DNA of 64,000 nucleotides, taken from Rhizaria sp. SCN 62-66 (lineage: Eukaryota). Both the position numbers and the translations under genes were made by a program. Location of the stretch: assembly GCA_001724265.1 (NCBI GenBank), contig MEDY01000061.1, positions 1 through 64,000 of the forward strand, in the 5' to 3' direction. The notes under the pieces were generated by a model. The model did no database searches. It saw nothing but the letters and a program-made list of their open reading frames with translations, and had not been told where the DNA came from. This document shows positions 1-64,000 of this stretch, one piece after another (the first letter of the stretch is position 1; each line of letters opens with the position of its first letter).

Positions 1-414
1 TTTATTTGACGGAAGTTTGACAAAGTTGTATGGCTATTTCAAACTGCCCCTTCCAGGCGCGTTTTTGCGTTTTCCATAAACCTCTACATCAGGGGTACAC
101 AAGTGATCATAGTGCAAGTATCGCTGTTATTGTTCATACTTGATATATCTTCTTCTGATTTTTTTTTCTGTCCTGAAGTTGTTTACGTGCTCACACTTCT
201 GTTGGAAAGTAGGTTTAACACATGCACCTCTTGCTGCTTCGTTCCATTCTCATGCATATGGCCAACCATGCTTAGATTGCAGATTGCAGATTGTTTACGG
301 TTTGCAAACTTGCAAGTTTCTTTTTTGTTAAGCACAGCGACACATAGCACGTTGCACGACCCACATCACGCAGCTAACCCACTGTGAGATACTGGGAGAT
401 GGAGCGCAGCGCTG

Positions 415-2313
415 TTACGGGTGAAGGTTACATGACTCACACGTCCGCGGCGGCTGCACCGCGAAAAACAGCTCCGCAATCTCGTCTTTCCGCTTCTGCG
501 CAATCTCGCACTCGACCCTGTTGTTGTTGTTGAAGCAATCTGCGCCGCCGCCGACCTCGATGAAGCCGACGGCGCCCTTCTCGGTGCGGAAGATCGAGTG
601 GTCGACGAGCGTGAGCGTGCCGGGCACGCGCGTGTCGAGCTCGAACACGGCGGCACCGCCCGACGCCACGGGGGTTACCTGCACGGCGCGCGCGGGCGGG
701 GAGGCCAGGTCGCCGTCGCGATACACGTTCTCCATCACGGCGCCGATGACGTGCAGCGAAGAGACGAGGTTGGGCCCCGCGTTGGCGAAGTACACGCGCA
801 CGCGGTCGTTCAGGTCGACCTTGAGCGTGCCTTCGTTGCGCAGGGATCCGTCGCGGCCGTTGAACACCACCAGGCGCGGTTTTTCGGCCTGGCCGGCCTC
901 GTAGTCGAAGCCGACCAGGTTGGGGTCGTCCTCGTCCTCGTCTTCGTCGGCGTCAAAGCTGCTCGCGACGGCAGGGCTGACCGGGGCAGCAGCAGGTGCT
1001 TTGCCGTTGTTGGCGTCTTTACCGGTGGCGGCGGCGGCAGTGATGGCGGGGGTCTTGCTGGTGCCGGCCGTGGTGGCTCCCGGCACCTTGCTGGCGGCGA
1101 CTGTAGCGGCGATGTCAGTCGCGTCTCTGCTGAACACCACGGCGGGGCCATCCTTCGCCGCAGCTGCAGATGCTGCAGCAATAGAGGCAGCAGCAGCGGT
1201 GGCGGCGGCAAGCGCAGGCACAGGCACAGGCTTGCTCTTGGCCTGCGGTGGCGGCGGCGTGGGCAGATCGGCGTAAATCTCGCTCTGCATGATAAAAAAC
1301 TCCTTATCCACCGGCGGCAGCCCCTCTTCGGGCTCGACGATGCAGGCGCCGTACATGCCGCGGCCGATGTGCACGCCGATGGGCCCCACAGCGCAGTGGT
1401 AGACAAAGAAGCCCGGGTACAACAGCCTGAACTCGGCCGCCGTCGTCTCGCCCGAGCGCGAGGTGAGCACCGTCGACCCGCCGCCGGGCCCCGAGACGGC
1501 GTGCACGTCGAGGTTGTGCTCCATTCCCGTGGGGTCGTCGTTGCGCAGGCTCAGGCACAGCACGTCGCCCACGCGCGCGCGGAAGATTGGCCCCGGGACG
1601 GCGCCGTCGAAGGGCCAGAACTCGAACTTTTGCTCTCCGCGGCCGATCGACATGACCTTGACGCCAGCCGAGAGCGGCACAACGACCTTGGCCTGGTGGC
1701 TGCGCGCGATCGGGGGCGGGACGTGCGGCGCAAAGGCAATGGACGCGTGCTCCACGGGCAGCTGCTCCTTTGGGGTGAGCTTGACGGCGCGGCCGATGTT
1801 AGTCAGGTAGTAGGGGTTGCGCACGCGGGGGTGTGTCGCGGTGCCTTTGCCTGGCCTGCTATCACTGCCGCTATTGCTGTTCCCAGAAGAGGAGTTGCTG
1901 TCTTTGGCGTCTTTTTTGTTGTAGAGCGCAGTGACAGCAAGGCCGGCGGAAAGAAACGCAGTGGCGGCAGAGCCATAACGAGAGCCAGAGCCACTAGAGT
2001 CACTGGAGTCCCACTTGCTGTCGGACTTTGAGTCAGATCCGGAGCCAGAAGCGGAGTTGGCAAGCGACGATGACGGTGAAAGCAGAAAAGAAGAGGAGCT
2101 AAGACTAAAGCTACGCTGTTTAGAGCTAAACACACAGAAACGGGCGCCTGTGACGGCGGTGGTAGAGCAGAGTATTGCTGGCGAAAGTAGACTGGGACAC
2201 GGACTCGAGCGAGACAGGGCGGATGCTGCCGTTGCCCTTGCGAGGGACAGAGGACGGCTTTTGGTGAAGACATGCGCAAGTGTCCGCGTAAGTGTAGTAG
2301 TGTGTGAGAGCAT
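415..2313 (-). CDS. nirK: Copper-containing nitrite reductase (NirK, AniA-like), intronless, with N-terminal mitochondrial-type presequence
   Basis: 632-aa ORF with both cupredoxin domains and the Cu ligands: HNLDVH, YHC...HIGRGM, SSLHVIG (catalytic His) and LVDHSIFR. Also has PHVPPPI, FDGAVPGP and DKEFFIMQSEIY. The N-terminus is R/S/L-rich and acid-free, followed by a hydrophobic segment. Ends in TAA. Confidence 0.95.
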   Translation of the reverse strand: MLSHTTTLTRTLAHVFTKSRPLSLARATAASALSRSSPCPSLLSPAILCSTTAVTGARFCVFSSKQRSFSLSSSSFLLSPSSSLANSASGSGSDSKSDSKWDSSDSSGSGSRYGSAATAFLSAGLAVTALYNKKDAKDSNSSSGNSNSGSDSRPGKGTATHPRVRNPYYLTNIGRAVKLTPKEQLPVEHASIAFAPHVPPPIARSHQAKVVVPLSAGVKVMSIGRGEQKFEFWPFDGAVPGPIFRARVGDVLCLSLRNDDPTGMEHNLDVHAVSGPGGGSTVLTSRSGETTAAEFRLLYPGFFVYHCAVGPIGVHIGRGMYGACIVEPEEGLPPVDKEFFIMQSEIYADLPTPPPPQAKSKPVPVPALAAATAAAASIAAASAAAAKDGPAVVFSRDATDIAATVAASKVPGATTAGTSKTPAITAAAATGKDANNGKAPAAAPVSPAVASSFDADEDEDEDDPNLVGFDYEAGQAEKPRLVVFNGRDGSLRNEGTLKVDLNDRVRVYFANAGPNLVSSLHVIGAVMENVYRDGDLASPPARAVQVTPVASGGAAVFELDTRVPGTLTLVDHSIFRTEKGAVGFIEVGGGADCFNNNNRVECEIAQKRKDEIAELFFAVQPPRTCESCNLHP

Positions 2314-3030
2314 GTAACGTTTTCTCTCTCAGACAACCTGTGTTCAGAGTGGAAGGCGGCAGTGAATGAAGTAAGGGGCGGGGAGTGAAGATATTGTCTC
2401 CTTCAGAGATCAAATGTTGTGGTACCAACGTAAAACGCCGTCATAAATTTAAAAGAAACAAATAAAACAAAGATAATACTTAAAGATATGTATACATTAA
2501 ACCTTCATTCAGATTAACTGCATATACATGTCTGAAGCGACTGAGATCACCGATTCTTGTCGACAACCTCCTACGAGATCGGACAATACAGTGCAATTCT
2601 TCTTCACAAACTGAAGTCACGTGATTTTAAGTTAAATTTTGATTACAAGACACATCGCCTTGTTTAGCATTTAAACACTGTTCAAAGTGTCAATACAAGT
2701 GTGTATATTCAAATATGAAGACATCATGCGTCATATGACGGCTTGTAGAGGGTCTTTAAGTGAGGTTTGACTCTTAGTTATCAACAAGCAACAGTGATTA
2801 CACCGAGTATTCAACGTTTTTTACATTTGTATTCTTATGATCTTCATATATTACCGTGAAGTGATCATCTAACATGATTATTAACACATTTTTCTCTCAA
2901 CAAATATCCTTCCTCACAAACTAGCTTGAGTTCCTTCAGTGTCACAAAGCCAGAACAGACAGCAGCAACGTTTTTCACAAGCAGTTCGAATTTCTTCGCT
3001 TTGTCTCCACCGATGACAGCACGAGAGCGC

Positions 3031-5913
3031 TTAGCCGAGGCGGATGATGCCGGCGGCGGCAAGCTTCTCGATGGCCTGCATAACCTTGGCGTCCTTGAGG
3101 TGCTCCTGCGCCTTCTCGGGGTGGTCTTGCATGTCCTACAAGCAAGACAAAACAAGGGATTTGGGCACATATATCGTGAGTTAGTGCAATAGAATCAGAA
3201 TATAATATAAGATATCACAATTCACTTCAATATACCGATAAAAGTCAAATAAATCAAGCAACACAATCGCACTGAGCAACATCAATTATCATCAAGATCC
3301 CCCATTTCGTTGTTCGTGCTTCCGAATCTTGCGTACCTGCAGGATCTGGTTCATGACGGGGTCGCGCATGATCTTCTGCACCTCGGGGTCCTTCATCGAC
3401 TCCTCGCGGCGCTGCTGGTCCACCTCGCCGCTCGCGTTGGCGGCCGAGATGGCGTACTGCGTCGCGCGCAGGCCCTCCAGCAGGTCCTCGTTGGTCGGCT
3501 CCAGCTTCAGGCCGTCACGGTACGTGTCCAGGGCCTGAGGAGAGCGAGAGTACACAGTGGGGAAGCAAACAAATAGGGCAAAATACAAGGCGAGAAGGCG
3601 TGCGTTAAGGTCGATGCAAACGAGGTTGTGAGAGAGAATGTTTTGAGAGCGTTAACAAAAGGGGATAGAGGCGCCGTAGGTGCCAAGAAGACACATTTAG
3701 GGTTAAAGCAAGACGACAAACACAGATATCTCAAACAGAGCGCAGATACACGGTGAACACGCGCCGTACCTGGGGGTAGCGCTTGAGGAAGTGCTGGATC
3801 TTGGCCTTGCGGATGTAGGCCTTGACGAACTTGGGGTCGGCGGCCAGGCACTTGTCGCAGTCGTCGAGGCCCTTGCCCCAGTCCATGAGCTTGATGTAGC
3901 ACGCCGCGCGGTTAGCGTAGACCTTGTAGTTGTCCGGGTTGCGCTTGAGGGCCTCGGTGTACTTCGCCACGGCGGCGGGGAAGTCGCCGGCCTTGAAGAA
4001 CTCGTTGCCCGCCTAATTGCAGACAACGGCGCAGGAGAGATGGGGGGAGGAAAAGACAAAGGCGGGGGAGATCTCGTGAGTGTTCGTCTTTGTAGAATAA
4101 AACATGAGATCTTACATCGCAGTAATGAAATTTTACACAATACACATAAAAATTAAGCGCCACCCCTAACAAATGTTATATCCGCGAGATATCAGCGAGC
4201 TATCCCTTGCTTTAGGGAATTGACGTACCTCCTTCTCCTCCTCCGACTTGACGGGGTCGAGGTAGGCCTGCGTCTCGTAGGCGCGCTTGGCGCTCTCAGC
4301 CTTGCGCAGCGCGTCGCGCGCGGCGCCGCTGTTCTCCTCGAGGATGCTCCACTTGTACGCGGCAATCGCATCGGCCCACTTGTTGACCTTGGTGAGCGCG
4401 TTGGCCTTGCGCAGGTAGATGCGCGCCTTCTGCGCCGAGTCCACCTTGTGCACGGCCGCCACGGCCAGCGCCTTGTCGCACCAGTCGACGGCCTCGTCCC
4501 AGGCCTTCTCCTCGACCGCCACGGCCGCCAGGTTGGACAGGTAGGCCGCGTTGGTGTCGTCGGTCTCCACCGCCTGGAGGTACAGCGCGCGCGCGGCCGC
4601 AAAGTCCTTGGCCTTGTACTTGGTCGTGCCCTGCTCCTTGAGCGCGTCGGCTGCGGCGCGCTTGGCCGCGCGCTCGCGCCTCTCCGCCTCGAGCTCCTCG
4701 TCCACCTCTGCGCCGAAGAAACAAACAGGGACAATAGGCGAGGTAGATGCACAAATGTGAGAAAATAGGTATACAATACAGAAATGACTGTCAATTTGGG
4801 ATGTGGATATAAAAATACATTTACAGTTTCGTTATATGTTCGTTTCGTGGCGAAATATCGCGTCGTCAAAGTGGCGTACCCTGGGGCTCCTCCTGCTCCT
4901 CGATTGGGGGCGCAGCCGCGGCGGGGGCGGGGGCGGAGTAGGCGGGACCGGCGGGCGCGCGCGTCGTCTTGTTGGCCTCGGTGGCGGCCTTGGCCTTGGG
5001 CTTGCTCTTGTGGGCGTCTTCGTCGTCGCTGGCGTCGCCCACAACGGCGTCGTCGTCACTGTCATCGCCCATCCCCTTGAACTTGTAGTTGTTGCCCGCG
5101 GCGGCGGCGGCGTCGGCGTCATCGTCGGGCATGGCGGCCATGTCAATGCCGAGCGAGACGGAGATGGCCTCCATCACGCGCGGGTCGCCCATGTGCTTCT
5201 GCAGCGCGCTGGGGTTGGTCTGGATGTCCTTAATGGCGGCGATGAAGCTGGGGTCGCTCAGGTACTTGGCCGTCTTGGGGTTCGAGGCCAGCTTCGCCAG
5301 GTTGATCATGCCCGCCAGCGGGTTCGCCGCGCCGGCGCGCTGCTGCTGCTGCTGCTGGATGCGGGCGTTGACGTCGGCGAGGGCCTCAGTGAGGCTCGCG
5401 TTGGAGGGGTCCGCCTTGATGCCCGCGTTGAGCGCCGCGGCGGCGTCGGCAAGCGCGCCCTGGCCAACCAGGGCCGTGCTCTTGCGCGAATAGCCCTTGC
5501 CCCACGACGGGTTGCGCGCAATGCAGGCCTCAGCGTCGGCCAGCGCGGCGGACCAGTCCTGCTTCGAGGCGTGCGCGCCCGAGCGGTTGGAGTAGAAGAC
5601 GTAGTTGTCCTCGACCTCGATGGCCTGCGAGTGCGGCGCGACGACGGTGGCGAGTAGATGACGCGCAAAAGGGGAATGTGCGGAAGTGTGAGTCAATTCG
5701 AGAAATGTTTTAACGAATTTCATAGCGCAGTGTAAACAAGAAGATGATTCGTGAAGGTTAAGGGCGTAGCCAACGCGTTTGGAGGGAGAGTTGTGTTCGA
5801 GGATGTGGGATGGAGGAAAGGCGTACCTTGGTGAAGAGTTCGATGGCAGAGTCAAAGTTGCCCGCGGTAAAGGCCGCGTTGCCGGCGTTCTTGAGTTCCT
5901 GCGCACTGCTCAT
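3031..5913 (-). CDS. STI1: Hsp70/Hsp90 organising protein STI1/HOP (TPR1-DP1-TPR2A-TPR2B-DP2), 6 exons
   Basis: Exons 5913-5827, 5624-4880, 4707-4229, 4012-3770, 3534-3337 and 3135-3031, joined by phase-compatible GT-AG introns. Motifs: ELKNAGNAAF, YSNRSGA, WGKGYSRK, GNEFFKAGDFP, YANRAACY, MKDPEVQKIMRDPVMNQILQ and C-terminal KLAAAGIIRLG-TAA. Confidence 0.96.
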
Positions 5914-7024
5914 GTTCTGTCACACAGAAAAGTGGAGAGCGATAGAGAGAGAGATCGGGACACGCAGATGTGGGTCGTGAAGGCGGTGAAGGGATGAGTG
6001 AGGAATGCGGGAATGAGGATCAGAGCGTGGAAACGATGATTTGTGGTGAGAATAAATAAAACGGAGAGATATTAGCACATTTAACCACTGAGAAACTAAA
6101 ATATAGGACGCGTAAACGAAGGCAGTTAGAGATATTCGTTTTGTTTGTTGAGCCGAAAACCGATGGTCAGTCAGCGGTTGGATTGTTCGCGAAAGTCGCT
6201 TTGTGGTCGGTCGACCGTCAGACCGAATTTTCGCGAACCGCCCCAAAAGAAAAGTTGGGATATCTCTTTCAGAGTGACACTTTAAGGTAAAATGACAGAC
6301 TTCAAGCTAAGAAGACGCCATTTCTATTGCAAGCTATGTGTATTTGTTCCGTATGCACGTCTATATAGCGCAAATCTCTCGCCGTCGAATCTCTCCGCAG
6401 CACTGGCGGCTGGCTTGCCGGCGTGCGTCCAGCGGGGCGAGCGAGATGTATCTCGCCCTTGAAAAGGTGGCCTCTGTTTGAACGTTTCCGTGTAGTTTCG
6501 CCGCGTGAATTTTGGACTATGCATTGGACGTGCAATGCTTTCTTTTTTATTTGATTTACGGCTGGCGCACGGCACGTGGCGCACAACAAAAAGTGTAAAG
6601 CGGCCCGCCGCCTTGTTTGCCCACGTAAGCAGCCGCACTTCGCCTCGCCGCGCCGTGCGCTCCACCGGCGAGCGCCTTTGGTGTATTTGCACTAAAGGCG
6701 CCGTGCATGCATGCTGTGTTTCCACGCGCTTGTCTTCGCGGCGTTCTGACCGCGTATCCAGCGAGAAAACTGCTGGGTCGTATGGCGGCGCCAACGTGTG
6801 CGAGCAACGGCCGGCACGCCGCTTTATCTCGAGTCGCTCTCGCGCTTTATCTTCTCTCTCTTGCGGAGTTAAATGCATACATCCTGGTTTAAACGCACTT
6901 GTTCTCACCAATTTTATTTCTCATTTTCTATTTCGCCATATTCTCTCTTCTGTATCACCATTCGTGTCCTGCCCGCGTCTAACGCTTTTCCCGTGCTGTC
7001 AACGCCACCTTCAGAGCCAAGAAC

Positions 7025-8222
7025 ATGAAGCTCCAGCTCCTCTTCGTCTTCCTCCTCGTCGCCCTCGCGGGCGTCTTTGCCAACCCCGGCGCCCCCGCGG
7101 CCGCGGCCCCCGCCAAGTTCGACCTCGAGGGCCACGCCGCGTTCAAGAAGCTCTCTGCTTCCGTCGCCGCCGCGTCCGAGGACACGACCTCCAAGGTTAA
7201 GTCCCTCGTCGCCGACATTGCTGCGCTCAAGAAGTCCGTCGAGGCGCTGACCGCGGAGAACGCCGCGCTCAAGGCCGCGCTGGCCAAGCAGGACCAGGGC
7301 GTCAACGTCGTCGCCCGCGTCACCAAGCTCGACGAGCTCGTCAACGCCATCGGCGCCCAGGTACGATCCGCTCCGCTGATATCACTAAAACACGGACTTT
7401 GTGGCATATATCACGACATTTGACGCTAAAATTTAAATATGCGACGCACTACTACTGTTATAATATATGATATAATTTTTGATGGAATTAACTCACATAT
7501 AGTTATTTGATATGCTTGTATATTGTCTAGGTCGATGAGCTCAAGGCCATCGTCGCCAAGAGCACCCTCGCCAACCAGGTCGCCGACCTCGTTGCCACCA
7601 CCAAGGCCACCGTCATCACCAAGTCCAACCTCTACTACGCCCAGGTACGCATGATATCGCTCAATATGCTCTAACAAAGCACCGAACACGTGACTACTGT
7701 GTTGCACTAAATGTCACCTTTGAGACTCTATGTCACGTCTTGCAAGATCAAACACAATTGTTGTTTCGTTGTGTAACGTGTATATCTTTTTAGGTCCAGC
7801 ACATATTCAAACTAACACTGCATATATCCCCTCAATTATTGATGCTCATACAGGCCTCTGCCTTCGCGCAGAAGAACGCCGGCCCCGCCTTCGCCGACTT
7901 CAAGGTCAAGGCCACCGCCCTCGCGCTGCAGGCCCGCGACCGCGCCGTCGAGCTGTTCAAGCAGGCTCGCCAGCGCGCGACGGACGAGCTCATCGCCCGC
8001 AAGATCGGCCCCGCGGACAAGGCGCCCCTGATCGCGCTTTCTGTGCTGTCCCTCGCCGTGTTCATCATCGCCATCGTCGCTCTGTCGGTGCTGCTCGCCG
8101 TGCTCCGCCTCGTCAAGGCCATCATCTGCGCCGTCTGCTGCTGCCGCTGCGGCAAGAAGGCCGCCAAGAAGACCGCCGCCGCGCCCGCCGCCGGCGTCAA
8201 GTCGCCCTCCAAGGCCAAGTAA
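7025..8222 (+). CDS. Unknown secretory/membrane protein: signal peptide, coiled coil, C-terminal TM helix, Cys cluster, Lys-rich tail; 3 exons
   Basis: Exons 7025-7360, 7531-7644 and 7854-8222 with GTACG donors. Strong GC3 codon bias. MKLQLLFVFLLVALAGVFA signal, LIALSVLSLAVFIIAIVALSVLLAVL TM segment and ICAVCCCRC. Ends in TAA. Confidence 0.85.
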
Positions 8223-8765
8223 GTAACTCAGTCAGTCAGTAAGTCAGTAAGTCAGTTAATAGCGTCAATACTACTTACACGGCGACGCGCTGTCTAAGGG
8301 TCTCTGGTATCGAAGGCTACAAGGGGACGCTTTTACCGGACTGCGAGAAGCTATAACGTAGCTAGCTACGATCTGCTACAAATTGTACTGCCTCGGCTTT
8401 GCGCTGTGTTGTCACAACGAGTGCACGCTTTGTGCGTACGGCTGAAACGAGCGAGCGAATCGCTATCGTTGTGCTTTGTTGCTGCGACGACTGCTGTTCC
8501 GAGCGAGTCTTGGTGCACTTTGGGCGGCCGCCACTGTTATTTCCCGTGCTTCTTATATTCTACTGTTCGTAGTTGGACGAGCGTCGCGGTGGCTGTTGCG
8601 TCTGTTGTTTTTGCCTTTATCTTTATTTCACCCAAATACAAAACCATAATGTAAAACACAGATTCTCGATGTGTATTGTTCATTCGATTAATTCATGCAG
8701 GAATTGCTTCACTATTGTATGAGTTGTTATTCTAGGTACAGTACATTTGTTTGCTGTTGTAGTCG

Positions 8766-11700
8766 TCACTGTTGCTCGCTAGCTTTACTGTTGGCGGTGC
8801 TGCTGCGGCGACGGCTGCGGACACTTGTGTTGCTGCTGCTGCTACTGTCAACGGCCGCAAAGCTGTCAAATATCGCTGCGTCCGCACACGCGGTACCAGC
8901 GTCGGCGTGACTGCATGTGTTGCTCATGCGAGAGCTGAGGCTGTTCAGGTCTGATGCTTCTGCGACTGCTTTTGCAGCTGCTGCTGGGGCTGATGTGAAT
9001 GCTCCTGCTAAGCTCTTAGTCATGAGCTTAGCAGTCCTCGCGTTGGCGTTGCGAGTCGGGCTAGAAACGATGCTACTGCTACTGCCGCTGCTAACGCGAT
9101 GACTGCGACTGGTACTTGTGGTGCTAGCGGTGGTGCGAGTGCGCGTGCGGGTGTTACTCTTGTTTGTGATCTTATTATCGTCGTAATCGCGATCGCTGGC
9201 GCCAGCGTTGTCATCGCCGTCGCCGTCATCACCGTCTGCGTTATGTTTACTCTCACTGTCACTCTCGCTAGCAGCAGCATTGTCACCGTCAGTGTCAGTG
9301 TCAGCATCAGTATCAGAGTCGCTCAGCGCGTTCTTGCTCTTGTGACTCCCGCTGTGTGCCCGACTAGTCTTCGCAGTGGTGCGCTTGGAGCCAGCAGCTG
9401 TCGCCCCCTTAGACGCAGATGGCGCGTCTAAGTACCTCTTGCGACCAGCACCCTTCGAGGAGACAACAGTGAGGCCTGGAGACAGCAACAAGGACTGCGG
9501 CTGCGGCCGTGACAACACGCGAGACTGAGACTGCGGCAGAGAGAGTGGTTGTGAACTGCTACTTACACCACGCTGAGTCCGTGTCGGTGTAAGTACAGTT
9601 GATGCCTGGAATGGCCGTTGAGGAGACTGTGTCTTTGAGAGCCCGGGTCCCGCAAGCTCTCGCTCCTGCTCGAGCTCTTGCTCTTTCTGGTCAACGTACC
9701 CACTGAGACTGTCGTCTCCGCCTTCTAAGTACCTATGCTCGAGCTCTAAGTACTTATCGACAATTAGCTCAGACGGGGCCACACGCAACGCGCTAAGGGT
9801 GTTCAGGTACACAGAAGTTAAGCCATACTTACCCACGATAACGCCCTTCGATGCATCAGCCGCCTCAGCCTCCGCGTCTGCTGCAACTGCCTCTGTCCCC
9901 GCTGCGGCTGCAGCAGTTGCTGTCGCCGACTCGATGACCGAGCGCGCTGCCGGCGCCGCTGCCGCCACCAGCACCTTAGGCAGCCTCACAACCGCACTCT
10001 CGCTGCCGCTACCGGGGCTCGGGGAAGCGCCGCTGTCCGCGTTTCGCTGCAGGGACTCAAGCTCGAGCAGCGCGACCGAGGCGAGTCGGGCGACCGAGCC
10101 GAGCCGGGGGCACTCTTTGTGCAGCGACAACAGCTCTAAGGGGGTACTTAGACCGACTGCGTTGGTGCTCTGACTGAGAATGTGTGTTGCGGTAGAGATA
10201 CGGCCCAGTAACACGCTATCTTCAGCCTTCGCAGTCTCTTCGAGCCAGCGCTTGACCCTGTAAGGGGTACTCACACTTACACTCGCACTCGTACTCACGT
10301 TAGGGCTGCCTAGCATCGCCGTTACAGGAGGGGTCTGCGTGGTGCTTAAATACGATGTAAGGGCGAACCTGACCATGTGTGCGAAATACGCGTACACATC
10401 GGCGGCTTCACTTCCAGGCACCCTTACGCTGCGGACGCGCACCCTTAAACCTTCCTGCGCTGCGGTACGGGTACTTACACTGGATGTAAGGGGCACGGCC
10501 GTGTCGACGAAGTCGGGATGCCGCGCCAGCCCCAGCAGCAGCAGCGGCAGCACCGCTTCCGGGCTCGCCGCCGCCGCCGCTGCCACCGCCGCCGCCGCCG
10601 CGGCCGTGCTGGCGGTGGAGTTAGCATTGCCGCTAGCGAGAGAAGCGTTGGCGTTGTGCGCGATAGACTGCGCTGCCGCTGCGAGGGCCCTGCTCACGGT
10701 CACTTTGACGCGAGTCAGAGCGGCCGAAAGCGCGGCGGCGGCGGCTGGAGCCAGGGCGGGATCGGGCGACAGCAGCATTAGAGCCGGCAGCAGCGGCAGC
10801 GGCAGCGGCGACGGCGACGGCGGCGGGAGCGGCGGCTGCAAGGACTGCAACTGCTGTACGTTTGGCGGAGATTGCGACAGGGGTGCTGCTGCTGCTGCTG
10901 CTGCTGTCGATGCTGCTGTAGCCGTGGGCAGTATGGTGAGATAGAGGCACAGCGCTCGGCGCACTGAGGGGCTGTCGTGGTGCGCCACGAAGGCGAATGC
11001 CTGGGAGACGTCGTTCACTAAGGGGGTACTTAGACTGCCACCTTGTTGCGGCGCGGCCGGTGCTGTTGTGAGACTTGATGTCAGCCAGAGAGGCAAGTGG
11101 GGGACGGGGAAAGTCAAGCCGCCTACCCACTGCGGCGCAGGCACCGAACCCAAGCCGCCAGAGATTAAGCCGCTTGTTGTTGTGTGAGTGGTCATGGTGA
11201 CGAGCGCGGCTGCTGTCGCAAGCAGCAATGCATTGCGCACAGTACTTAGATCAACACCGTGGTGCTTAGAAGGCGGCTGCGGAGTTTGCGGAGTAAGTAC
11301 CCCCGCCGTAGCCGCGAGTGTAAGGACTCCTGGCGGTGTTAGCAATGGCGCAGCACCCGCGCTCCTGAGAATGTACGTGACTGTGGGCAGCGCCCTTAGA
11401 AGCAGAGAGAACAAAGGGGCAGCGTTGGCACTTGCACTATTGATACTGCTGCCGCTGCTGCTGCTGCTGCTGCTGCTGAGACTGTTGTTGTTGGTAAGCT
11501 GCTGCGACAAATGGCGGACAACTGCAGTCAACGCCGCAAGCGCCGCAATGCGTGGCTGCAGCAAAGCAGCTTCAGCTTCAGTCTCAGCTTCTACGTCTGC
11601 CTCTGCTGTTTCTGCCTTCGATTCTGACGCAGCCAAAGTCTCAGTTGCAGTCATAGTGTCGTCGCCAGCTGTGATCACGCTATGTTGAGCACTGCGAATG

Positions 11701-14700
11701 TCATTGTAAGCGCTCTCAGTAGCGCGCTTCGCAAGAGCGCGTAAATGCGCTTTAGCGTCTTCGTCTAAGGGGGTGGACAAGTCAAAGTCTAAGGGCCACT
11801 TCAGGCCGCCATTAACACTTACAGCGAGGCTAGAGCTGCTTAGATGACCTGATTGTATGCCGATAGCAGCACTCGTACTTGAGCTCGATGTGATAGGGCT
11901 AGTGTTGTTGTTGTTGTTGCCAATGACAGTTGCCACAGCAGCGGCCGCAGTTGCGGCAGTCGTTGCAGCTGCGGCCGCCGCGGCGACAGCGAGCTGATCA
12001 GGGGTGAGGACGGAAAGTAAAGCCGCACTTAGACGTCCCCAGGTACTCAGGTCGTCGTAATCACCCACATCGTGGCGGTTAAGATGACTTAGATGAGTGT
12101 ACGCAATCGAAATTAAGCCGGGGACCCTCTGAACCACAGCCAACACCCACATCACTGCGTCAGTAAGCGCTGCGCAATTTAAGTCAAGCCGTGTCAGCGG
12201 CGAATCAGAGGTAGGTCGCGCGCCCGCGTCAGAAGAGTGGCCGTCGCCGGGCGTTTTCGTGTTCGGTTTCGCGGCTTTGGCCTTCGAAGCCGACTTCGTT
12301 TTCGGAGCCGCCGCGCTCGCACTCGCACTTGAACTAGCCTGTGTGTCGTTGTCAGTGCTGTTCTCGTGTGAGTTTTGACACTTGGCGGCGATTGTCGTCA
12401 GTGCCTTTGATGCGTGATCAAGGTATGCAAGCGCCGCCATCGTCACTGACAGAACGATCGAGCGCGGCTTAACTTCCGCCGCGGCAGAGGTACCCTTGAT
12501 ACTCGTGGTTGCAGGTCCCCTGCTACTGCTACTGCTGCTGTTGCGTACGGTGTGAGTGCCTTCAGAGTCTTGATCAAATTGCACTAACCTGTCGCCAAAC
12601 GAGCCCACCATCTCGCTCCCACTGTCGCTGCCAGCAGTGTCACTACTAACGCTTGATGTTGGCTTGGTGCCTGTCGCTGCGGCAATGATACTCTCGACAG
12701 TCACGACTGAGCTCCTCGTCAGCAGCCACGATGAAGTTAAGCTGTCTTGAGAAGCGGGAGTTAAGCCGTCTTGCGCTGAAGAGGAGTTTAAGCCGCTAGC
12801 TGACAAAAGTAAAGTCGAGTGCGCAGCCCAGAGAGAACGCATGGCGGCTTGACTTTGAACTGACACGCTGAACAGCGTCGTCGCAACTGCGGTTGCAGCA
12901 GTCTTCCGCTCTTGCTCCTGCCCCTGCCCCTGCCCTTGCTCATGTTCGTGTTTCACACGAGCAAGCGTGCAACACGTATTCGTGGTGGTTGTGAGCGTCA
13001 CTGTGACAGGAACGTTATTGCTGACGAGACGGAGACCATTAACAGTGATTACCCTTGCATTGCCACCCACATCGTCATCACTGCCGTTGTCTATATTCGG
13101 GCCATTCGGAGCAGTTGCATCATAGTCGTTGCTGTTGAAATTAGTTGCCTTGTTGCTGCTCATATTATAAGCCGCAGCGCGGAGACACTTAGATTTGAGC
13201 ATGCCGCCGCCGTTGGACGACATCAGCCGACTCATGACGCGAGCGCGCTCCCAGTAACTCAAGCCGCAAGGGATCGATGTTACGCCGCTTCCTTGCGATG
13301 ACAAGGGAGTAAAGCCGCTTCCGAGCTTCAATTTTTCTTTCGCAGCAGCGTTGTTGCTCGGCTTAACGGGAGTGACGTTTGCGTTGCCAAGTGAAATGAT
13401 ATAAAGCAGACGCGTTTCGACCATCGATGCAGCGGCAGCACTGCTCGCAGCTGCGGTGGTGCTGCGAGCGTGAGCGTTGATGCTGCTGACGAGGACTAGC
13501 AGCCACTCGACGAACAGCATGCTGCCCGCACTCGCGCCCGCGCCGTCACGAGTACTTGCGTTGCTTTGACTCGTGTGGGTGGCATTTGCCGCGTAAGTAA
13601 TTGTGGGCGGCACAGGTGTAAGTAGCACGGCAGGAAACAACGACACGACCAAGTCTAAGTACCACAGCACGGATCCCCACATGGACCACGCCTGATCGCA
13701 GTGCGCCGACTCGCCGTCACGCGCAATGACAGCAGCGCTGATAGCGTCATCACGCACGCCCGCACTCGTAGCGGCTGGGTTGTTCTCGTGCGCTTTGCGA
13801 GCATTCGGCGCAGCTGGGGCGAGAGCGGTGATCTTCGTCGCGTTCACGGCCGCGGCCACAACCGCCGCCAACAAGTCGCCCCGGCACAGACACAGGGACA
13901 GCCTCAGCACCAGCCGTCCCGCCAGCGTGGCGTCGGCCTCGGAGGCGGGACCGAAAAAAGCGGAGCCCGCGGCCGCAAATGCGTTGTTCTGCTGTGCCGC
14001 GGCGGTATTGAGGGCCCCGACCGATGCCAATGCTGACTGCAGTTGCGACTAAGGCCGAGACTGCTGAGACTGTGGCTGTTTGGCCTTGGCGCACGCACCA
14101 GCTTTGCCCGCTTGCTTGCCGACGCCCGCACTCGCTCCCGCACTTGAGAGGCTCACGTTGTTGTTGGCGCTGGCGCTGGAAGCAAACGACACAGGCAGGC
14201 CGTTGGGCAGCAAGGCGGGGGTGGCGGCGGCGGCGGCAACCGTGGGGATCAGCATCACTAAGGGGGTACTTACATCGCCGCCAGCGACCCCACTCGCACT
14301 CGCGCTCGCATTAGCATTAGCATTAGCAGTAGCATTTGCAACAGCGTTTGAGTCAGCACCACTGCGAGCAACTGCGCCAGCCGTGTTTGTGTAGGCAAAA
14401 GGCAGTGAAGGCAGTGCGAATGCTGACACTAGCGAGGCCACAGCTAAAGGCGAGTAACTAAGAGTGGCTTGACTTCCTGAAGACGCGGCTTGACTTATCG
14501 CAGTGCGCTCTAAGGGGGCAGCGGCTGTGACGAAGGCGGTTGCAGCAGAAGTAGCAGCAATGGTGCCAATTGATGGGTGGCAAAAGGCGGCTAACAACGA
14601 AGCCATGTCGTTGTTATGTGCATTACTCGTGATAGTTTTCAGAAATGCAAGTGCCCTCTTGGCGTCCAAGTCAAGCGCGGCGGCACAGCTATCGTCGTCT

Positions 14701-17700
14701 AAGGGGCTGGCGGCACTTACACCTCCGCTACTTAGACTCGTGCTGGGGAACAGAGATGCGCCCTGGGTGACGACGGCAGGCGTCGCAACTGCTAAGTGCG
14801 CTGCGACGAGACTCAGTGCCCCATCCCTTACACTGTCTAAGTGCTCATTCACACCTGCGTCATCAGCGTTCCTCGGCTTCTTATCTGCCGCGGTCGAAAC
14901 ACTTAGATGCGCACCGCTTAGACTAGCCTGCGCTGCGATAGCTGTCTGTAAAGCTGAGTGGATGTGCTTTTTGTTCTCAATCAAGGCGGCTAGACTTTTG
15001 CGCGAGTCCGAAGTCAGGCCGCACAGCAGAGCAAAGAACACGCGGCCACGGTCACTGATGCTACAGCTCAAGCTCGCGACATTCGCGCCACCGCCGCTGC
15101 CGCTGCCGCTTGCGCTCGCGTGGGTGTGTGACGTGCTGTTGGCGCTTGCACTCGCGTTGATCTGACTCGCCGTGTTGTTCGAGTGAGCGCTCACGGTGGC
15201 GGCTAAAGGGGGCACAGGCGGCAGGAGCACGCGGGTAAGTAGCTGCTCAGCCCTGAGAACCCAGAGGCCGGCGCCGGTACTTAGACCAGTTGGGATGCTT
15301 ACGCTTCCAGATGCAGAAGGCAAACTTGTTTGACTGTGAGTGTAAGTACCTGCGTTGCGATTGTTACTGGGGTGCTGATGTAGCAAAGAAGTTGTCGCAG
15401 AGTAAAGAAGTTTAGCCGCATGAGCGCTTGATTTAAGTGAAGTCGCCTCGTCGTCAAGATTGATCGCTTCTACGTCGCTATTGTCACTCATAGCCACCCG
15501 CTGTTGCTACTGCTGCTGCTGTTGCGTAATCAGCAGCTGCTCTTGCTGCCATGCCCAAAGACTCGAGTCAACCGCATTGACACTCACGCTCGCATGGGAA
15601 TCGCGAGCGCCGCCGGTGTCGGCGCTAGTAACAATGCCTGCAGCGGCCGCCAAATCCGCTACTGCTGCTGGCACCGACACAGTGGACGCTGTTGTGCTTG
15701 CTGTCAGCGCGGCTGGCACGAGCGCAAGCACCGCTGCTGCTGTCACCGCTGCAACTGCCACTGCCGCTGCTGTTGCTGCCACGGGTGTTGCAGTGTCTAC
15801 ATCGCAGGGCAACTCAGCTTCCGCATCGCAGGGCTTAGCTTCTACAGTCAGCGGCTTCCCTTTCGCCCACGCTGGCACGCAATACATCTTGAATGTAAGC
15901 GCCAAGCCCCTTAGAGCCGCATTGCGCACACTGAGACACTTGTCGCGGCAGCGGCCGGCCAACGCAGTCACCAGTGCAACACCAGCATTGGCACTTGCAC
16001 TCGAGCTAGAGCTAGAGCTAGAGCTAGAACTAGAGCTCGAACTCGTCTCAGGAGCAGTGAGAGCTCTCGTGTTGCTGGCATTGGGTGTGATTGTGTTGAA
16101 CAACGCATGCGGCTTAACTTGCAGCACACTGCTCACAGTCATAACAGCTGCCAGCCGTACGCTCTCGTGCGTGTCTAAGATGCGGCTTAACATAAAATGC
16201 GCGATAGCGGAGCCTGCGAGCGTCGCTGCATTGGGGCACGGCACTCCTAGGCAGAGAGCGTTCAGAGCCTCCTTATCTAAGGGGGTACTTAGACAAGCGT
16301 TAGCGGACGCATCGCCACTAAGTGTGGGAAGCAATAGAAGCAACCCCTTAGATAGCGAGCAGGCGACTGTGCGCACTAAGGGGTTGGGGTCGTTAAGCCG
16401 CGCCAGAAACGAGGAGAATGAAAGCGGCATGATACTGAGCGCTGCCATCAGCAACGCATTGCTGCTGTTGCTGCTGTTGCTGCTGTAGCTGCTGCTGCCG
16501 CCAGCGTTGCTGCTGGCGTTGCTCGCTTCAGTCGCGGCGTTGCTGCCGATGCTAGAGCTTTGAGAGCGAATCGACAGGAGCTTGGCAACACTCGCATCTA
16601 CACCAGGCGTGCCGCTCGTGGTTGCCGACAACGAAACAACCGCCGCCGCTACCGCCGCTTCTGAGACGAAGATGCGGCCGCAAAGCAGGGTATACAACAG
16701 GCGCACGCTGCCGGCGTCTAAGGGGACACTTACATTTCCCGGAGATAATGCTGCGTTAGACTGCGCATGTGATGATGCACTTAGACTGAGGCGTGAAGCG
16801 AGAAACAGATCTAAGGGTGCGACAAGATTCGGCGCGAATGAAAGCAAGCACAGCAGTAGCGACTCCGCAGAGTCACGAGAATTTAGGCCGCTCCCCCTAA
16901 ACGACGAGTACGGATCATCATCACGCTCACAGTCACTGCCTATGTCATCATCGTCGTCGTCGTTGTCGTTGGTGTTGGTGAGACTCGAGTCATACTCGTT
17001 AAAGTCGTACGCATGAGCTGTGTTCACTTTGTTTTTGCTGCTGGTCAAACCTGCGCTGAGACTGTGTTTTGCAGCGCAGCGGTCTTGGTCGAAGTTGATC
17101 CGCCGCTCAAAGTCAAGCCGCGCCGCTTGGCACGCAGCCGCGTGACCGTGGGCTGACGGAGCCAGCACAAACGCGGTCGCAACCGCGCTGCTGCCGCTTT
17201 TCTGACTCTTGCTTGCCTTACTCCCGCTCGTCTGCGTACTCGCGACCGCCGTAATCGGCGGCGTTGGTGCAAGTGCTGCTGTAAGTACCCCTTTGGTCGC
17301 CTTGCGTTCCGTCGATCTAAGTACCTTCCGGAGCAGGCTACTTACAGGCACGGCCAAGTGACTGTGCGCGCCCCTAAGGACCGTCAGCGAGAGCGCGTAG
17401 GTCCCGGCGCCCGCGCTGGCCCGCGCGGCGTCTTCTGTAAGGGTACTTAGATTGCTGTTAACACCCTTAAACGCGTCGCTGACATCTGCGCGCCAGCGGA
17501 GCTGCGGCGTGGTACTTAGACCTCCGTGCGCGGGGGTACTTAGATGCGGGGTACTGAGACTCCACGCCCCCCCGCGGCGGCCGTTGAAGGTGTTGACGGC
17601 GGAGGACACAGCTTCGCTCGCGCGCGCGGTCACGGCAGCCGCAGCGGCGGCCACAGTGTTGCTGCTCAGGTCACTCAGGTTCGCATGAGCGCTGAAGTCG

Positions 17701-19094
17701 CGAATGTGGGCGTTGTTTGCGGAGGCGGCAGTACTAGACACAAGTGGCTGTAAAATGGTTTCAAGCATACCATATGTCAAGCTGCTGTCAGAAGTTAAGC
17801 TGTCCGCCGACTTAATGCCGCTGGTGCCGTCTAAGGGGGTGCTTAGACTGAGGTCCGTAACGATCGCAGTGACAATGTAGGCCGCCGCGGCAGTGACCCG
17901 AGAGAGTAGATGTGACAATGACGGTGGCACCGGCCGCGGCTGTTGCAGCAACAGCAACCAGTGCTGTTGCTCTTGCTGCTGCTGCTGCTGCTGCTGGTGG
18001 TAGTGGTGGTGGTGATGGGGGTGGTCGCTGTCGAGACCTAAGGGGGAGCTTAGACGCTTCATCAGCGGCACTTCAGTGACTGTGAGAGCCTCCTTGGTAC
18101 TTAGGTGCGCGTTGGCACTTACAATGTCGTACAGACACGTACACAGCCTCTCACAAAGCGTCACACCAACACTCGCCCCATTGTCGCCGCTACCGCCGAT
18201 GCCGCGACTGTACCCGTGACCGTGGCCGTGGCCGTGAGTGCTTGTTCCTGACCGGGGCTGCGGTTCTGACTGTGCGAGAGAGCTCAGCAGCGTGGTCAGC
18301 TGGGGCGTCGCAAGCGTCTCCAGCAGCAAAAACACGCGCGTGACAGTGCTTACGGTCTCAATCGTGGAGGCGACCACGTCGGACAGCGGCGTCAGAGGGC
18401 TGAAACCGCACTCGACCGCCACCGCCGCCCCCGTCACTGCGGCAGCCGCAGTCTCAGTCGCTGCGGCTGCCGCAGGCGCAGCTGGCATTGTTGCAGTATT
18501 GTTAGTGTTGGCTGTTGCCGTTGCTGCTGCTTTCGCAAGCGAGTGCTTGTTCGTGGCTGTAGCCAACGTTGCCAAGTCGGGTAAAATGGACAGAAAGAGC
18601 TCAAACGCAGCTTCCAACGCGTCCTCGTCTAAGGGGCTGGCCGCACCAATGTAAGTACCTACAGCAACACCAGTCACCAAGTGCGTCGCAGATGTACTGT
18701 AAGAGCCACTTAGAGCGCTAACACCGCCGCCGCGGCAGTTGGCGGGAACAAACACCCTGAGAACGTCGGCCAAGCAGCAGGCTGTAAGTACGCGGACCCC
18801 CTTAGAGCGGTGCTTAGTGACGAACCGGTCGCTCAGATCGCGCGCTAACGCAACCAACAACGCGCGCGCGCTCGCGTCCGAGCGGGACGGCGTGCTCGGC
18901 AGCGCTGGGAGCCGCGCGAGCGCGCGCGCGTGATGTTTGAGCCGCTGCACGAGCTGCTACGGGGCCAGGCTCCGGTCCAAGGGAGGCAGCGCCTGGAGTT
19001 CAGTCGTGACCAGCAGCGCCGGGTCGGCGGCGGATCCGCTAAACAGGGCACCGGGCAGCGCCTGCGCGGGGGTTGGGGCCGCGGGGAGCGACAT
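8766..19094 (-). CDS. PDS5: Sister chromatid cohesion protein PDS5, single about 3442-aa frame read through three in-frame TAG codons
   Basis: ORFs 18957.., 15507..18950, 14049..15497 and 8766..14030 share one frame and are separated only by TAG. PDS5 blocks occur in the expected order across them: QLVQRLK, KHRSKGVRVLTACCLADVLRVFVP, FLARLNDPNPLVR, RILDTHESVR, RCRDKCLSVRNAALRGLA, ISDRGRVFFALLCGL and PEAVLPLLLLGLARHPDF. Start is the ATG at 19094; the frame ends in TGA. Confidence 0.88.
14049..14051 (-). other. In-frame TAG in PDS5 (probable Gln)
   Basis: KQPQSQQSRP*SQLQSA, a Q/S-rich context; the frame continues for more than 1750 codons. Confidence 0.8.
15507..15509 (-). other. In-frame TAG in PDS5 inside a polyglutamine run (probable Gln)
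   Basis: CAA CAG CAG CAG CAG TAG CAA CAG = ITQQQQQ*QQRV. Confidence 0.85.
18957..18959 (-). other. In-frame TAG in PDS5 (probable Gln)
   Basis: LDRSLAP*QLVQRLKHH, inside the conserved PDS5 N-terminal helix. Confidence 0.8.
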
Positions 19095-19504
19095 GCGGGG
19101 CTGGGGCAGGCCGCAGGGGGCGGGGGAGGTTAGGGCGCGCAAGCTGCGTGCGGTTGGGTTTGGGAAACTGCGCGATAGAAGGGCAAGGTCAAGACTTAAA
19201 AAAATATATATTTGTGGGTTACAAGAAAAAAACATGAAACATATAAATATCAAGTTGAAGCGCTGTTTTACGATCAGTCCATGGAGATATCCATTCATCA
19301 AATATCGCGGGTCGAAGGCGTTGAGTTGCTGTTCTGTCGGTTCGCACAAAAAGATATGGCCACAAACGCACAAACGCGAAGATGAGTCCCCTGCCGCCAC
19401 CACAACGAAAGGTAAGGGCGGGTTTGGGCGAAAGGAGATGAGAAAGCGGGTGTTTGCGGAGAGGTGTGCTAACTTACTAAAGTTACCCGCGTTGTATATC
19501 CACA
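19095..19504. promoter_or_regulatory. Putative bidirectional promoter between PDS5 and La
   Basis: Head-to-head start codons are 410 nt apart, with an AT-rich core. Confidence 0.5.
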
Positions 19505-21322
19505 ATGGCCACCGTACGTTATACACATTTTTATTTTATTTGTCTTCACTGCAGCTTCATAACATGCTCTATTTCCTGAACGCCGTAACTCACTTTAGCC
19601 CCTCTCTTGCTTTCCTGTCCCACCTTCCCTACCCCGCCCTGCTACCCTGGTCCGCGACTGTTTTCCTTCTGCAGACCGCTGATAAGCTCGTCAAGCAGTT
19701 CGAGTTCTACTTCTCCGACTCGAACCTCCCTAACGACAAGTTCCTGAAGCAGGAGCTCGCCGACAACGACGGCTGGGCGCGCCTCTCCGTGCTGGGCTCG
19801 TTCCAGCGCGTCAAGGCCATCGAGACCGACCTCGCGGCCATCGCCGAGGCGCTCAAGACTTCGACCAAGCTCGAGGTGTCCGAAGACGCGCTTAAGGTCC
19901 GCCGCACCGCCGCGCTCGCCGACAACATCGACCTCACCCCCCAGACCATCTTCATCAAGGGCCTCGACGCCGCCTGGTACGTCGCGTAACTCTAATTTCA
20001 GCTCGTAATATCTCCGTGGTATCGCGCATCACAGCAGCAACTCCAAGTTATTTCTGCACGCCAATCACTTAATGAACTTAATTCAATGCGTTAATCACTC
20101 GATCCTCACATATATCTATCCTTTTCCTTTTCCATTATTCTCCATCGATGCGCCTGATCTAGGGGCCTCGACGAGGTGACCAGCTTCCTCGAGTCCAAGG
20201 GCGTCGCCCCCCAGTGCGTCCGCCTCCAGTTCGTCAAGGAGGAGGGCAACAAGAAGCGCACGGGCGCCGCCTGGGTGGAGCTGGCCTCTGCCGACGCCGC
20301 CAAAGCCGCCGCCGAGCTCAAGATCACCGTCGAGGGTGCCGAGGAGCCCCTCTCGATCCAGCTCAAGTCCGCCCTCCAGGACGCCAAGAAGGTACGTATT
20401 CGTGCTCTCAGTAGCAAACATACAAGCCCCATATACAGTATAGCGCACTTTCGACGTCCAAGCATGTCGTATCTTGGAATGGAATCACAATGCTAGTATC
20501 TCTGTGTTCGCTTTCCTCACATTCGCCACTTTCTCTTTCTTTTTTTTCGCCTTGACGACTCCAGGCTGCCAAGGAGGCCGTTGAGGCCGCTGCCGCCGAG
20601 GCCGCCGCCGCTGAGGCCGCCGCTGAGGCCGCCGAGGCCGCTTTCGTCGCCGACCACCTGCTCACGGTCTCCAACCTGGGTGGTGATGCCTCGCGCGAGA
20701 CGATCAAGGGCTGGGTCGAGAAGGCCGGCGCTAAGTCGCAGTACGTCGACTACGAGCGTGGCCTGCCCCAGGTACGTACAGCTAGCGCTAACAGAACAGA
20801 ACGCATGGTGAGATCAGCCTGTCGCCTTGATCTTATCTTGAGTCAACTTGAAGCATTGTTTTCAAGTTGCGCCGTGATAAAACTTTGGTGGTATATCTTG
20901 CTTGTTTCATCAATTAACAACGATATTATTGGTATATTTGGAATTTACATGCTAGTTTTGCATATTTGAACATCACTCATCTCAACGCTCTACGCACACT
21001 TTCCCACTTCTCTCCACTTTTCCATCTATTTGCTGTACTTCCACAGGCAACCATCCGCCTGACCAAGGACGCCTCCGCCCCCAAGGCTGCGGCGGTGGTT
21101 GCCGCGCTGTCTGCGCTGCCCGCGTCCGAGATCTCCGGCGGCGCCGACGGCGCGGCCGTGTTCGCGGTGGTGAAGGCCGACGACGAGGCCAAGGTGTGGG
21201 CTGTGCTCGAGGAGAAGCGCGCCGCGCTCAAGGCCGCCATGGCCGCGCGCGGCGCCCAGGGCCAGGGCGGCAACAAGCGCCGCATGGGCGGCAGCCACGG
21301 CACTAAGCGCACCCGCCGGTAA
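19505..21322 (+). CDS. La autoantigen / SSB-like RNA-binding protein (La motif + RRMs), 5 exons
   Basis: Exons 19505-19513 (9-nt coding first exon, MAT), 19675-19976, 20163-20391, 20565-20771 and 21047-21322. La motif KLVKQFEFYFSDSNLPNDKFL...LEVSEDALKVRR, RRM-like segments, and a basic C-terminal NLS-like KRRM...KRTRR. Ends in TAA. Confidence 0.92.
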
Positions 21323-22146
21323 ATCTATCAAGTGCCGCGGACGAAGCAAAGCGTGTTGTCGTTGGAGGTGAGAGAGTCCTGTCAGTGGGGACTGCTGATT
21401 GTTTTCGCGGGGGATAATGTGAGTTTTTCCTTGTGAAAGTTTTATACTTTAGTAAATAAGCTGATTTTATTAAGACGTGCTGAAAAAATAATACACAACA
21501 AGTGGATATATGTCGCTAAACGCGTTATGCGCGCTTTTGCAGTGCTGTTTTTTTAGGAACCGTACACACCGCAACTCGACTCGTCGACGGGACGAAGGAG
21601 CACGGGGAGGACCAAGCATTGGTTGGCGAACAAGTTAGCTCGCTGATTTATCGTTATTTACGCCTGCGGTCGAAATATGATATAGCCTCGTACAGTATGT
21701 ACTTGACATATCTATAATATATTTGGGGAATGTGTATCTGTCTTGATTGACCCGTCGGGGCGCACGCCTCTGGCCGCAGTACTTTCGCCTATTCCTGCCC
21801 TTGCTCCCGACTCATCCCTCTCCCCGCTGTTGCTCCCCTCTTCTATCCCACCTCTACCGCAGCGCGTTTCTTTTTTCGCGCTTCCTCCGACTCGTTTTTT
21901 CTCGCCCCGCGCGGCCCGTCTCCCCCGCCCCGAGCCTTCCAGGCGCGGCGCGTCCCTCCCCCCTCCGCCCTCTCTGCGGCGCCGGCCACTGCGCCCCCGC
22001 CCCGGCACTCGCGCGCACAGGCGCTGGAGCGCGGGACCGAGCTCTGCCGCGGGCTACCGTTGCGCGCGCGGGCACTCGCACACCGTCTTTGTGCGCGCTT
22101 ATTGCGTACAAACGCAACACAGTTTCCCTTAGCACTCGCACTTGAG

Positions 22147-25100
22147 ATGTCACAGCAACCACCACCGACGCAGGCGCAGCTCCAAGCGCAGCTGCAGTTG
22201 CAACAGCAGCAACAGTTGCTGTATATGCAGCAGCAACATCAGCTGTTGCAGTTGCAGCAGCAACAGCAGCAACAGCAGCAGTCGCCACTGTGGCCGCTAC
22301 AATTGCCGTTGCAGTCTCAGCTTCAGCAGCAGCAGCAGCAGACGTACGCTCCCCAGGTGCCACTGTCTCAGCAGCAACAGCAACAGCAGCAGCAACCGCT
22401 GTCTGTGTCATTGCAGCCGCCGCTGCCGCTGGCGCTGCCTCAGCCTCAGCCTTCGTCTTTGGCTCTGTCACAGTCATCGATGGCGCAGCCGCAAGTGCAG
22501 TCGTTTTCCGTCTTTTCCAACCCCTACCAGCGCAACACTCTACAGCAGCAGCAGCAGCCGCTGCAGCAGCTGTCATTGGGCGGCGCGAGCAGTTCCAGTC
22601 TCAGCAGCCTCAGCACCTCTAGCGGCAGCCTCCTCAGCAACACGCACTCGCACACAGGCTTCGCGCCGCCACAGCACCAACTGCAGCTCCACCACCACCA
22701 CCAGCAGCAGCAGCAGCCCTACACCCACAGCCTTCACACCCGCAGCCAGAGCCAGAGCCAGAGCCAGAACCAGAGCCCGAGTCTAAGCGCCAGCGTCGGC
22801 AGCGTGCACAACGTCACTGCGCGCAATCTAAGTCCCCCGCAGTCGAATGTAAGTGCGCCCGCGTACGCCAGCGCGTCGGCCGCGAGCACCCCCCTCGCCA
22901 GCACGCGCGTCTGTGTAAGTGCCAATGTAAGTGCCCCCGTGAGTGTAAGTGACGACCAGGAACGGCTGCTGCGGCAGCAGCTGCTGCTTGTCGAGCAGCG
23001 CAAGCAGCAGATCAAGTCGCAGCTTCAGCAGCAACAGCTCCAGCAGCAGCAGTCGTCTGCGTCGTTGTCACTGTCCATGTCTCTGCAATCGCCTGTATTG
23101 CAGCAACAACAACACACCCCACGCAGTCAGCTGCTGCTGCAGCAACAGCTCGCGTCACAACTGCAACATCAACAGCAACCGCTGTTCCCTCAGCAGTACC
23201 AGCAGCAGCAACAGCACTGGTTGCAGCAACAGCAGCTGGCACTCCCGACCGGCCCCCTGGATGCCGCCGCGAATGCGGCGTCCACTTTTGACGCCGCGCA
23301 GCGGGAGACTGCGGAGGCCGCCGAGGCCGAGGGCGAGGCCTAGCGCGTGCCACGCGGCCGCAAGGCGCGTCACGAGGCGCTGGCGGCACTGCGGCAGAAC
23401 GTCGAGGCCACTCGCCCGCACCACCACCACCAGCATCACCACCACCATCAACATCACAACAGACACGGCGACCATCTCAGCGGCAGCGGCAGCGGCAGCG
23501 GCAGCCCCCACAGCCACACTAGCCGCGGCAGCAACAGCGCCAACAGCAGCGCGGGGGGCAGCCACGGCAGCCCCCAGGGACACCGCAGCAGCAGCAAGAG
23601 TGGCGGCAATGGCAGCGGCCTAAGTACCACCTTAGCGGGGGCCAGCGCGCCGCGGCTGCGGACGAAGCCAGACAAGTACACGGGGCACTCGCTGTGGCCC
23701 CTTGTAGCACCTTTGGTCCGCAAGCTCCAGGGCCCGACGCTCTACAGCAACTGGCTCATCAAGAACATGCTCATGGTCGGCGCGTACCCGGGGTCGTCCT
23801 TCACTGCCATGCAGGCCGGCAACGTGCTGGCGCTGATGGATCAGGGCATCAGCACCTTTGTGTGCCTGCAGTGGGAGCTGGACCCTATGGAGAGGGACTG
23901 GAAGCGCAAGAATAAGATCCGGCCCTACCACACGCAGATCACGCGGCTCGTCAGGTGCGTTTCGGTTTGTTGGTTTACACGCATATATGCTAAGATATCT
24001 CTTATTTTAAGAAAGTCATAATCTTCACATTTTACCTTATAATGCACTTTGAATTGTGTTTGTTTCCTTATTTATATCTTGTGCTTCTAACTCACTTTCA
24101 TTTTGCTCTTTTCGCTACGACTCGTCGCTTAGGCAAAGGAACCGGTACTTACAGATGGCCGGTGTGCTGCCGACTTACATTCGCGCCGACGGGACCTCCG
24201 CTGAGGCTAGTCCTCCTTGTCAGTCTCTCTTGTACAACAGCAACGCTAGCCCTGCTGATGATGACGACAAAGACACCGACAGTAACAGTCACATGCTCAC
24301 CGATACTGATAACCCTAACGACAGCACTCTCGTTGTTCGCCACAGCAGCAGGGGCGGGGCGACTAAGTACCCTTACAAGTGCGGCGTGATCGACACGCGC
24401 ACTCTCAGCACCGCCGCCTACGCCGACCACGTCGCCCGCAGCGCGCTGCACGAAAGCCAGGCCGCGTCGGCTGCGCAGCTGCTTCACGAGGCCAAGGAAC
24501 GGCTCGCGCAGGCCGCAGCCGCGCTGGGACGCGCGCGCGCGCGCGTGGCACTTATGGCCGCGGCTGCGGTCGCGACGGACATGCGTGGGGCCGCTGGGGA
24601 CGCAGCGGCGGCAGCGGCGGCGGCGGCGGCGGCAAGGACTGTCACCGCGGGCAACCAGGCTGCGGCGGCGATCGTGGTGTGCGACCTCGCCAAGGCCATG
24701 GTGTGGCGGCTTACCTTCCTGCGGTACCGGCGCCACTGCGCGCGGTCGCTGGCGCAGCAGAAGCACGCGCCGCCGCCGCCGCCGCCCTTCCTCGCAGCTG
24801 AGCGCCTCGGCGGCGGCAGTGACGGCTGCGCGCCCTACAGCGTACGTATAGACATTCACTAAAATGAGACTTTGGCGGCATATGTATTACTGAACTAGAA
24901 CGAATTTTAGTTTTATCACAAACATAGTTATTTTATTTTCTAATGCAAGTAATCATCTCGAAGAATGTTTATTTTTGCTCATTGTTATTTCAATATTTGC
25001 TTTCTCTCCCCCACATCACCCTCCCCTCCCTCCGCCCACCGTACACAGTGTCCGCCGCCGCGGTGGCCTCTACACCAGCCCGCGCAGCCGCTGGTGGGTC

Positions 25101-26205
25101 CCCCGCGCTTTATCTACTTCCCGATCATCGACCAGACGACGGCCGAGGACGCGGCCGTGGCGCGCACCGCGCATCGCGTCATGGTCGAGCTCTCGCTCGG
25201 CCGCCGCTGCTACATCCACTGCTGGGGTGGCCACGGCCGCGCGGGCACGCTCGCCGCCGTCGTGCTGGGGGCCATGTTCGACCTCACGCCGCAGGAGGCG
25301 CTGCTGCGGCTGCAGCTGTGCCACGACACGCGGGCGGACCCGCAGCGCACCAGGTCTCCCCAGACCGTCGAGCAGCAGGAGCAGGTGCGTGCATACATAC
25401 CATACCGATGTTCCGCATGAAAAATACTAAAATTTTCACGTATTGGCGAACAGAATGCGAGAGGTGATATTACAATTTTGAAGTTTCATCTCTAACTCTA
25501 ATTCTTTTTATATCCTTATTTTGATGATGTGTATTCCGCTTTTGATGTCTAGGTCGCGCGTTTGATCGCGCAATTCCGCGAAGCCCGCAAGAACTCCTCC
25601 AGCAGCGCGATCCCCCCCGCTAACAGCAGCAGCAGTACTGACGCTGCCACGCCGGCCAGCCGCGGCAGCACGAGCACTAGCACTGGCAGCGGCAGCGGCC
25701 ACAAGAGCGGCAAGGGCAGTGTGACGAGGACCATTTTCGACCGCCTGGACCCGTACTGGCCGGTGGACGTCCAGCTCATGCGGCGGCAAATGCTGCTGAA
25801 ACAGCTGCTGCAGCAAGAGCGTACAGAAGCGAAACAGCGCAAACAGCAGCAGCAGCCACAGCAGCTGACTGGGGTGAGTCACAACGCTGGCTCTATTTGT
25901 AGCGACGAGAAGTTTAGCCGCCTGTTCGCGCAGGCGAAGGGTGTGCTTATCCGCTCTAAAGGGGTACTTAGCGACATCGCATGGTGCTTTGACGCCCTCT
26001 ACGAGGACTATATCGACGCGGCCGGCGCCATCAACGCCGCTAGCACGGCTCCTAGCATCAGCGGTAGCGCCAGCGCGACTGCAAACAGTGACGCTGCGAG
26101 CGACTACAACGACTGCGAGCTGTTTTACTACCAAAACCTGTCGAGCCACGAGAGCTTTAACCCTGACGACTACGACGACGCCGCTCTCATCCACACCATC
26201 AACAC

Positions 26206-26249
<44 letters not shown>

Positions 26250-29200
26250 ACAGCAACACAGCGCTGAGCCGTAGCTCCAGCATCAGCCGCAACGCAATGA
26301 CTAGAACCAGCAGCAGCAACAGCAGCAGCAGCAACAGCAGCTCAATCTCGAGCAGCAGCGCCAACGCCGCCCCCGCGAAGATTGCTGCTGCTTCGACCGC
26401 TGCCGGCTCTGGCGCGAGCCCTGCGCCTGCTCCGGTGCCGTGCCAGCTCGTCGCTGTCGCCGCCGCCGCCGCTGCGACGACTGCGCCCGGCGTCAGTCTG
26501 TCTCTGCACCCGCTCAGCACTCCGCGAACGCACTCGATGGAGCTGACGCAGGGGCTCAGTACCCCGCGCAGCAGTGTAAGTACCCGCGAACAGTCTAAGG
26601 GGGCCGGCAGCAGGAACAACACGTACAACAACAACATCAACACTAACTCTCATGCCGGCAGCGCGAACCTTCACGCTCACACGCAAACTCACACTAGCAT
26701 TCACGCGAATGCGAGTTCAAGCGTGAATGCAAACGCGAGTGCGAGTCAAAGCAGCAGCAACATTGCCAGCGGCAATGCGAGTACCACTGTGAGCGCTAGT
26801 CCTGACCGCAGCTTCAGTCCCAGCCGCAGCCACAGTCAGAACCAGATCCAGAGCCAGAGCCAGAGCCACAGCCAGAGCCGCCGCCGCAGCCACAGCCAAA
26901 GCCAAAGCCACTCTGCTCACAGCCGCAGCTACAGCTAGAGCTACAACAACAACAACGACAACAACACCGGCGGCGGCCGCGGCTTGGGTTTGCAAGTTGG
27001 GAACGGGATTGACGGCCAGCTGTTTGAGCCGCCGCTGGACAGTCTAAGCCCCCCCTTAGACGACCTCGGCAGCCCCTTACACGGCGCGGGCAACAACAAC
27101 GACGGATCGTTGTCGATGGAGATGCATACAAAGGAGGAGCAAATGCAGCGCCAGCTATTGCAACAACAACAACTACAACAACAACAACAACAGCAACAAC
27201 AGCAGCAGCCGCGGTTGCCATTGTCGCCGCAAGCGGCAGCCGGAGCATCAACGACAACGGCCGCCGCCGCCGCCGCCGCTGCCGCCGCTGCGACGGCGAT
27301 GACGGCGACGACGACGACGACGACGCTTACGCTCACCTCAACGACGACGACGACGACGACGATGGTGAATGCCGGCTTGGGTCTCAGTGCCCCGTTTCGT
27401 GGTGTAAGTGCTCCGTCGTACGGCGACCCTTACACGCTTCCCACATCCCCGGGTCCTTACAAGCTGAGTCTGCCCGCACCTCCGCAGCAGCAACAGCAGC
27501 ATGCGGCGGCGGCAGCGGCGGCTTACAATCAGAGCTACAACAGCAGTGCATACACGAACAGCGGTGCGAACAGCTATGGCAACGCCAACATCAAGTCTCC
27601 GCTTTCACATTCGCAGGCTCAGCAGCAAGGTTCTCTGAGCAGTGCGAGCGGTGTCGCGAGTGTTGGAACACATGGCACCTCGCGGCCTAACTTCAACACC
27701 GCCACGGGTGCCAGCGATGCAAACGCTGCCAACATGAACCCTAGCTCAGGCAGTCTCGCGGCGAGTGGCGGCACAACCGCGAGCGACTCTGCGCTGTTGC
27801 CGTCGTTGCTGTCTCTGAACCGCGCGCACAGCGGCGAGGCCAGCAACACACAGCACCTTCCTCAGCATAGCCTCAGCCACAGCCTCAGCCTCAGTCCGAC
27901 GCGGTCGCACAGCCACTCGCACAGTCGAATTCACAGCGTGAGTCAAATCCACAGTCAAATCCACAGCCAAATCCACAGCGTCAGCCAGAGTCAGAGCCAG
28001 AGCCAGAGCCAGAGCCAGAGCTACAGCCACAGCCACAGTGTATCGCGCTCTCACAGCCACCTCCACAGCCTCAGCGTGAGCCGCAGCCGCAGCCACAGCA
28101 ACAACTACAGCTACAACAACTCGCGCGTCGTCAGCGGCAACTTCCGCAGCCGCAGCCTCAGCAGCAGCGGCGAGGGCCGCGGCGCCAATGCGTGCCTGCG
28201 CAACTGCGTCTGCACGTGCGACCCCGCCAGCGGCAGCCGCCGCCACAACAACGACGACGACGATGACGACAGTGGCTGCGCTAACAACAACAACAACAAC
28301 AACAACAACAGCAGCAGCTGTGACGGCAGCGGCGGCGGCAGCGGCGGTGAAGGCGGCAGTGGTGGCTCTAGCGGTTTCAGCGCGTGCGATTGCTGCTGCT
28401 GTCCGCCGCCGATCCCCACCCGGCTCTTTCTCGAGGCGCTTACCCTCGTCGCCAAGAGGTACTTACCGGGGGCCAAGGGGTACTTACACGGGGTCGACCT
28501 CTCCACGGTCACGTACTCAGACGATCTCGACGCCGTAAGTATTGCTGGCATGAACGACCCCCGCCCGCCGCCTCTGCCCGCCCTCTCGCCCCAAGAGCGG
28601 CTTAACTTATGCGCAGCGCTCACGCACCGCATCCGGACGCACCGGCACCAGCAGCGGCTTCACTTAGCTCTGCAGTTGCTGGCGGCGCGTCGGCGGCAGG
28701 CCGTGGCGCAGACCAGCGCGTACATGCACCTCAAAGCCTGCAAGGACAACGCCGAGCTAGCAGACCGCGCGTTCGTGCACCTCACCGCCCTTAGCAACAA
28801 CAACGGCAGCAACGCGGCCGCGATCGAGGCCGCCTCGGCCGCGGCCGCGGCCGCCGCGACGAGGCGCGACGCCGCCAGCAAGTCGGTCAAGGCGGCCACG
28901 GCGGCGGCGGCCGAGGCCGAGGCCGAGGCCCGCGGCGCCGAAGTGGCCGCCTCAGTGCAGTTCAACAAGGACCGGAGCCAGACCGCTGCGGCGCTCGCGG
29001 CGGCCAACAACGTGGCGCTTTCCCGGTACGAGCTCAACAGAGGCGGTGTGAGCGGCGACAGCGTATCCAGTAATGCCATCGCCGTAATCAGCAACAGCAG
29101 CAGCAACAGCAGCAGCAGCAGTAGAAGCAGTGGCGGCGTTGGTTTGTACAGGAAGATCAAGGCTGCTCTCGGCGGCTTAACTTTGATCAAGCCCGGGTCT

Positions 29201-31635
29201 AAGAAGTCCGCTGCCAAGTCTAAGGACTCATCATCAGCGTCGTCGTCTTCTCAGGAGGGGCTTACACTGACCCACTACAACAACAACAGCAGAGTTAGCC
29301 TCTGCAGTGACCCCCCGAGTCCTACCGCTAGCTCGACCGTGACAGCGACCGCGTCGATCCCCGTCCTTGCCGCGGACGACGCCAAGGCACTCGTGAGCAG
29401 CCTCAAAAGGCGATACGGCCGCGTCAAAGGCGCGATTTTAACGACGCCTATTGACTCGATCCCCGACGTCGAAGCGAAGCCGCACGGCGCGGAAGTGAAG
29501 TCGCCAACCACGGGGGGTAGACTCGAAGTTAAGCCGTCGCTCCAAAAGATCCCCGAGGGCGACAGTACGACCTCTCGCCCCAGCACCAACACTGACGCAG
29601 ACATGAGCACGAATGCAGATGCGGGCGCAAACGCGGGCGCAAACGCGAACCGTGCAAGCAGCAGCAGCAGCGCTTCGCCCAGCAAGGGCAAGACTGTTTC
29701 GTTTGCGAGCGCGAGCGCAGATGCAGTCGACCGTGAGCCCGGTGACGGCAACGGGAAAGATGCCGACTCTGATGCTGACGCTGCTGTTGCTGCTGCTGCC
29801 GCTGCCGCCGGCGACAACGACGACGAAGACGACGACGATGACGATGACAGCGCCCTCCTGGCTGAGGCCGAGGAGGAGGACGAGGAGCCTTACTCCCTCT
29901 CGGCTTTCGCCATCGTCGCCCTGACTGACAGCCACGCCACCTCGCACGAGGACACGACGACTGCGGCCCGGCTCGAGCTCGACGCGATCGTGCGCCGCGC
30001 GCTGCCGTTCGAGCCGCTGCCGAGGCTCGCAGCGCTCGCGCGGCTTCGGTTCAAGAGCCCCGCGATGCAGCAGCGCCGCCGGGCGCGGAACCAGCAGCTT
30101 TTGGCTGCGGCTGCTGCTGCTGAGGCGGCCACTAAGGAGGTGAGCTACAGCAGTAACAACGCTGTGACCTTTGTTAACCCGACCGTGAGCTCTAGCAGTG
30201 TTAGCAATAGCACCAGCGTGAGTTCCAGTGTTAACCCGAGCCCCGTAGCCCCGACTTCTCCCAGCAACGCGCTGTCGCAGTCGCCGTCGCAAAAACTGTC
30301 TCAGTCTCAGCCGCAGCCTCCGTCTCAGTCTCAGTCCCAATCGCATTCGCCGTCGCCGTTGCATTTGCAGGTGCAGCTGCCGCGGCCTCCAGTCAGCGAT
30401 AGCAGTCTAAGTACCCCCTTAGACTCCGGTGTAAGTACGCCATCAGTCCCTGGACCGCGTGCTGGCACACGGCTGACACAGCTGCAACAACAGCAGCAAC
30501 AACAACAGCAGTTGCCAAGTGTTTCCAGCACTACGAGCGCTGCCAGCGCTGCTATTGGCGCTGCTGTTGGCGCTGTTGCCGGTGGTGGTGCTGGGAATGA
30601 CGACGGCAACCCTGCACTTACCCCGGTCGAGTCTAAGGGTGGGGTACTTACACCCGTGACTCTGACGGCGAGCTCGTCGTTAGCGCGCCCACGCTCGCAA
30701 GCGAAGCCATTCGCTTCATCGGCGTCGTCATCGTCATCCAACTCGAACAACTCTGCAGCAGTCGCTGCTGATGCTGCAAACGCACAAAGCCAGTTTGTTC
30801 CCCAGCCACCGACAACGCCGAACAACAGCAACAGCATCAACATCAACAACAACGCTGCTGCTTTGTCTGGGAACTCTCCCGTTGACGCCGCCGTCTCCCG
30901 AACCAGCCGAAGCGCCAATGCCAGCGCTGACCCTCGCGCTACCACAAACGCTGCTGCTGCTGGCGGTGCCGCCATCGTGGGCCGCACTGCGCCCCAGGGC
31001 GCTAGGGCACACGGCGGAACACATGGCGGAACACATTCCGCGATGCCGCCGGCCGCGACTGTGATCGTCGGCCGTACCGCGCCCCGCCCGACGCCGCTTT
31101 CGCATCCGCAGCAGTCGATGCTCTGGACGCTCGCGCCGTACGGCTTCTCGGCGGCGCCGCCCACCGCCGCAGCTGCTAATGCAGGCGCGTATTCGAACGC
31201 CAACCGTGCTGCCGCTGCTGCGGCGGCGGCGGCGGCGATGGGCGACGTGAACAGTGTCAACAGCCGGACCAGGGCGAGTCTGGCTGGGGCTGGGGCCGGC
31301 GCCGGGAATGCAAGTGGCCCTCACATCGGCCTCGGCCGGCCCAGTGTCAGTGGGCCGCAGCCGCGGGTCGTTGGCGCCAGTCTAAATGGAGGGGGCAAAC
31401 CGAACGCGTTGGCGCTCGACCTCAAGGAGCCCGAACCGAGTTTGCCCTACGACGACTTGACTTTAGACTCGATGACCCGGTCGCAGACGTTCACGAGCTC
31501 CCAGTCACGTTCGCTGTCGCAGTCAATATCGCTTTCGCAGCAGTCTCAGTCGCGGTCGATTGGCCACTCGCAGTCTCAGTCTCAGTCTCAGTCTCAGTCT
31601 CAGTCTCTGTCTCAGTCTCAGTCTCTGTCTCAGGC

Positions 31636-31676
<41 letters not shown>

Positions 31677-32026
31677 CGCAGTCGGGTAAATCGCAGTCGT
31701 TTGGCTCCAACCATGCCCAGCCTTTGGCTCAGAGCCAGGGCCAAGGCCAGGGCCAGGGCCAGGGCGCAAGCGGTACCGGTGATGCTCACAGTCAATCTGC
31801 GTCCAGCCGCTCTCGCTCTCACCCACAGCAGCAGCAGCAGCAGCAGCAGCAATATCAGTATTACGACAACAACAGTCCCCACAACGTCAACATCAACGCC
31901 ATCCACAACGGCACCAGCGGTGCTGTGCAGCCCGATGACCACACCGACGACGAGGGCCTTCACAGCGACGAACGGCACGACTATTACGACCCGCACGCGG
32001 ACAAAAAGGGCTTTCGGCACCGGTAA
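22147..32026 (+). CDS. Giant (about 3100 aa) Cys-based (CX5R) protein tyrosine/dual-specificity-like phosphatase with long low-complexity regions; two in-frame TAGs; 4 exons
   Basis: Exons 22147-23954, 24133-24841, 25049-25384 and 25553-32026, phase-compatible. Motifs: SNWLIKNMLMVGAYPG, TFVCLQ, FIYFPIIDQ, P-loop YIHCWGGHGRAGT and SPQTVEQQEQV. TAGs at 23341 and 26936 are in frame. Ends in TAA. Confidence 0.8.
23341..23343 (+). other. In-frame TAG in the phosphatase gene (probable Gln)
   Basis: AEAEGEA*RVPRGRKAR; joins the polyQ N-terminus to the catalytic region in the same frame. Confidence 0.75.
26936..26938 (+). other. In-frame TAG in the phosphatase gene (probable Gln)
   Basis: SQSQSHSAHSRSYS*SYNNNN follows SQ/SH dipeptide repeats; the frame continues for about 1695 codons. 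Confidence 0.8.
30404..30425. repeat. Best copy of a dispersed intragenic palindrome AGTCTAAG-TACCCC-CTTAGACT (8-bp arms, 6-nt spacer)
   Basis: Related copies at 10135, 11018, 14258, 16276, 17829, 18038, 25955, 27042, 43938, 44046, 47721, 48571, 48672, 49929, 52581 and 53526, plus many half-sites. Confidence 0.85.
31571..31676 (+). repeat. Coding microsatellites (CAGTCT)n then (CAG)n encoding SQ repeats and polyQ
   Basis: Tandem hexamer and trimer repeats directly visible. Similar tracts occur throughout the giant exons. Confidence 0.9.
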
Positions 32027-34035
32027 GGCGAAACAAAAGTCAGGCCGCTGCGCCGAAAGTGAAGCCACGCGATTACATTTCATCGCAAACGACCAACATG
32101 TGCTTCAAAATGTAAATGTTTTTTCGCTTCTTCTTTTTCTTTTCTCACTTTTGGGATTGCTACATTACCCAGCTTTCACACCGTGCTTTTTGTTTTGTAG
32201 TTTTGCTTCATATTTGTTTTGTATTATGCCTACGTGTACAGTGTATAGCTGTATGTATTATGTGAGCAATTCTCTCGTTCTAGGATCCGTATGATCACCC
32301 CTCAACCCCTCGCAGTACCCATGACAACATTAATCCGTGTTCTATCTCTCTCTCAGTCGCTTCCATGCTGTGTGTGATTCTGCTAACGCTTACACAACAG
32401 TCATTCATACTCACAGTCGCGGCGCTCTGGATGGCACGGTACAATTTGTTTGTTTTAACCACACAAGTCTCTCATATGTTTCATTTTGTTTGTTGTGTGC
32501 TCGGATTTCTTTCTTTTTCATTTTTTCGTTTCTGTCAATCATAATCATAACATATTTACACACACGCGCACTCAATTCTCAATCCTTCAGTCACAATCAT
32601 GACCCAAACAAGCTTAGATTCATCATTATAACTAATAAGCGCGCCTTATTTGCGCGTTTTATACTACTCCGTCCGTTTTTATATTAAAGACATTCCCCCA
32701 AGTTGTTTTCATACTTCTTACACATGGATCTACCCATCCTCCCATTATATGCTGATTTGTTCATTTTGTCTCGCGTTTAGCCGCGTTTTGCCCGTGAAAC
32801 GCGTCTATTCCCTCCCAATCCCTCCCTCCTCAGTGTATTTTACGTCTATTTTGACGACATATTCATTTTTCTTCATTTTAAGTGCTCATAATCCCATCTG
32901 GTATATGCCTCCAAAGTTGGCATCTATACCCGCAAAACGACCAACAACAATCATCCTGTCACTCCCCCACTGTCACGCCACAACAGCCATTCTCGTTGTA
33001 TATTACAGCACACGTTCTAGTGTGCGGCCTCGCTGTCTTGTGTACGCGTGTACCTCGTGAGTACTGGTGATGCTTGTGTTTGTGTTTATTTTATTTTGTC
33101 CCCCCCCCGCACCCCTGTTAGTGTTTGTTTTTCTTAGATCAACCTTCCATTCCGTTCAAGGATTGCCGTTGTGCTATATCTGCATTGTATATCTGTCTCA
33201 GTATATATAACGATCGACGTCCTCACCTGGAATCAGTTTCGAAACGTATTTTTCACCCAGTTTCGTGTTACGCCTTCATCATTTTCGCTTAGTCATATCT
33301 TTTCGCCCGCTCCCAATCAATCGCTTCAACCTCAGCTCCGTATTTTTGTCCTACAACAGCTATAATAACCGCTAAACACAATACCCACAAACGGGTACTC
33401 TGCTTCTCACAAGCGCATTCGAGCAGCATGTTGATTCATAAGCTTACGTTAAAAGTTGAGAGATCGCAAAAGTGTTTGCATGTTTGGATAGTGTTGTGCA
33501 GTGTAATTATGACTATAGTGACAATGTTGTCGGCTTCCTTGGAGATATATGTGATATCGCTACATTCTACACTCATGTATGTATTTATTACTCACTTAAT
33601 CGTATATAATTAACAATCCAATACACTATATCTCTCTTGCTATCAACAAACATCGCCCAGCACTCGTCACAAGGGGATTCTTGACAAGGCTTACGGTTTC
33701 GTATAGTTCGTGAAGTTTGATGATCTATTCGCACTGCGCATTATTATTAGTATACACGCTTTGTTTACTTCACCCATCGTTCAGTTGATAGTTCAAATAG
33801 CTATTTTCTTCAAGTTGCCTACAAAACCTATCTGGTCAATATTCGTTGTATTCTATCATTATAAGAGCAATTTAAAGCTATTCTATCAATTACACATTAT
33901 CTTTGTTCATACCCCAGCTGACCCCCATTAAATTACACCAACATCTCTCCGTATCAACAAACAAACGCAAACTGCAACGCAATCAAGACTCCTGGAACAA
34001 CGAGGTTGCCCCTCGTCCAAGTACCTAGACGGTTC

Positions 34036-34975
34036 TCACTGGAGCTCGTCGAAGTCGTCTGGCAGCCCAAAGTGCTTGAGGAACCCGGCCTGATCAAAGT
34101 CGGACATCTTGTTCTTGAAGAACCCCATCACCACGAAGACGTTGTCCGTCCACCTGTTAGCCGCCTGCTTGGCCGTCGCAGAGGTCTTGACGATCTTGGC
34201 CGCCAGCTCGGGGTCGCCCAACGCCTTGAGGTCACGGTTGAGCTCCGCGTTGGCCGCCGTAACAGAGGCCAGCTCGGCCAGGAGCTCGCGCCTCTCCTCG
34301 GTGTCCGGCCGTTGCGCGAGCAGGGCGTCACGCTTGGCGCGCAGGTCTGGATATGGGTCACAAAATGTGCATTACAAAACATAAAAGGCGGGATATGACA
34401 CGGTTAGTGTGGCCAGTGTGAAACGAAACTTATAGATAATATAGAATACACGTGAATAAATGTTATGTAATGAATTTAGCGCAATTAGCGAAGGTATATG
34501 TCGTCAAACGTGGGTTATAGCGCGCGTACCGACGAGCTGCGCATTGTACTTCTCCTCCTGCGCCAGCGCCTGCTCGCCGGCGACCTTGTCCTTCATGGCC
34601 TTGGTGCGGGGGAACGCAAAGAAGTAGTTGCCGGAGCCGATCTTCTCCTTGTCCACCACGCCGTCGTAGACCAGCTCGTCGACGAGGTCCTTGACGGCCT
34701 GTGTGATGATGCCCTTGACCTTGGGCAGCTGCGACTCGAGCTCTTTCAGCGAGTAGACCGTTTTCTAAAAACAACAGAAATAAAACCCTTAATGATGAGG
34801 GCAAAATATATAACGTTTAATAACATCATGCAGAATACACTCGAGTTTCGTGGCATTTTGCGATTATATATACTGCCAAATCGCTGTTTTGATGATCTTG
34901 ACGTACGGTCTCGTGGAAGTAGTCGATGGTGCGGATGCGCTTCTCTTCCGCCGAGACGGGCTTCTTTTTTGACAT
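34036..34975 (-). CDS. MND1: Meiotic nuclear division protein MND1, 3 exons
   Basis: Exons 34975-34907, 34764-34530 and 34346-34036. MSKKKPVSAEEKRIR, YSLKELESQLPKVKGI, LVYDGVVDKEKIGSGNYFFAFP and AANRWTDNVF are characteristic MND1 blocks. Ends in TGA. Confidence 0.95.
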
Positions 34976-35523
34976 TTCCGCTTAGGGTGGCCTTTAACAG
35001 GGCAAGGGTGCTGTCGCGGGGAGGGTTGGGTAGTGTTGTGGCTTAGTGGAACGCTCTAGAGAAGTGCGTAGTTGAGCTAGCGTTAAGGCTTGCTTCGAGT
35101 GTGCTGAGGGACTCTGGGAGTGCAGCGAAAATAAAACAAGACGTGATCCTTAAGAGATATGATTTAAGTAGTATTCACAAACAAACCATGTTTATCTAAT
35201 ATCACAATATAGTGCTTATCAACGGCCAATTCACGTCTATCGTTACTGTTTTGCTTTCTTCCCACTCGGCGCGCCAAACACTATCACAAAAAAAGTCACT
35301 CGTGGCCAAAACGCTGTAACCACACATTTCACTTTATATATTACACATTCAAGACTTCAAAAGCATACAAGAGTATTAATCGACTGTTTTATTAGACAAA
35401 TAAACGCAACAAGCACCTCCATCCCAGCATGATATTACTCTCTGGCCTTCTTTATAATACCAACAAAGCGCCAGCAGCCAGAGTTATACCGTGAAAGCGC
35501 TCTATCCCCGCAAAGCGTCCTCT

Positions 35524-37442
35524 TCACTTCTGACGGTTCGCGGTCTTCTTGGCGGCCGCCTTCTTGACAGGCGCAGCCTCCTCCTTCTCCTCAGCGGCCT
35601 CGGCGGCCTTGGCAGCCTTCCCGCCCTTGGCGGCGGAGGCGGCCTTAGTCTTCTTGGCAACGGGGGCGACCTCGGCCTCAGACTCGGACTCGCCCTCCGC
35701 AGCAGCCTTGGCAGCGGCGGCGGCGGCCTTAGCGGCGGCGGCGGACACCTTCTTGCCCTTGACAGGCTCAGCCTCAGCCTCAGCAGCAGCGGCGGCGGCG
35801 GCCTTGCTCTTGGCACCAGCCTTCGCAGCGGCGGCAGCGGGAGCGGTGGTGGCGGCGGCCTTGGCGATGGGCTTGTTGGCGTAGCCGCTAAAGTCGTAGT
35901 CGTAGCCCATCGCGGCGAGCTTGTCGCGCTTCTTCTGCTCCTTGGCAACCAGCCGCGCCGTGGTGGCGGCCGCCTGCTCGCTCGTGCGCGCCTTGTTGAC
36001 CTGCGCGCGGTGCATCCGCGCCCAGGGGACCACCTTGAACGCGCGGTCGGCGTTGCGGAAGGCCTCGGGGTGCACGTCGGCGGGCGGGAGGAAGCGGCAC
36101 TGGAGCAGGCGCGAGTGCATCATGTAGTTGTTCATCGTCTCGGCCACGATCGCGGCGACCTGAAAAAGGGAAGCAGAAGCAAGAAGGCAAAGAGTGATTT
36201 AGATTTGACGAGGTTAGTGAAGGTGTGTGTGGTGCGTAGTTGTTGCAAGCACGCAAGCGAGCGCGCAAGCGATATATCGTTCGATCGTGGGTAAATGTAG
36301 ATCGATTTTCGAGGATATATAGAGATTTACTAAGCTATCTTTTGCTGCGAAGAGCTGTGTTGAAGCGTACCTCTTTGGACTCGAACTCGATGAACGCGAA
36401 GTGGCGCGACTTGCCCGTCTTGGGGTTGCGCGAGAGGCGCAGACGCGTGATGACGCCGAACTGGGAGAAGAAGGAACGCATCTGCTCCTCGAAGAAGCCA
36501 TAGGGGATGCGGGAGACGAGCACCACGCCCGCCGTCGTCGGGGTCGGCTCCACCTTGGTCTGCGCGTAGCGGCGCTTCTTGGACTACGAAGAAATCAAAC
36601 AAACATGAATGTGAATGCGATGATATAAATGAGCGGATTTAAGAAGGTTAGTTGAGGTGAGGTGTGTAGGATTGAAAAGTTATTGAATAGATCTATACTA
36701 AGAAGCAGTGAATGAAAACCAAGGAATGCGGTTGACTTGGACTGATATTTAAGATGTAAATTGTAATTTTGTGTAGATATGTGCGAAGAGCGTACCTCGG
36801 TGATATCGGCACTGGCAGCCTCGGCCTTGGCCTTGGCGGCTGCGCGGACCTCAGCCTCGGCCTCGGCCATGATCGCGGCAGTGCTGGGCTTCTTCTCCTT
36901 GCCAGCGGCGGCCTTGGCGGCAGCGGCGGGGGCAGCGGCGGCGGCGGCAGCCTTCTTGGTGGAGGCGGCGGCGATGGTCTTGTTGATCTTCTTGGAGACG
37001 GCCTCGAGCTCGGCCTCATCCGCTGCGGTCAGCGCGGCGGGCGCTGTGGTACAATACACAAGAGCAATGGCAACATGAGCAAAAAGAAAGCAGAGGAAAA
37101 CAGTGACGTGTGGGTGAGAAACAAGTGATGAGCGGAAGTGTCAGAGAGGGGTTGGCGAGAGGGGGGAATAAAAGGGTGCTTTGTGGGGGACAAATAGGAC
37201 GTACCATCCTCGTCGTCGTCGTCGGAGCCAAACTCCATGTCGCTGAAACCGCTGATCTCACCGTCCTCGTCGTCGTCGTCGTCGGAGACAGGGGTGGGGG
37301 CCTTCTTGCTGCTCTTTGCGGCAGGGGCGGCAGCGGCCTTGGCCTTCGGTGCGGGCGCAGAAGTGGCGGATACCGCCTTCTTCACCGTCTTGGCCGGAGC
37401 AGAAGCCGCAGTAGTCTTCGAAATTTTCTTACTTGAGGACAT
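35524..37442 (-). CDS. NOP15: Nucleolar RRM protein NOP15/NIFK (60S biogenesis), 4 exons
   Basis: Exons 37442-37205, 37043-36796, 36583-36371 and 36159-35524. Motifs: GVVLVSRIPYGFFEEQMRSFFSQFG, RLRLSRNPKTGKSRHFAFIEFE, VAETMNNYMM and KLAAMGYDYDF. Ends in TGA. Confidence 0.93.
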
Positions 37443-37669
37443 TATAAATTACCCAATCAACAAACGCACTTTTGGGACCCAAACATCGTCTTGAGAGCTT
37501 CCAGCCCACAGCCAAGCCCAGCAGCCAAACCCACACTAGCACGAGCTGCTCACGGTCACCTCTTGGCTGGCTGCGACCGACCGTCCGAGCCGCTGCCTCT
37601 GGCTGGGTTCTTTGATGAAGCTTTGAGGACCAAGACGTTTTTGCAATACGTTGTTGAAATCAGCATATA
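37443..37669. promoter_or_regulatory. Putative bidirectional promoter between NOP15 and uS13
   Basis: Head-to-head ATGs are only 227 nt apart. Contains CGACCGACCG (37574-37583) and repeated CAGCC elements. Confidence 0.55.
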
Positions 37670-38198
37670 ATGTCGAACGTTGTTCGTATCGCTGGTATTG
37701 ATATCCGCGCTGGCCACCGGATCGGGGTACGTCTACAGTTCATTCCAAGTTTTATTATCGCCCACCCTACGCCTTCCCCCCCGCACTCTCCCACCTCACC
37801 TTCCTGCCTGCCCCGCCATTTCCCTTTCTAAACAGCGCGCCCTGCAAAACGTGTACGGCATTGGCGCGCACACGTCTGAGCAGATTTGCGGCGTGATGGG
37901 CCTTAACCCGCAGTCGCGCTGCGGCGACCTGCCCCACTCGATTCCGGTCATCTCTAACTACGTCGAGGCCAACTTCCCCAACAAGTCCACCGCGATCCGC
38001 TTCGACTCGGAGCGCGTGCTCAAGCTCATCCGCGTCCAGTCCTACCGCGGCCAGCGCCACCAGCACTGCCTGCCACTGAACGGCCAGAAGAAGACGAACG
38101 CGCGCACGCAGCGCCGCCTCGGTATGGAGCGCGCCCGCGCCTTCGGCTTCCCTCTTGTGCGCCCCAAGTCCATCGCCAAGCCCTACGGCCGCCGCTAA
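37670..38198 (+). CDS. rps13: Bacterial-type ribosomal protein uS13, nucleus-encoded (likely mitochondrial), 2 exons
   Basis: Exons 37670-37726 and 37836-38198. VVRIAGIDI...ALQNVYGIG and LIRVQSYRGQRHQHCLPLNGQKKTNART. Ends in TAA. Confidence 0.9.
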
Positions 38199-39611
38199 AG
38201 GCAATACTAGGCGCTACAACGGCTTCTGGACTACGCCCCGCGCTCGTTTTTGCTCATTTGCGCTCTGTTTGAGGCGTTGTGGCGTTGTGGCGAGCTGTTT
38301 CAGGAGTTGTACTGGCAAAGAGGCAGTTGCTGCTGTTGAAGTTGTTATGCTATGAAACGAGTGCGAATTCTCGTGTGAGTGGACCAACGCGTTGTTTGGT
38401 TGTGTGCTTAGCAGTGCGGTGCTTGCGAGCTTGCGACGGTGCTTCTACTGGTGCTGCAATCCAGACTGTTTGTGTCGTTGTGTGTTGTGTTGTTCGGTGC
38501 TTCTGGTGTGCCCAATGCATCTAGCTATGACTCTCGCTCTCGCACTAGCTCTAATTGAGCTCTGTCTCGAGTGTTGGCGCATCTATTGGTTCAGTCTCAA
38601 TCTCAGGCTTCGTCTCAGTCTCAGACTTCGACTTGAGCTCTCGTTTGATGCAATGTTGCAATGACAATCTACCGCGACACACTAGCACTATGTCAACCTC
38701 TAAACCAACGGAGCAACTCTGCAGCAGCACCATAAGCTCTCCAGCAGTAACAACAGCGCCCAGCCTTTGCTCGACAACTCACGCCTCCTCATTACACACA
38801 CACGCATTTCAAGCAACGTAGTCCTGTCAAGGCTATACTCAACTTGCGCGGCTAAACACGTAAGCTAATCTTTAAGAAAGGAAACAAAGTCAGAACGCAA
38901 AGAAGGATTGTTACTCAGCTATTATTATTATTATATCCTTATTTCATGCTATTCTGTTAACACAAAATACACCGTATACAATAAATATCTCCGATTATCA
39001 TATCATAGCTACGCACCGCCACAACATGCATATTTGTTCACAAAAGCAATCATTCTCGCGTTGTTGTGCCTTGATATAGATGTTTTGTGTTGTTTATTTT
39101 TGTTTTTATCTTTTCATTCACGCCACATAACCTTTTCTCTCGACCAAGGCAAATCGCACACAACGTGCTATATTCGCACTTGTAGCGAAACTAAGGTTAG
39201 ACTTACAGACTCCAATGATTCTTCACTATTATATATCCCTCAGCAAGTACATCCATATATACGTTATGAACGAACGTCAGTCTCATATCTCACGATCGAT
39301 CGCAACTAGTACATTGTACTTCCTATTCACACACGTGTTTTTCAACAAACATCCCCAACCAAGCCATACTCTCTTCCGCAAAGCCAATATCCCCCATCTA
39401 AGTATCGTTATCATCGTTGAGACGCACTTATACACAGCAACATAGCACATTTTCGACTTGCGTTGACATATAGACGGACACCGCCACTTCCAAACCTCTT
39501 GCCAAAGCCAACTTACACCGCCAAAGCGCTCCAAAAGAAGACACCACTGAGAAGGCAGCGATCTCGCCTCGACGAATACTTAGATCAGCAGCTACGTAGA
39601 TCAGCGCGTGC

Positions 39612-40518
39612 TTAGAGCAGCGCAAAGGCCTTAAAGCGCTTGGCGCCGTCGTCGGCCTTCTTCTGCCCCTTGGAGTAACTCTGGTAGGCGACGCCCAGTG
39701 CCACACCGACAACGGACGCAGTCACGAACACCAGGGCCAGCGCGGTTGCGGAGAAGTGCAGGTCCTGCTCCAGCGCAGAGGCGAAGTTGCCACTCTTGGA
39801 GGACGTCAGGCTGGGGATGACGGACACCGTGGCCTTGGCGGCCGCCGTGGCGGTCGCGGCGGCAGTTGCGTTCTTCGCACCAGTGCCGCTTGTATGCGCA
39901 GTGCCGTTGGCGTTCAGTGCCGCGCTGCCGTTGCCAGCAGCGGGGGCGGGGGCGGTGGTGTTGGTCACGATCTCGCCCGTGGCAACGGCGGACAGCGCCA
40001 GCGCGGCGTCGGCGTTGTTCTGGCCGTTGGCGTTGAAGTTGGCGGCGGCGGCGGCGGCCGACAGGCGGGCGAGGGGACTGTTGGCGTGGGGACGCGGAAT
40101 GCGGACGTATTTGTACACCACGTTCGCGTTGGGGTCCGCGCCCGTGCCGTAGACGACCTTGCGGCCGACGACGAGCGGCGCGGCGTCGGCCTCGGCCGCG
40201 GCGGCGGCGTCGGCGTCGGCGTTGGCGTTGAGCTGGTTGTAGGGCTCAAGCGAGGCGGAGAGGGAGGCGGTCGTCACGGACGTGTCGTACGCCAATCCCC
40301 CGCCTTATTCGACGCAAAAACATGGGACATGGTATATCAGAAAAAGATGCAGGTGAGAGTGAAGTTCTAGAGACATGTGATTTGAGCGTGGTGCAAGGGA
40401 TATGAAAGAGTGAGAGCAGGAAGGTGTTCCAAAAGGGAGGGGAACAGAGGTTTTGAAACGTACCAAGCACCGACATCATGAAGGCAAAGCAGAGTAAAAC
40501 CCCGCTAGACCACTTCAT
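39612..40518 (-). CDS. Unknown type I membrane protein (signal peptide, Ala/Thr/Asn-rich ectodomain, C-terminal TM), 2 exons
   Basis: Exons 40518-40464 and 40303-39612 (GTACGT donor, AAG acceptor). MKWSSGVLLCFAFMMSVLGGGLA signal and ALALVFVTASVVGVALGVAY TM. Ends in TAA. Confidence 0.75.
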
Positions 40519-41182
40519 GAGCTGTGTGAAATCGATATGAGCGAGTAAAAGCAGGCAGAGGAAACGGTATTGAGGTAAGAATGACAGTTGAAGTGAGGTT
40601 GGAAGCGAGTGGGTGGAGGGCAAAGGAGAGGGGTGACTTTCGACGCCTACACACGTCCTTGATCTACACCTCAGCGCCCAGAAAGAAGGATTTCAGTGAA
40701 AAACATCAAAGAAAATACAAGAAAAGTATCCACAATTCATTTAACGGTCATTCAGGTGAGCTCTACCCTGCGAAAGCAAGGGGGTAGGTCTCAGGCCAGA
40801 GAGAAGACTGACCGACCGTGAGAACTCGACTTTGCGGGTGACTGTGAGCCTGGGTCGATTTGACCACAAGCTGCTTTTGTCGAGACCAACCGACTGAGAG
40901 AAGGCCCAGACTCACCCTAAAAGACCCTTGAATCGCCACCCATCGCTCCGTGCTCGTGAGCTGAAACATATACCACTAGAATTTAGACTGAAAATAACCC
41001 CCGATATCTAAACTCGATTTCCCTTGAAGCAGCGATCTACTCCTTGAAATCTGCCCTTGAAGCCACCACAACAAACTTAAGCCACAAACCTCCAGCCCGC
41101 TTCCTTCCGTCGCCTCCCCTGCCTTACCACCTCTTCCTTTCCGCCTGATTCCATTTTGTCCTTTCCCCAGCCCGCGCCAGCA

Positions 41183-42115
41183 ATGTCCTCCGCGCTGTCT
41201 CTGGGCCCCACGCCCGACTTCATGGCCGGCTCCAAGGGCTACCACGACAACAAGGACGGTGTCCACATGATGGGCACCACCATCATGGCCGTTTCTTTCG
41301 ACGGCGGCGTCATCCTCGGCGCTGACTCCCGCACCTCCACGGGCTCCTACGTCGCCAACCGTGTCTCCGACAAGCTCACGTCGGTCGCGAGCAACATCTA
41401 CTGCTGCCGTTCCGGCTCCGCCGCCGACACCCAGGCCATCTCCGACATGGTGCGGTACGTTACATCCACGAATTACAACATTCGCCCACATGTATCCACT
41501 CTAGCGAAAACAGAACTTAGCATACCCATACCTTTCTTTATTTTCAGCTTTGTGGCGGCGTCTCATATTATCATGCGTTCATCTACCCCAGTTTTGTTAC
41601 TCACATATGGACACGACAAACCCAACCTTGCTTTGCCTCACTTTTCTTTCTTTCCGCATCGATCCACTCTCACCTGGCTTCTCCCGCTCCACAGCTATTA
41701 CCTGGACGTGCACGCGATGGAGTCCGGCCGCAACCCGCGCGTGAAGACGGCCAGCAATCTGTTCCGCGACCTCTGCTACAAGAACAAGGACCGTTTGCTG
41801 GCCGGCATCATCTGCGCAGGCTACGACGACGTCGACGGGGGCTCTGTATACTCGATCTCCATCGGTGGCAGCCTCGTCAAGCAGGACTACAGCATCGGCG
41901 GCTCGGGCTCCACCTACGTGTACGGCTACTGCGACGCTAACTACAAGAAGGGCATGTCCAAGGAAGACTGCAAGAAGTTCACTACACACGCTATCGCGCA
42001 TGCAATGGCCCGCGACGGCTCCTCGGGCGGTGTGATCCGCCTCGTCATCATCGACAAGGAGGGCGTCACGCGTGAGTTCATCCCCGGAGACCAGCTGCCC
42101 TACAACCTTGAGTAA
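41183..42115 (+). CDS. PSMB6: 20S proteasome subunit beta1 (PSMB6/PRE3), 2 exons
   Basis: Exons 41183-41454 and 41695-42115. Propeptide, then [49 protein letters not shown] and [10 protein letters not shown]. Ends in TAA. Confidence 0.97.
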
Positions 42116-42905
42116 GTCCGCCATGCGGAACAGCTGCAAAGCGGCGGTTTAGAGGCCGCTTTGCGTGGTTACGCTCTTGCTGAGAGGTTTGAAGTAGTGA
42201 GAGGTTTTTGTTTAGAAAAGTACATTATTGAAAGACAAAAAGACAAAATATATTAAGGATATGAAGTTATATTTGATACACAGTTTCAGTTTAAGCCCTA
42301 TCGGACCTCGTTCTGCTCTGCTGCGCTCTGCGTTTGTGCAGCTTTTGACTGCGATTTGAGAGCTGTTGTGCCACCATGACTATGGCTTCCACTCTGAACT
42401 GAGATTGGCTGCTGCGTGTGTCAAGAAGGGCTGACTTGCAGGGCATAGAAGGCATCACAAACGGTTGTGAATAGCGAAATAGATGCCACGTTTGAATTTC
42501 AAGTTCAGTATTCTTCATAATGTTATATTGGTATGCGCAGCGGTTGCAGTTAAGGACGTCTTTGGTTGTCTTTTGGATTAGTGGTTTTGTCCAGTTTGAC
42601 CCTTCGCGACCCGCACTCTGTTTCTCTGTCACCAGACATCATAACAAAGGGCTTAGAACTCGATTTTTCACTATGCTAATTAATTATGATTATTATGTCC
42701 GTATGAACTCCGTCTGACTGTCAACTTAATCGCACATAGACCCTCCGGCTCGCTAGGACTGACACAACAGCCGACCGACTCTTTGAGAGAACTTCATTCC
42801 TCTCTCTCCTGCTAGCGCCCTCAAACCTAGCACGACCACAAAGTCACCCCTACCACATCACAGAACGGCCGCAAGCGCACATTTAGCCCTTGCCTTTGCG
42901 TCCCC

Positions 42906-44983
42906 ATGAGTCGCTCCGCCGCCCCCACATGCGTCCCTGTTCACGACGAGTCCAAAACAGCCTCCGCCGCCTCCGCTGCAGCCTCCGCTGCTGCCTCTGC
43001 TGCTGCCCCTGCTGCTGCGGTGATTGCTGGTCCGATCTCCCTGCCCGGCCACTCGCGTCCCATCAGCTCTCTCCGCTTCTCGCCCCCGACCCCGCACGGC
43101 GCGTTTCTGTCGACAGCGTGCTACGACGGCGCCGTGATGCTACGTGACGCCGCCACGGGCGACTGGCTGGGATCTTTCCCCGAGCAGCGCTCCGCCATCG
43201 CCGCCAGCCGCTTCTCCAAGTGGGGGCTCCACCTCGCCACGGCCTCGGCCAACCGCAGCGCGACGGTGCTTGACTGCGCCACAGGGCTGGTGCTCCTCAC
43301 GGTGCCACACAACGTACGCCTTTGCACTCACTCTGGGTAGAATTAAGCTAATTTATTCAGACGTATTACTGTACGATGAATCTTATGTTGTTTTGTGTTC
43401 GTTGGTGTTTATGCCAAGCATATATACTCACTTGTATGTTCTGTTCTCTCTTTTGCTCTTTTCTATCGTCTCGCTTTGTTATGACCCTAACGACAACGCA
43501 GAATGGCGTGCGCGGCTGCTGCTTCAGCGACGACGCCCGCTCCTTGCTGACCACAAGCGGGAATCACCTGTTTAAGACCACTTTCGCGGCCTACACAAAG
43601 TGTTTCCCCCACAGCACCAACAGCTCCAGCTCCAGCTCCAGCTCTAGCTCTAGCTCTAGTAGCGCGCACGGCCCCGCCGGGACACTGTCGGTGCCGCTGT
43701 CGGCCGCGGTGGCCAAGTCCCGCGCCGTGACGGCCTCGGCCCCCGCCCCCTCCATGCTGGGCGCCGTGGTCCCGACCGACTGTGCGCACATTGTGGCCAC
43801 GGTCCCGCTCTTCCAGGCCGGCCGCAGCAGTGCCAGCACCTCGGATGTAAGTGCCTCCGATGCCAGCGCCGGCGCTGCTGCTACTGGTGCTGCTGCTGCT
43901 GGGGGTGATGACGAGAGCAACGCGGTGCTGTTGTGGGATGTAAGTACCCCCTTAGATGGCAAGACAGGCGCGAACGCCCCCATCCGCCGTGTGAGCGCCA
44001 TCCATGTCCCGACTCTCGGCGACGGCGACGCCAGCGACAAGAACAGTCTAAGTACCCCCTTAGACCGCATCGTCACGATCTCGGCCACGATCGCACCCAC
44101 TCCCATCACCGAGAGTAGCGGCGATACCAAAAACAACAACGACGTTGGCGCTAACAGTAACGTCGATGGCAGGCTTGGTCTAGCCGTCGCGACGCACGAT
44201 ACCGTACTTCTGCTGCCTTCTCTGCGCCACAACGGCGTTAATACTGGCGCTGCCGCTGGCGCTGCCTGTGCTGCTCTGAAGGGCGTCAGCAAGAAGCAGG
44301 CAATCGCGGCGGCCAACAACATCCGCTCCAAGTGCAGCGAGATCGCGGTCAGCAGCGGCAACTGCAACAGCAACGGGGACCTGACTGCCGTCGTCGACAA
44401 CACTCTCGGCTTCACGACGCTCACGCTGCCGCCCTTGCTGCGCGCTGCCCTTATCTCCTCCCACTCCAAGGCCAGCAGCGCCAGCGCATGCTCCAGTGCA
44501 GCCAGCAACGAAGACGTAGCGGGCATCAACTGCGTCGCTTATGACCCCTTCTCGCACCGCGTCGTCGTCGGCTGCGGCAACGCCGTCGTGGGGTTTGACG
44601 CCCGCGACGGACGCGTTCTTTTTTGCCAGTCGGAGCAGCACACGGGCCGCGTCACCAGCGTCGACATCGCGCCCTCGTATCCGTTCACTGCCAACAACGT
44701 CGCGTGCAGTCCTGCTGCGGACAACGCTGTGAACGGCAAGAGCGCTGACGCTGGCGCCAGCGCGGGCGACTCTAGTGATGCCGCCGCTGCTGCTGCTGCT
44801 GCTGCTGCTGCTACCGGTGCTGGTGCCGGCATTGGCGGCGGCAACGTGATGTGCGTGGCGAGTGGCGGCGAGGACGGCAAGGTGTTCCTGTGGAGCTGGG
44901 CCGAGCTGGTGGCGCGCTACAATAGTCACAGCAACCACGCCAGGAACGCGTGCCCCGGTGCGATGAGCCACGTGTCCATCTAA
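42906..44983 (+). CDS. STRAP: WD40 protein, STRAP/UNRIP-like, with low-complexity insertions, 2 exons
   Basis: Exons 42906-43313 and 43502-44983. GHSRPISSLRFSPPTPHGAFLSTACYDGAVMLRDAATGDWLGSF matches the STRAP N-terminus. C-terminal HTGRVTSV...ASGGEDGKVFLW. Ends in TAA. Confidence 0.8.
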
Positions 44984-45656
44984 GGGCGGAACGCGTGTGC
45001 GCGCGTGGGGCCTTACAATAAGGGGACTCACAGTCACTCTCTGCTTCAACAGGTCAAAAGCATGGTAGTGGTTGAGTAAGGCGTGTAGGAGTAGTGAAAC
45101 AACATCTATAAGCGTACAAAACAAAACGAAATGTACGTGCCCATTTATATCGGTCTTATTTTTTCAGCAAACAAATACACAACAAATACAATATCATAAG
45201 CAACAACAAAGCGTGAGACGTCGCTTCTCTTGGAGCGCCGGCAGCTGTGACACATGGTCGCAAACGTGATGATTACCGTGCATGAGTTTCTATAAGATCA
45301 ACTTAAACTTGTACGTGTACAGTTGTATTGTGAGATCCATTTGGCCATCTTGTCAAGTATTTCCAGACCACTACTATTGTAAGCTTGACCATCAAAGATA
45401 ACACACAGAGTAGAGTTAAGACAAACGCATTACTAGATGCGACTTTATCTTCCGCTAAAAATCTTTCTTCTGCATTCGAACAGGCATTAGCTTCTCACAT
45501 GTATGTCGTTTTAGCTTCACATGATTTGCTTGCACCCGCGTTAGCTGTGTCTTTGCTTGCGCGCTCGATAGCTGTCGAGTTAGCGTGAGATTTAGCGTGA
45601 GTATAATGAGTATAATACAAGTATAATACTCATTACTAGCGTGTTTAATATTCTCT

Positions 45657-46848
45657 TCAGCGCCTGTTGCGGGGGTTGGATGCCAGCGCCTTGTGGAGCA
45701 CCGTTTCCTTCTCCTTCCACTGGCGGCCGCCCTCCTTGATCTCGCGCTTCGACAGCACGATCCCGCCGTCGCCGGCCTTGCGGCCGAGCCCGATGCGGTC
45801 GACGTGCGAGCCGTGCGAGAGCCGGCTGTCGCGGCGGCGCTCTTCCTGGTGGCGCATGTGGCGCCGCACGACGTTCGGGTTCGCCATCTGCAGGCCGCGC
45901 GCCTTGGTCTCCTCGTACTTGGCCACCGCGCGCTCGTGCTTCTTGCCCAGAATGCCCTACGTCATCGAACAAACGGACACGCAAAGAAAGTGAAAAATTT
46001 GATGAGAAATTTTGTTCAGGATATAAACAGTACATGATGATGACATTAGAAAATAAAACCAATATCAAAGATCCAAAATTCCAAAATAATTCCAAAATAA
46101 AATGATTCGTACGAGAAAAACAGCAAACATATGCGTGAGATATCTTCGTGCAGTCGTACCTGCGCGACGCGGCGGTGGTGCTTTTGCTGCGGCGGCTTGC
46201 GGCCGACGACTTCCTCCCAACGGCGGGCGTCGTAATCACGCTTCTCGAACTTGTTCATCTTGTCAACACTGACGTCCTCGACCTCGCGCTTGAGCGACTG
46301 CAGCACGGCCTTGCCGGCCTCGTTGTCGGCCATAATGCCGCGCGTGACTTTCTTGAGCGCAGTGATGCGGGCCTGCGTCGCGGCCGAAAGCGACACGCCC
46401 GCAGCCGCCGCGTTCGCGCTGCGCTTGGCTGCGAACTCGAGCGTCGCCTCTGCCAGGGTGCCCGACGCAGCCTCCGCGGGGGTCGTAGGGTCGAAGGCGC
46501 GCTTCGTGCCGCTGCCGCTGCTGCCGCTGCTGCCAGTGCTGCCGAGCTTGCGGGCGCCGGGGCGGTTGGCGAAGTTGTCGCTCGCGGTGAGTTGCTAAAC
46601 GGATTATCGAACAAAACAGATACAGGATAGTAGAACAGTGAAATTTGCCAATTAATTATGAGTTTCGTTGTCGTAGATGAAATGTGGAGCGAGATAACAG
46701 GCAAAGCCGGAAGGATTGAGGTCGAGCTTGGAGCGAAGGGAAGGGGGAGAAGAAGACAAGGGATAGAACAAGATAGACGTACCGCAGAAGCGTCAACAAT
46801 TTGAATAACGCGTTTCTCAGACGCGTTACGCACGGCAAGGCGGTTCAT
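45657..46848 (-). CDS. Basic protein resembling 40S assembly factor Faf1 / C1orf131 (DUF4602) family, 3 exons
   Basis: Exons 46848-46783, 46594-46160 and 45956-45657 join in phase. KRDYDARRWEEVVGRKPP, GILGKKHERAVAKYEE and GLGRKAGDGGIVLSKREIK resemble the family; the family call is tentative. Ends in TGA. Confidence 0.55.
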
Positions 46849-47295
46849 TTTGCAATATATCGACCGAAAGTGTGCGAAATCAAGGTTGCATTCAGCCCTT
46901 CAACTCGTCCTCTGCCTCGCTAGCGTGCTGCACATTTAAACATGTGGTGAGAACACTGTTTAGCAGCATTTGAGAAGTTATACATTCGCTGTCGAAAATG
47001 AAAACTATGCGTTGATATAAAATTAGATGTTCTGTATATTAATTCGCTGTTATTTCTCTTCCTTAACTTCATCACATTCACGAACAATAACGTTATTCCA
47101 TCTTGAATTATTACTTCATTATTTCTTTATAGCTGTTCAACAGCGCGATACTAACTCGGTATACACGCGCTCCATTTCCAATTGATTATTTGTTTGACAT
47201 TGTCCCGCACTATTCATGTCCAACACGTTCATAGTCACGAGTTATGCGCATGTAACATCGTCTAGTGCCTTTTGTTTGAGGTTACCAGTGGCCGG

Positions 47296-50200
47296 TTACC
47301 AGTTGTTGCGCAGAATCGGCATAGTCCACACCGACTTGGGCGGGTTCCGCACGCGGGGCGCGGCTTGACTTTGGTACTCGACCTCAACCGTGCCGATGAC
47401 GGTCGCGGTCGAGCTCACACTCTCCGTCGTGTTGCTGCTGCCTCCACCGAGCCCGAGACCGACGCCGATACCGGCGTTCATGCTGGCAGCGCCGGCGCCC
47501 ACGGCAGCGCTGCCGCTGTTGGAGTCGACCTCGATGCCGAGCGCAATCGTGTAGCTCACGTCATGGGTAAGGGTGGTACTTACATCGCACGAGAGCACTT
47601 GCTCCTGCTGCTGCTGCTGTTGCTGCTGCAGCTGGTACAGAGACAGGCCGGACAGAGGGTACTTGAGCTTGGACTGCGCCGCCAACGCTGACGACGCGAG
47701 CGTGAGGGTCTGGTGCGGGGATGTAAGGGGGTACTTCGATGCCGCCGCGCCCGCTTCACCGCCGCGGCCGGCCGGCAGCAGGCGCACGCCGCTAGGAGTA
47801 CTTAGATTGCTGGTACTTACACCGCTGGTGTAGGTGTTGTAGTTGTTGGCCATGTTCGCAGCGGCGTTGCTGGCGTTATTCGCGCTGTTGTTGGAGTAAA
47901 TAGTGACTGTGCTGACGTTAATGCCGCTGGCACTAGAGCAAGCATCATTGCCATATCCGTCATCGTCGTCGTCGTCGTCGTCATCATCGTCGTCGTCATC
48001 GTAGCCGTTGTTGTTATTGTTGAATGTGCTGTAGTTGAAGTCGTTCACAACATTGTCGTAGCTGTTGTAGCTGTTGTTGCCCGAGGTCGGGATGCCACTT
48101 AGACCCTGTAAGTACCCCCCCGTCGGCAGATCCAGCGACGCGTACGCGTACTTAGACTTCTTCGCCACGCCCTCGAGTAAGGGGTTTGCCGCCAGGGTGA
48201 GGGCTACGACGCCGCGGCGTGTAAGCGTCCCGCCCCTGACTGCAGCCAGCGCGGCCTGTTGCGCCGCCGCCAGCGCGGCCAGCCCCTTGGTCGGTGTAAC
48301 TACCCCGCCCTGAGCCTGAGCCTGAGCAAGCTGAGGCGGCGCCAGAGCCGGCAGCATCGGCGGGGGCAGTGAGGGCGACACGGTCAGGACAAGCGGCGGC
48401 AGCACCCGCACGAGCACCGTGGTCGCGGGCCGCACCGCCAGGCCAACCCCGGTCTCAGCGCGCGCGCTGACGGCGACGGTGAGCAGCAACAGACACGGCA
48501 CCGAGGGCGCCCGGCACCGCAGCGACGCCAGCGCGCGGCGACGCGGCGGCAGGAAGGGCGTCGGCAGCGCGTCTAAGGGGGTACTTACACGGCCGTCCGC
48601 CGCCGCTGCTGTCGATGTCGCCGCTGTTGCTGCTGGCGACGACGAGGACGACGACAACGACGTGGCGGGGGCTAAGGGGGTGCTTAGACGCGGCGTGAGC
48701 GGCGTTTGTAAGTGGGACGACGTAAGGGCTTCACTGAGGTCGAAGCCGCCGTCCTGGCTCCAGAACGCATGGCTCACGCGGTACTTCGAGGTGCTGAGCA
48801 GGTACTTGGACTCTGTTGACGAGTACTTGGACTTGTTCGCATTCGCGGCAGCAGCAGCAGCAGTAGCAGCGGCGGCAGCGGCGGCGGCGGCAGCAGCATT
48901 CGTTGCGCTCGCAGGCGCGTTCGCGTTCGTGGCACTGCTAATGGTAGCGGCGGCGGCGACGGGGACGGGGGTACTTAGACCCAGCGCACTTAGACTCGGC
49001 GTGGTGGCACCGCCGGAGCCCGTCGGGGTACTCACCTTGGACGACGCCGCGGCACTTAGATGGTGTCCGACGGTGTTCACGTCCGCGGCGGCCAACGGCG
49101 CTTGTGTAAGGGCCGCGAAGCCGACGCTCTCGGTGATGGTCTTGACGGCTTCGCTGACGGCAGAAGTGCCAGCACTGCTGGTACTTACATCGCGGGTGCT
49201 GAGGAGCAGGCCCGACGCGGAGGTACTTAGACTGGACGGGGCCAGCAAACCGCCGACGCCGCCGCCACCAACGCCACCGCCGCCGCCGCCGAGGGCCGCG
49301 CTGAAGGAGGAGCCCGCGGCGGCAGGGTACCTAGACGTCATGTAAGGGTCGATTGCGAGAATGCTGTAACTCAGCGAGACTGAGCCGAACGGCTCGAGCC
49401 CTTCCTTGCCCGATGTAAGTACCAGGTCTAAGGGGAACGACTGGTTGCAGTAGACGATCGCCGCAGACGCCGCCGCCGCAGCAGCGATCGCTGCAGCGCT
49501 ATTGTTGTTCACATTCGCGTTGGCAGCGGCGTTACTACTACTGCTGCTGCTGCTGCCGCTGCCAGTGCTGCTGCTCAGGCGGGTCACGGTGGCGACATCA
49601 GAGAGCGAGCGCAGAGACAAGAAGAGCGCGGCGTTGGCGACCGCCGTCGCAGTCTCGGCCTCGGCCGCCGCCGCCGCTGCCGCCGCTGCCGCCTCGGCCT
49701 TGGCCTTGGCCCTCGCCAAAGCACGGGGGTTCATTGTGTTGGCAACAGGAGTGGCGTTATGAGCAGCAGCGGCGGGGGCGGCTGGGCTGGCGGTGGCCGC
49801 GGAGGGGGTCATGCCGAGACTGGGGCACGCGCTCAGGCCGGGGTGTAAGGGGGTACTCAGACAGTTCACGGGCACCGGGATGAGTCCGTGCGTGAGCAGG
49901 CGGCTGTGCGCGGCCGCAGTGACGGCGACTAAGGGGGTACTTACATTGGCGAACTGCTGCTTGAGCACGGAGCGCTTAGTCTGCAGCGTCAAAGGCAGGC
50001 CGAGTGTGAGCTGTGCGTCCGACACACGAGGCGAGATTGTAAGTACCCCGGTCTTGGTTCCGCCGCCAACAGCAAGCCGCGTGTAGGGGCCGCCCATGAA
50101 CGTGAGCGGGTACTTAGCCGGCGATGTGAGGACCCTGGCGACCCTGCGCACGAGCGACGTGACCAGGTCGCGGTCGATGATGCCCTTAGACTTGAGCGCA

Positions 50201-53200
50201 AGGGGCGGCGCGGCGTCGTACGAAGCTAGCACCTCGTTTGTAAGGGCCAGCGCGAGCGCGATCGCCTCCCCCTTAGACATGGTATCGCTGGCGCCCTTAG
50301 AGCGGCTGTTATACCCGCTGCCCTTGGCGCGCACGTGCGCGGCGTGCAGCTGCTGCTTCTGCAGCAACATCAGCTGCCGCTGCTTGTACTCGGCGCGCTG
50401 CTTCTCGCGGCGCACTTGCTCCTGCTCCAGCTCCAGCTGCTGCTGCTGCACCGAGGTGAGCACCCACGATGTAAGTACCCGCACAAAGTGCGCGCTTTGC
50501 TCCTCCCAGCCGCTGACCTCGAGCTCCACCTCGGGCGCCACGGGCACTGCCGGCAGCGGCGTCGGCGCGTAGAACACACCTTTAGTCAAGCCGCCGGCGC
50601 CGCCGACGAGCCCGGGCACGGAGTACGCGCCCGCCGCGTGCGCGCTCGTGTACGCGGCCACGTGCCCGTTGTAAGGGTCCGGCAGCGGCGGCGCCGCGCG
50701 CGGGTGGCGCTTGACCTTGCTCTTACCGCCGCCGGCGTTAGAAGTGGCGCCTGCATTAGAGGCGCTGGGTCCGCTGACGCTGCCACTAGAGCCAGAGCCA
50801 GAGCCAAAGCCAGAGCCAGCGTTTGCAGTGGCGCTCGAGCTGGAGCTGGAGCGGCTGCGGCTACGGCTACGGCTACGGCTAATGCTGCGGCGGCCGCTCG
50901 TAGCGCCCGCGCCAGCGCCCGTGTTGTTGTTGGAGGATCTCGAGCGGCCAGAGCTGGAGCCCGTCGTCGCAGCATCGCCGTCGGCAGTGTTCGTGGTGCT
51001 TTCATTCTCATTCTCGTTTTCGTCGTCGGCCGCTGCCGCCGCCGCCGCGGCCGCGGCCGCCGTTGCAGCCGCGGCCGCCGCTGCCGCTGCTGCCGCGGCT
51101 GCGGCCGCTGCTTGCTCGGTCGCTTTGACCGCCGCCATTGTGGATTTGAGCAGCTTCTGGGTCAGCACCTGGCGGTCTAAGTATGCCGCGATGTAAGGAG
51201 GGCGCGCGTCTAAGTAGGACACCGCGGCGGTGGAGATGCTGCCGGCGCTGACACTGGGGATGTCTAAGGGGGCAGCGTTGCCGCTTCCACCTCCATTGCT
51301 ACCGCTGCCGCTGCCGCTGCTGCCTTGAGTGCCGACGCTGTTGGGGTGAGACAAAGTCAGGCCGCTCGCGGCATGATTCAACACAGAGCCCGCGTTGCTA
51401 CTCGAGGAGCTGGTGCTATTATAGCTACCGCCGTAGCCACTCGAGAATGAGCCCATACGCTGCAATTGGTACTGTTGCTGTTGCTGCTGTTGTTGCTGCT
51501 GCTGCTGCTCAGAGAGTGTCAGCGGAGGGGGACCGACGACGTGATACAAGCTACTCACATCCTGCTCGATGTCCCTGGGGCGGAAGTTAAGCCGCCCGCG
51601 CGTCCTCACTTCGAGCTCGAGCCCCAGCAGCCGTTGCGGCGGGGCACTGGACGCGGGCAGAAACGGCACGAACGCGGTCAGCGGCGCCAGAACCCCGCCG
51701 CTGCTGCCGCCGCTACTGGTGCCGCCGCCGCCGCCGGCGCTGCCGCTGCCGCCGCAGCCGCCGGCGAGGATGAGGGCGGTGGCCGCGTGCGTGGAGGCCG
51801 CGATAGCGCCTGTGGTGACCTTGGCGCTCGCGCTGGCGCCGGCGCCAGCGCTGGACAGACTGGAGTGGGTCAGCGCGAGCCTGCTGCTGCTGGTGCTGCC
51901 GTAGCCGCCGGTGCCGGCGCTGGCGCTCGTCTGGGTCAGGGTGGTGCTCACAACGACGCGCACGCGCAGCACGTCCGCCGTCGGCACGACGACCGTGTTG
52001 CATGTATACCCTTTGCCGGCGGCGGAACACATGGGACCCGCGCCCTGCTTGCTGCTCGTGATGGCGCTGCGACGGCTCTTGCTGCCGTGTTTGGCGCTCT
52101 TGTTGCCGCTCTTGTTGCGCTTGCGTGGGGACTTGGTGACGGTGGTTTGCTGAGCCGTCCAGAGGGGCAACGCACCCCAGTCAACGGCCATCACTCCACG
52201 GCGCTTGATTGCACTGGCGGCAGCAGTAGCATTCGCCTGAGCATGCGTAGCAGTGGGAATGGGGCCGGGATCAGTGGCCGCGTTGCCGTCGATGCCAATA
52301 TCCCCAACCTCCCCCGCAGCACTGCTACTGCTACTGCTACTTACACCGTTGCCCACGGAGGTACTTAGATCCTGCAGCCCCAGCTCTGCCTCGGCCTCAG
52401 CGGCCTCCACCTCGGCCTCGGCCTTGCCCGCGCAGCTCACCATCACGTGGGGCGGGTACGCCGCGACGACCGAGACGACGCGCACGTGCGCCGCGGGGGC
52501 GGCGCAGGCGGCAAGACTGAGCACGAAGCGGCGCGTCTGGCAGGCGCCGAAGCGCAGGTTCGTCGTGAGCTTGGACTCGGCTAAGGGGGTACTTACATCC
52601 GCGTGCGACAGCGACTTGCGCGAGAATCGCGACGACAACAGCGACGGCGAGGAGAGCAACAAGGTTGTCGGAGCGGTGCTGCTGTTGCTGCCAGCTGAAC
52701 TGTAGTTGCCGCCGCCGCTGCTGCTGTTGTTGTTGCCGTTGTTGCTTTGGTCAGTCTCGTCATCATTGTCACTGAGGATGTTGTCGTTTTCGTCGTCGTC
52801 GCTGCTGCCGTCGCCCTGATAGAGTTTGTGACTGCTGTTGCTGGTCAGCAGCAAGTGCTTCAGCGTCGTCTCGGTGTCTCCGTGGCCCAACAATGCAGTG
52901 TTCTTATTCTCACCGCCAGAGCCGCAGTCGCCGCCGCCGCCTTGGTCGTCGTGCGTGATCGTGAGGTTGTAGCGCGCGTCGGAGAACTCCACCGTCAGGC
53001 TGCGCATGGTAACCGCAAAGGGGAAGAACGAGGTGACCGTGAGCACGACGTCTAAGGGCCGGTACTGCGGCAGTGTAAGTACAACGGACCCGCCGCCCAG
53101 CCCCAGCAGCCCGCTGCTCAGCAGCACACTGCTGCTGCTGTTGTTGCTATAGCCCCCGACCCCGGCGCCGGCGCTGGCGCTGGTGTTGGAGTCCGAGGCC

Positions 53201-53450
53201 AGGAGGCGCGCTGCAGTGACGCCGGTACTCGCGGTACCGGTGGGGGAACCCGCGGTGCTGCTGCTGTTGCTGCTGCTGTTGTTGTTGAGGGGCGTGCGGG
53301 CAGGTGTGGCGGTGACATCGGTCGTGTCCGTGACGAGGGTGTAGGAGACCACGAGGAGGCCTGATGTGGCACCGTCCAGCACGACGATCGGCACAGTCGC
53401 AGCGGCGGCGGCGGCGGCGGCGGTGGCCGAGGCCGAGGCTGATGAGAGAA

Positions 53451-53488
<38 letters not shown>

Positions 53489-56400
53489 CGGCTGGTGGGT
53501 TCACTCTCATCGTCGTCGTCGCCGGCTAAGGGGGTACTTACATCGAGCGCGACAGACGTGTCACACTCGGCATCGACATCGGCAGCAGCCGCGTCCTTGT
53601 TGTAATCGTCGTCGTCGTCGTCTTCGTTGTCGTCGTCGCTGCCGTCTTGGGCGTTGTTGCTGCTGTTACTCGCATTGCTCGTGTAGTAGTAGTAGTCATC
53701 GTTGTCGCTGTCGCTAAACAACGCCTCGTCGGTCGTAGTCGCCGCAGAGGTCGTCGATGCGCTTCCCCCCTTGCTAGAGGTACTTAGACTCAACCCCTTA
53801 ACCTTGGATTCCTTGCTACTGCTGCTCTGGCCGCCCTTGCTATTGTTGTTGTTGTTGTTGTTCAGCTTCTTGAGCTTATGCTCGAGGTACCCCTTAGACG
53901 CGTGCAAGTGAAGGGGCGCCAGCAGCAGCCGCGCGGCATCCCACCGCTTTTCCTGAGTCAACTGGCAGTGCGGCGCAAGAATATCAACCAGGAACCTCTG
54001 ACCCCTTACAGTCGGAGTACTTACATTGCCAGGACTCGTACTCGCAGCACCGCCCGAAGCAGAGTCTCTCAGCTGAGGAGCCGTCGCGCTTTCATGTTTC
54101 TCTCGCTCCCGCTCTTGATTTTGCTGATGGAGAGCGAGCATGGCGTTGAGCCGCTGCTGCTTCTGCACCGCGACGATGCACAGCGCAGCCTCCCAGAGCA
54201 CCGGCGTGAGGACCGGCCACCACCGCTCTCCGCGGTAGGCCGGCACGACGCGGTCGAAGAACTGCAGTGCAGCAGAAGGGCGGCCTAACTTCCTGTGCTC
54301 TCTGCCGATCGCGGCGGCCACGAGGAGCACGCGGCGCGGCGCGCGTTCGCGGGTGAAGCACTCGTACGCGTGTGTGTAGAGCGTCGTGACGCGCTGGTTG
54401 AGCAGTCCCGAGGTGAAAGCGGCGTGCTCGACCGAGATGACCGTGCGCAGCAGCCGCGTGTCGCTGTGGTGGGCCGGAGTCAGCGGGGTCGCGGGGACGC
54501 CGCAAAGTAAGGCCGCCGGCAGCGGCAAGGGGGCACTTACACTGGCACTTAGATTACTGGCGATGGCGGAGGTGGTGGGGGGCTGTGGGATGACCGCGGG
54601 GCCGCCTAAGTACTGCGGCAGGAGTAAGTGGTTCGAATCCAAGGGGGCGTACTCGAGTGTAAGTAGCTTCGCGCACAGCGCGGCGGCGGCGGCGCGGCGC
54701 TCGGACGCCAATTCAGCCGCCCTTTGATACGCCAGACCGGCGGTAATCAACCCGCTGACGCCGCCGCCGGCGCCTGACGCGGCGCTGAGACTGCCCCCGG
54801 TCCCCGCATTGCGCTGCCCCTGCGCCCCCTGCTGCCCCGCGCCGCCCCCCTGAGTCCCGGCGGAACCCATGCCCCCACCGGTCCCGCCGGCCGCACCGGC
54901 GCCCGCGCCCGCGCCCGCACCCGCGCCGCCGCCGCCACCGCCGACGCCAATGCTCATGCGGGTGTTGCCACCGGCCAGATTGGCGCTGCTAGCGGAGTTG
55001 CTGAGCTGGTTGCCGCCGCTGCCGCCGCTGCCGCTGCCGCCGCCGCTGTTGCTCTGGCCGAGAGCGCTGCTGCTGCTGTTGTTGTAGCGGTGGTGGTCCT
55101 CGAGGAGGCGGCCCAACACGGCGTACGCCAGCGACTGCGAGCCCAGCGCGTGCGGCCTCAGCGCGGCGGGGCCGGAGTAGTGCTTGTACACGCTCAAGTG
55201 CATGTCGAAGTGGCTGATCGCGGCGGCCACGCCGACCAGCCGCAGCCGCAGACGGCAGATGCGCGCGGTGAGCAGCATCGCGACAGCGCGCGCCTCGGTG
55301 GCCGCGGCCGAGTCGAAGCGCACGGGCATCACACGCAGCTGCTCGTAGGCCAGCTCGTACGACCGCAACGCCTGCGCAGCAGAAGGAGCAAAGCAAGATG
55401 ATAAGGGGGGATAAGAGGGAAATGTCGATACAAGTGAGATTTGAAGACATAGATGTGATGACAGCAGAATAGAATAAGAGATATTACAAATAACAAGAAA
55501 TAACAGTTAAATAGATTATGCTGACATTGTAGACGAGCGTTATCTTTGTTATATTAAGAGGCAACGTTAGCGTACCTGGCCCAGCTCTCCGCTCGCCTCG
55601 AGCCAGTGGCCCAGCTTGAACTGGTACCGGATCGACAACTTCGGCTGCGCTGTCTTCGAGAGGCGGTCGCGGTCGATCTTGACGCCCTTGACGCGCGCAC
55701 GTGCAGCCGCGGCGGCGACGTCGCAGATGATCGAGTCGAACTTAAGTAACGCCGCCTGGGTGACGGCGGTGGTGTCGCAGACGCTCACGGTCACCAGCGT
55801 CCTAATTTACAAACAAAAGTACAAAATTGGGGGGATAGCACAGCAGGAAATGTGAGAAATGAGGGAACATATACGAAGTAGCACTAACTAGACAACGTTG
55901 CATTGACCGAAGGAAACATCACCAAGTTAGCTTCGTAAAGCGCTGTCAAACCAGTCTAAGGGTGATATAGCGGTAGTACTTACCGGGGATCGATGCCGAG
56001 CTGCTTCAGAGCAGGGCTGTTGGCCAGGCGAGAGAGCAAAAACTCCGGTGACAGCGTCGTGCCGGGGGTGTGGGCAGCGGCAGAACCTGAGAGAAGACAT
56101 AAGATATAACAAACACACAGGCAAAAGAATTAAAGGTGAGATTTTTTGACATAAATTGCGAGGGAAATATCATATCATCGACATCAAATACGATTTATAT
56201 GGATTCATGCCAATATCCATCAATCGATCGCAAATTGTTTGTTTTAGTGCGAAACGTACCGGGGGGAAGCAGCGACGCGCCCAGGGGGCTGTTGGTGGGG
56301 ATCGCACCCAGGGGCGGGAAGTCACGCACACTGTTGTTGTTCGCATTGTTACTACCACTGAGCAAGTAGTTGCTGCTGCTGTTGCCCTTGCTCGCGGCCG

Positions 56401-57865
56401 CGGCGGCGCTCTTGGGGTTCGCGACGGGCCGCATGCCGCCGAGAGCGACGGACTCGTAGTCGCCTTCCTCTTGCTCACCTGTTGAAATGAATAAAAGAGT
56501 ACATTTGACGGTATATATGAGAAGATGTGCATATGAAACTAGACTATACAATTGTGTACATGTAATTGCATCTCAAAATTGGAATTCATCATTATAAATA
56601 AAGATATAATCATCAAAGCGGCCGTACCGATCGCGAGCGTGATGCCCTGCTTGGCCCGCGCGGTGGCCTTCGCAACGGCCTCCTTGTTGTTGGAGCGCAC
56701 TGCGCAAATGACCGTGGCAAACTCGCGCGTGGGGTTGAGCGCCCTAAAGGTCGTCACGGTCATGATGAGCGCGTGCTCCTGGCTCTCGAACGTGGCATTG
56801 TGGTCGAAGTTGACGAGAAAGCACACGACGTCTGGGATGACGCGTGTGTGCTTATACAGCCAGTCAAACGGGACCAGTCCTGCGGGCTCGAACAGCTCGA
56901 TCGCGGCGCGCTTCGGCTTGGCCGAGGGCAGTGAGGCCGTGGGGGCCATGGTTCGCAAAAAATACCGCGCCGGGTACGGTGATGCGGGGGTTTGAGCGTT
57001 GGCCGCGTTGGCGCCTCCCTGGCCGCTGCCCCTCGCAACGACGGCGTTGGTGGAGCTTGCGCTGCCCGGGGCGCCGACATTGCCCGCGGTGGCGCCGGCG
57101 CTGTTGCTGTAGTTGTAGGCCGAGTAGCTGGTCGACAGCGCGGCCGAGAACGTGTTGGCCATCGCAGCGCTGGGCGCGACGAGGGCCACCAACGGCAGCG
57201 AGACCGAGACGAGCTGCGATGTGGACAGCTCGCCGACGCAGGCGTACGCGGCGAGCGGCGCAGAGTACGAGCTAAACAGCGGAGTACTCGTGGCCAGAGG
57301 TGCCGTCGCGGCCGCGGCCAGTGTCGCAGTTACCGGGGAGGCCGCAGAGGCCGCCGAGGCAGAATAGGACGACGCGTCCGAGGGGGAAGTTAGGCCGCCC
57401 AGCCCGTGTAAAGGGGTGCTTAGACTGAGGTAGGACATGTCGGGGTCGGCGTCAGCGGCGGCAGCAGCTGCGGCAGCAGCAGCCAACGCAGCCGCGGTGT
57501 ACTTAGCGTCAGCCTCAGCCTTCTTGGCCTTGGCCTCGGCCTCCGTCTCGGCTTCTGCAGTAGCCTTTGCACCCGTTGCAGTCGTCGCCGCAGCTGTCTC
57601 AGTCGCAGCTCCTTCGTTAGCGTCATTGCTACTGCTACTGCTGCTGCTGCTGCTGCTGCTGTCGGTGCTGCTGTTGCTGTTGTTGTTGTTGTTGTTAGTT
57701 TGGGGCAAAGGTGCGGGTTGCGGTAGGAAAAACACCCCTGAGCCGGCCCCTGAGCCCGCCGCCGCCGCAGCCGCCGCCGCCGCCGCGGCCGCCGCCGCCG
57801 CTGTAGTCGGAGAGGTGGCCGCGTTGGGGGGCGCGAACGAGAGCCTGTTGTTGGCCGCCGCCGCT

Positions 57866-57912
<47 letters not shown>

Positions 57913-58670
57913 CGCGTTGGTAGGAGCATTCGGATTGGCGGTCGAGGCAGCGCTGTTGGGGTTGGGGTTGGTGTGTAGGGGAGGGCGGCTTAAGTTTGGA
58001 GGGGGCAAACGGCCTCCGCCTTGCTGTTGCTGTTGCTGTTGCTGCTGGCTACTTACACTCGTGCCGACACTGAAGCCCCGACCTGCAGCGTTGTTGTTCC
58101 CAGAAGCAGCAGCGGCAACAGCAGCAGTTGCGTTGTTGCTGGTGGCAGTTACACTTAGACCGCTGTTGTAAGGGGCCGGACTGGGGGGCAGCACGGGCTG
58201 GCCCCGGCTGAAGTTGTACGGGCCCGGCGACGAGGGGTAGTACTTAGACTTGCTCGAGGTACTTACATCGGCCTCCGCAGACTGCGCAGGCGCGGGCATG
58301 GGGGCCGGGATGAGGCCGCCAGCAGCAGCGGCAGCACTTACATCAGCACTTACATCGCCGGCAGTGTAAGTAGGCGCGGCCGCGTCAGTGGTGCTTGCGG
58401 CGGTGTTGTTCGCGCCAGAAACGGGCGCAAAGCTCGTGTAAGAAGCAGACCGGGTCATGCTCGTGCTGCTGCTCCCGCTCGCACTCGCATGTCCCTGTGC
58501 CTGTGTCGGCGCCTGGGTACTTAGATTGGCAGTCTGGGTACTAACCCGCGTGGCCAGTTGGGGCGACTGCTGGTCAGTGAAGGCTGCGAGGGAAAGGGCC
58601 TCAGTCGCAACGGAGGACGACGATGACAGGGGAGAGAAGGTGTCGCTCGGGCTCGCAGCAATAGAAGCAG

Positions 58671-58702
<32 letters not shown>

Positions 58703-59376
58703 GCCGCAGTCTCCGCAGGAGCGGTGTTGTCGTCGCCACCGTCAAAATCGCCGTCGCCGTCGTCTTCGTTGTTGCTCAGGACTCCCAATGGCGTCTCCAG
58801 CAGCGATAAACTCTCCTTCGTGGCCGTGATCGGGCTGAATAGCCCGCTGTTGCCACCGCCCGTGGCAGCGGCGGAAGTGTTTGCACCCGCACTCGCACTC
58901 TGGCTCGCGCTGATGCTACCAGGAGTGAGAGCGTTGACACTGATGCCCGCGGCGGCGGCGGCGGTGTTGTTAGCGGAGGTGAAAAGAGTGTCTGCGAACG
59001 AGTGTGCGCTCGTGATGCTCACTACATCAGCAACAGCGCTCACATTAGCACTGTTGGCAATGTTATCGCTGTTGCTGTAATTGTTGTTGAGATTGTTGCG
59101 ACTGTTGTTGCTGTTGTCTGTGTCGGCGTGTGTGGGCTCGAACAGCGAGTCGATGTCCGCGCGGCTTGCCTTGACGGCGCCACCAAACAGCATCGTCGGC
59201 GCACTCGCACCAGCGCCAGCTCCCACAGCGGCAGAGCTGGCGGCTACACTGGCGTTTACACTGGCGTTGGCGTTGTTGTCATCGTCGTGGTGACCGGTGA
59301 GAGAAAAGGGCTTTTGCGAGAAGTAGTTGCGCTCGTCGTCGTCGCTGCCGTCGCCGGGGAAATGGTTAGAAGACAT
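47296..59376 (-). CDS. TRAPPC11: TRAPP III subunit TRAPPC11 (foie gras), inflated to about 3790 aa, 5 exons
   Basis: Exons 59376-56628, 56478-56260, 56086-55984, 55801-55576 and 55371-47296 (total 11373 nt, divisible by 3). Motifs: PAGLVPFDWLYKHTRVIPDVV, IRYQFKLGHWLE, ALRSYELAYEQL, AISHFDMH and YRGERWWPVL. Ends in TAA. Confidence 0.85.
57863..57908. repeat. (GCA)n microsatellite encoding polyalanine in TRAPPC11 exon 1
   Basis: Uninterrupted trinucleotide run directly visible. Confidence 0.9.
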
Positions 59377-60322
59377 AAGCAGGTATACACGGGGCGTTGG
59401 TGTCTGCACGTGTTATCTATAGCTGTTGTAGCTGCTGTTCGTGAAGCAGTTGCCAGTAAGTTACTGTTCAGAGTAGTCTTATCGGCAAAGCCTGTAGCAC
59501 TAGCAAAGTCACTGGTGCAACAACAAGATCACAATAAAACGCTTGATTAGAGCACTGGCAATGTGTAGGCAAAAGAAAACACAGAAAACGGGAGCACCGG
59601 CGAGAACTAGAGCTCGCGTTAGTGGGCTGTTGCTTTCCACGATCCGAGTCGCCTGACGTTGCCTTTTAGCGAGTCAGCACTGCGCAGTGACAACCGTTGT
59701 AGACGCTGTAGTCACTCCGCGCAGTCGACGCTGGGTCTGGCTAGCGGGGGTTGGTGTGCTTGCGCGCAACAAAGAGCGCGGGGGCTGAGCGAGGAGAGGC
59801 ACGCGGTCAGTGTGGCGATGGGCAGCGGGGTGAAGAGAGGGGGAATCGGCGTGAGGATATGAAGACCAAAACGGACACAGATACAAAATAAAAAAAGGCA
59901 CCATTTAGCAACCCAAATAATCCTTCTATATAGCCCGGAATTTATCAAAGTGACAAACAAATTTGCTCAATACAGGTTCCTAAACTTGCTCTCAAAATCA
60001 CCATCATCATCGCTTGGTTGGTCGTCGGCCGACTGGCAGGGTCTGGTTCCCAAAAATTCGCCGACAGCGGAACGCTCGGCACTCGTGTCTGATACAAAAA
60101 TACGTACCCTACGTCATAGAAACGATGATAAGAAAGAAACGTTTCATCTTCCAATATATGAATGTGAGAGAATTTCCAGACTGCAATATAACATATGTTC
60201 ACGACGATTCTGCGCACGATTCTTTGCTGCAAAGCCACTCAATTGCACCTTATGTCATCTCCCTCTTTATTCTTTATCGCCTACATATCCGCCTGCGTAA
60301 CTCATGTTGCCTTTGCCAGTAC

Positions 60323-61203
60323 ATGTCGACAGAGTCATCATCGAGTCTTTCTGTTGTAGAGTGTCAGGCTTTCTTCCAGTCAACTGTGGACGCTCTGCGG
60401 TCCGGCCAACTCGAGCTTCCGGTTGAGCTCGCACCGGGGCAGGTCACCGCAACTTGCAAGCTCCCCGAATATGGCTTGGCCCCAATGCCTGGCACACCTG
60501 CTATGCCATGTGGTGCTAAGCTTGTTGCCACTAAGGATACATTTCTTCTTATGGCGCATATCGAGGCGATTCACGAGTCTATCAAGCTTGGTAGCGTCAG
60601 CCCGTGGTCGACCAACGAACACTTCAATCAAATCGCTACTAACGCCGCTAAAGACGCCATTATGCTCGATGAATGCGGTTTCTGCGCTCATTCACTTGTC
60701 ACAGCCAACGTTGGCCACCTCATCTACCCTGGTGCAATAGTCACAACAAGTTCCAAGTCACGCGGCAAGTCCGCCGCCATCAGCTTCGCAATCCTTCGAC
60801 TCATCGCGAAGGACACGCCTGTTGTGATTCACTTCGCCGGTGATCGCACGTCTACGTAGCCAACGTTAACAACGGTAACGGCAGGGTTGAAGTGCACACT
60901 ATGAGCGGGGAAAATGCGAAAGCACCTGCGCATATCCTCGCCGCCGTCAAGAGCCGTGGCACGGTCTATTTCTACGATCCTGCTGAAGCGTCTCAGTCCA
61001 AGACGGGGGCAGGCAAGGACTTGCTAGAGGCCGCGTGTACCGTGATTTCCGCACCGCCAGCAAAGAGCATGTGCTACTCTGGATTCTATAGCCTCCCGCT
61101 GTTGAATCTGCACTTGTACGACATGAGTGACGAAGAGTTTGGCAGTGTCGCTCGCCCCGACAGGGTCAGTGACACGCACATGTACACTGCGAAGAACTTC
61201 TGA
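60323..61203 (+). pseudogene. Frameshifted remnant of a Crinkler/RHS-type P-loop NTPase gene
   Basis: GAIVTTSSKSRGKSAAISFAILRLIAKDTPVV is a degenerate Walker A plus helix. After an apparent 1-nt frameshift near 60845-60850 the protein continues VYV...TVYFYDP (Walker B-like) and TVISAPP. Codon usage is unlike the neighbouring genes, and the end is truncated. Confidence 0.5.
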
Positions 61204-61704
61204 AGTACTCATGCGATAACCCGCCGCTAGAACTCATGGCTGTTTGCGGCGGAACAGACAATGTAACAAGGGAATGCCGCCGTAGTCATTTGGTGTCCGT
61301 CCGATCGCATCGGGGTCAGGCTGTACGTCTCAAAACGCAAACGTACCATAAACGAGTGAGTCAGTTATATAGTGCTGGTGTTGTCACATAGAAACGTTAA
61401 TTTGTGATAATCGTTGAATTTTAAGCTTTATAGGCGCAGAAGCTGTATCATATTTTGCGGTACTGGATTTTCTTTAATTTTGTTGGCCTGTACCTCGACG
61501 CGCTCAATATGTGGCAGTATTCGCAGCTCTACCCATGATTGTTATTTCGTTAAAACAAAAGCTTTGTATTTCGTCCGCAGGTAACCTAACTAAACCTGAG
61601 TTCAAATGGCCAGCCTAGCCAGTGCTTATACAACGCAACAACTAAATCAACAGCATAAACACACAGCAAGTGCACTGCAATAGCTCTCCTCAAAGGCGCA
61701 CATT

Positions 61705-63577
61705 TCACTTCTTGTTGCTATTGAGCGGGCGGATGCAGAAGGTGGGGATCCCGGGGATGACGTAGCCCTTCTTGCTGAGCGCCGACAGCGCGTGCCCGAC
61801 GCTGGACGCGGGCGACAGCGTGATCTTGACGCCCGCGCCGTCCTCGTCGACGCGCTGCGCGTCCTCCATGAAGGACTGAGCCGTGCCGATCATCACGTAG
61901 ACCTCGATGTTAGACAGTGTGTACTCGCCCTTGGTGTCCCAACCCGGCGCCGCGGCCGCGGGCGGGAAGAGCTGCTTCAGCAGCGCCGAGATTGGGGCGC
62001 TCTCGTCCACGTCAGCAAAGTAGTCGCTTTGGGAGACATCGGGGTAGAGAAAAACCACAGGCCAGTGCAGACTGTTCTTGTCGTCGACGTACGGCTTCGC
62101 GTCGTACTGGCCCACAGACTCCTTGAACTGGGCCTCGCCGATCGTCACGCCGCGCTTCTTGATCACCGCGTCCAGCTTGGCCTAAATACAATGCATGGGA
62201 AAACAAGAGAATGAACATGAATGATGAGTTGTCATTCGAAACATTGACTAATAGATATATAGAATTTATGTCATCTAAAGCAAAAATATTATGGATAAAG
62301 CATATTTGAAAATTAAACACTAATTTCATGATCATTCGTGCAAATATTTATCCGCAAGTATTGCGTTTAGTGGGATTTAGCGTACCTGCACGAGAGCCTT
62401 GGCCTCCGCGTCGGCTTTCTTCTTGGCCAGACGGGCCCTCTCCGTGTCATCAGCACGCTTCCAGACCGGGACAATCTCCTTGGCAAGCGCCAGAAGCTGC
62501 TTCTGCTCAGCGCTCATGCCGCCATGAGCAGCAGCAGCCGCAGCGGGCTTCGCGTCGGTCCCAGCAGCAGCAGCAGCAGCAGCAGCAGGAGCAGCGGCGG
62601 CGGCGGTGGTGTCCTCAGGAGACTTCTCAGTCGTAGCCACCTCACCGTCTTTGGCAGCGGCGGCGCCGTTCTTAGCGGCGGCGACAGCCTGACTTTTGAG
62701 CATCGCGAGTCCCTGACGGCACATGACGAACGCCTGGGGATACTTGTGGAGCTTGAACAACGCCAGCGACGCGCGGTAGTAGGCCTTGGGCAAGTGGGCG
62801 TTCAGACCGAGGGCCTTGCCGCAGTCGCGGACGACGTAGCCGTAGTTCTCCAGGCCCAGGTGAGCCTGTAGATTAGCAAAGCGCAAGAACAAAGCAAGCA
62901 GCGAGTTACACAAAAAGAGATGAGTTGAAGCCACAGATAAACACATCTTCAGTTCAAACAAATGATACCACAAAATAATTATTAAACGAAGACAAAAAAT
63001 GCAATATTGATATTTCAATTAAGAGTTAACTATCGAGGCGTACCTGAGCACGATTGCAGTAGAGTGTGGCCTTGAGCTCGGCCTCGGCAGTCTTCTCCTT
63101 GGGGCCAACTTCGAGACTCTGCGTGTAAAACGCAATGGCTTCTTCGAGCTTCGCCTTGCGCGTGACCAGGCGGCGCGCGCGGTCCTCGCGCGTCTCGTTG
63201 GGCCGCGGTTCGTTCATACGCAGAGCGAGCTTGTAGCTGCGGTTGCCAGACTCCTTGTACTGGTGCATGCGCTTCTCCACGGGAACACTGTCGACAATCG
63301 ACTTGAGGGCCTTGAAGGCGTCCGACTCCTCACCGGGCGCCGGCATGTGCGTCGCCGTGAGCGGCATCGACTGGATCAGCTTCTCGATCTCCTCCGGAGT
63401 CTCGGGCAGCGGCGCGTTGTTGTTGGCGTACCGCGCCACGGCCTCGAACAACGCGTCCGACTCGTCCGACTCAAAGTCAATAGTGCCGTCGGGCGTGTAC
63501 TGGTTAATCATGTCGTTCAGCGCCGCAATCGCGGAACCAGAGTCCGCGGGCGCAGCCGGGGAAGTGTTGTCACTCAT
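61705..63577 (-). CDS. TTC4: TPR co-chaperone TTC4/CNS1 with C-terminal wheel domain, 3 exons
   Basis: Exons 63577-63044, 62865-62386 and 62181-61705. Motifs: YKESGNRSYK, LYCNRAQAHLGLENYG, KAYYRASLAL and HWPVVFLYPDVSQSDYF. Ends in TGA. Confidence 0.92.
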
Positions 63578-64000
63578 CAGGGGACGCTGGAGAGCGAAGT
63601 GAGAGGGTTGGAAAAGGTCTGCGGGAAGCGTTCGCAAATGCAAGAGTAGATTGGGTATATATGAGTGTTCCGTGCTATTAAAAAGTGAATGAATATTTCT
63701 CTATGGCGTGGTCTCTATAAATTCGTGCTAATGTTCACGTTGACGATCACTTCAAGGAAATCCTCTTGGTTTCGTAACAGCTTGCGGCCCGTAGCTTCCG
63801 GAACAAGCCGACAACCCGACTGAGGACAGTAACAATTGACAAAAGGAGAGTACAAGATCACATGTTTGTATTTTGGCGCTAAAACCGAGGAATCTAGATA
63901 AAGTACATTATTAACTATATAAATACCATGTTATTAGTATCACAAAGAACTTGAAGGACGAGGTATCCGACGAATTTTCAGTTTGGATGAGGTTGCGTTT

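What the first reader, a model, noticed from the sequence alone, without database searches (positions are those of the whole stretch)
8766..32026. Probable variant nuclear genetic code: UAG = sense (Gln) while UAA and UGA remain stops
Seen: five in-frame TAGs (minus strand 18957, 15507 and 14049; plus strand 23341 and 26936) are the only interruptions in about 6500 codons of two genes, with no in-frame TAA, TGA or frameshift. Three lie in Gln-repeat contexts (QQQQQ*QQ, QPQSQQSRP*SQLQ, SYS*SY after SQ repeats). Known: UAG and UAA normally change meaning together in nuclear codes. Decoupling is rare, for example UAG=Gln in the fornicate Iotanema spirale and UAG=Leu in a rhizarian; UAG=Gln alone corresponds to NCBI table 15. 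Inference: this GC-rich protist may be a further, possibly undescribed, case.
Basis: partly seen in the sequence, partly recalled or inferred. Interest (0 to 1): 0.95.

Follow-up and report, generated by a model that had tools for sequence, protein, structure and literature searches.

The report
TAG read as sense in protist
Two very long housekeeping genes of an uncultured wastewater protist carry five TAG codons inside otherwise intact reading frames, so this organism most likely reads TAG as an amino acid (probably glutamine) instead of a stop, a rare kind of genetic-code change.

Summary
A PDS5-like gene (minus strand, 3442 codons) holds three in-frame TAGs. A four-exon phosphatase gene (plus strand, 3108 codons) holds two. 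Neither has an in-frame TAA, TGA or frameshift. Contigs from an independent DNA run carry the three PDS5 TAGs unchanged. None lies in an intron. In both genes conserved protein domains lie downstream of a TAG. Strain differences downstream of the first TAG are mostly synonymous (6 of 9). A related metagenome contig has four more in-frame TAGs, two of them in Gln contexts. In nine genes with clear ends, eight stop at TAA, one at TGA and none at TAG. So TAG is very probably translated. Glutamine is the best guess, from context statistics only (2 of 9 TAGs sit inside poly-Q runs; 5 of 9 are followed by a Gln codon). No TAG lies in a conserved alignment column. No tRNA gene, eRF1 gene or RNA read across a TAG could be obtained, and no whole genome is held. 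Leucine (as in the rhizarian exLh) and strong Gln-context readthrough remain open. The organism groups with Cercozoa in a one-gene tree. Verdict: a probable new lineage with a known, rare code type. A separate, unexplained 18-nt in-frame element was also found.

The parts
8766..19094 (-). PDS5-like cohesin-associated gene, apparently intronless. ATG at 19094, 3442 codons, stop TGA at 8766-8768. Carries three in-frame TAGs.
   Evidence: Translation. Pfam PDS5 PF20168, E 1.3e-17, on the residues just after the first TAG. Start and GC scan show no AT-rich intron-like stretch in the coding region. Stop codon.
18957..18959 (-). In-frame TAG, codon 46 of the PDS5-like gene.
   Evidence: BLASTP alignments to three PDS5 homologues run across it; they carry A, D and D at this column. 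Unchanged in DNA contigs of runs X2 and X4.
15507..15509 (-). In-frame TAG, codon 1196, inside a poly-Gln run (CAG CAG CAG TAG CAA CAG).
   Evidence: Unchanged in DNA contigs of runs X2 and X4.
14049..14051 (-). In-frame TAG, codon 1682, in a Q/S-rich stretch. P-TAG-S-Q follows an earlier P-Q-S-Q seven codons upstream.
   Evidence: Unchanged in a DNA contig of run X2.
22147..23954 (+). Exon 1 of a 3108-codon gene encoding a DSP/PTP-type phosphatase with a Gln-rich N-terminal extension.
   Evidence: ORF. Frame-consistent four-exon model. Sequence at the exon end.
23341..23343 (+). In-frame TAG, codon 399 of the phosphatase gene, upstream of the catalytic domain.
23955..24132 (+). Predicted intron 1 (178 nt, GTGCGT..CTTAG, GC 0.34).
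   Evidence: Predicted from sequence and frame, not seen in RNA.
24133..24841 (+). Exon 2.
   Evidence: An RNA contig of run X6 lies on 24220-24595.
24842..25048 (+). Predicted intron 2 (207 nt, GTACGT..CACAG, GC 0.37).
25049..25384 (+). Exon 3, the phosphatase catalytic core (HCxxGxxR signature).
   Evidence: Pfam PTP-SAK PF22784, E 2.4e-12, on 25106-25384..
25385..25552 (+). Predicted intron 3 (168 nt, GTGCGT..GTCTAG, GC 0.35). Its last three bases (25550-25552) are the sixth TAG of the open frame, which is a splice site and not a codon.
25553..32026 (+). Exon 4, a long low-complexity C-terminal part. Stop TAA at 32024-32026.
26936..26938 (+). In-frame TAG, codon 1413 of the phosphatase gene. 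1695 more open codons follow before TAA.

Best explanation
The window is nuclear DNA of an uncultured, GC-rich protist from wastewater or bioreactor communities, probably a cercozoan. In this organism UAG is not an effective terminator; the ribosome decodes it as an amino acid, most probably glutamine. The inferred mechanism is a tRNA with anticodon CUA, one base away from tRNA-Gln(CUG), together with weakened UAG recognition by eRF1. UAA (dominant) and UGA remain the terminators. UAG is a rare codon: 9 of 14,300 codons, about 1% of Gln codons if it means Gln. That fits a young or weakly used reassignment. Shown here: the TAGs are real DNA, exonic and in frame, in genes that stay open and conserved downstream. 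Inferred: translation itself, the amino acid, and the tRNA and eRF1 basis.
For: (1) Frames: 3442 and 3108 codons are interrupted only by 3 and 2 TAGs, with 0 TAA and 0 TGA. Out of frame, TAA+TGA occur about 130 times per 3590 codons.
(2) No TAG lies in an intron. Proven and predicted introns here are 168-275 nt, GC 0.34-0.37, and start GT[AG]CGT. No 90-nt window of the PDS5 coding region falls below GC 0.44.
(3) Function lies downstream of TAGs. The PDS5 Pfam match starts right after TAG 1. Homologue alignments run across TAG 1. There is no ATG between TAG 1 and the conserved VRVLTACCLADVLRV block. The phosphatase catalytic exon lies downstream of TAG 4.
(4) The DNA is real. Independent run X2 covers three TAGs with 0 differences, and strain X4 keeps two.
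(5) Of 9 strain differences in the PDS5 frame, all downstream of TAG 1, 6 are synonymous. About 26-32% would be expected, giving P 0.011-0.037.
(6) A second locus from another metagenome (L006) has a 705-codon open frame with 4 TAGs and no TAA or TGA.
(7) Terminators in 9 genes with clear ends are 8 TAA, 1 TGA and 0 TAG.
(8) For Gln: 2 of 9 TAGs sit in a QQQ_QQ context. That context holds 73 of 743 Gln residues but only 3 of 1295 Leu residues, so P(>=2 of 9) is 0.22 if TAG behaves like Gln and 2e-4 if like Leu. 5 of 9 TAGs are followed by a Gln codon, compared with 34% of Gln codons and 5% of Leu codons. A neighbour-residue likelihood ranks Q first (20.9) and L second (5.4).
(9) Precedent: UAG-only reassignment to Gln via an expected tRNA(CUA) is described for Iotanema spirale (PMC5304391, passages and section 8 read) and for some ciliates (PMC11687900, discussion passages read).
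Against: No TAG falls in a conserved alignment column. The only alignable site is variable (A, D, D). The Gln signal comes almost wholly from the two poly-Q sites; without them Q and L score about equally (per-site values). It could partly reflect CAG-to-TAG mutation bias in CAG-rich tracts rather than meaning. Only about 14,300 codons from 11 genes were examined, and TAG occurs in just 3 of them; the 2736-codon TRAPPC11-like gene has none. The count of 0 of 9 TAG terminators is weak, and for the two TAG-bearing genes the gene end is defined by reading through. No tRNA gene was found in the window or in the 9 loci, and no eRF1 gene is at hand. In the one-gene tree the organism sits near Guttulinopsis. 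That is the neighbourhood of the rhizarian exLh, which reads UAG as Leu (PMC5304391).
Confidence: 0.55

Rival explanations
1. The code is formally standard or ambiguous. UAG is still a terminator but a weak one. Ordinary tRNA-Gln(CUG) reads it by near-cognate pairing, helped by flanking Gln codons and Gln-rich mRNAs. Occasional CAG-to-TAG mutations are therefore tolerated in long low-complexity genes.
For: 5 of 9 TAGs are followed by a Gln codon and 3 of 9 are flanked by Gln on both sides. In 6 of 9 the base after TAG is C (contexts), a context the yeast preprint calls termination-weak. TAG is very rare, 9 of 14,300 codons, and is seen only in Gln-rich genes. In yeast, a Q-stop-Q context and Gln-rich transcripts raise readthrough, with Gln inserted (PMC13192750; abstract and sections 5 and 6 read).
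Against: The yeast values are about 1.6-7% per stop (PMC13192750, sections 5 and 6). Three successive TAGs in PDS5 would then leave roughly 1e-4 of full-length protein, and 4 of 9 TAGs have no adjacent Gln codon. The TAGs are kept in three DNA data sets from different studies. The downstream frame shows mostly synonymous differences. No gene end using TAG was seen (0 of 9).
Confidence: 0.2
2. UAG is a sense codon but stands for another amino acid. Leucine is the leading candidate, as in the sainouroid rhizarian exLh; Glu, Tyr, Lys or Ser are also possible.
For: The single-gene proteasome tree puts the organism in a clade of unnamed environmental sequences that includes Guttulinopsis (SH-aLRT 86). 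exLh, a relative of Guttulinopsis, reads UAG as Leu (PMC5304391). Leu is the second-best residue in the neighbour model and slightly better than Gln at the 7 non-poly-Q sites. Leu does interrupt poly-Q runs here (3 cases). Local repeats would also allow E at 23341 (EAEGEA*) and Y at 26936 (SYS*SY).
Against: 2 of 9 TAGs lie inside long poly-Q runs, which has P about 2e-4 for Leu-like behaviour and 6e-4 or less for the other residues tested. 5 of 9 are followed by Gln, P about 4e-5 for Leu-like behaviour. exLh uses UAG often, 384 times in 71 transcripts (PMC5304391), whereas it is used 9 times in 14,300 codons here.
Confidence: 0.13
3. The TAGs are true premature stops. Under this view the genes are pseudogenes or null alleles, or the TAGs are sequencing or assembly errors, or they are removed from the mRNA by editing or splicing.
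For: All nine interruptions are of the stop type most easily made by mutation in these GC-rich genes (56-62% of nonsense paths lead to TAG). No RNA read across a TAG could be examined.
Against: Three TAGs are identical in an independent DNA run and two in a diverged strain. There are no frameshifts and no TAA or TGA in 6550 codons. Single-copy-type housekeeping genes are involved (PDS5). Downstream differences are mostly synonymous. There are no intron-like sequences around the TAGs. RNA contigs lie on parts of both genes downstream of TAGs, so the genes are transcribed.
Confidence: 0.07

Closest known systems
Iotanema spirale (Fornicata): UAG = Gln, UAA and UGA stops (PMC5304391)
   Same: Only UAG is affected. 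UAA and UGA stay terminators. UAG is a minority Gln codon (about 8% of Gln codons there, per section 8). A tRNA-Gln(CUA) is the expected mechanism.
   Different: It belongs to a different supergroup (Metamonada, against a probable rhizarian here). The assignment there rests on many conserved columns and a likelihood test, whereas here it rests on context only. UAG is rarer here, about 1% of Gln codons.
Rhizarian sp. exLh (Sainouroidea, Cercozoa): UAG = Leu (PMC5304391)
   Same: UAG-only reassignment in Rhizaria with UAA-dominated termination. It is possibly the nearest lineage, since the window's proteasome subunit groups with Guttulinopsis-like sequences.
   Different: exLh uses UAG for Leu and uses it often (384 in 71 transcripts). 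Here the contexts favour Gln over Leu and UAG is rare. No exLh sequence could be compared, because the supplements are closed and no exLh data were at hand.
Ciliates with UAG-only reassignment: Protocruzia tuzeti and phyllopharyngeans (PMC11687900, discussion passages read)
   Same: Independent cases of UAG = Gln with UAA kept as stop show that this code type arises repeatedly.
   Different: The window does not look like a ciliate macronuclear genome. It is GC-rich (0.48-0.68 per 4 kb), has very long low-complexity genes and introns of 168-275 nt, and its one-gene tree points to Cercozoa.
NCBI translation table 15 (TAG = Gln only); name and content recalled, not checked by a call
   Same: It is the formal code that reproduces the open frames; the hand-made code TAG=Q used is equivalent.
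   Different: A table is a description, not evidence. Membership needs genome-wide support.
Gln-context stop-codon readthrough in standard-code yeast (PMC13192750, preprint)
   Same: Stops flanked by Gln codons in Gln-rich mRNAs are read as Gln. 3 of 9 TAGs here have the Q-stop-Q form.
   Different: The yeast efficiency of a few per cent cannot sustain three or two TAGs per essential gene, and 4 of 9 TAGs here have no neighbouring Gln codon.

Membership tests
Nuclear code with UAG as sense and UAA/UGA as stops (table-15 type) | In-frame UAG inside real, exonic coding sequence of conserved genes, with the frame continuing | tested here: met
   There are 5 TAGs in two genes of 3442 and 3108 codons. 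The PDS5 and phosphatase domains lie downstream of a TAG, and no TAG is in an intron. A further 4 TAGs lie in locus L006.
Nuclear code with UAG as sense and UAA/UGA as stops (table-15 type) | UAA and UGA never in frame and used as terminators | tested here: met
   There are 0 TAA and 0 TGA in 14,300 in-frame codons of 11 genes. Gene ends are 8 TAA and 1 TGA of 9. TGA as a terminator rests on one gene (PDS5) whose C-terminus is not conserved.
Nuclear code with UAG as sense and UAA/UGA as stops (table-15 type) | UAG not used as a terminator genome-wide | tested here: inconclusive
   0 of 9 gene ends use TAG, but the sample is small. A relative with an apparently standard code (Guttulinopsis) also ends nearly all genes in UAA (PMC5304391, section 8). 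No genome is held.
UAG = glutamine specifically | UAG falls at conserved Gln columns of orthologue alignments | tested here: inconclusive
   Only one TAG (18957) aligns with homologues, in a variable column (A, D, D). Searches for orthologues spanning the other TAGs found none. Context statistics favour Gln.
UAG = glutamine specifically | A tRNA gene with anticodon CUA and glutamine identity | not testable with these tools
   No tRNA gene was found in the 64-kb window or in the 9 loci. There were no Rfam matches. The rest of the genome is not available.
Nuclear code with UAG as sense and UAA/UGA as stops (table-15 type) | eRF1 with altered stop-recognition residues | not testable with these tools
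   No eRF1 gene lies in the window, and there was no permitted query sequence with which to look for it.
Nuclear code with UAG as sense and UAA/UGA as stops (table-15 type) | UAG present in mature mRNA, and peptides spanning it | not testable with these tools
   The single read-laying run returned contigs only, and none of the listed RNA pieces covers a TAG. No proteomics is available.
Ambiguous, context-dependent stop/sense codes (Condylostoma or karyorelict type; names recalled, plus the listing) | The same codon is both sense (internal) and stop (at gene ends) | tested here: not met
   No gene end with TAG was seen among 9, and only TAG is affected. The sample is too small to exclude this.

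The most novel reading that the evidence does not exclude
An uncultured, GC-rich cercozoan that is widespread in wastewater reactors has captured UAG for glutamine while keeping UAA and UGA as stops. This would be the first Gln-type UAG-only code in Rhizaria. If the organism is a neighbour of exLh and Guttulinopsis, it would be a second, different UAG reassignment (Gln against Leu) within one UAA-terminating clade. The case appears to be caught at an early stage, with about 1% of Gln codons as TAG, mostly born from CAG in Gln tracts. That would make the capture pathway (a weak UAG terminator, then near-cognate tRNA-Gln reading, then a dedicated tRNA-CUA) directly testable.
Probability: 0.4. 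Interest if true: 0.75.

Novelty: new member of a known kind. Interest (0 to 1): 0.62.

Why it matters
Nuclear codes in which UAG and UAA differ in meaning are known from only a handful of lineages (PMC5304391, PMC11687900). Each new case tests why the two codons usually change together. A low-usage, Gln-tract-biased UAG in a rhizarian close to a UAG=Leu lineage would bear on how stop codons are captured. There is also a practical point. Standard or prokaryote-style gene callers cut these genes at TAG: the protein database holds a 92-residue fragment that ends at the first PDS5 TAG. Eukaryotic bins from wastewater metagenomes would therefore be mis-annotated.

Tried and rejected
- Whole genome: none is held. 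Earlier-findings look-ups returned nothing for this genome or these sequences.
- tRNA and RNA genes: ARAGORN found 0 in the window and 0 in 9 loci. Rfam found 0 matches at gathering scores in about 91 kb.
- More genome via the 18-nt element: the metagenome scan gave only 9 small contigs, about 35 kb in total. L002 is bacterial (an epimerase and a glycosyltransferase separated by a TAG stop). L005 shows no eukaryote-like gene. Both were dropped from all counts. Scans of prokaryote genome contigs and viral contigs found 0. A protein-based scan for a relative's proteasome gene found none.
- Orthologues spanning TAGs: the 485-residue piece between TAG 2 and TAG 3, searched among longer proteins, gave 0 hits. 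The phosphatase region around TAG 4 gave 0 hits. The all-against-all representative search with the PDS5 N-terminus gave 5 hits, only distant ones plus the organism's own truncated fragment.
- RNA evidence at the TAGs: none of the RNA pieces listed covers a TAG, so nothing can be said on mRNA content or editing. Runs with small word shares (X5-X10) were not used for habitat claims.
- TAGs as splice sites or inside in-frame introns: rejected for the five. This was accepted for three other TAGs: 25550 (intron 3 acceptor), 4166 in the HOP gene (intron starting GTACGT), and about 56536 (AT-rich, intron-like stretch, translation).
- In-frame TAA in the PRMT5 gene of L007: it lies in an in-frame intron, so it is not a second reassigned codon.
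- Poly-Q interrupter count over all frames: dropped as evidence, because 2 of its 4 stop hits (L001 TAA, L004 TAG) are not in a verified coding frame.
- Rosculus vilicus as the source: unlikely. Its genome is 37.7% GC (PMC10770858, passages read), against 0.48-0.68 per 4-kb bin in the window.
- PDB search with the WD40 protein, to see the 18-nt element as an insertion: 0 hits.
- Supplementary files of PMC5304391 (exLh and Iotanema gene lists) are closed, so no direct comparison with exLh was possible.
Full report
**What the window is.** It is eukaryotic nuclear DNA, 0.48-0.68 GC per 4-kb bin. It carries housekeeping genes:
- a PDS5-like cohesin factor;
- a TRAPPC11-like protein (2736 codons);
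- proteasome subunit beta-1, HOP/STI1, Mnd1 and a La-domain protein;
- a DSP/PTP phosphatase and others.

No whole genome is held. Near-identical DNA occurs in bioreactor, wastewater and activated-sludge data sets from several studies (X1 share 1.00 and possibly the source, X2 0.93, X3 0.91, X4 0.78). The organism has ordinary spliceosomal introns. A Logan transcript protein (P0003) shows that the beta-1 gene has a 240-nt, stop-free, in-frame intron (41455-41694, GTACGT..CACAG). RNA contigs of two runs show spliced introns in the La gene (19976-20161, 20390-20562, 20769-21043).

**Check of the observation.** All five TAGs are at the stated places and in the stated contexts.
- The minus-strand gene runs from ATG 19094 to TGA 8766-8768. 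It has 3442 codons, with TAG at codons 46, 1196 and 1682 and no TAA or TGA.
Three predicted AT-rich GT..AG introns (178, 207 and 168 nt) join four exons in frame to 3108 codons ending in TAA. TAG is at codons 399 and 1413 and there is no other stop.
- A further TAG in the open frame (25550) is the acceptor of intron 3.
- Out of frame, the same PDS5 DNA holds about 130 TAA+TGA per 3590 codons, so the open frames are not chance.
- That all five interruptions are TAG is by itself only mildly unlikely under random nonsense mutation (P 0.055-0.094).

**Are the TAGs real and exonic?** Contigs of an independent study (X2) cover 11650-15830 and 18181-20612 with 0 differences, so they hold TAGs 14049, 15507 and 18957. 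A slightly diverged strain (X4) covers 15507 and 18957 and differs only elsewhere. No listed piece covers 23341 or 26936. No 90-nt window of the PDS5 coding region drops below GC 0.44, whereas introns here are 0.34-0.37. The TAG flanks are ordinary GC-rich coding sequence.

**Is TAG translated?** Four lines of evidence say it is.
- The Pfam PDS5 match begins at the residue after TAG 1 (E 1.3e-17).
- BLASTP alignments with three PDS5 homologues from the representative search run across the TAG (DRSLAP-x-QLVQRLK against DKSITP-A-ELVRRLQ and two others with D).
- No ATG lies between TAG 1 and the conserved N-terminal block, so that block can only be made by reading through.
- In the other gene the catalytic phosphatase exon (PF22784, E 2.4e-12) lies downstream of TAG 4.

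Of 9 single-base differences between strains inside the PDS5 frame, all downstream of TAG 1, 6 are synonymous third-position changes. The expected fraction is 0.26-0.32, giving P 0.011-0.037. This points to purifying selection on the protein encoded after the TAGs. RNA contigs lie on several parts of both genes, so they are transcribed. None of the listed RNA pieces covers a TAG.

**A second locus.** The scan for an 18-nt element (see below) brought 9 small contigs from other metagenomes. Two were dropped: L002 is bacterial and L005 is unclear. One of the rest, L006, is a 705-codon frame open at both ends, with the same Ser/Ala/Asn/Gln-rich style. It has 4 TAGs and no TAA or TGA. One TAG is inside a run of 17 Gln codons and one is in SQ-TAG-QS. 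Over 11 verified coding frames (14,300 codons) there are 9 TAG, 0 TAA and 0 TGA. TAG occurs in 3 of the 11.

**Terminators.** In 9 genes with clear ends the stop is TAA in 8 (beta-1, La, TRAPPC11-like, WD40, phosphatase, and PRMT5, PNK and the L001 gene in the loci) and TGA in 1 (PDS5). It is never TAG. For seven of these no TAG occurs anywhere in frame, so the count is not circular for them. The sample is small. Guttulinopsis, which appears to use the standard code, also ends nearly all known transcripts in UAA (PMC5304391, section 8).

**Which amino acid?** No TAG lies in a conserved column, and the one alignable site is variable. Context is therefore the only guide.
- 2 of 9 TAGs sit in a QQQ_QQ context. 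This context holds 73 of 743 Gln residues but 3 of 1295 Leu residues and at most 3 of any other residue type. P(>=2 of 9) is 0.22 for Gln-like behaviour, 2e-4 for Leu-like, and 6e-4 or less for the others tested.
- 5 of 9 TAGs are followed by a Gln codon. Among Gln codons 34% are, among Leu codons 5%.
- A neighbour-residue likelihood ranks Gln first (20.9) and Leu second (5.4). The two poly-Q sites supply nearly all of that, and without them Leu is slightly ahead.
- At 14049 the local P-TAG-S-Q repeats an earlier P-Q-S-Q.
- A caveat: CAG-to-TAG transitions are most likely in CAG-rich tracts whatever TAG means, so part of this signal may be mutational.

I put Gln at about 0.7, given that TAG is sense.

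**Rivals.**
- *Strong near-cognate readthrough in Gln contexts under a formally standard code.* A yeast preprint shows Q-stop-Q and Gln-rich mRNAs raising readthrough, with Gln inserted, but only to about 1.6-7% per stop (PMC13192750; abstract and sections 5, 6). That is too low for three TAGs in one essential gene, and 4 of 9 TAGs here have no neighbouring Gln codon. It remains a plausible intermediate state.
- *Another amino acid, chiefly Leu.* See the lineage paragraph.
- *Pseudogenes, errors or editing.* This is unlikely for the reasons given above.

**Lineage.** The best named matches of the beta-1 subunit are rhizarians (Paulinella 71%, Guttulinopsis 67%, an unnamed cercozoan 65%). I built a quick ML tree from 28 rows chosen from the 120 hits: all the clearly named ones plus the closest unnamed ones. 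In it the window's protein falls in a clade of unnamed environmental sequences that includes Guttulinopsis (SH-aLRT 86), inside a mostly rhizarian group (95). This is one 231-column gene, so it is only a lead. It is not Rosculus vilicus (37.7% GC; PMC10770858). The rhizarian exLh, a sainouroid near Guttulinopsis, reads UAG as Leu and uses it often (384 in 71 transcripts; PMC5304391). That keeps Leu alive as a rival, but it also differs in usage from the rare TAG seen here.

**Comparison and novelty.** UAG-only reassignment is known in these lineages:
- Iotanema spirale (Gln) and exLh (Leu) (PMC5304391);
- Protocruzia and phyllopharyngean ciliates (Gln, Leu), and Scotinosphaera (Ser) (PMC11687900, discussion).

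My literature searches found no such code described for a cercozoan with Gln, or for a wastewater protist. The searches cover open-access text only. If confirmed, this is a new member of a known, rare kind.

**What stays open.** Genome-wide terminator use, the tRNA, eRF1, TAG in mRNA and peptide evidence all remain untested. All need the full genome bin and raw RNA reads.

**Noticed besides: an 18-nt element.** Its form is [GTC/ATG/GTG]-TAAGTACCCCCTTAG.
- It occurs 15 times with at most 1 mismatch in the window, against 0 in 100 shuffles.
- 14 of those 15 lie on the coding strand of four genes, always in one codon phase. They read [L/V]-S-T-P-L with codons that are rare for this GC3-rich genome.
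- It differs from the organism's real introns. It is kept without a gap in the two poly(A)-RNA contigs that cover a copy.
- It recurs in 7 contigs of another metagenome, where other frames and the antisense orientation also occur.
- No paper in the library holds the 15-mer.
- It looks like a small in-frame insertion that spreads or is selected. I have no tested mechanism for it.

Noticed in passing
window, minus strand: 10136-10153, 11018-11035, 14258-14275, 16277-16294, 17831-17848, 48573-48590, 48672-48689, 49929-49946, 52581-52598, 53526-53543. Plus strand: 23618-23635, 30405-30422, 43938-43955, 44046-44063. Antisense copy: 25956-25973. Also L001, L003, L004, L006-L009.: An 18-nt element, [GTC/ATG/GTG]TAAGTACCCCCTTAG, occurs 15 times with at most 1 mismatch, against 0 expected. 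14 of 15 copies lie on the coding strand, all in one codon phase, translating to [L/V]STPL with rare codons. The core is a small palindrome (CTAAG..CTTAG). It is unlike the real introns (GT[AG]CGT, 168-275 nt, AT-rich). Two poly(A)-RNA contigs that cover a copy keep it. Other frames and the antisense orientation are seen in related contigs. The 15-mer is in no searched paper. It may be a mobile in-frame micro-insertion or a selected S-T-P peptide motif; it remains unexplained.
   Followed up: partly
window 41455-41694 (+): The proteasome beta-1 gene has a 240-nt intron that is in frame and free of stops. Automatic gene calling therefore produced a 310-residue chimeric protein (P0002), while a transcript-derived protein (P0003, 230 aa) shows the spliced form.
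   Followed up: yes
window 19694-21322 (+): A La-domain protein gene has three introns proven by spliced RNA contigs (19976-20161, 20390-20562, 20769-21043). All start GTACGT, and the stop is TAA at 21320.
   Followed up: yes
window and loci, gene ends: TAA ends 8 of 9 genes although third codon positions are 73-90% GC. This is a strong preference for the AT-rich stop. It is similar to what PMC5304391 reports for Guttulinopsis.
   Followed up: partly
window 8766-19094 (-), 22147-32026 (+), 47296-55506 (-): Housekeeping proteins are hugely expanded by low-complexity Ser/Ala/Asn/Gln/Thr tracts: PDS5-like 3442 aa, phosphatase 3108 aa, TRAPPC11-like 2736 aa. Recognisable domains cover only small parts.
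   Followed up: no
L007 3598-3600: An in-frame TAA between the TIM-barrel and catalytic parts of a PRMT5 gene lies in a pyrimidine-rich in-frame intron, not in coding sequence. The alignment to human PRMT5 skips that stretch.
   Followed up: yes
window 4166-4168 (-) and about 56536 (-): Two more TAGs end standard-code ORFs but lie in introns. One is in a HOP/STI1 intron beginning GTACGT. The other is in an AT-rich intron-like stretch of the gene at 56-59 kb.
   Followed up: partly
L002, L005: Two of the nine contigs fetched with the 18-nt pattern do not belong to this kind of organism. L002 encodes a bacterial epimerase and a glycosyltransferase. L005 has no eukaryote-like gene. They are chance matches.
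   Followed up: partly

Follow-up and report, generated by a model that had tools for sequence, protein, structure and literature searches.

A HIP1-like iterated nucleotide word inside the long genes of an uncultured eukaryote

The long genes of the 64-kb window (the whole stretch of DNA analysed here, compared together with 9 short contigs) carry a short DNA word whose basic unit is the 6-nt core T[CG]TAAG, and the palindrome in which it often appears is a composite rather than the unit itself. We tentatively regard this as a family of nucleotide words similar to HIP1 and to bacterial uptake sequences (USS), imposed by substitution, held by constraint, and probably serving as duplex-DNA half-sites for a sequence-specific protein. 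A preceding sequence-only reading described a palindrome in four unrelated genes. The palindrome is real: a copy lies within 0-3 nt at 17/17 of the coordinates then listed, and both sites translated as KGYL are present (28474/28480 and 53885/53891). That description overlooked a much larger set of 174 half-site cores, far exceeding the palindromes, and the carriers are six ORFs, two of them parts of one TRAPPC11 gene.

The core is usually extended, either to TSTAAGTACC (the A word) or to TCTAAGGGGG (the B word), and the imperfect palindrome of 16-18 nt runs from an A word into the reverse complement of a B word, its inverted cores standing six bases apart around an asymmetric, conserved spacer, TACCCC. 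The exact form CTAAGTACCCCCTTAG occurs in 5 copies and in none of 100 dinucleotide shuffles; TAAGTACCCCCTTA at up to 1 mismatch gives 17 copies with 0 expected, and AAGTACCCCCTT at up to 2 mismatches 40 copies with 2.27 expected. Full copies form a decay series (11, 6, 8, 13 and 42 at 0, 1, 2, 3 and 4 mismatches; a Markov model expects 0, 0, 0.1, 2.4 and 22.5). The core is sharply bounded, since its two variants are enriched 5.8 and 9.2 observed over expected and the one-mismatch neighbours show no such enrichment (0 to 2.4, mostly 0.3-1.6). Cores occur about once per 200 bases of long-gene coding sequence and gather into 42 pairs, 9 triples and 1 quadruple, and close pairs are inverted (37) or direct (39) with no overall orientation preference. 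Between the two arms of the palindrome, no covariation is seen at the C/G position. Variants of the flanks, such as TGCC and CACC, resemble transitions towards GC, and neither conserved flanks nor a consistent target duplication was found beyond positions -3 to +18.

The gene identities proposed earlier hold in part: PDS5 and TRAPPC11 are supported, and the names 'phosphatase' and 'STRAP' are not, the Pfam search matching no family in ORFs 25778-32026, 22147-24021 and 24053-24862, and giving a sub-threshold WD40 match alone in ORF 43376-44983. The PDS5 ORF (8766-19298, minus strand) contains 66 core words and three in-frame TAG codons; the organism appears to read TAG as glutamine. Its full 16-nt motifs, all on the minus strand, are of the C variant at 10136-10151 (L-S-T-P-L-E), 11018-11033 (L-S-T-P-L-V) and 16277-16292 (L-S-T-P-L-D, RNA fold -11.2 kcal/mol) and of the G variant at 14258-14273 (V-S-T-P-L-V); a one-mismatch form, TAAGCACCCCCTTA, lies at 17831-17846 on the same strand, decayed copies at 16718-16733 and 18038-18053, and a motif split by a 12-nt spacer at 18784-18807, on the plus strand and so antisense to the gene. 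On the plus strand, the Q-rich ORF 22147-24021 has a one-mismatch full motif at 23620-23635, and the long, low-complexity ORF 25778-32026, with 18 core words, has a full C-variant motif at 30407-30422, whose flanks extend the stem to 8 bp, and a decayed copy at 27044-27059; a one-mismatch motif at 25957-25970 (minus) is antisense to this ORF. The WD40 gene carries plus-strand full motifs of the G variant at 43940-43955 (W-D-V-S-T-P-L-D-G-K) and the C variant at 44048-44063.

The TRAPPC11 gene occupies 47296-59376 on the minus strand, its ORFs 47296-55506 and 56539-59376 being linked by collinear matches to the orthologue P0002, and 47 core words fall within 47299-55329. Full G-variant motifs, again on the minus strand, stand at 48573-48588 (V-S-T-P-L-D, retained in a poly(A) RNA contig), 49929-49944, 52581-52596 and 53526-53541 (V-S-T-P-L-A), and one-mismatch motifs at 47724-47737, in the other sense frame (S-K-Y-P-L-T), and at 48672-48687, with related variants at 48964-48977 and 49846-49859.

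That the drive or constraint acts on nucleic acid and not on protein, as had been suggested, is borne out by fixed rare codons, by an excess over synonymous shuffling and by the presence of words on both strands and in several frames. The coding sequence of the long ORFs was shuffled 300 times among synonymous codons. In the six long ORFs of low complexity, 31.1 kb together, 153 cores are present where about 21 are expected; T[CG]TAAG in the sense orientation occurs 87 times with 8.3 expected (10.5-fold) and antisense 66 times with 12.4 expected (5.3-fold). By the same comparison, which the sequence-only reading had itself proposed, the full motif is found 11 times with 0.01 expected. The forcing of rare codons by the word is confirmed: 38 of 73 CTA codons (more than half) lie in T|CTA|AG, 34 of 81 GTA codons (42%) likewise, and 26 of 86 TTA codons in C|TTA|GA, and the word is the spelling used at 17% to 55% of the L-T, S-K, x-L-S, x-V-S and x-L-D positions that could accommodate it. 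A words are mostly sense (32, with 17 antisense) and B words mostly antisense (31, with 14 sense). The reported frames also stand, copies with up to 1 mismatch reading [LV]-S-T-P-L in 15 of 17 cases, sense S-K-Y-P-L once (47724) and antisense S-K-G-V-L once (25957). In other contigs the full motif uses all four stop-free frames. The 15 of 17 window copies that are sense in one frame would fit an RNA-level or peptide-tolerance effect too. All copies are in open frames, and none coincides with a frame break. The word shapes the encoded proteins: observed and expected counts are 34 and 9.6 for L-S-T, 20 and 1.9 for P-L-D, 15 and 2.4 for S-K-G, 17 and 4.6 for V-L-T, and S-T-P-L occurs 18 times with 0.6 expected from a local residue shuffle (30-fold).

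Alignment to relatives distinguishes substitution from insertion. The PDS5 segment K-H-R-S-K-G-V-R-V-L-T-A-C-C-L-A-D aligns without gaps to human PDS5B and yeast Pds5, yet its DNA contains a B word together with an A word in antisense, the split motif lying over the ungapped S-K-G-V-R-V-L-T of the N-terminal domain; a conserved PRMT5 segment, L-Q-A-P-L-Q-P-L, is encoded with CCCCCTTACA. For TRAPPC11 the comparison, at the protein level only, was with P0002, a 52%-identical orthologue of 1526 aa from a distant relative. The window proteins are much larger than this orthologue. R-P-L-D and F-P-L-D-L-V-L-T match R-P-V-D and F-P-L-E-L-V-L-T in P0002. Peptides of the form [LV]S[ATG]P occur only twice in P0002, each time opposite a TRAPPC11 full motif: the copies at 52581-52596 and 48573-48588 align, ungapped, anchored and at equal length, to V-S-A-P-P and V-S-G-P-A-A. 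The copy at 49929-49944 faces G-S-A-P-L-P across a 14-residue gap, where the alignment is less sure, and at 53526-53541 P0002 has V-L-A for V-S-T-P-L-A, a difference of three residues. By these alignments the words are shown to have been written into existing coding sequence by base substitution, through synonymous codons that are rare and amino-acid changes that are conservative, with the peptide bent to fit in unconstrained low-complexity stretches. Two full copies occupy positions orthologous in a distant relative, and yet 11 copies are identical over 14 nt; together with the sharp bounds of the core this points to a nucleotide-level constraint, which is shown in part. Since the match to P0002 is at the protein level and P0002 holds no intact word-encoded peptide (LST, VST, STP, TPL and PLD all 0), near-cognate sites later perfected are as possible as ancient sites kept.

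No full copy had been seen earlier in the compact genes, and the Cu-oxidase, STI1 and proteasome genes, the three on which the contrast of gene classes is based, contain 0 cores and spell 0 of 49 compatible peptide positions as the word; in the six long ORFs 153 of 680 are so spelled. Elsewhere in the window the core does not exceed background (20 cores, 24.1 +/- 4.6 expected), which counts against a DNA-binding or chromatin site, since such a site should recur in non-coding DNA. An alternative we hold unlikely is a neutral drive, without any function at the site, in which biased repair or gene conversion, comparable to very-short-patch repair, turns near-cognate sequence into the word and selection on codon bias purges highly expressed compact genes; biased repair or conversion was once proposed for HIP1 as well. 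The arising of words by substitution on existing sequence, the unused opportunities in three compact, strongly codon-biased genes, the graded decay of full copies and the GC-ward flank variants all suit it, and V-S-A-P-P and V-S-G-P-A-A of P0002 could be near-cognate precursors, later perfected. However, such a drive should hit non-coding DNA too, directional conversion predicts a depleted one-mismatch neighbour and none is consistently depleted, and we know of no repair bias that yields 10-16-nt words at about 10-fold excess.

Somewhat more doubtful still is an RNA-level element, either a hairpin or a site for an RNA-binding protein or guide RNA in long mRNAs, concerned for example with stability, localisation or translation control. 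The words do remain in mature mRNA, and presumably they are translated: contigs from RNA runs cross three copies, at 47725, 48575 and 48965, without a gap, while comparable data show the 240-nt intron of the proteasome gene removed. Their limitation to transcribed coding sequence, their retention in poly(A) RNA, the sense orientation of 16 of 17 full copies in the window, a sense enrichment about twice the antisense one, and the folding of C-variant copies (-7.6 to -11.2 kcal/mol, z-scores -2.8 to -5.5) speak for such an element. Against it, antisense words are themselves 5-fold enriched and solo half-sites about equal on both strands, close pairs show no preference for inversion, and full copies lie antisense in PRMT5 and other contigs. 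The hairpin suggested earlier is weakened in particular, because the C/G position lacks covariation, the outer stem position pairs G with G in roughly half of the full copies without compensating change, RNA folding of the G-variant copy at 43933-43963 gives no hairpin (z-score +0.76), and half-sites are enriched on both strands.

The peptide, the intron and the inserted element we reject as the nature of the word family. That an 18-nt in-frame palindrome spread as a tiny mobile insertion or transposon excision footprint and then decayed, in the style of Rickettsia palindromic elements, is very improbable, even with 14-16-nt copies identical across unrelated genes, a decay series, a P0002 three residues shorter at the 53526 copy and window proteins far larger than the orthologue. 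The flanks lack a consistent target duplication, and non-coding DNA, in which insertions ought to survive, is free of words. Conserved residues aligned without gaps are covered by half-words and by the split full motif, and at two full copies the orthologous positions are equal in length; the inverted-repeat search gave microsatellites only, with no longer element bearing word ends among the longest 25 of 689 pairs. The element-footprint mechanism offered by the sequence-only reading is weakened accordingly. Hardly any credit can be given to selection for a short linear peptide [LV]-S-T-P-L, such as a proline-directed phosphorylation or docking site: 15 of 17 window copies encode it, S-T-P-L is in excess and V-S-x-P is kept at two P0002 sites, but all copies use identical rare codons where the shuffle expects 0.01, the same DNA encodes unrelated peptides in three other frames or orientations, and the threonine is lost in P0002. 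A micro-intron of 16-18 nt or a splice-site decoy, suggested by the likeness of GTAAGTA to a 5' splice site and of CCCCCTTAG to a 3' one (the G variant reading GTAAGTA...CTTAG, the C variant after G GTCTAAG...CTTAG), is next to impossible, as splicing at word copies is contradicted by the three gapless RNA crossings beside the removed control intron, removal of 16 nt would shift the frame, both real introns seen start GTACG, C begins half of the copies, and both strands carry words.

Among known systems the earlier analogy with cyanobacterial HIP1 (Highly Iterated Palindrome 1, GCGATCGC) is apt: both are short exact DNA words in vast excess over codon-aware expectation, embedded in coding sequence in several frames, for which peptide and RNA-motif explanations fail. 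The present word, however, belongs to an uncultured wastewater eukaryote; its core is of 6 nt and non-palindromic, its palindrome joins two differently extended half-sites around an asymmetric spacer, in this window it keeps to the coding sequence of certain genes and is missing from non-coding DNA, and no cognate methyltransferase is known for it. The uptake sequences of Pasteurellaceae and Neisseriaceae (USS/DUS), words of 9-12 nt, occur in either orientation and frequently as inverted pairs, are substituted over coding sequence in peptide-tolerated frames and are less frequent in genes under strong constraint. In these respects they resemble our word. They differ in that biased uptake in natural transformation, a process with no eukaryotic counterpart known to us, accounts for their spread, and in being common between genes. 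Rickettsia palindromic elements, the other analogy drawn earlier, are palindromic repeats in protein-coding genes that leave the frame intact. Compared with orthologues they are inserted stretches of about 100-150 bp, and the analogy fails for words over ungapped conserved residues and at equal-length orthologous positions. The translational-bypass elements (byps) of Magnusiomyces mitochondria, and GC-cluster palindromes, are short palindromic sequences that lie inside coding regions and stay in the mRNA, but they break the frame and the ribosome passes over them, unlike our copies, all in open frame with no coincident break. An iterated hairpin in giant-virus metagenome contigs has the 11-mer TAAGTACCCCC and its complement as arms, which may be a coincidence; that hairpin is about 80 nt long, lies between genes of AT-rich viral contigs, has another symmetry axis and lacks the T[CG]TAAG core family.

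The sequence-only reading offered four mechanisms, among which a putative dimeric DNA-binding site and a putative signal for long genes are the best fits. The half-site logic resembles protein binding: sites cluster, pairs are not preferentially inverted and the arms lack C/G covariation; in a simple homodimer site, however, an asymmetric and conserved spacer such as TACCCC would be unusual. We propose that a sequence-specific protein would recognise each core as a half-site in duplex DNA, binding as a dimer on the palindrome and as single or clustered units at other sites, that this protein may work along the bodies of long genes whose codon bias is weak, and that word sites would be kept by selection, as with HIP1 and bacterial uptake sequences. 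For HIP1, conservation between genomes has been argued to reflect selection and not biased repair (PMC5861425). Here a HIP1-like hyper-iterated word lies inside the long genes of a eukaryote.

The analysis confirms the word proposed in the sequence-only reading and extends it to a HIP1-like, hyper-iterated family of words in the coding sequence of a eukaryote. A copy of the palindrome stands at each of the positions where one had been claimed (17/17), and motif copies are present also at the two sites translated as K-G-Y-L. In the window exact CTAAGTACCCCCTTAG occurs 5 times and TAAGTACCCCCTTA, at no more than one mismatch, 17 times, with 0 expected from dinucleotide shuffles in both cases, and the 12-nt centre of the full motif, at no more than two mismatches, is found 40 times versus 2.27 expected. 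According to an unbiased k-mer scan the top over-represented words, microsatellites aside, are TAAGTACC (47 versus 0.7 expected) and TCTAAGGG (32 versus 0.7), and TCTAAGTA, TGTAAGTA and CTAAGGGG are also among the most over-represented ones. Since 174 of the 394 TAAG tetramers are preceded by T[CG], the common core is T[CG]TAAG; most copies continue with TACC, forming the A word, or with GGGG, forming the B word. The palindrome is present as described, but its basic unit turned out to be the half-site, the palindrome being an A word that abuts a reverse-complemented B word; the core itself is non-palindromic, and in the 16-nt composite arms of 5 bp enclose the asymmetric spacer TACCCC.

The preferred spacer of an arm pair is 6 nt (18/51 pairs), others being scattered from 2 to 60 nt, those of 4-30 nt included, and a scan of the 51 arm pairs found no common interior between them. 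Core sites are arranged in 59 singles, 42 pairs, 9 triples and 1 quadruple, with a word density of about 1 per 200 bp in the long repeat-rich gene bodies. A hairpin-type preference among close core pairs was rejected, as 37 are inverted versus 39 direct, and so was a nucleosome-like regular spacing, the spacings being clustered with a coefficient of variation of 1.3-1.5. The WD40 gene ends with a TAA stop that falls within a B word (TCTAAGGG, window 44979-44986), in the sole frame where the word reads as a stop.

The suggestion that the effect is on nucleic acid and not on protein withstood the codon-preserving comparison that had been fixed in advance as able to refute it, in which each of six long ORFs (31,125 nt in all) had its synonymous codons shuffled 300 times. 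The full motif was counted 11 times versus 0.01 expected, the core 87 times in sense versus 8.3 and 66 times in antisense versus 12.4 (a 5-fold antisense enrichment), and the A word 32 times in sense and 17 times in antisense versus 0.68 and 0.38, respectively. Rare codons are indeed forced, more than half of the CTA codons and 42% of the GTA codons falling within the word, and the word overrides codon preference. In the six long ORFs 153/680 of the peptide positions compatible with the word are spelled as the word, and for x-L-D this share is 55%.

The word also discriminates sharply between gene classes. It had been remarked that compact genes hold no full copy, and the three compact genes, all codon-biased, are devoid of cores and spell the word at 0/49 compatible positions, for which, at the long-ORF rate of 22.5%, our own arithmetic gives P of about 4e-6. 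Outside the six ORFs (32.9 kb) we counted 20 cores versus 24.1 +/- 4.6 expected, which is background, and 1/50 A words and 3/48 B words are located there. No core was found in the two most conserved blocks of TRAPPC11 (198 aa).

The source of the window is a eukaryote, with spliceosomal introns and a eukaryotic gene set that includes PDS5, TRAPPC11, a proteasome subunit, STI1 and a La-domain gene, and the proteins carry huge low-complexity expansions. Its sequence was found in bioreactor, wastewater and activated-sludge runs of six studies, RNA libraries included. Among the gene labels given earlier, PDS5 (PF20168; PDS5B and Pds5 in the PDB) and TRAPPC11 (PF11817 and an orthologue) can be kept; the phosphatase label is unsupported, its ORFs having no match to any Pfam family, and STRAP goes back to a weak WD40 match and nothing further. 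A homologue search with the WD40 gene gave no match, a search with PDS5 returned one fragment of the window PDS5 itself and nothing else, and PDB searches with the whole divergent ORFs gave no match. A La-domain ORF (PF05383, E = 9e-20) at window 19093-19989 (plus strand) overlaps the annotated 5' end of PDS5 on the opposite strand, which makes the PDS5 start at 19298 doubtful and probably over-extended.

In-frame TAG codons are present in PDS5 (18957-18959, 15507-15509 and 14049-14051, minus strand), in two other long open frames (26936-26938 and about 23341-23343) and in L006, a metagenome locus with the 18-mer (codons 96, 601 and 666). They mostly adjoin glutamine runs, e.g. Q-Q-Q-Q-Q-TAG-Q-Q, and the genes end in TAA or TGA, which together suggests a nuclear code where TAG would mean glutamine and TAA would still be a stop; such a code is reported (PMC5304391) for the fornicate Iotanema spirale.

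Among the alternative explanations, a spliceosomal (micro-)intron would treat each copy as removed from the transcript. GTAAGTA resembles the U1-complementary 5' splice site. The two real introns that can be defined, at 41454-41693 (confirmed by cDNA) and at about 3583-3700 of the PRMT5 locus L007 (deduced from the PRMT5 reading frame), begin with GTACG and not GTAAG (n=2). This explanation was rejected, because three copies are spanned with 0 gaps, 47725 (RNA runs X5 and X6), 48575 (X7) and 48965 (X7), in the presence of a control intron, the 240-nt one of the proteasome gene, which is removed in contigs of X5 and X6. No 16-18-nt skip is listed among the best 15 of 153 contig joints, and with the reading resting on these 15 a rare spliced form at the copies may be conceivable; removal of 16 nt would destroy the reading frame. 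In the poly(A) run X7 genes are covered and intergenic spacers are not (depth 0-0.2), and run X4, of unrecorded library type, has a depth of about 6.5 over those intergenic bins. The cover of the RNA runs has gaps near 43919-44125, and the uncovered part is not evidence. Within TRAPPC11, at window 54111-54211, X5 contigs (depth 2-2.4) have 12 G-to-A changes in about 100 nt, that is C-to-U on the sense strand of the gene, which could reflect hypermutation, RNA editing, strain variation or error.

An RNA hairpin, which had also been proposed, would be expected to fold and to be maintained on the transcript. C variants do fold, at -7.6 to -11.2 kcal/mol. Against the proposal, the G-variant copy at 43933-43963 forms no hairpin, there is no covariation between the arms at the C/G position, G facing G in about half of the full copies, and antisense words are enriched as well. 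Solo half-sites are about equally numerous on both strands, and no known RNA families were detected in the window. TAAG is the core of baculovirus late promoters. Giant-virus metagenome contigs hold an iterated intergenic hairpin of about 80 nt with arms AAAGTTAAGTACCCCC and complement (for example at 2612-2660 and 7599-7700 of L010, and in L011), with 164 instances in 114 loci, 1.06 Mb in total; it has the 11-mer TAAGTACCCCC in common with the A word of the window and no match in Rfam.

An in-frame palindromic insertion, as in the Rickettsia palindromic elements to which the word had been compared, would lengthen the host gene relative to its orthologues, and the alignments of PDS5, PRMT5 and TRAPPC11 speak against it. 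The PDS5 stretch K-H-R-S-K-G-V-R-V-L-T-A-C-C-L-A-D-V-L-R-V-F aligns free of gaps with the human PDS5B and with two chains of yeast Pds5, and its DNA reads TCTAAGGGGG, five more bases and GTACTTACA; this is a split full motif overlying conserved residues. Similarly, the conserved PRMT5 segment L-Q-A-P-L-Q-P-L of L007 is spelled with CCCCCTTACA. For TRAPPC11, one close orthologue came up among 1.84 billion representative proteins searched, P0002 (1526 aa, 52% identical, E = 1e-75), which is collinear with window 56967-49357 on the minus strand (blocks 56967-56713, 55749-55573, 55374-55168, 54747-54178, 53067-52951 and 49455-49357), so that the ORFs 56539-59376 and 47296-55506 make one TRAPPC11 gene. 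Low-complexity expansions make the window protein about 2.4-fold longer than P0002.

P0002 contains no LST, VST, STP, TPL or PLD and has two [LV]S[ATG]P peptides only, V-S-A-P-P and V-S-G-P-A-A; these lie opposite the full motifs at 52581 and 48571, respectively, without a gap and equally far from strong anchors, L-R-F-G-A-x-Q-T-R-R-F and R-A-P-x-x-P-C-L-L. The full motif at 49929 faces G-S-A-P-L-P across a gap, and P0002 has R-P-V-D and F-P-L-E-L-V-L-T opposite the half-words at R-P-L-D and F-P-L-D-L-V-L-T. Thus in this between-genome comparison, made at the protein level with one orthologue, two or three full-motif sites have an aligned P0002 peptide, and the equal-length anchored alignments place at least two full copies at orthologous positions; these may be either ancient or near-cognate sequence perfected later by substitution. 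The alignments show the word to have been spread by nucleotide substitution and not by insertion, with one copy, at 53526, differing in length (V-S-T-P-L-A versus V-L-A in P0002, a 3-residue difference).

The footprint of a transposon or MITE, another of the earlier proposals, fares no better: the motif flanks show no target duplication and no conservation past about -3 to +18, non-coding DNA is at background, and no longer parent element flanked by the motif, for which a search had been advised, appeared among the 25 longest of 689 inverted-repeat pairs, these 25 all being microsatellite.

S-pT-P is the Polo-box docking consensus, and a short linear peptide motif was among the candidates considered. 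The A word is read as L/V-S-T, S-K-Y, V-L-T/R, Y-L-D/E/H/Q and G-T-Y, and the B word as P-L-D, S-K-G, x-L-T and P-Y; L-S-T, P-L-D, S-K-G and V-L-T are over-represented 3.5- to 10-fold relative to a local residue shuffle, and the word measurably reshapes protein sequence. As had been described, the 17 near-exact copies are read in different ways (15 as sense L/V-S-T-P-L, 1 as S-K-Y-P-L and 1 as antisense S-K-G-V-L), and in the 18-mer contigs outside the window the full motif uses all four stop-free frames and orientations. The codons are not varied and several frames and both strands are used, which, with the excess over the codon shuffle and the word-driven excess of peptides, excludes a peptide motif as the cause. 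Off-frame TAA acting as hidden stops cannot account for the antisense enrichment.

Scanning metagenomes for the 18-mer turned up nine loci, seven of them from one metagenome, and no orthology was found between these and the window. One, L002, has the 18-mer once (3846-3863), encoding E-S-K-Y-P-L-R-K just after the GT2 domain of an apparently bacterial GT2 glycosyltransferase, and 2 cores versus 3.4 expected; we take it as a chance match, which means that ordinary protein sequence is able to spell the motif. The scan of prokaryote genomes gave 0 hits, and 9 of the 11 hits in viral contigs look like chance.

One-mismatch neighbours of the core are generally not enriched, TCTCAG excepted (2.4-fold in the six long ORFs, 40 versus 16.7 after synonymous shuffling), which speaks for some constraint on the core. 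Among flanks and full motifs there is a series of decaying forms. Directional conversion from one neighbour was rejected, there being no consistent depletion of any one-mismatch neighbour. We hold the identity of the feature with high confidence and its working mechanism with low confidence. The features fit half-sites that may be read on duplex DNA by a candidate reader protein. Such reading sits uneasily with the lack of words in non-coding DNA and with the prevalence of the sense orientation among the full copies of this window. We may even suggest, as something possible rather than probable, that this eukaryote evolved its own HIP1-like system, in which selection wrote half-sites for a sequence-specific reader and so marked long repeat-rich genes. 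A dedicated protein would recognise T[C/G]TAAG half-sites, selection would put them, about one per 200 bp, throughout the gene bodies of a single class of long, repeat-rich genes, and they would mark these genes at the DNA level for a gene-body process, candidates being chromatin state, transcription through giant exons, replication and recombination.

Hyper-iterated DNA words, among them HIP1, uptake sequences and Chi, belong to bacteria, and uptake sequences behave similarly to HIP1 in coding DNA; HIP1-type words are associated with cognate orphan DNA methyltransferases, and uptake sequences with a bias of transmission towards DNA that carries them. We know of no eukaryotic counterpart within coding sequence, and a full-text literature search found no published mention of the exact 14- and 16-mers; 53 papers matched by way of shorter terms, and none of the 20 listed deals with a motif of this kind. 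RPE-like insertions, MITE footprints, introns, peptide motifs and structured RNA elements each have defining properties that the window word lacks. The HIP1 analogy drawn earlier remains the closest. HIP1, according to one account (PMC5861425), is 15- to 300-fold over-represented, conserved between genomes, of unknown function, not accounted for by a peptide or RNA motif and unexplained after decades. Like HIP1, the present core is a short exact word in many-fold excess over a codon-aware null, and spread by substitution; unlike HIP1, the present word is eukaryotic, composite, non-palindromic in its core and limited to the coding sequence of one gene class, and the abundance within and between genes typical of HIP1 was not seen within the 64-kb window.

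The organism is so abundant in wastewater and bioreactor samples that it turns up in several DNA and RNA data sets, which makes genome-wide tests feasible. If the drive is neutral, it would be a new eukaryotic mutational or repair bias, and one that would mislead analyses of codon usage, selection and gene prediction in the lineage. If a reader protein exists, the word would be a new kind of gene-body signal, and, should the selective origin be true, the first selected hyper-iterated DNA word known in eukaryotic coding sequence, in a lineage that would also read TAG, but not TAA, as glutamine.
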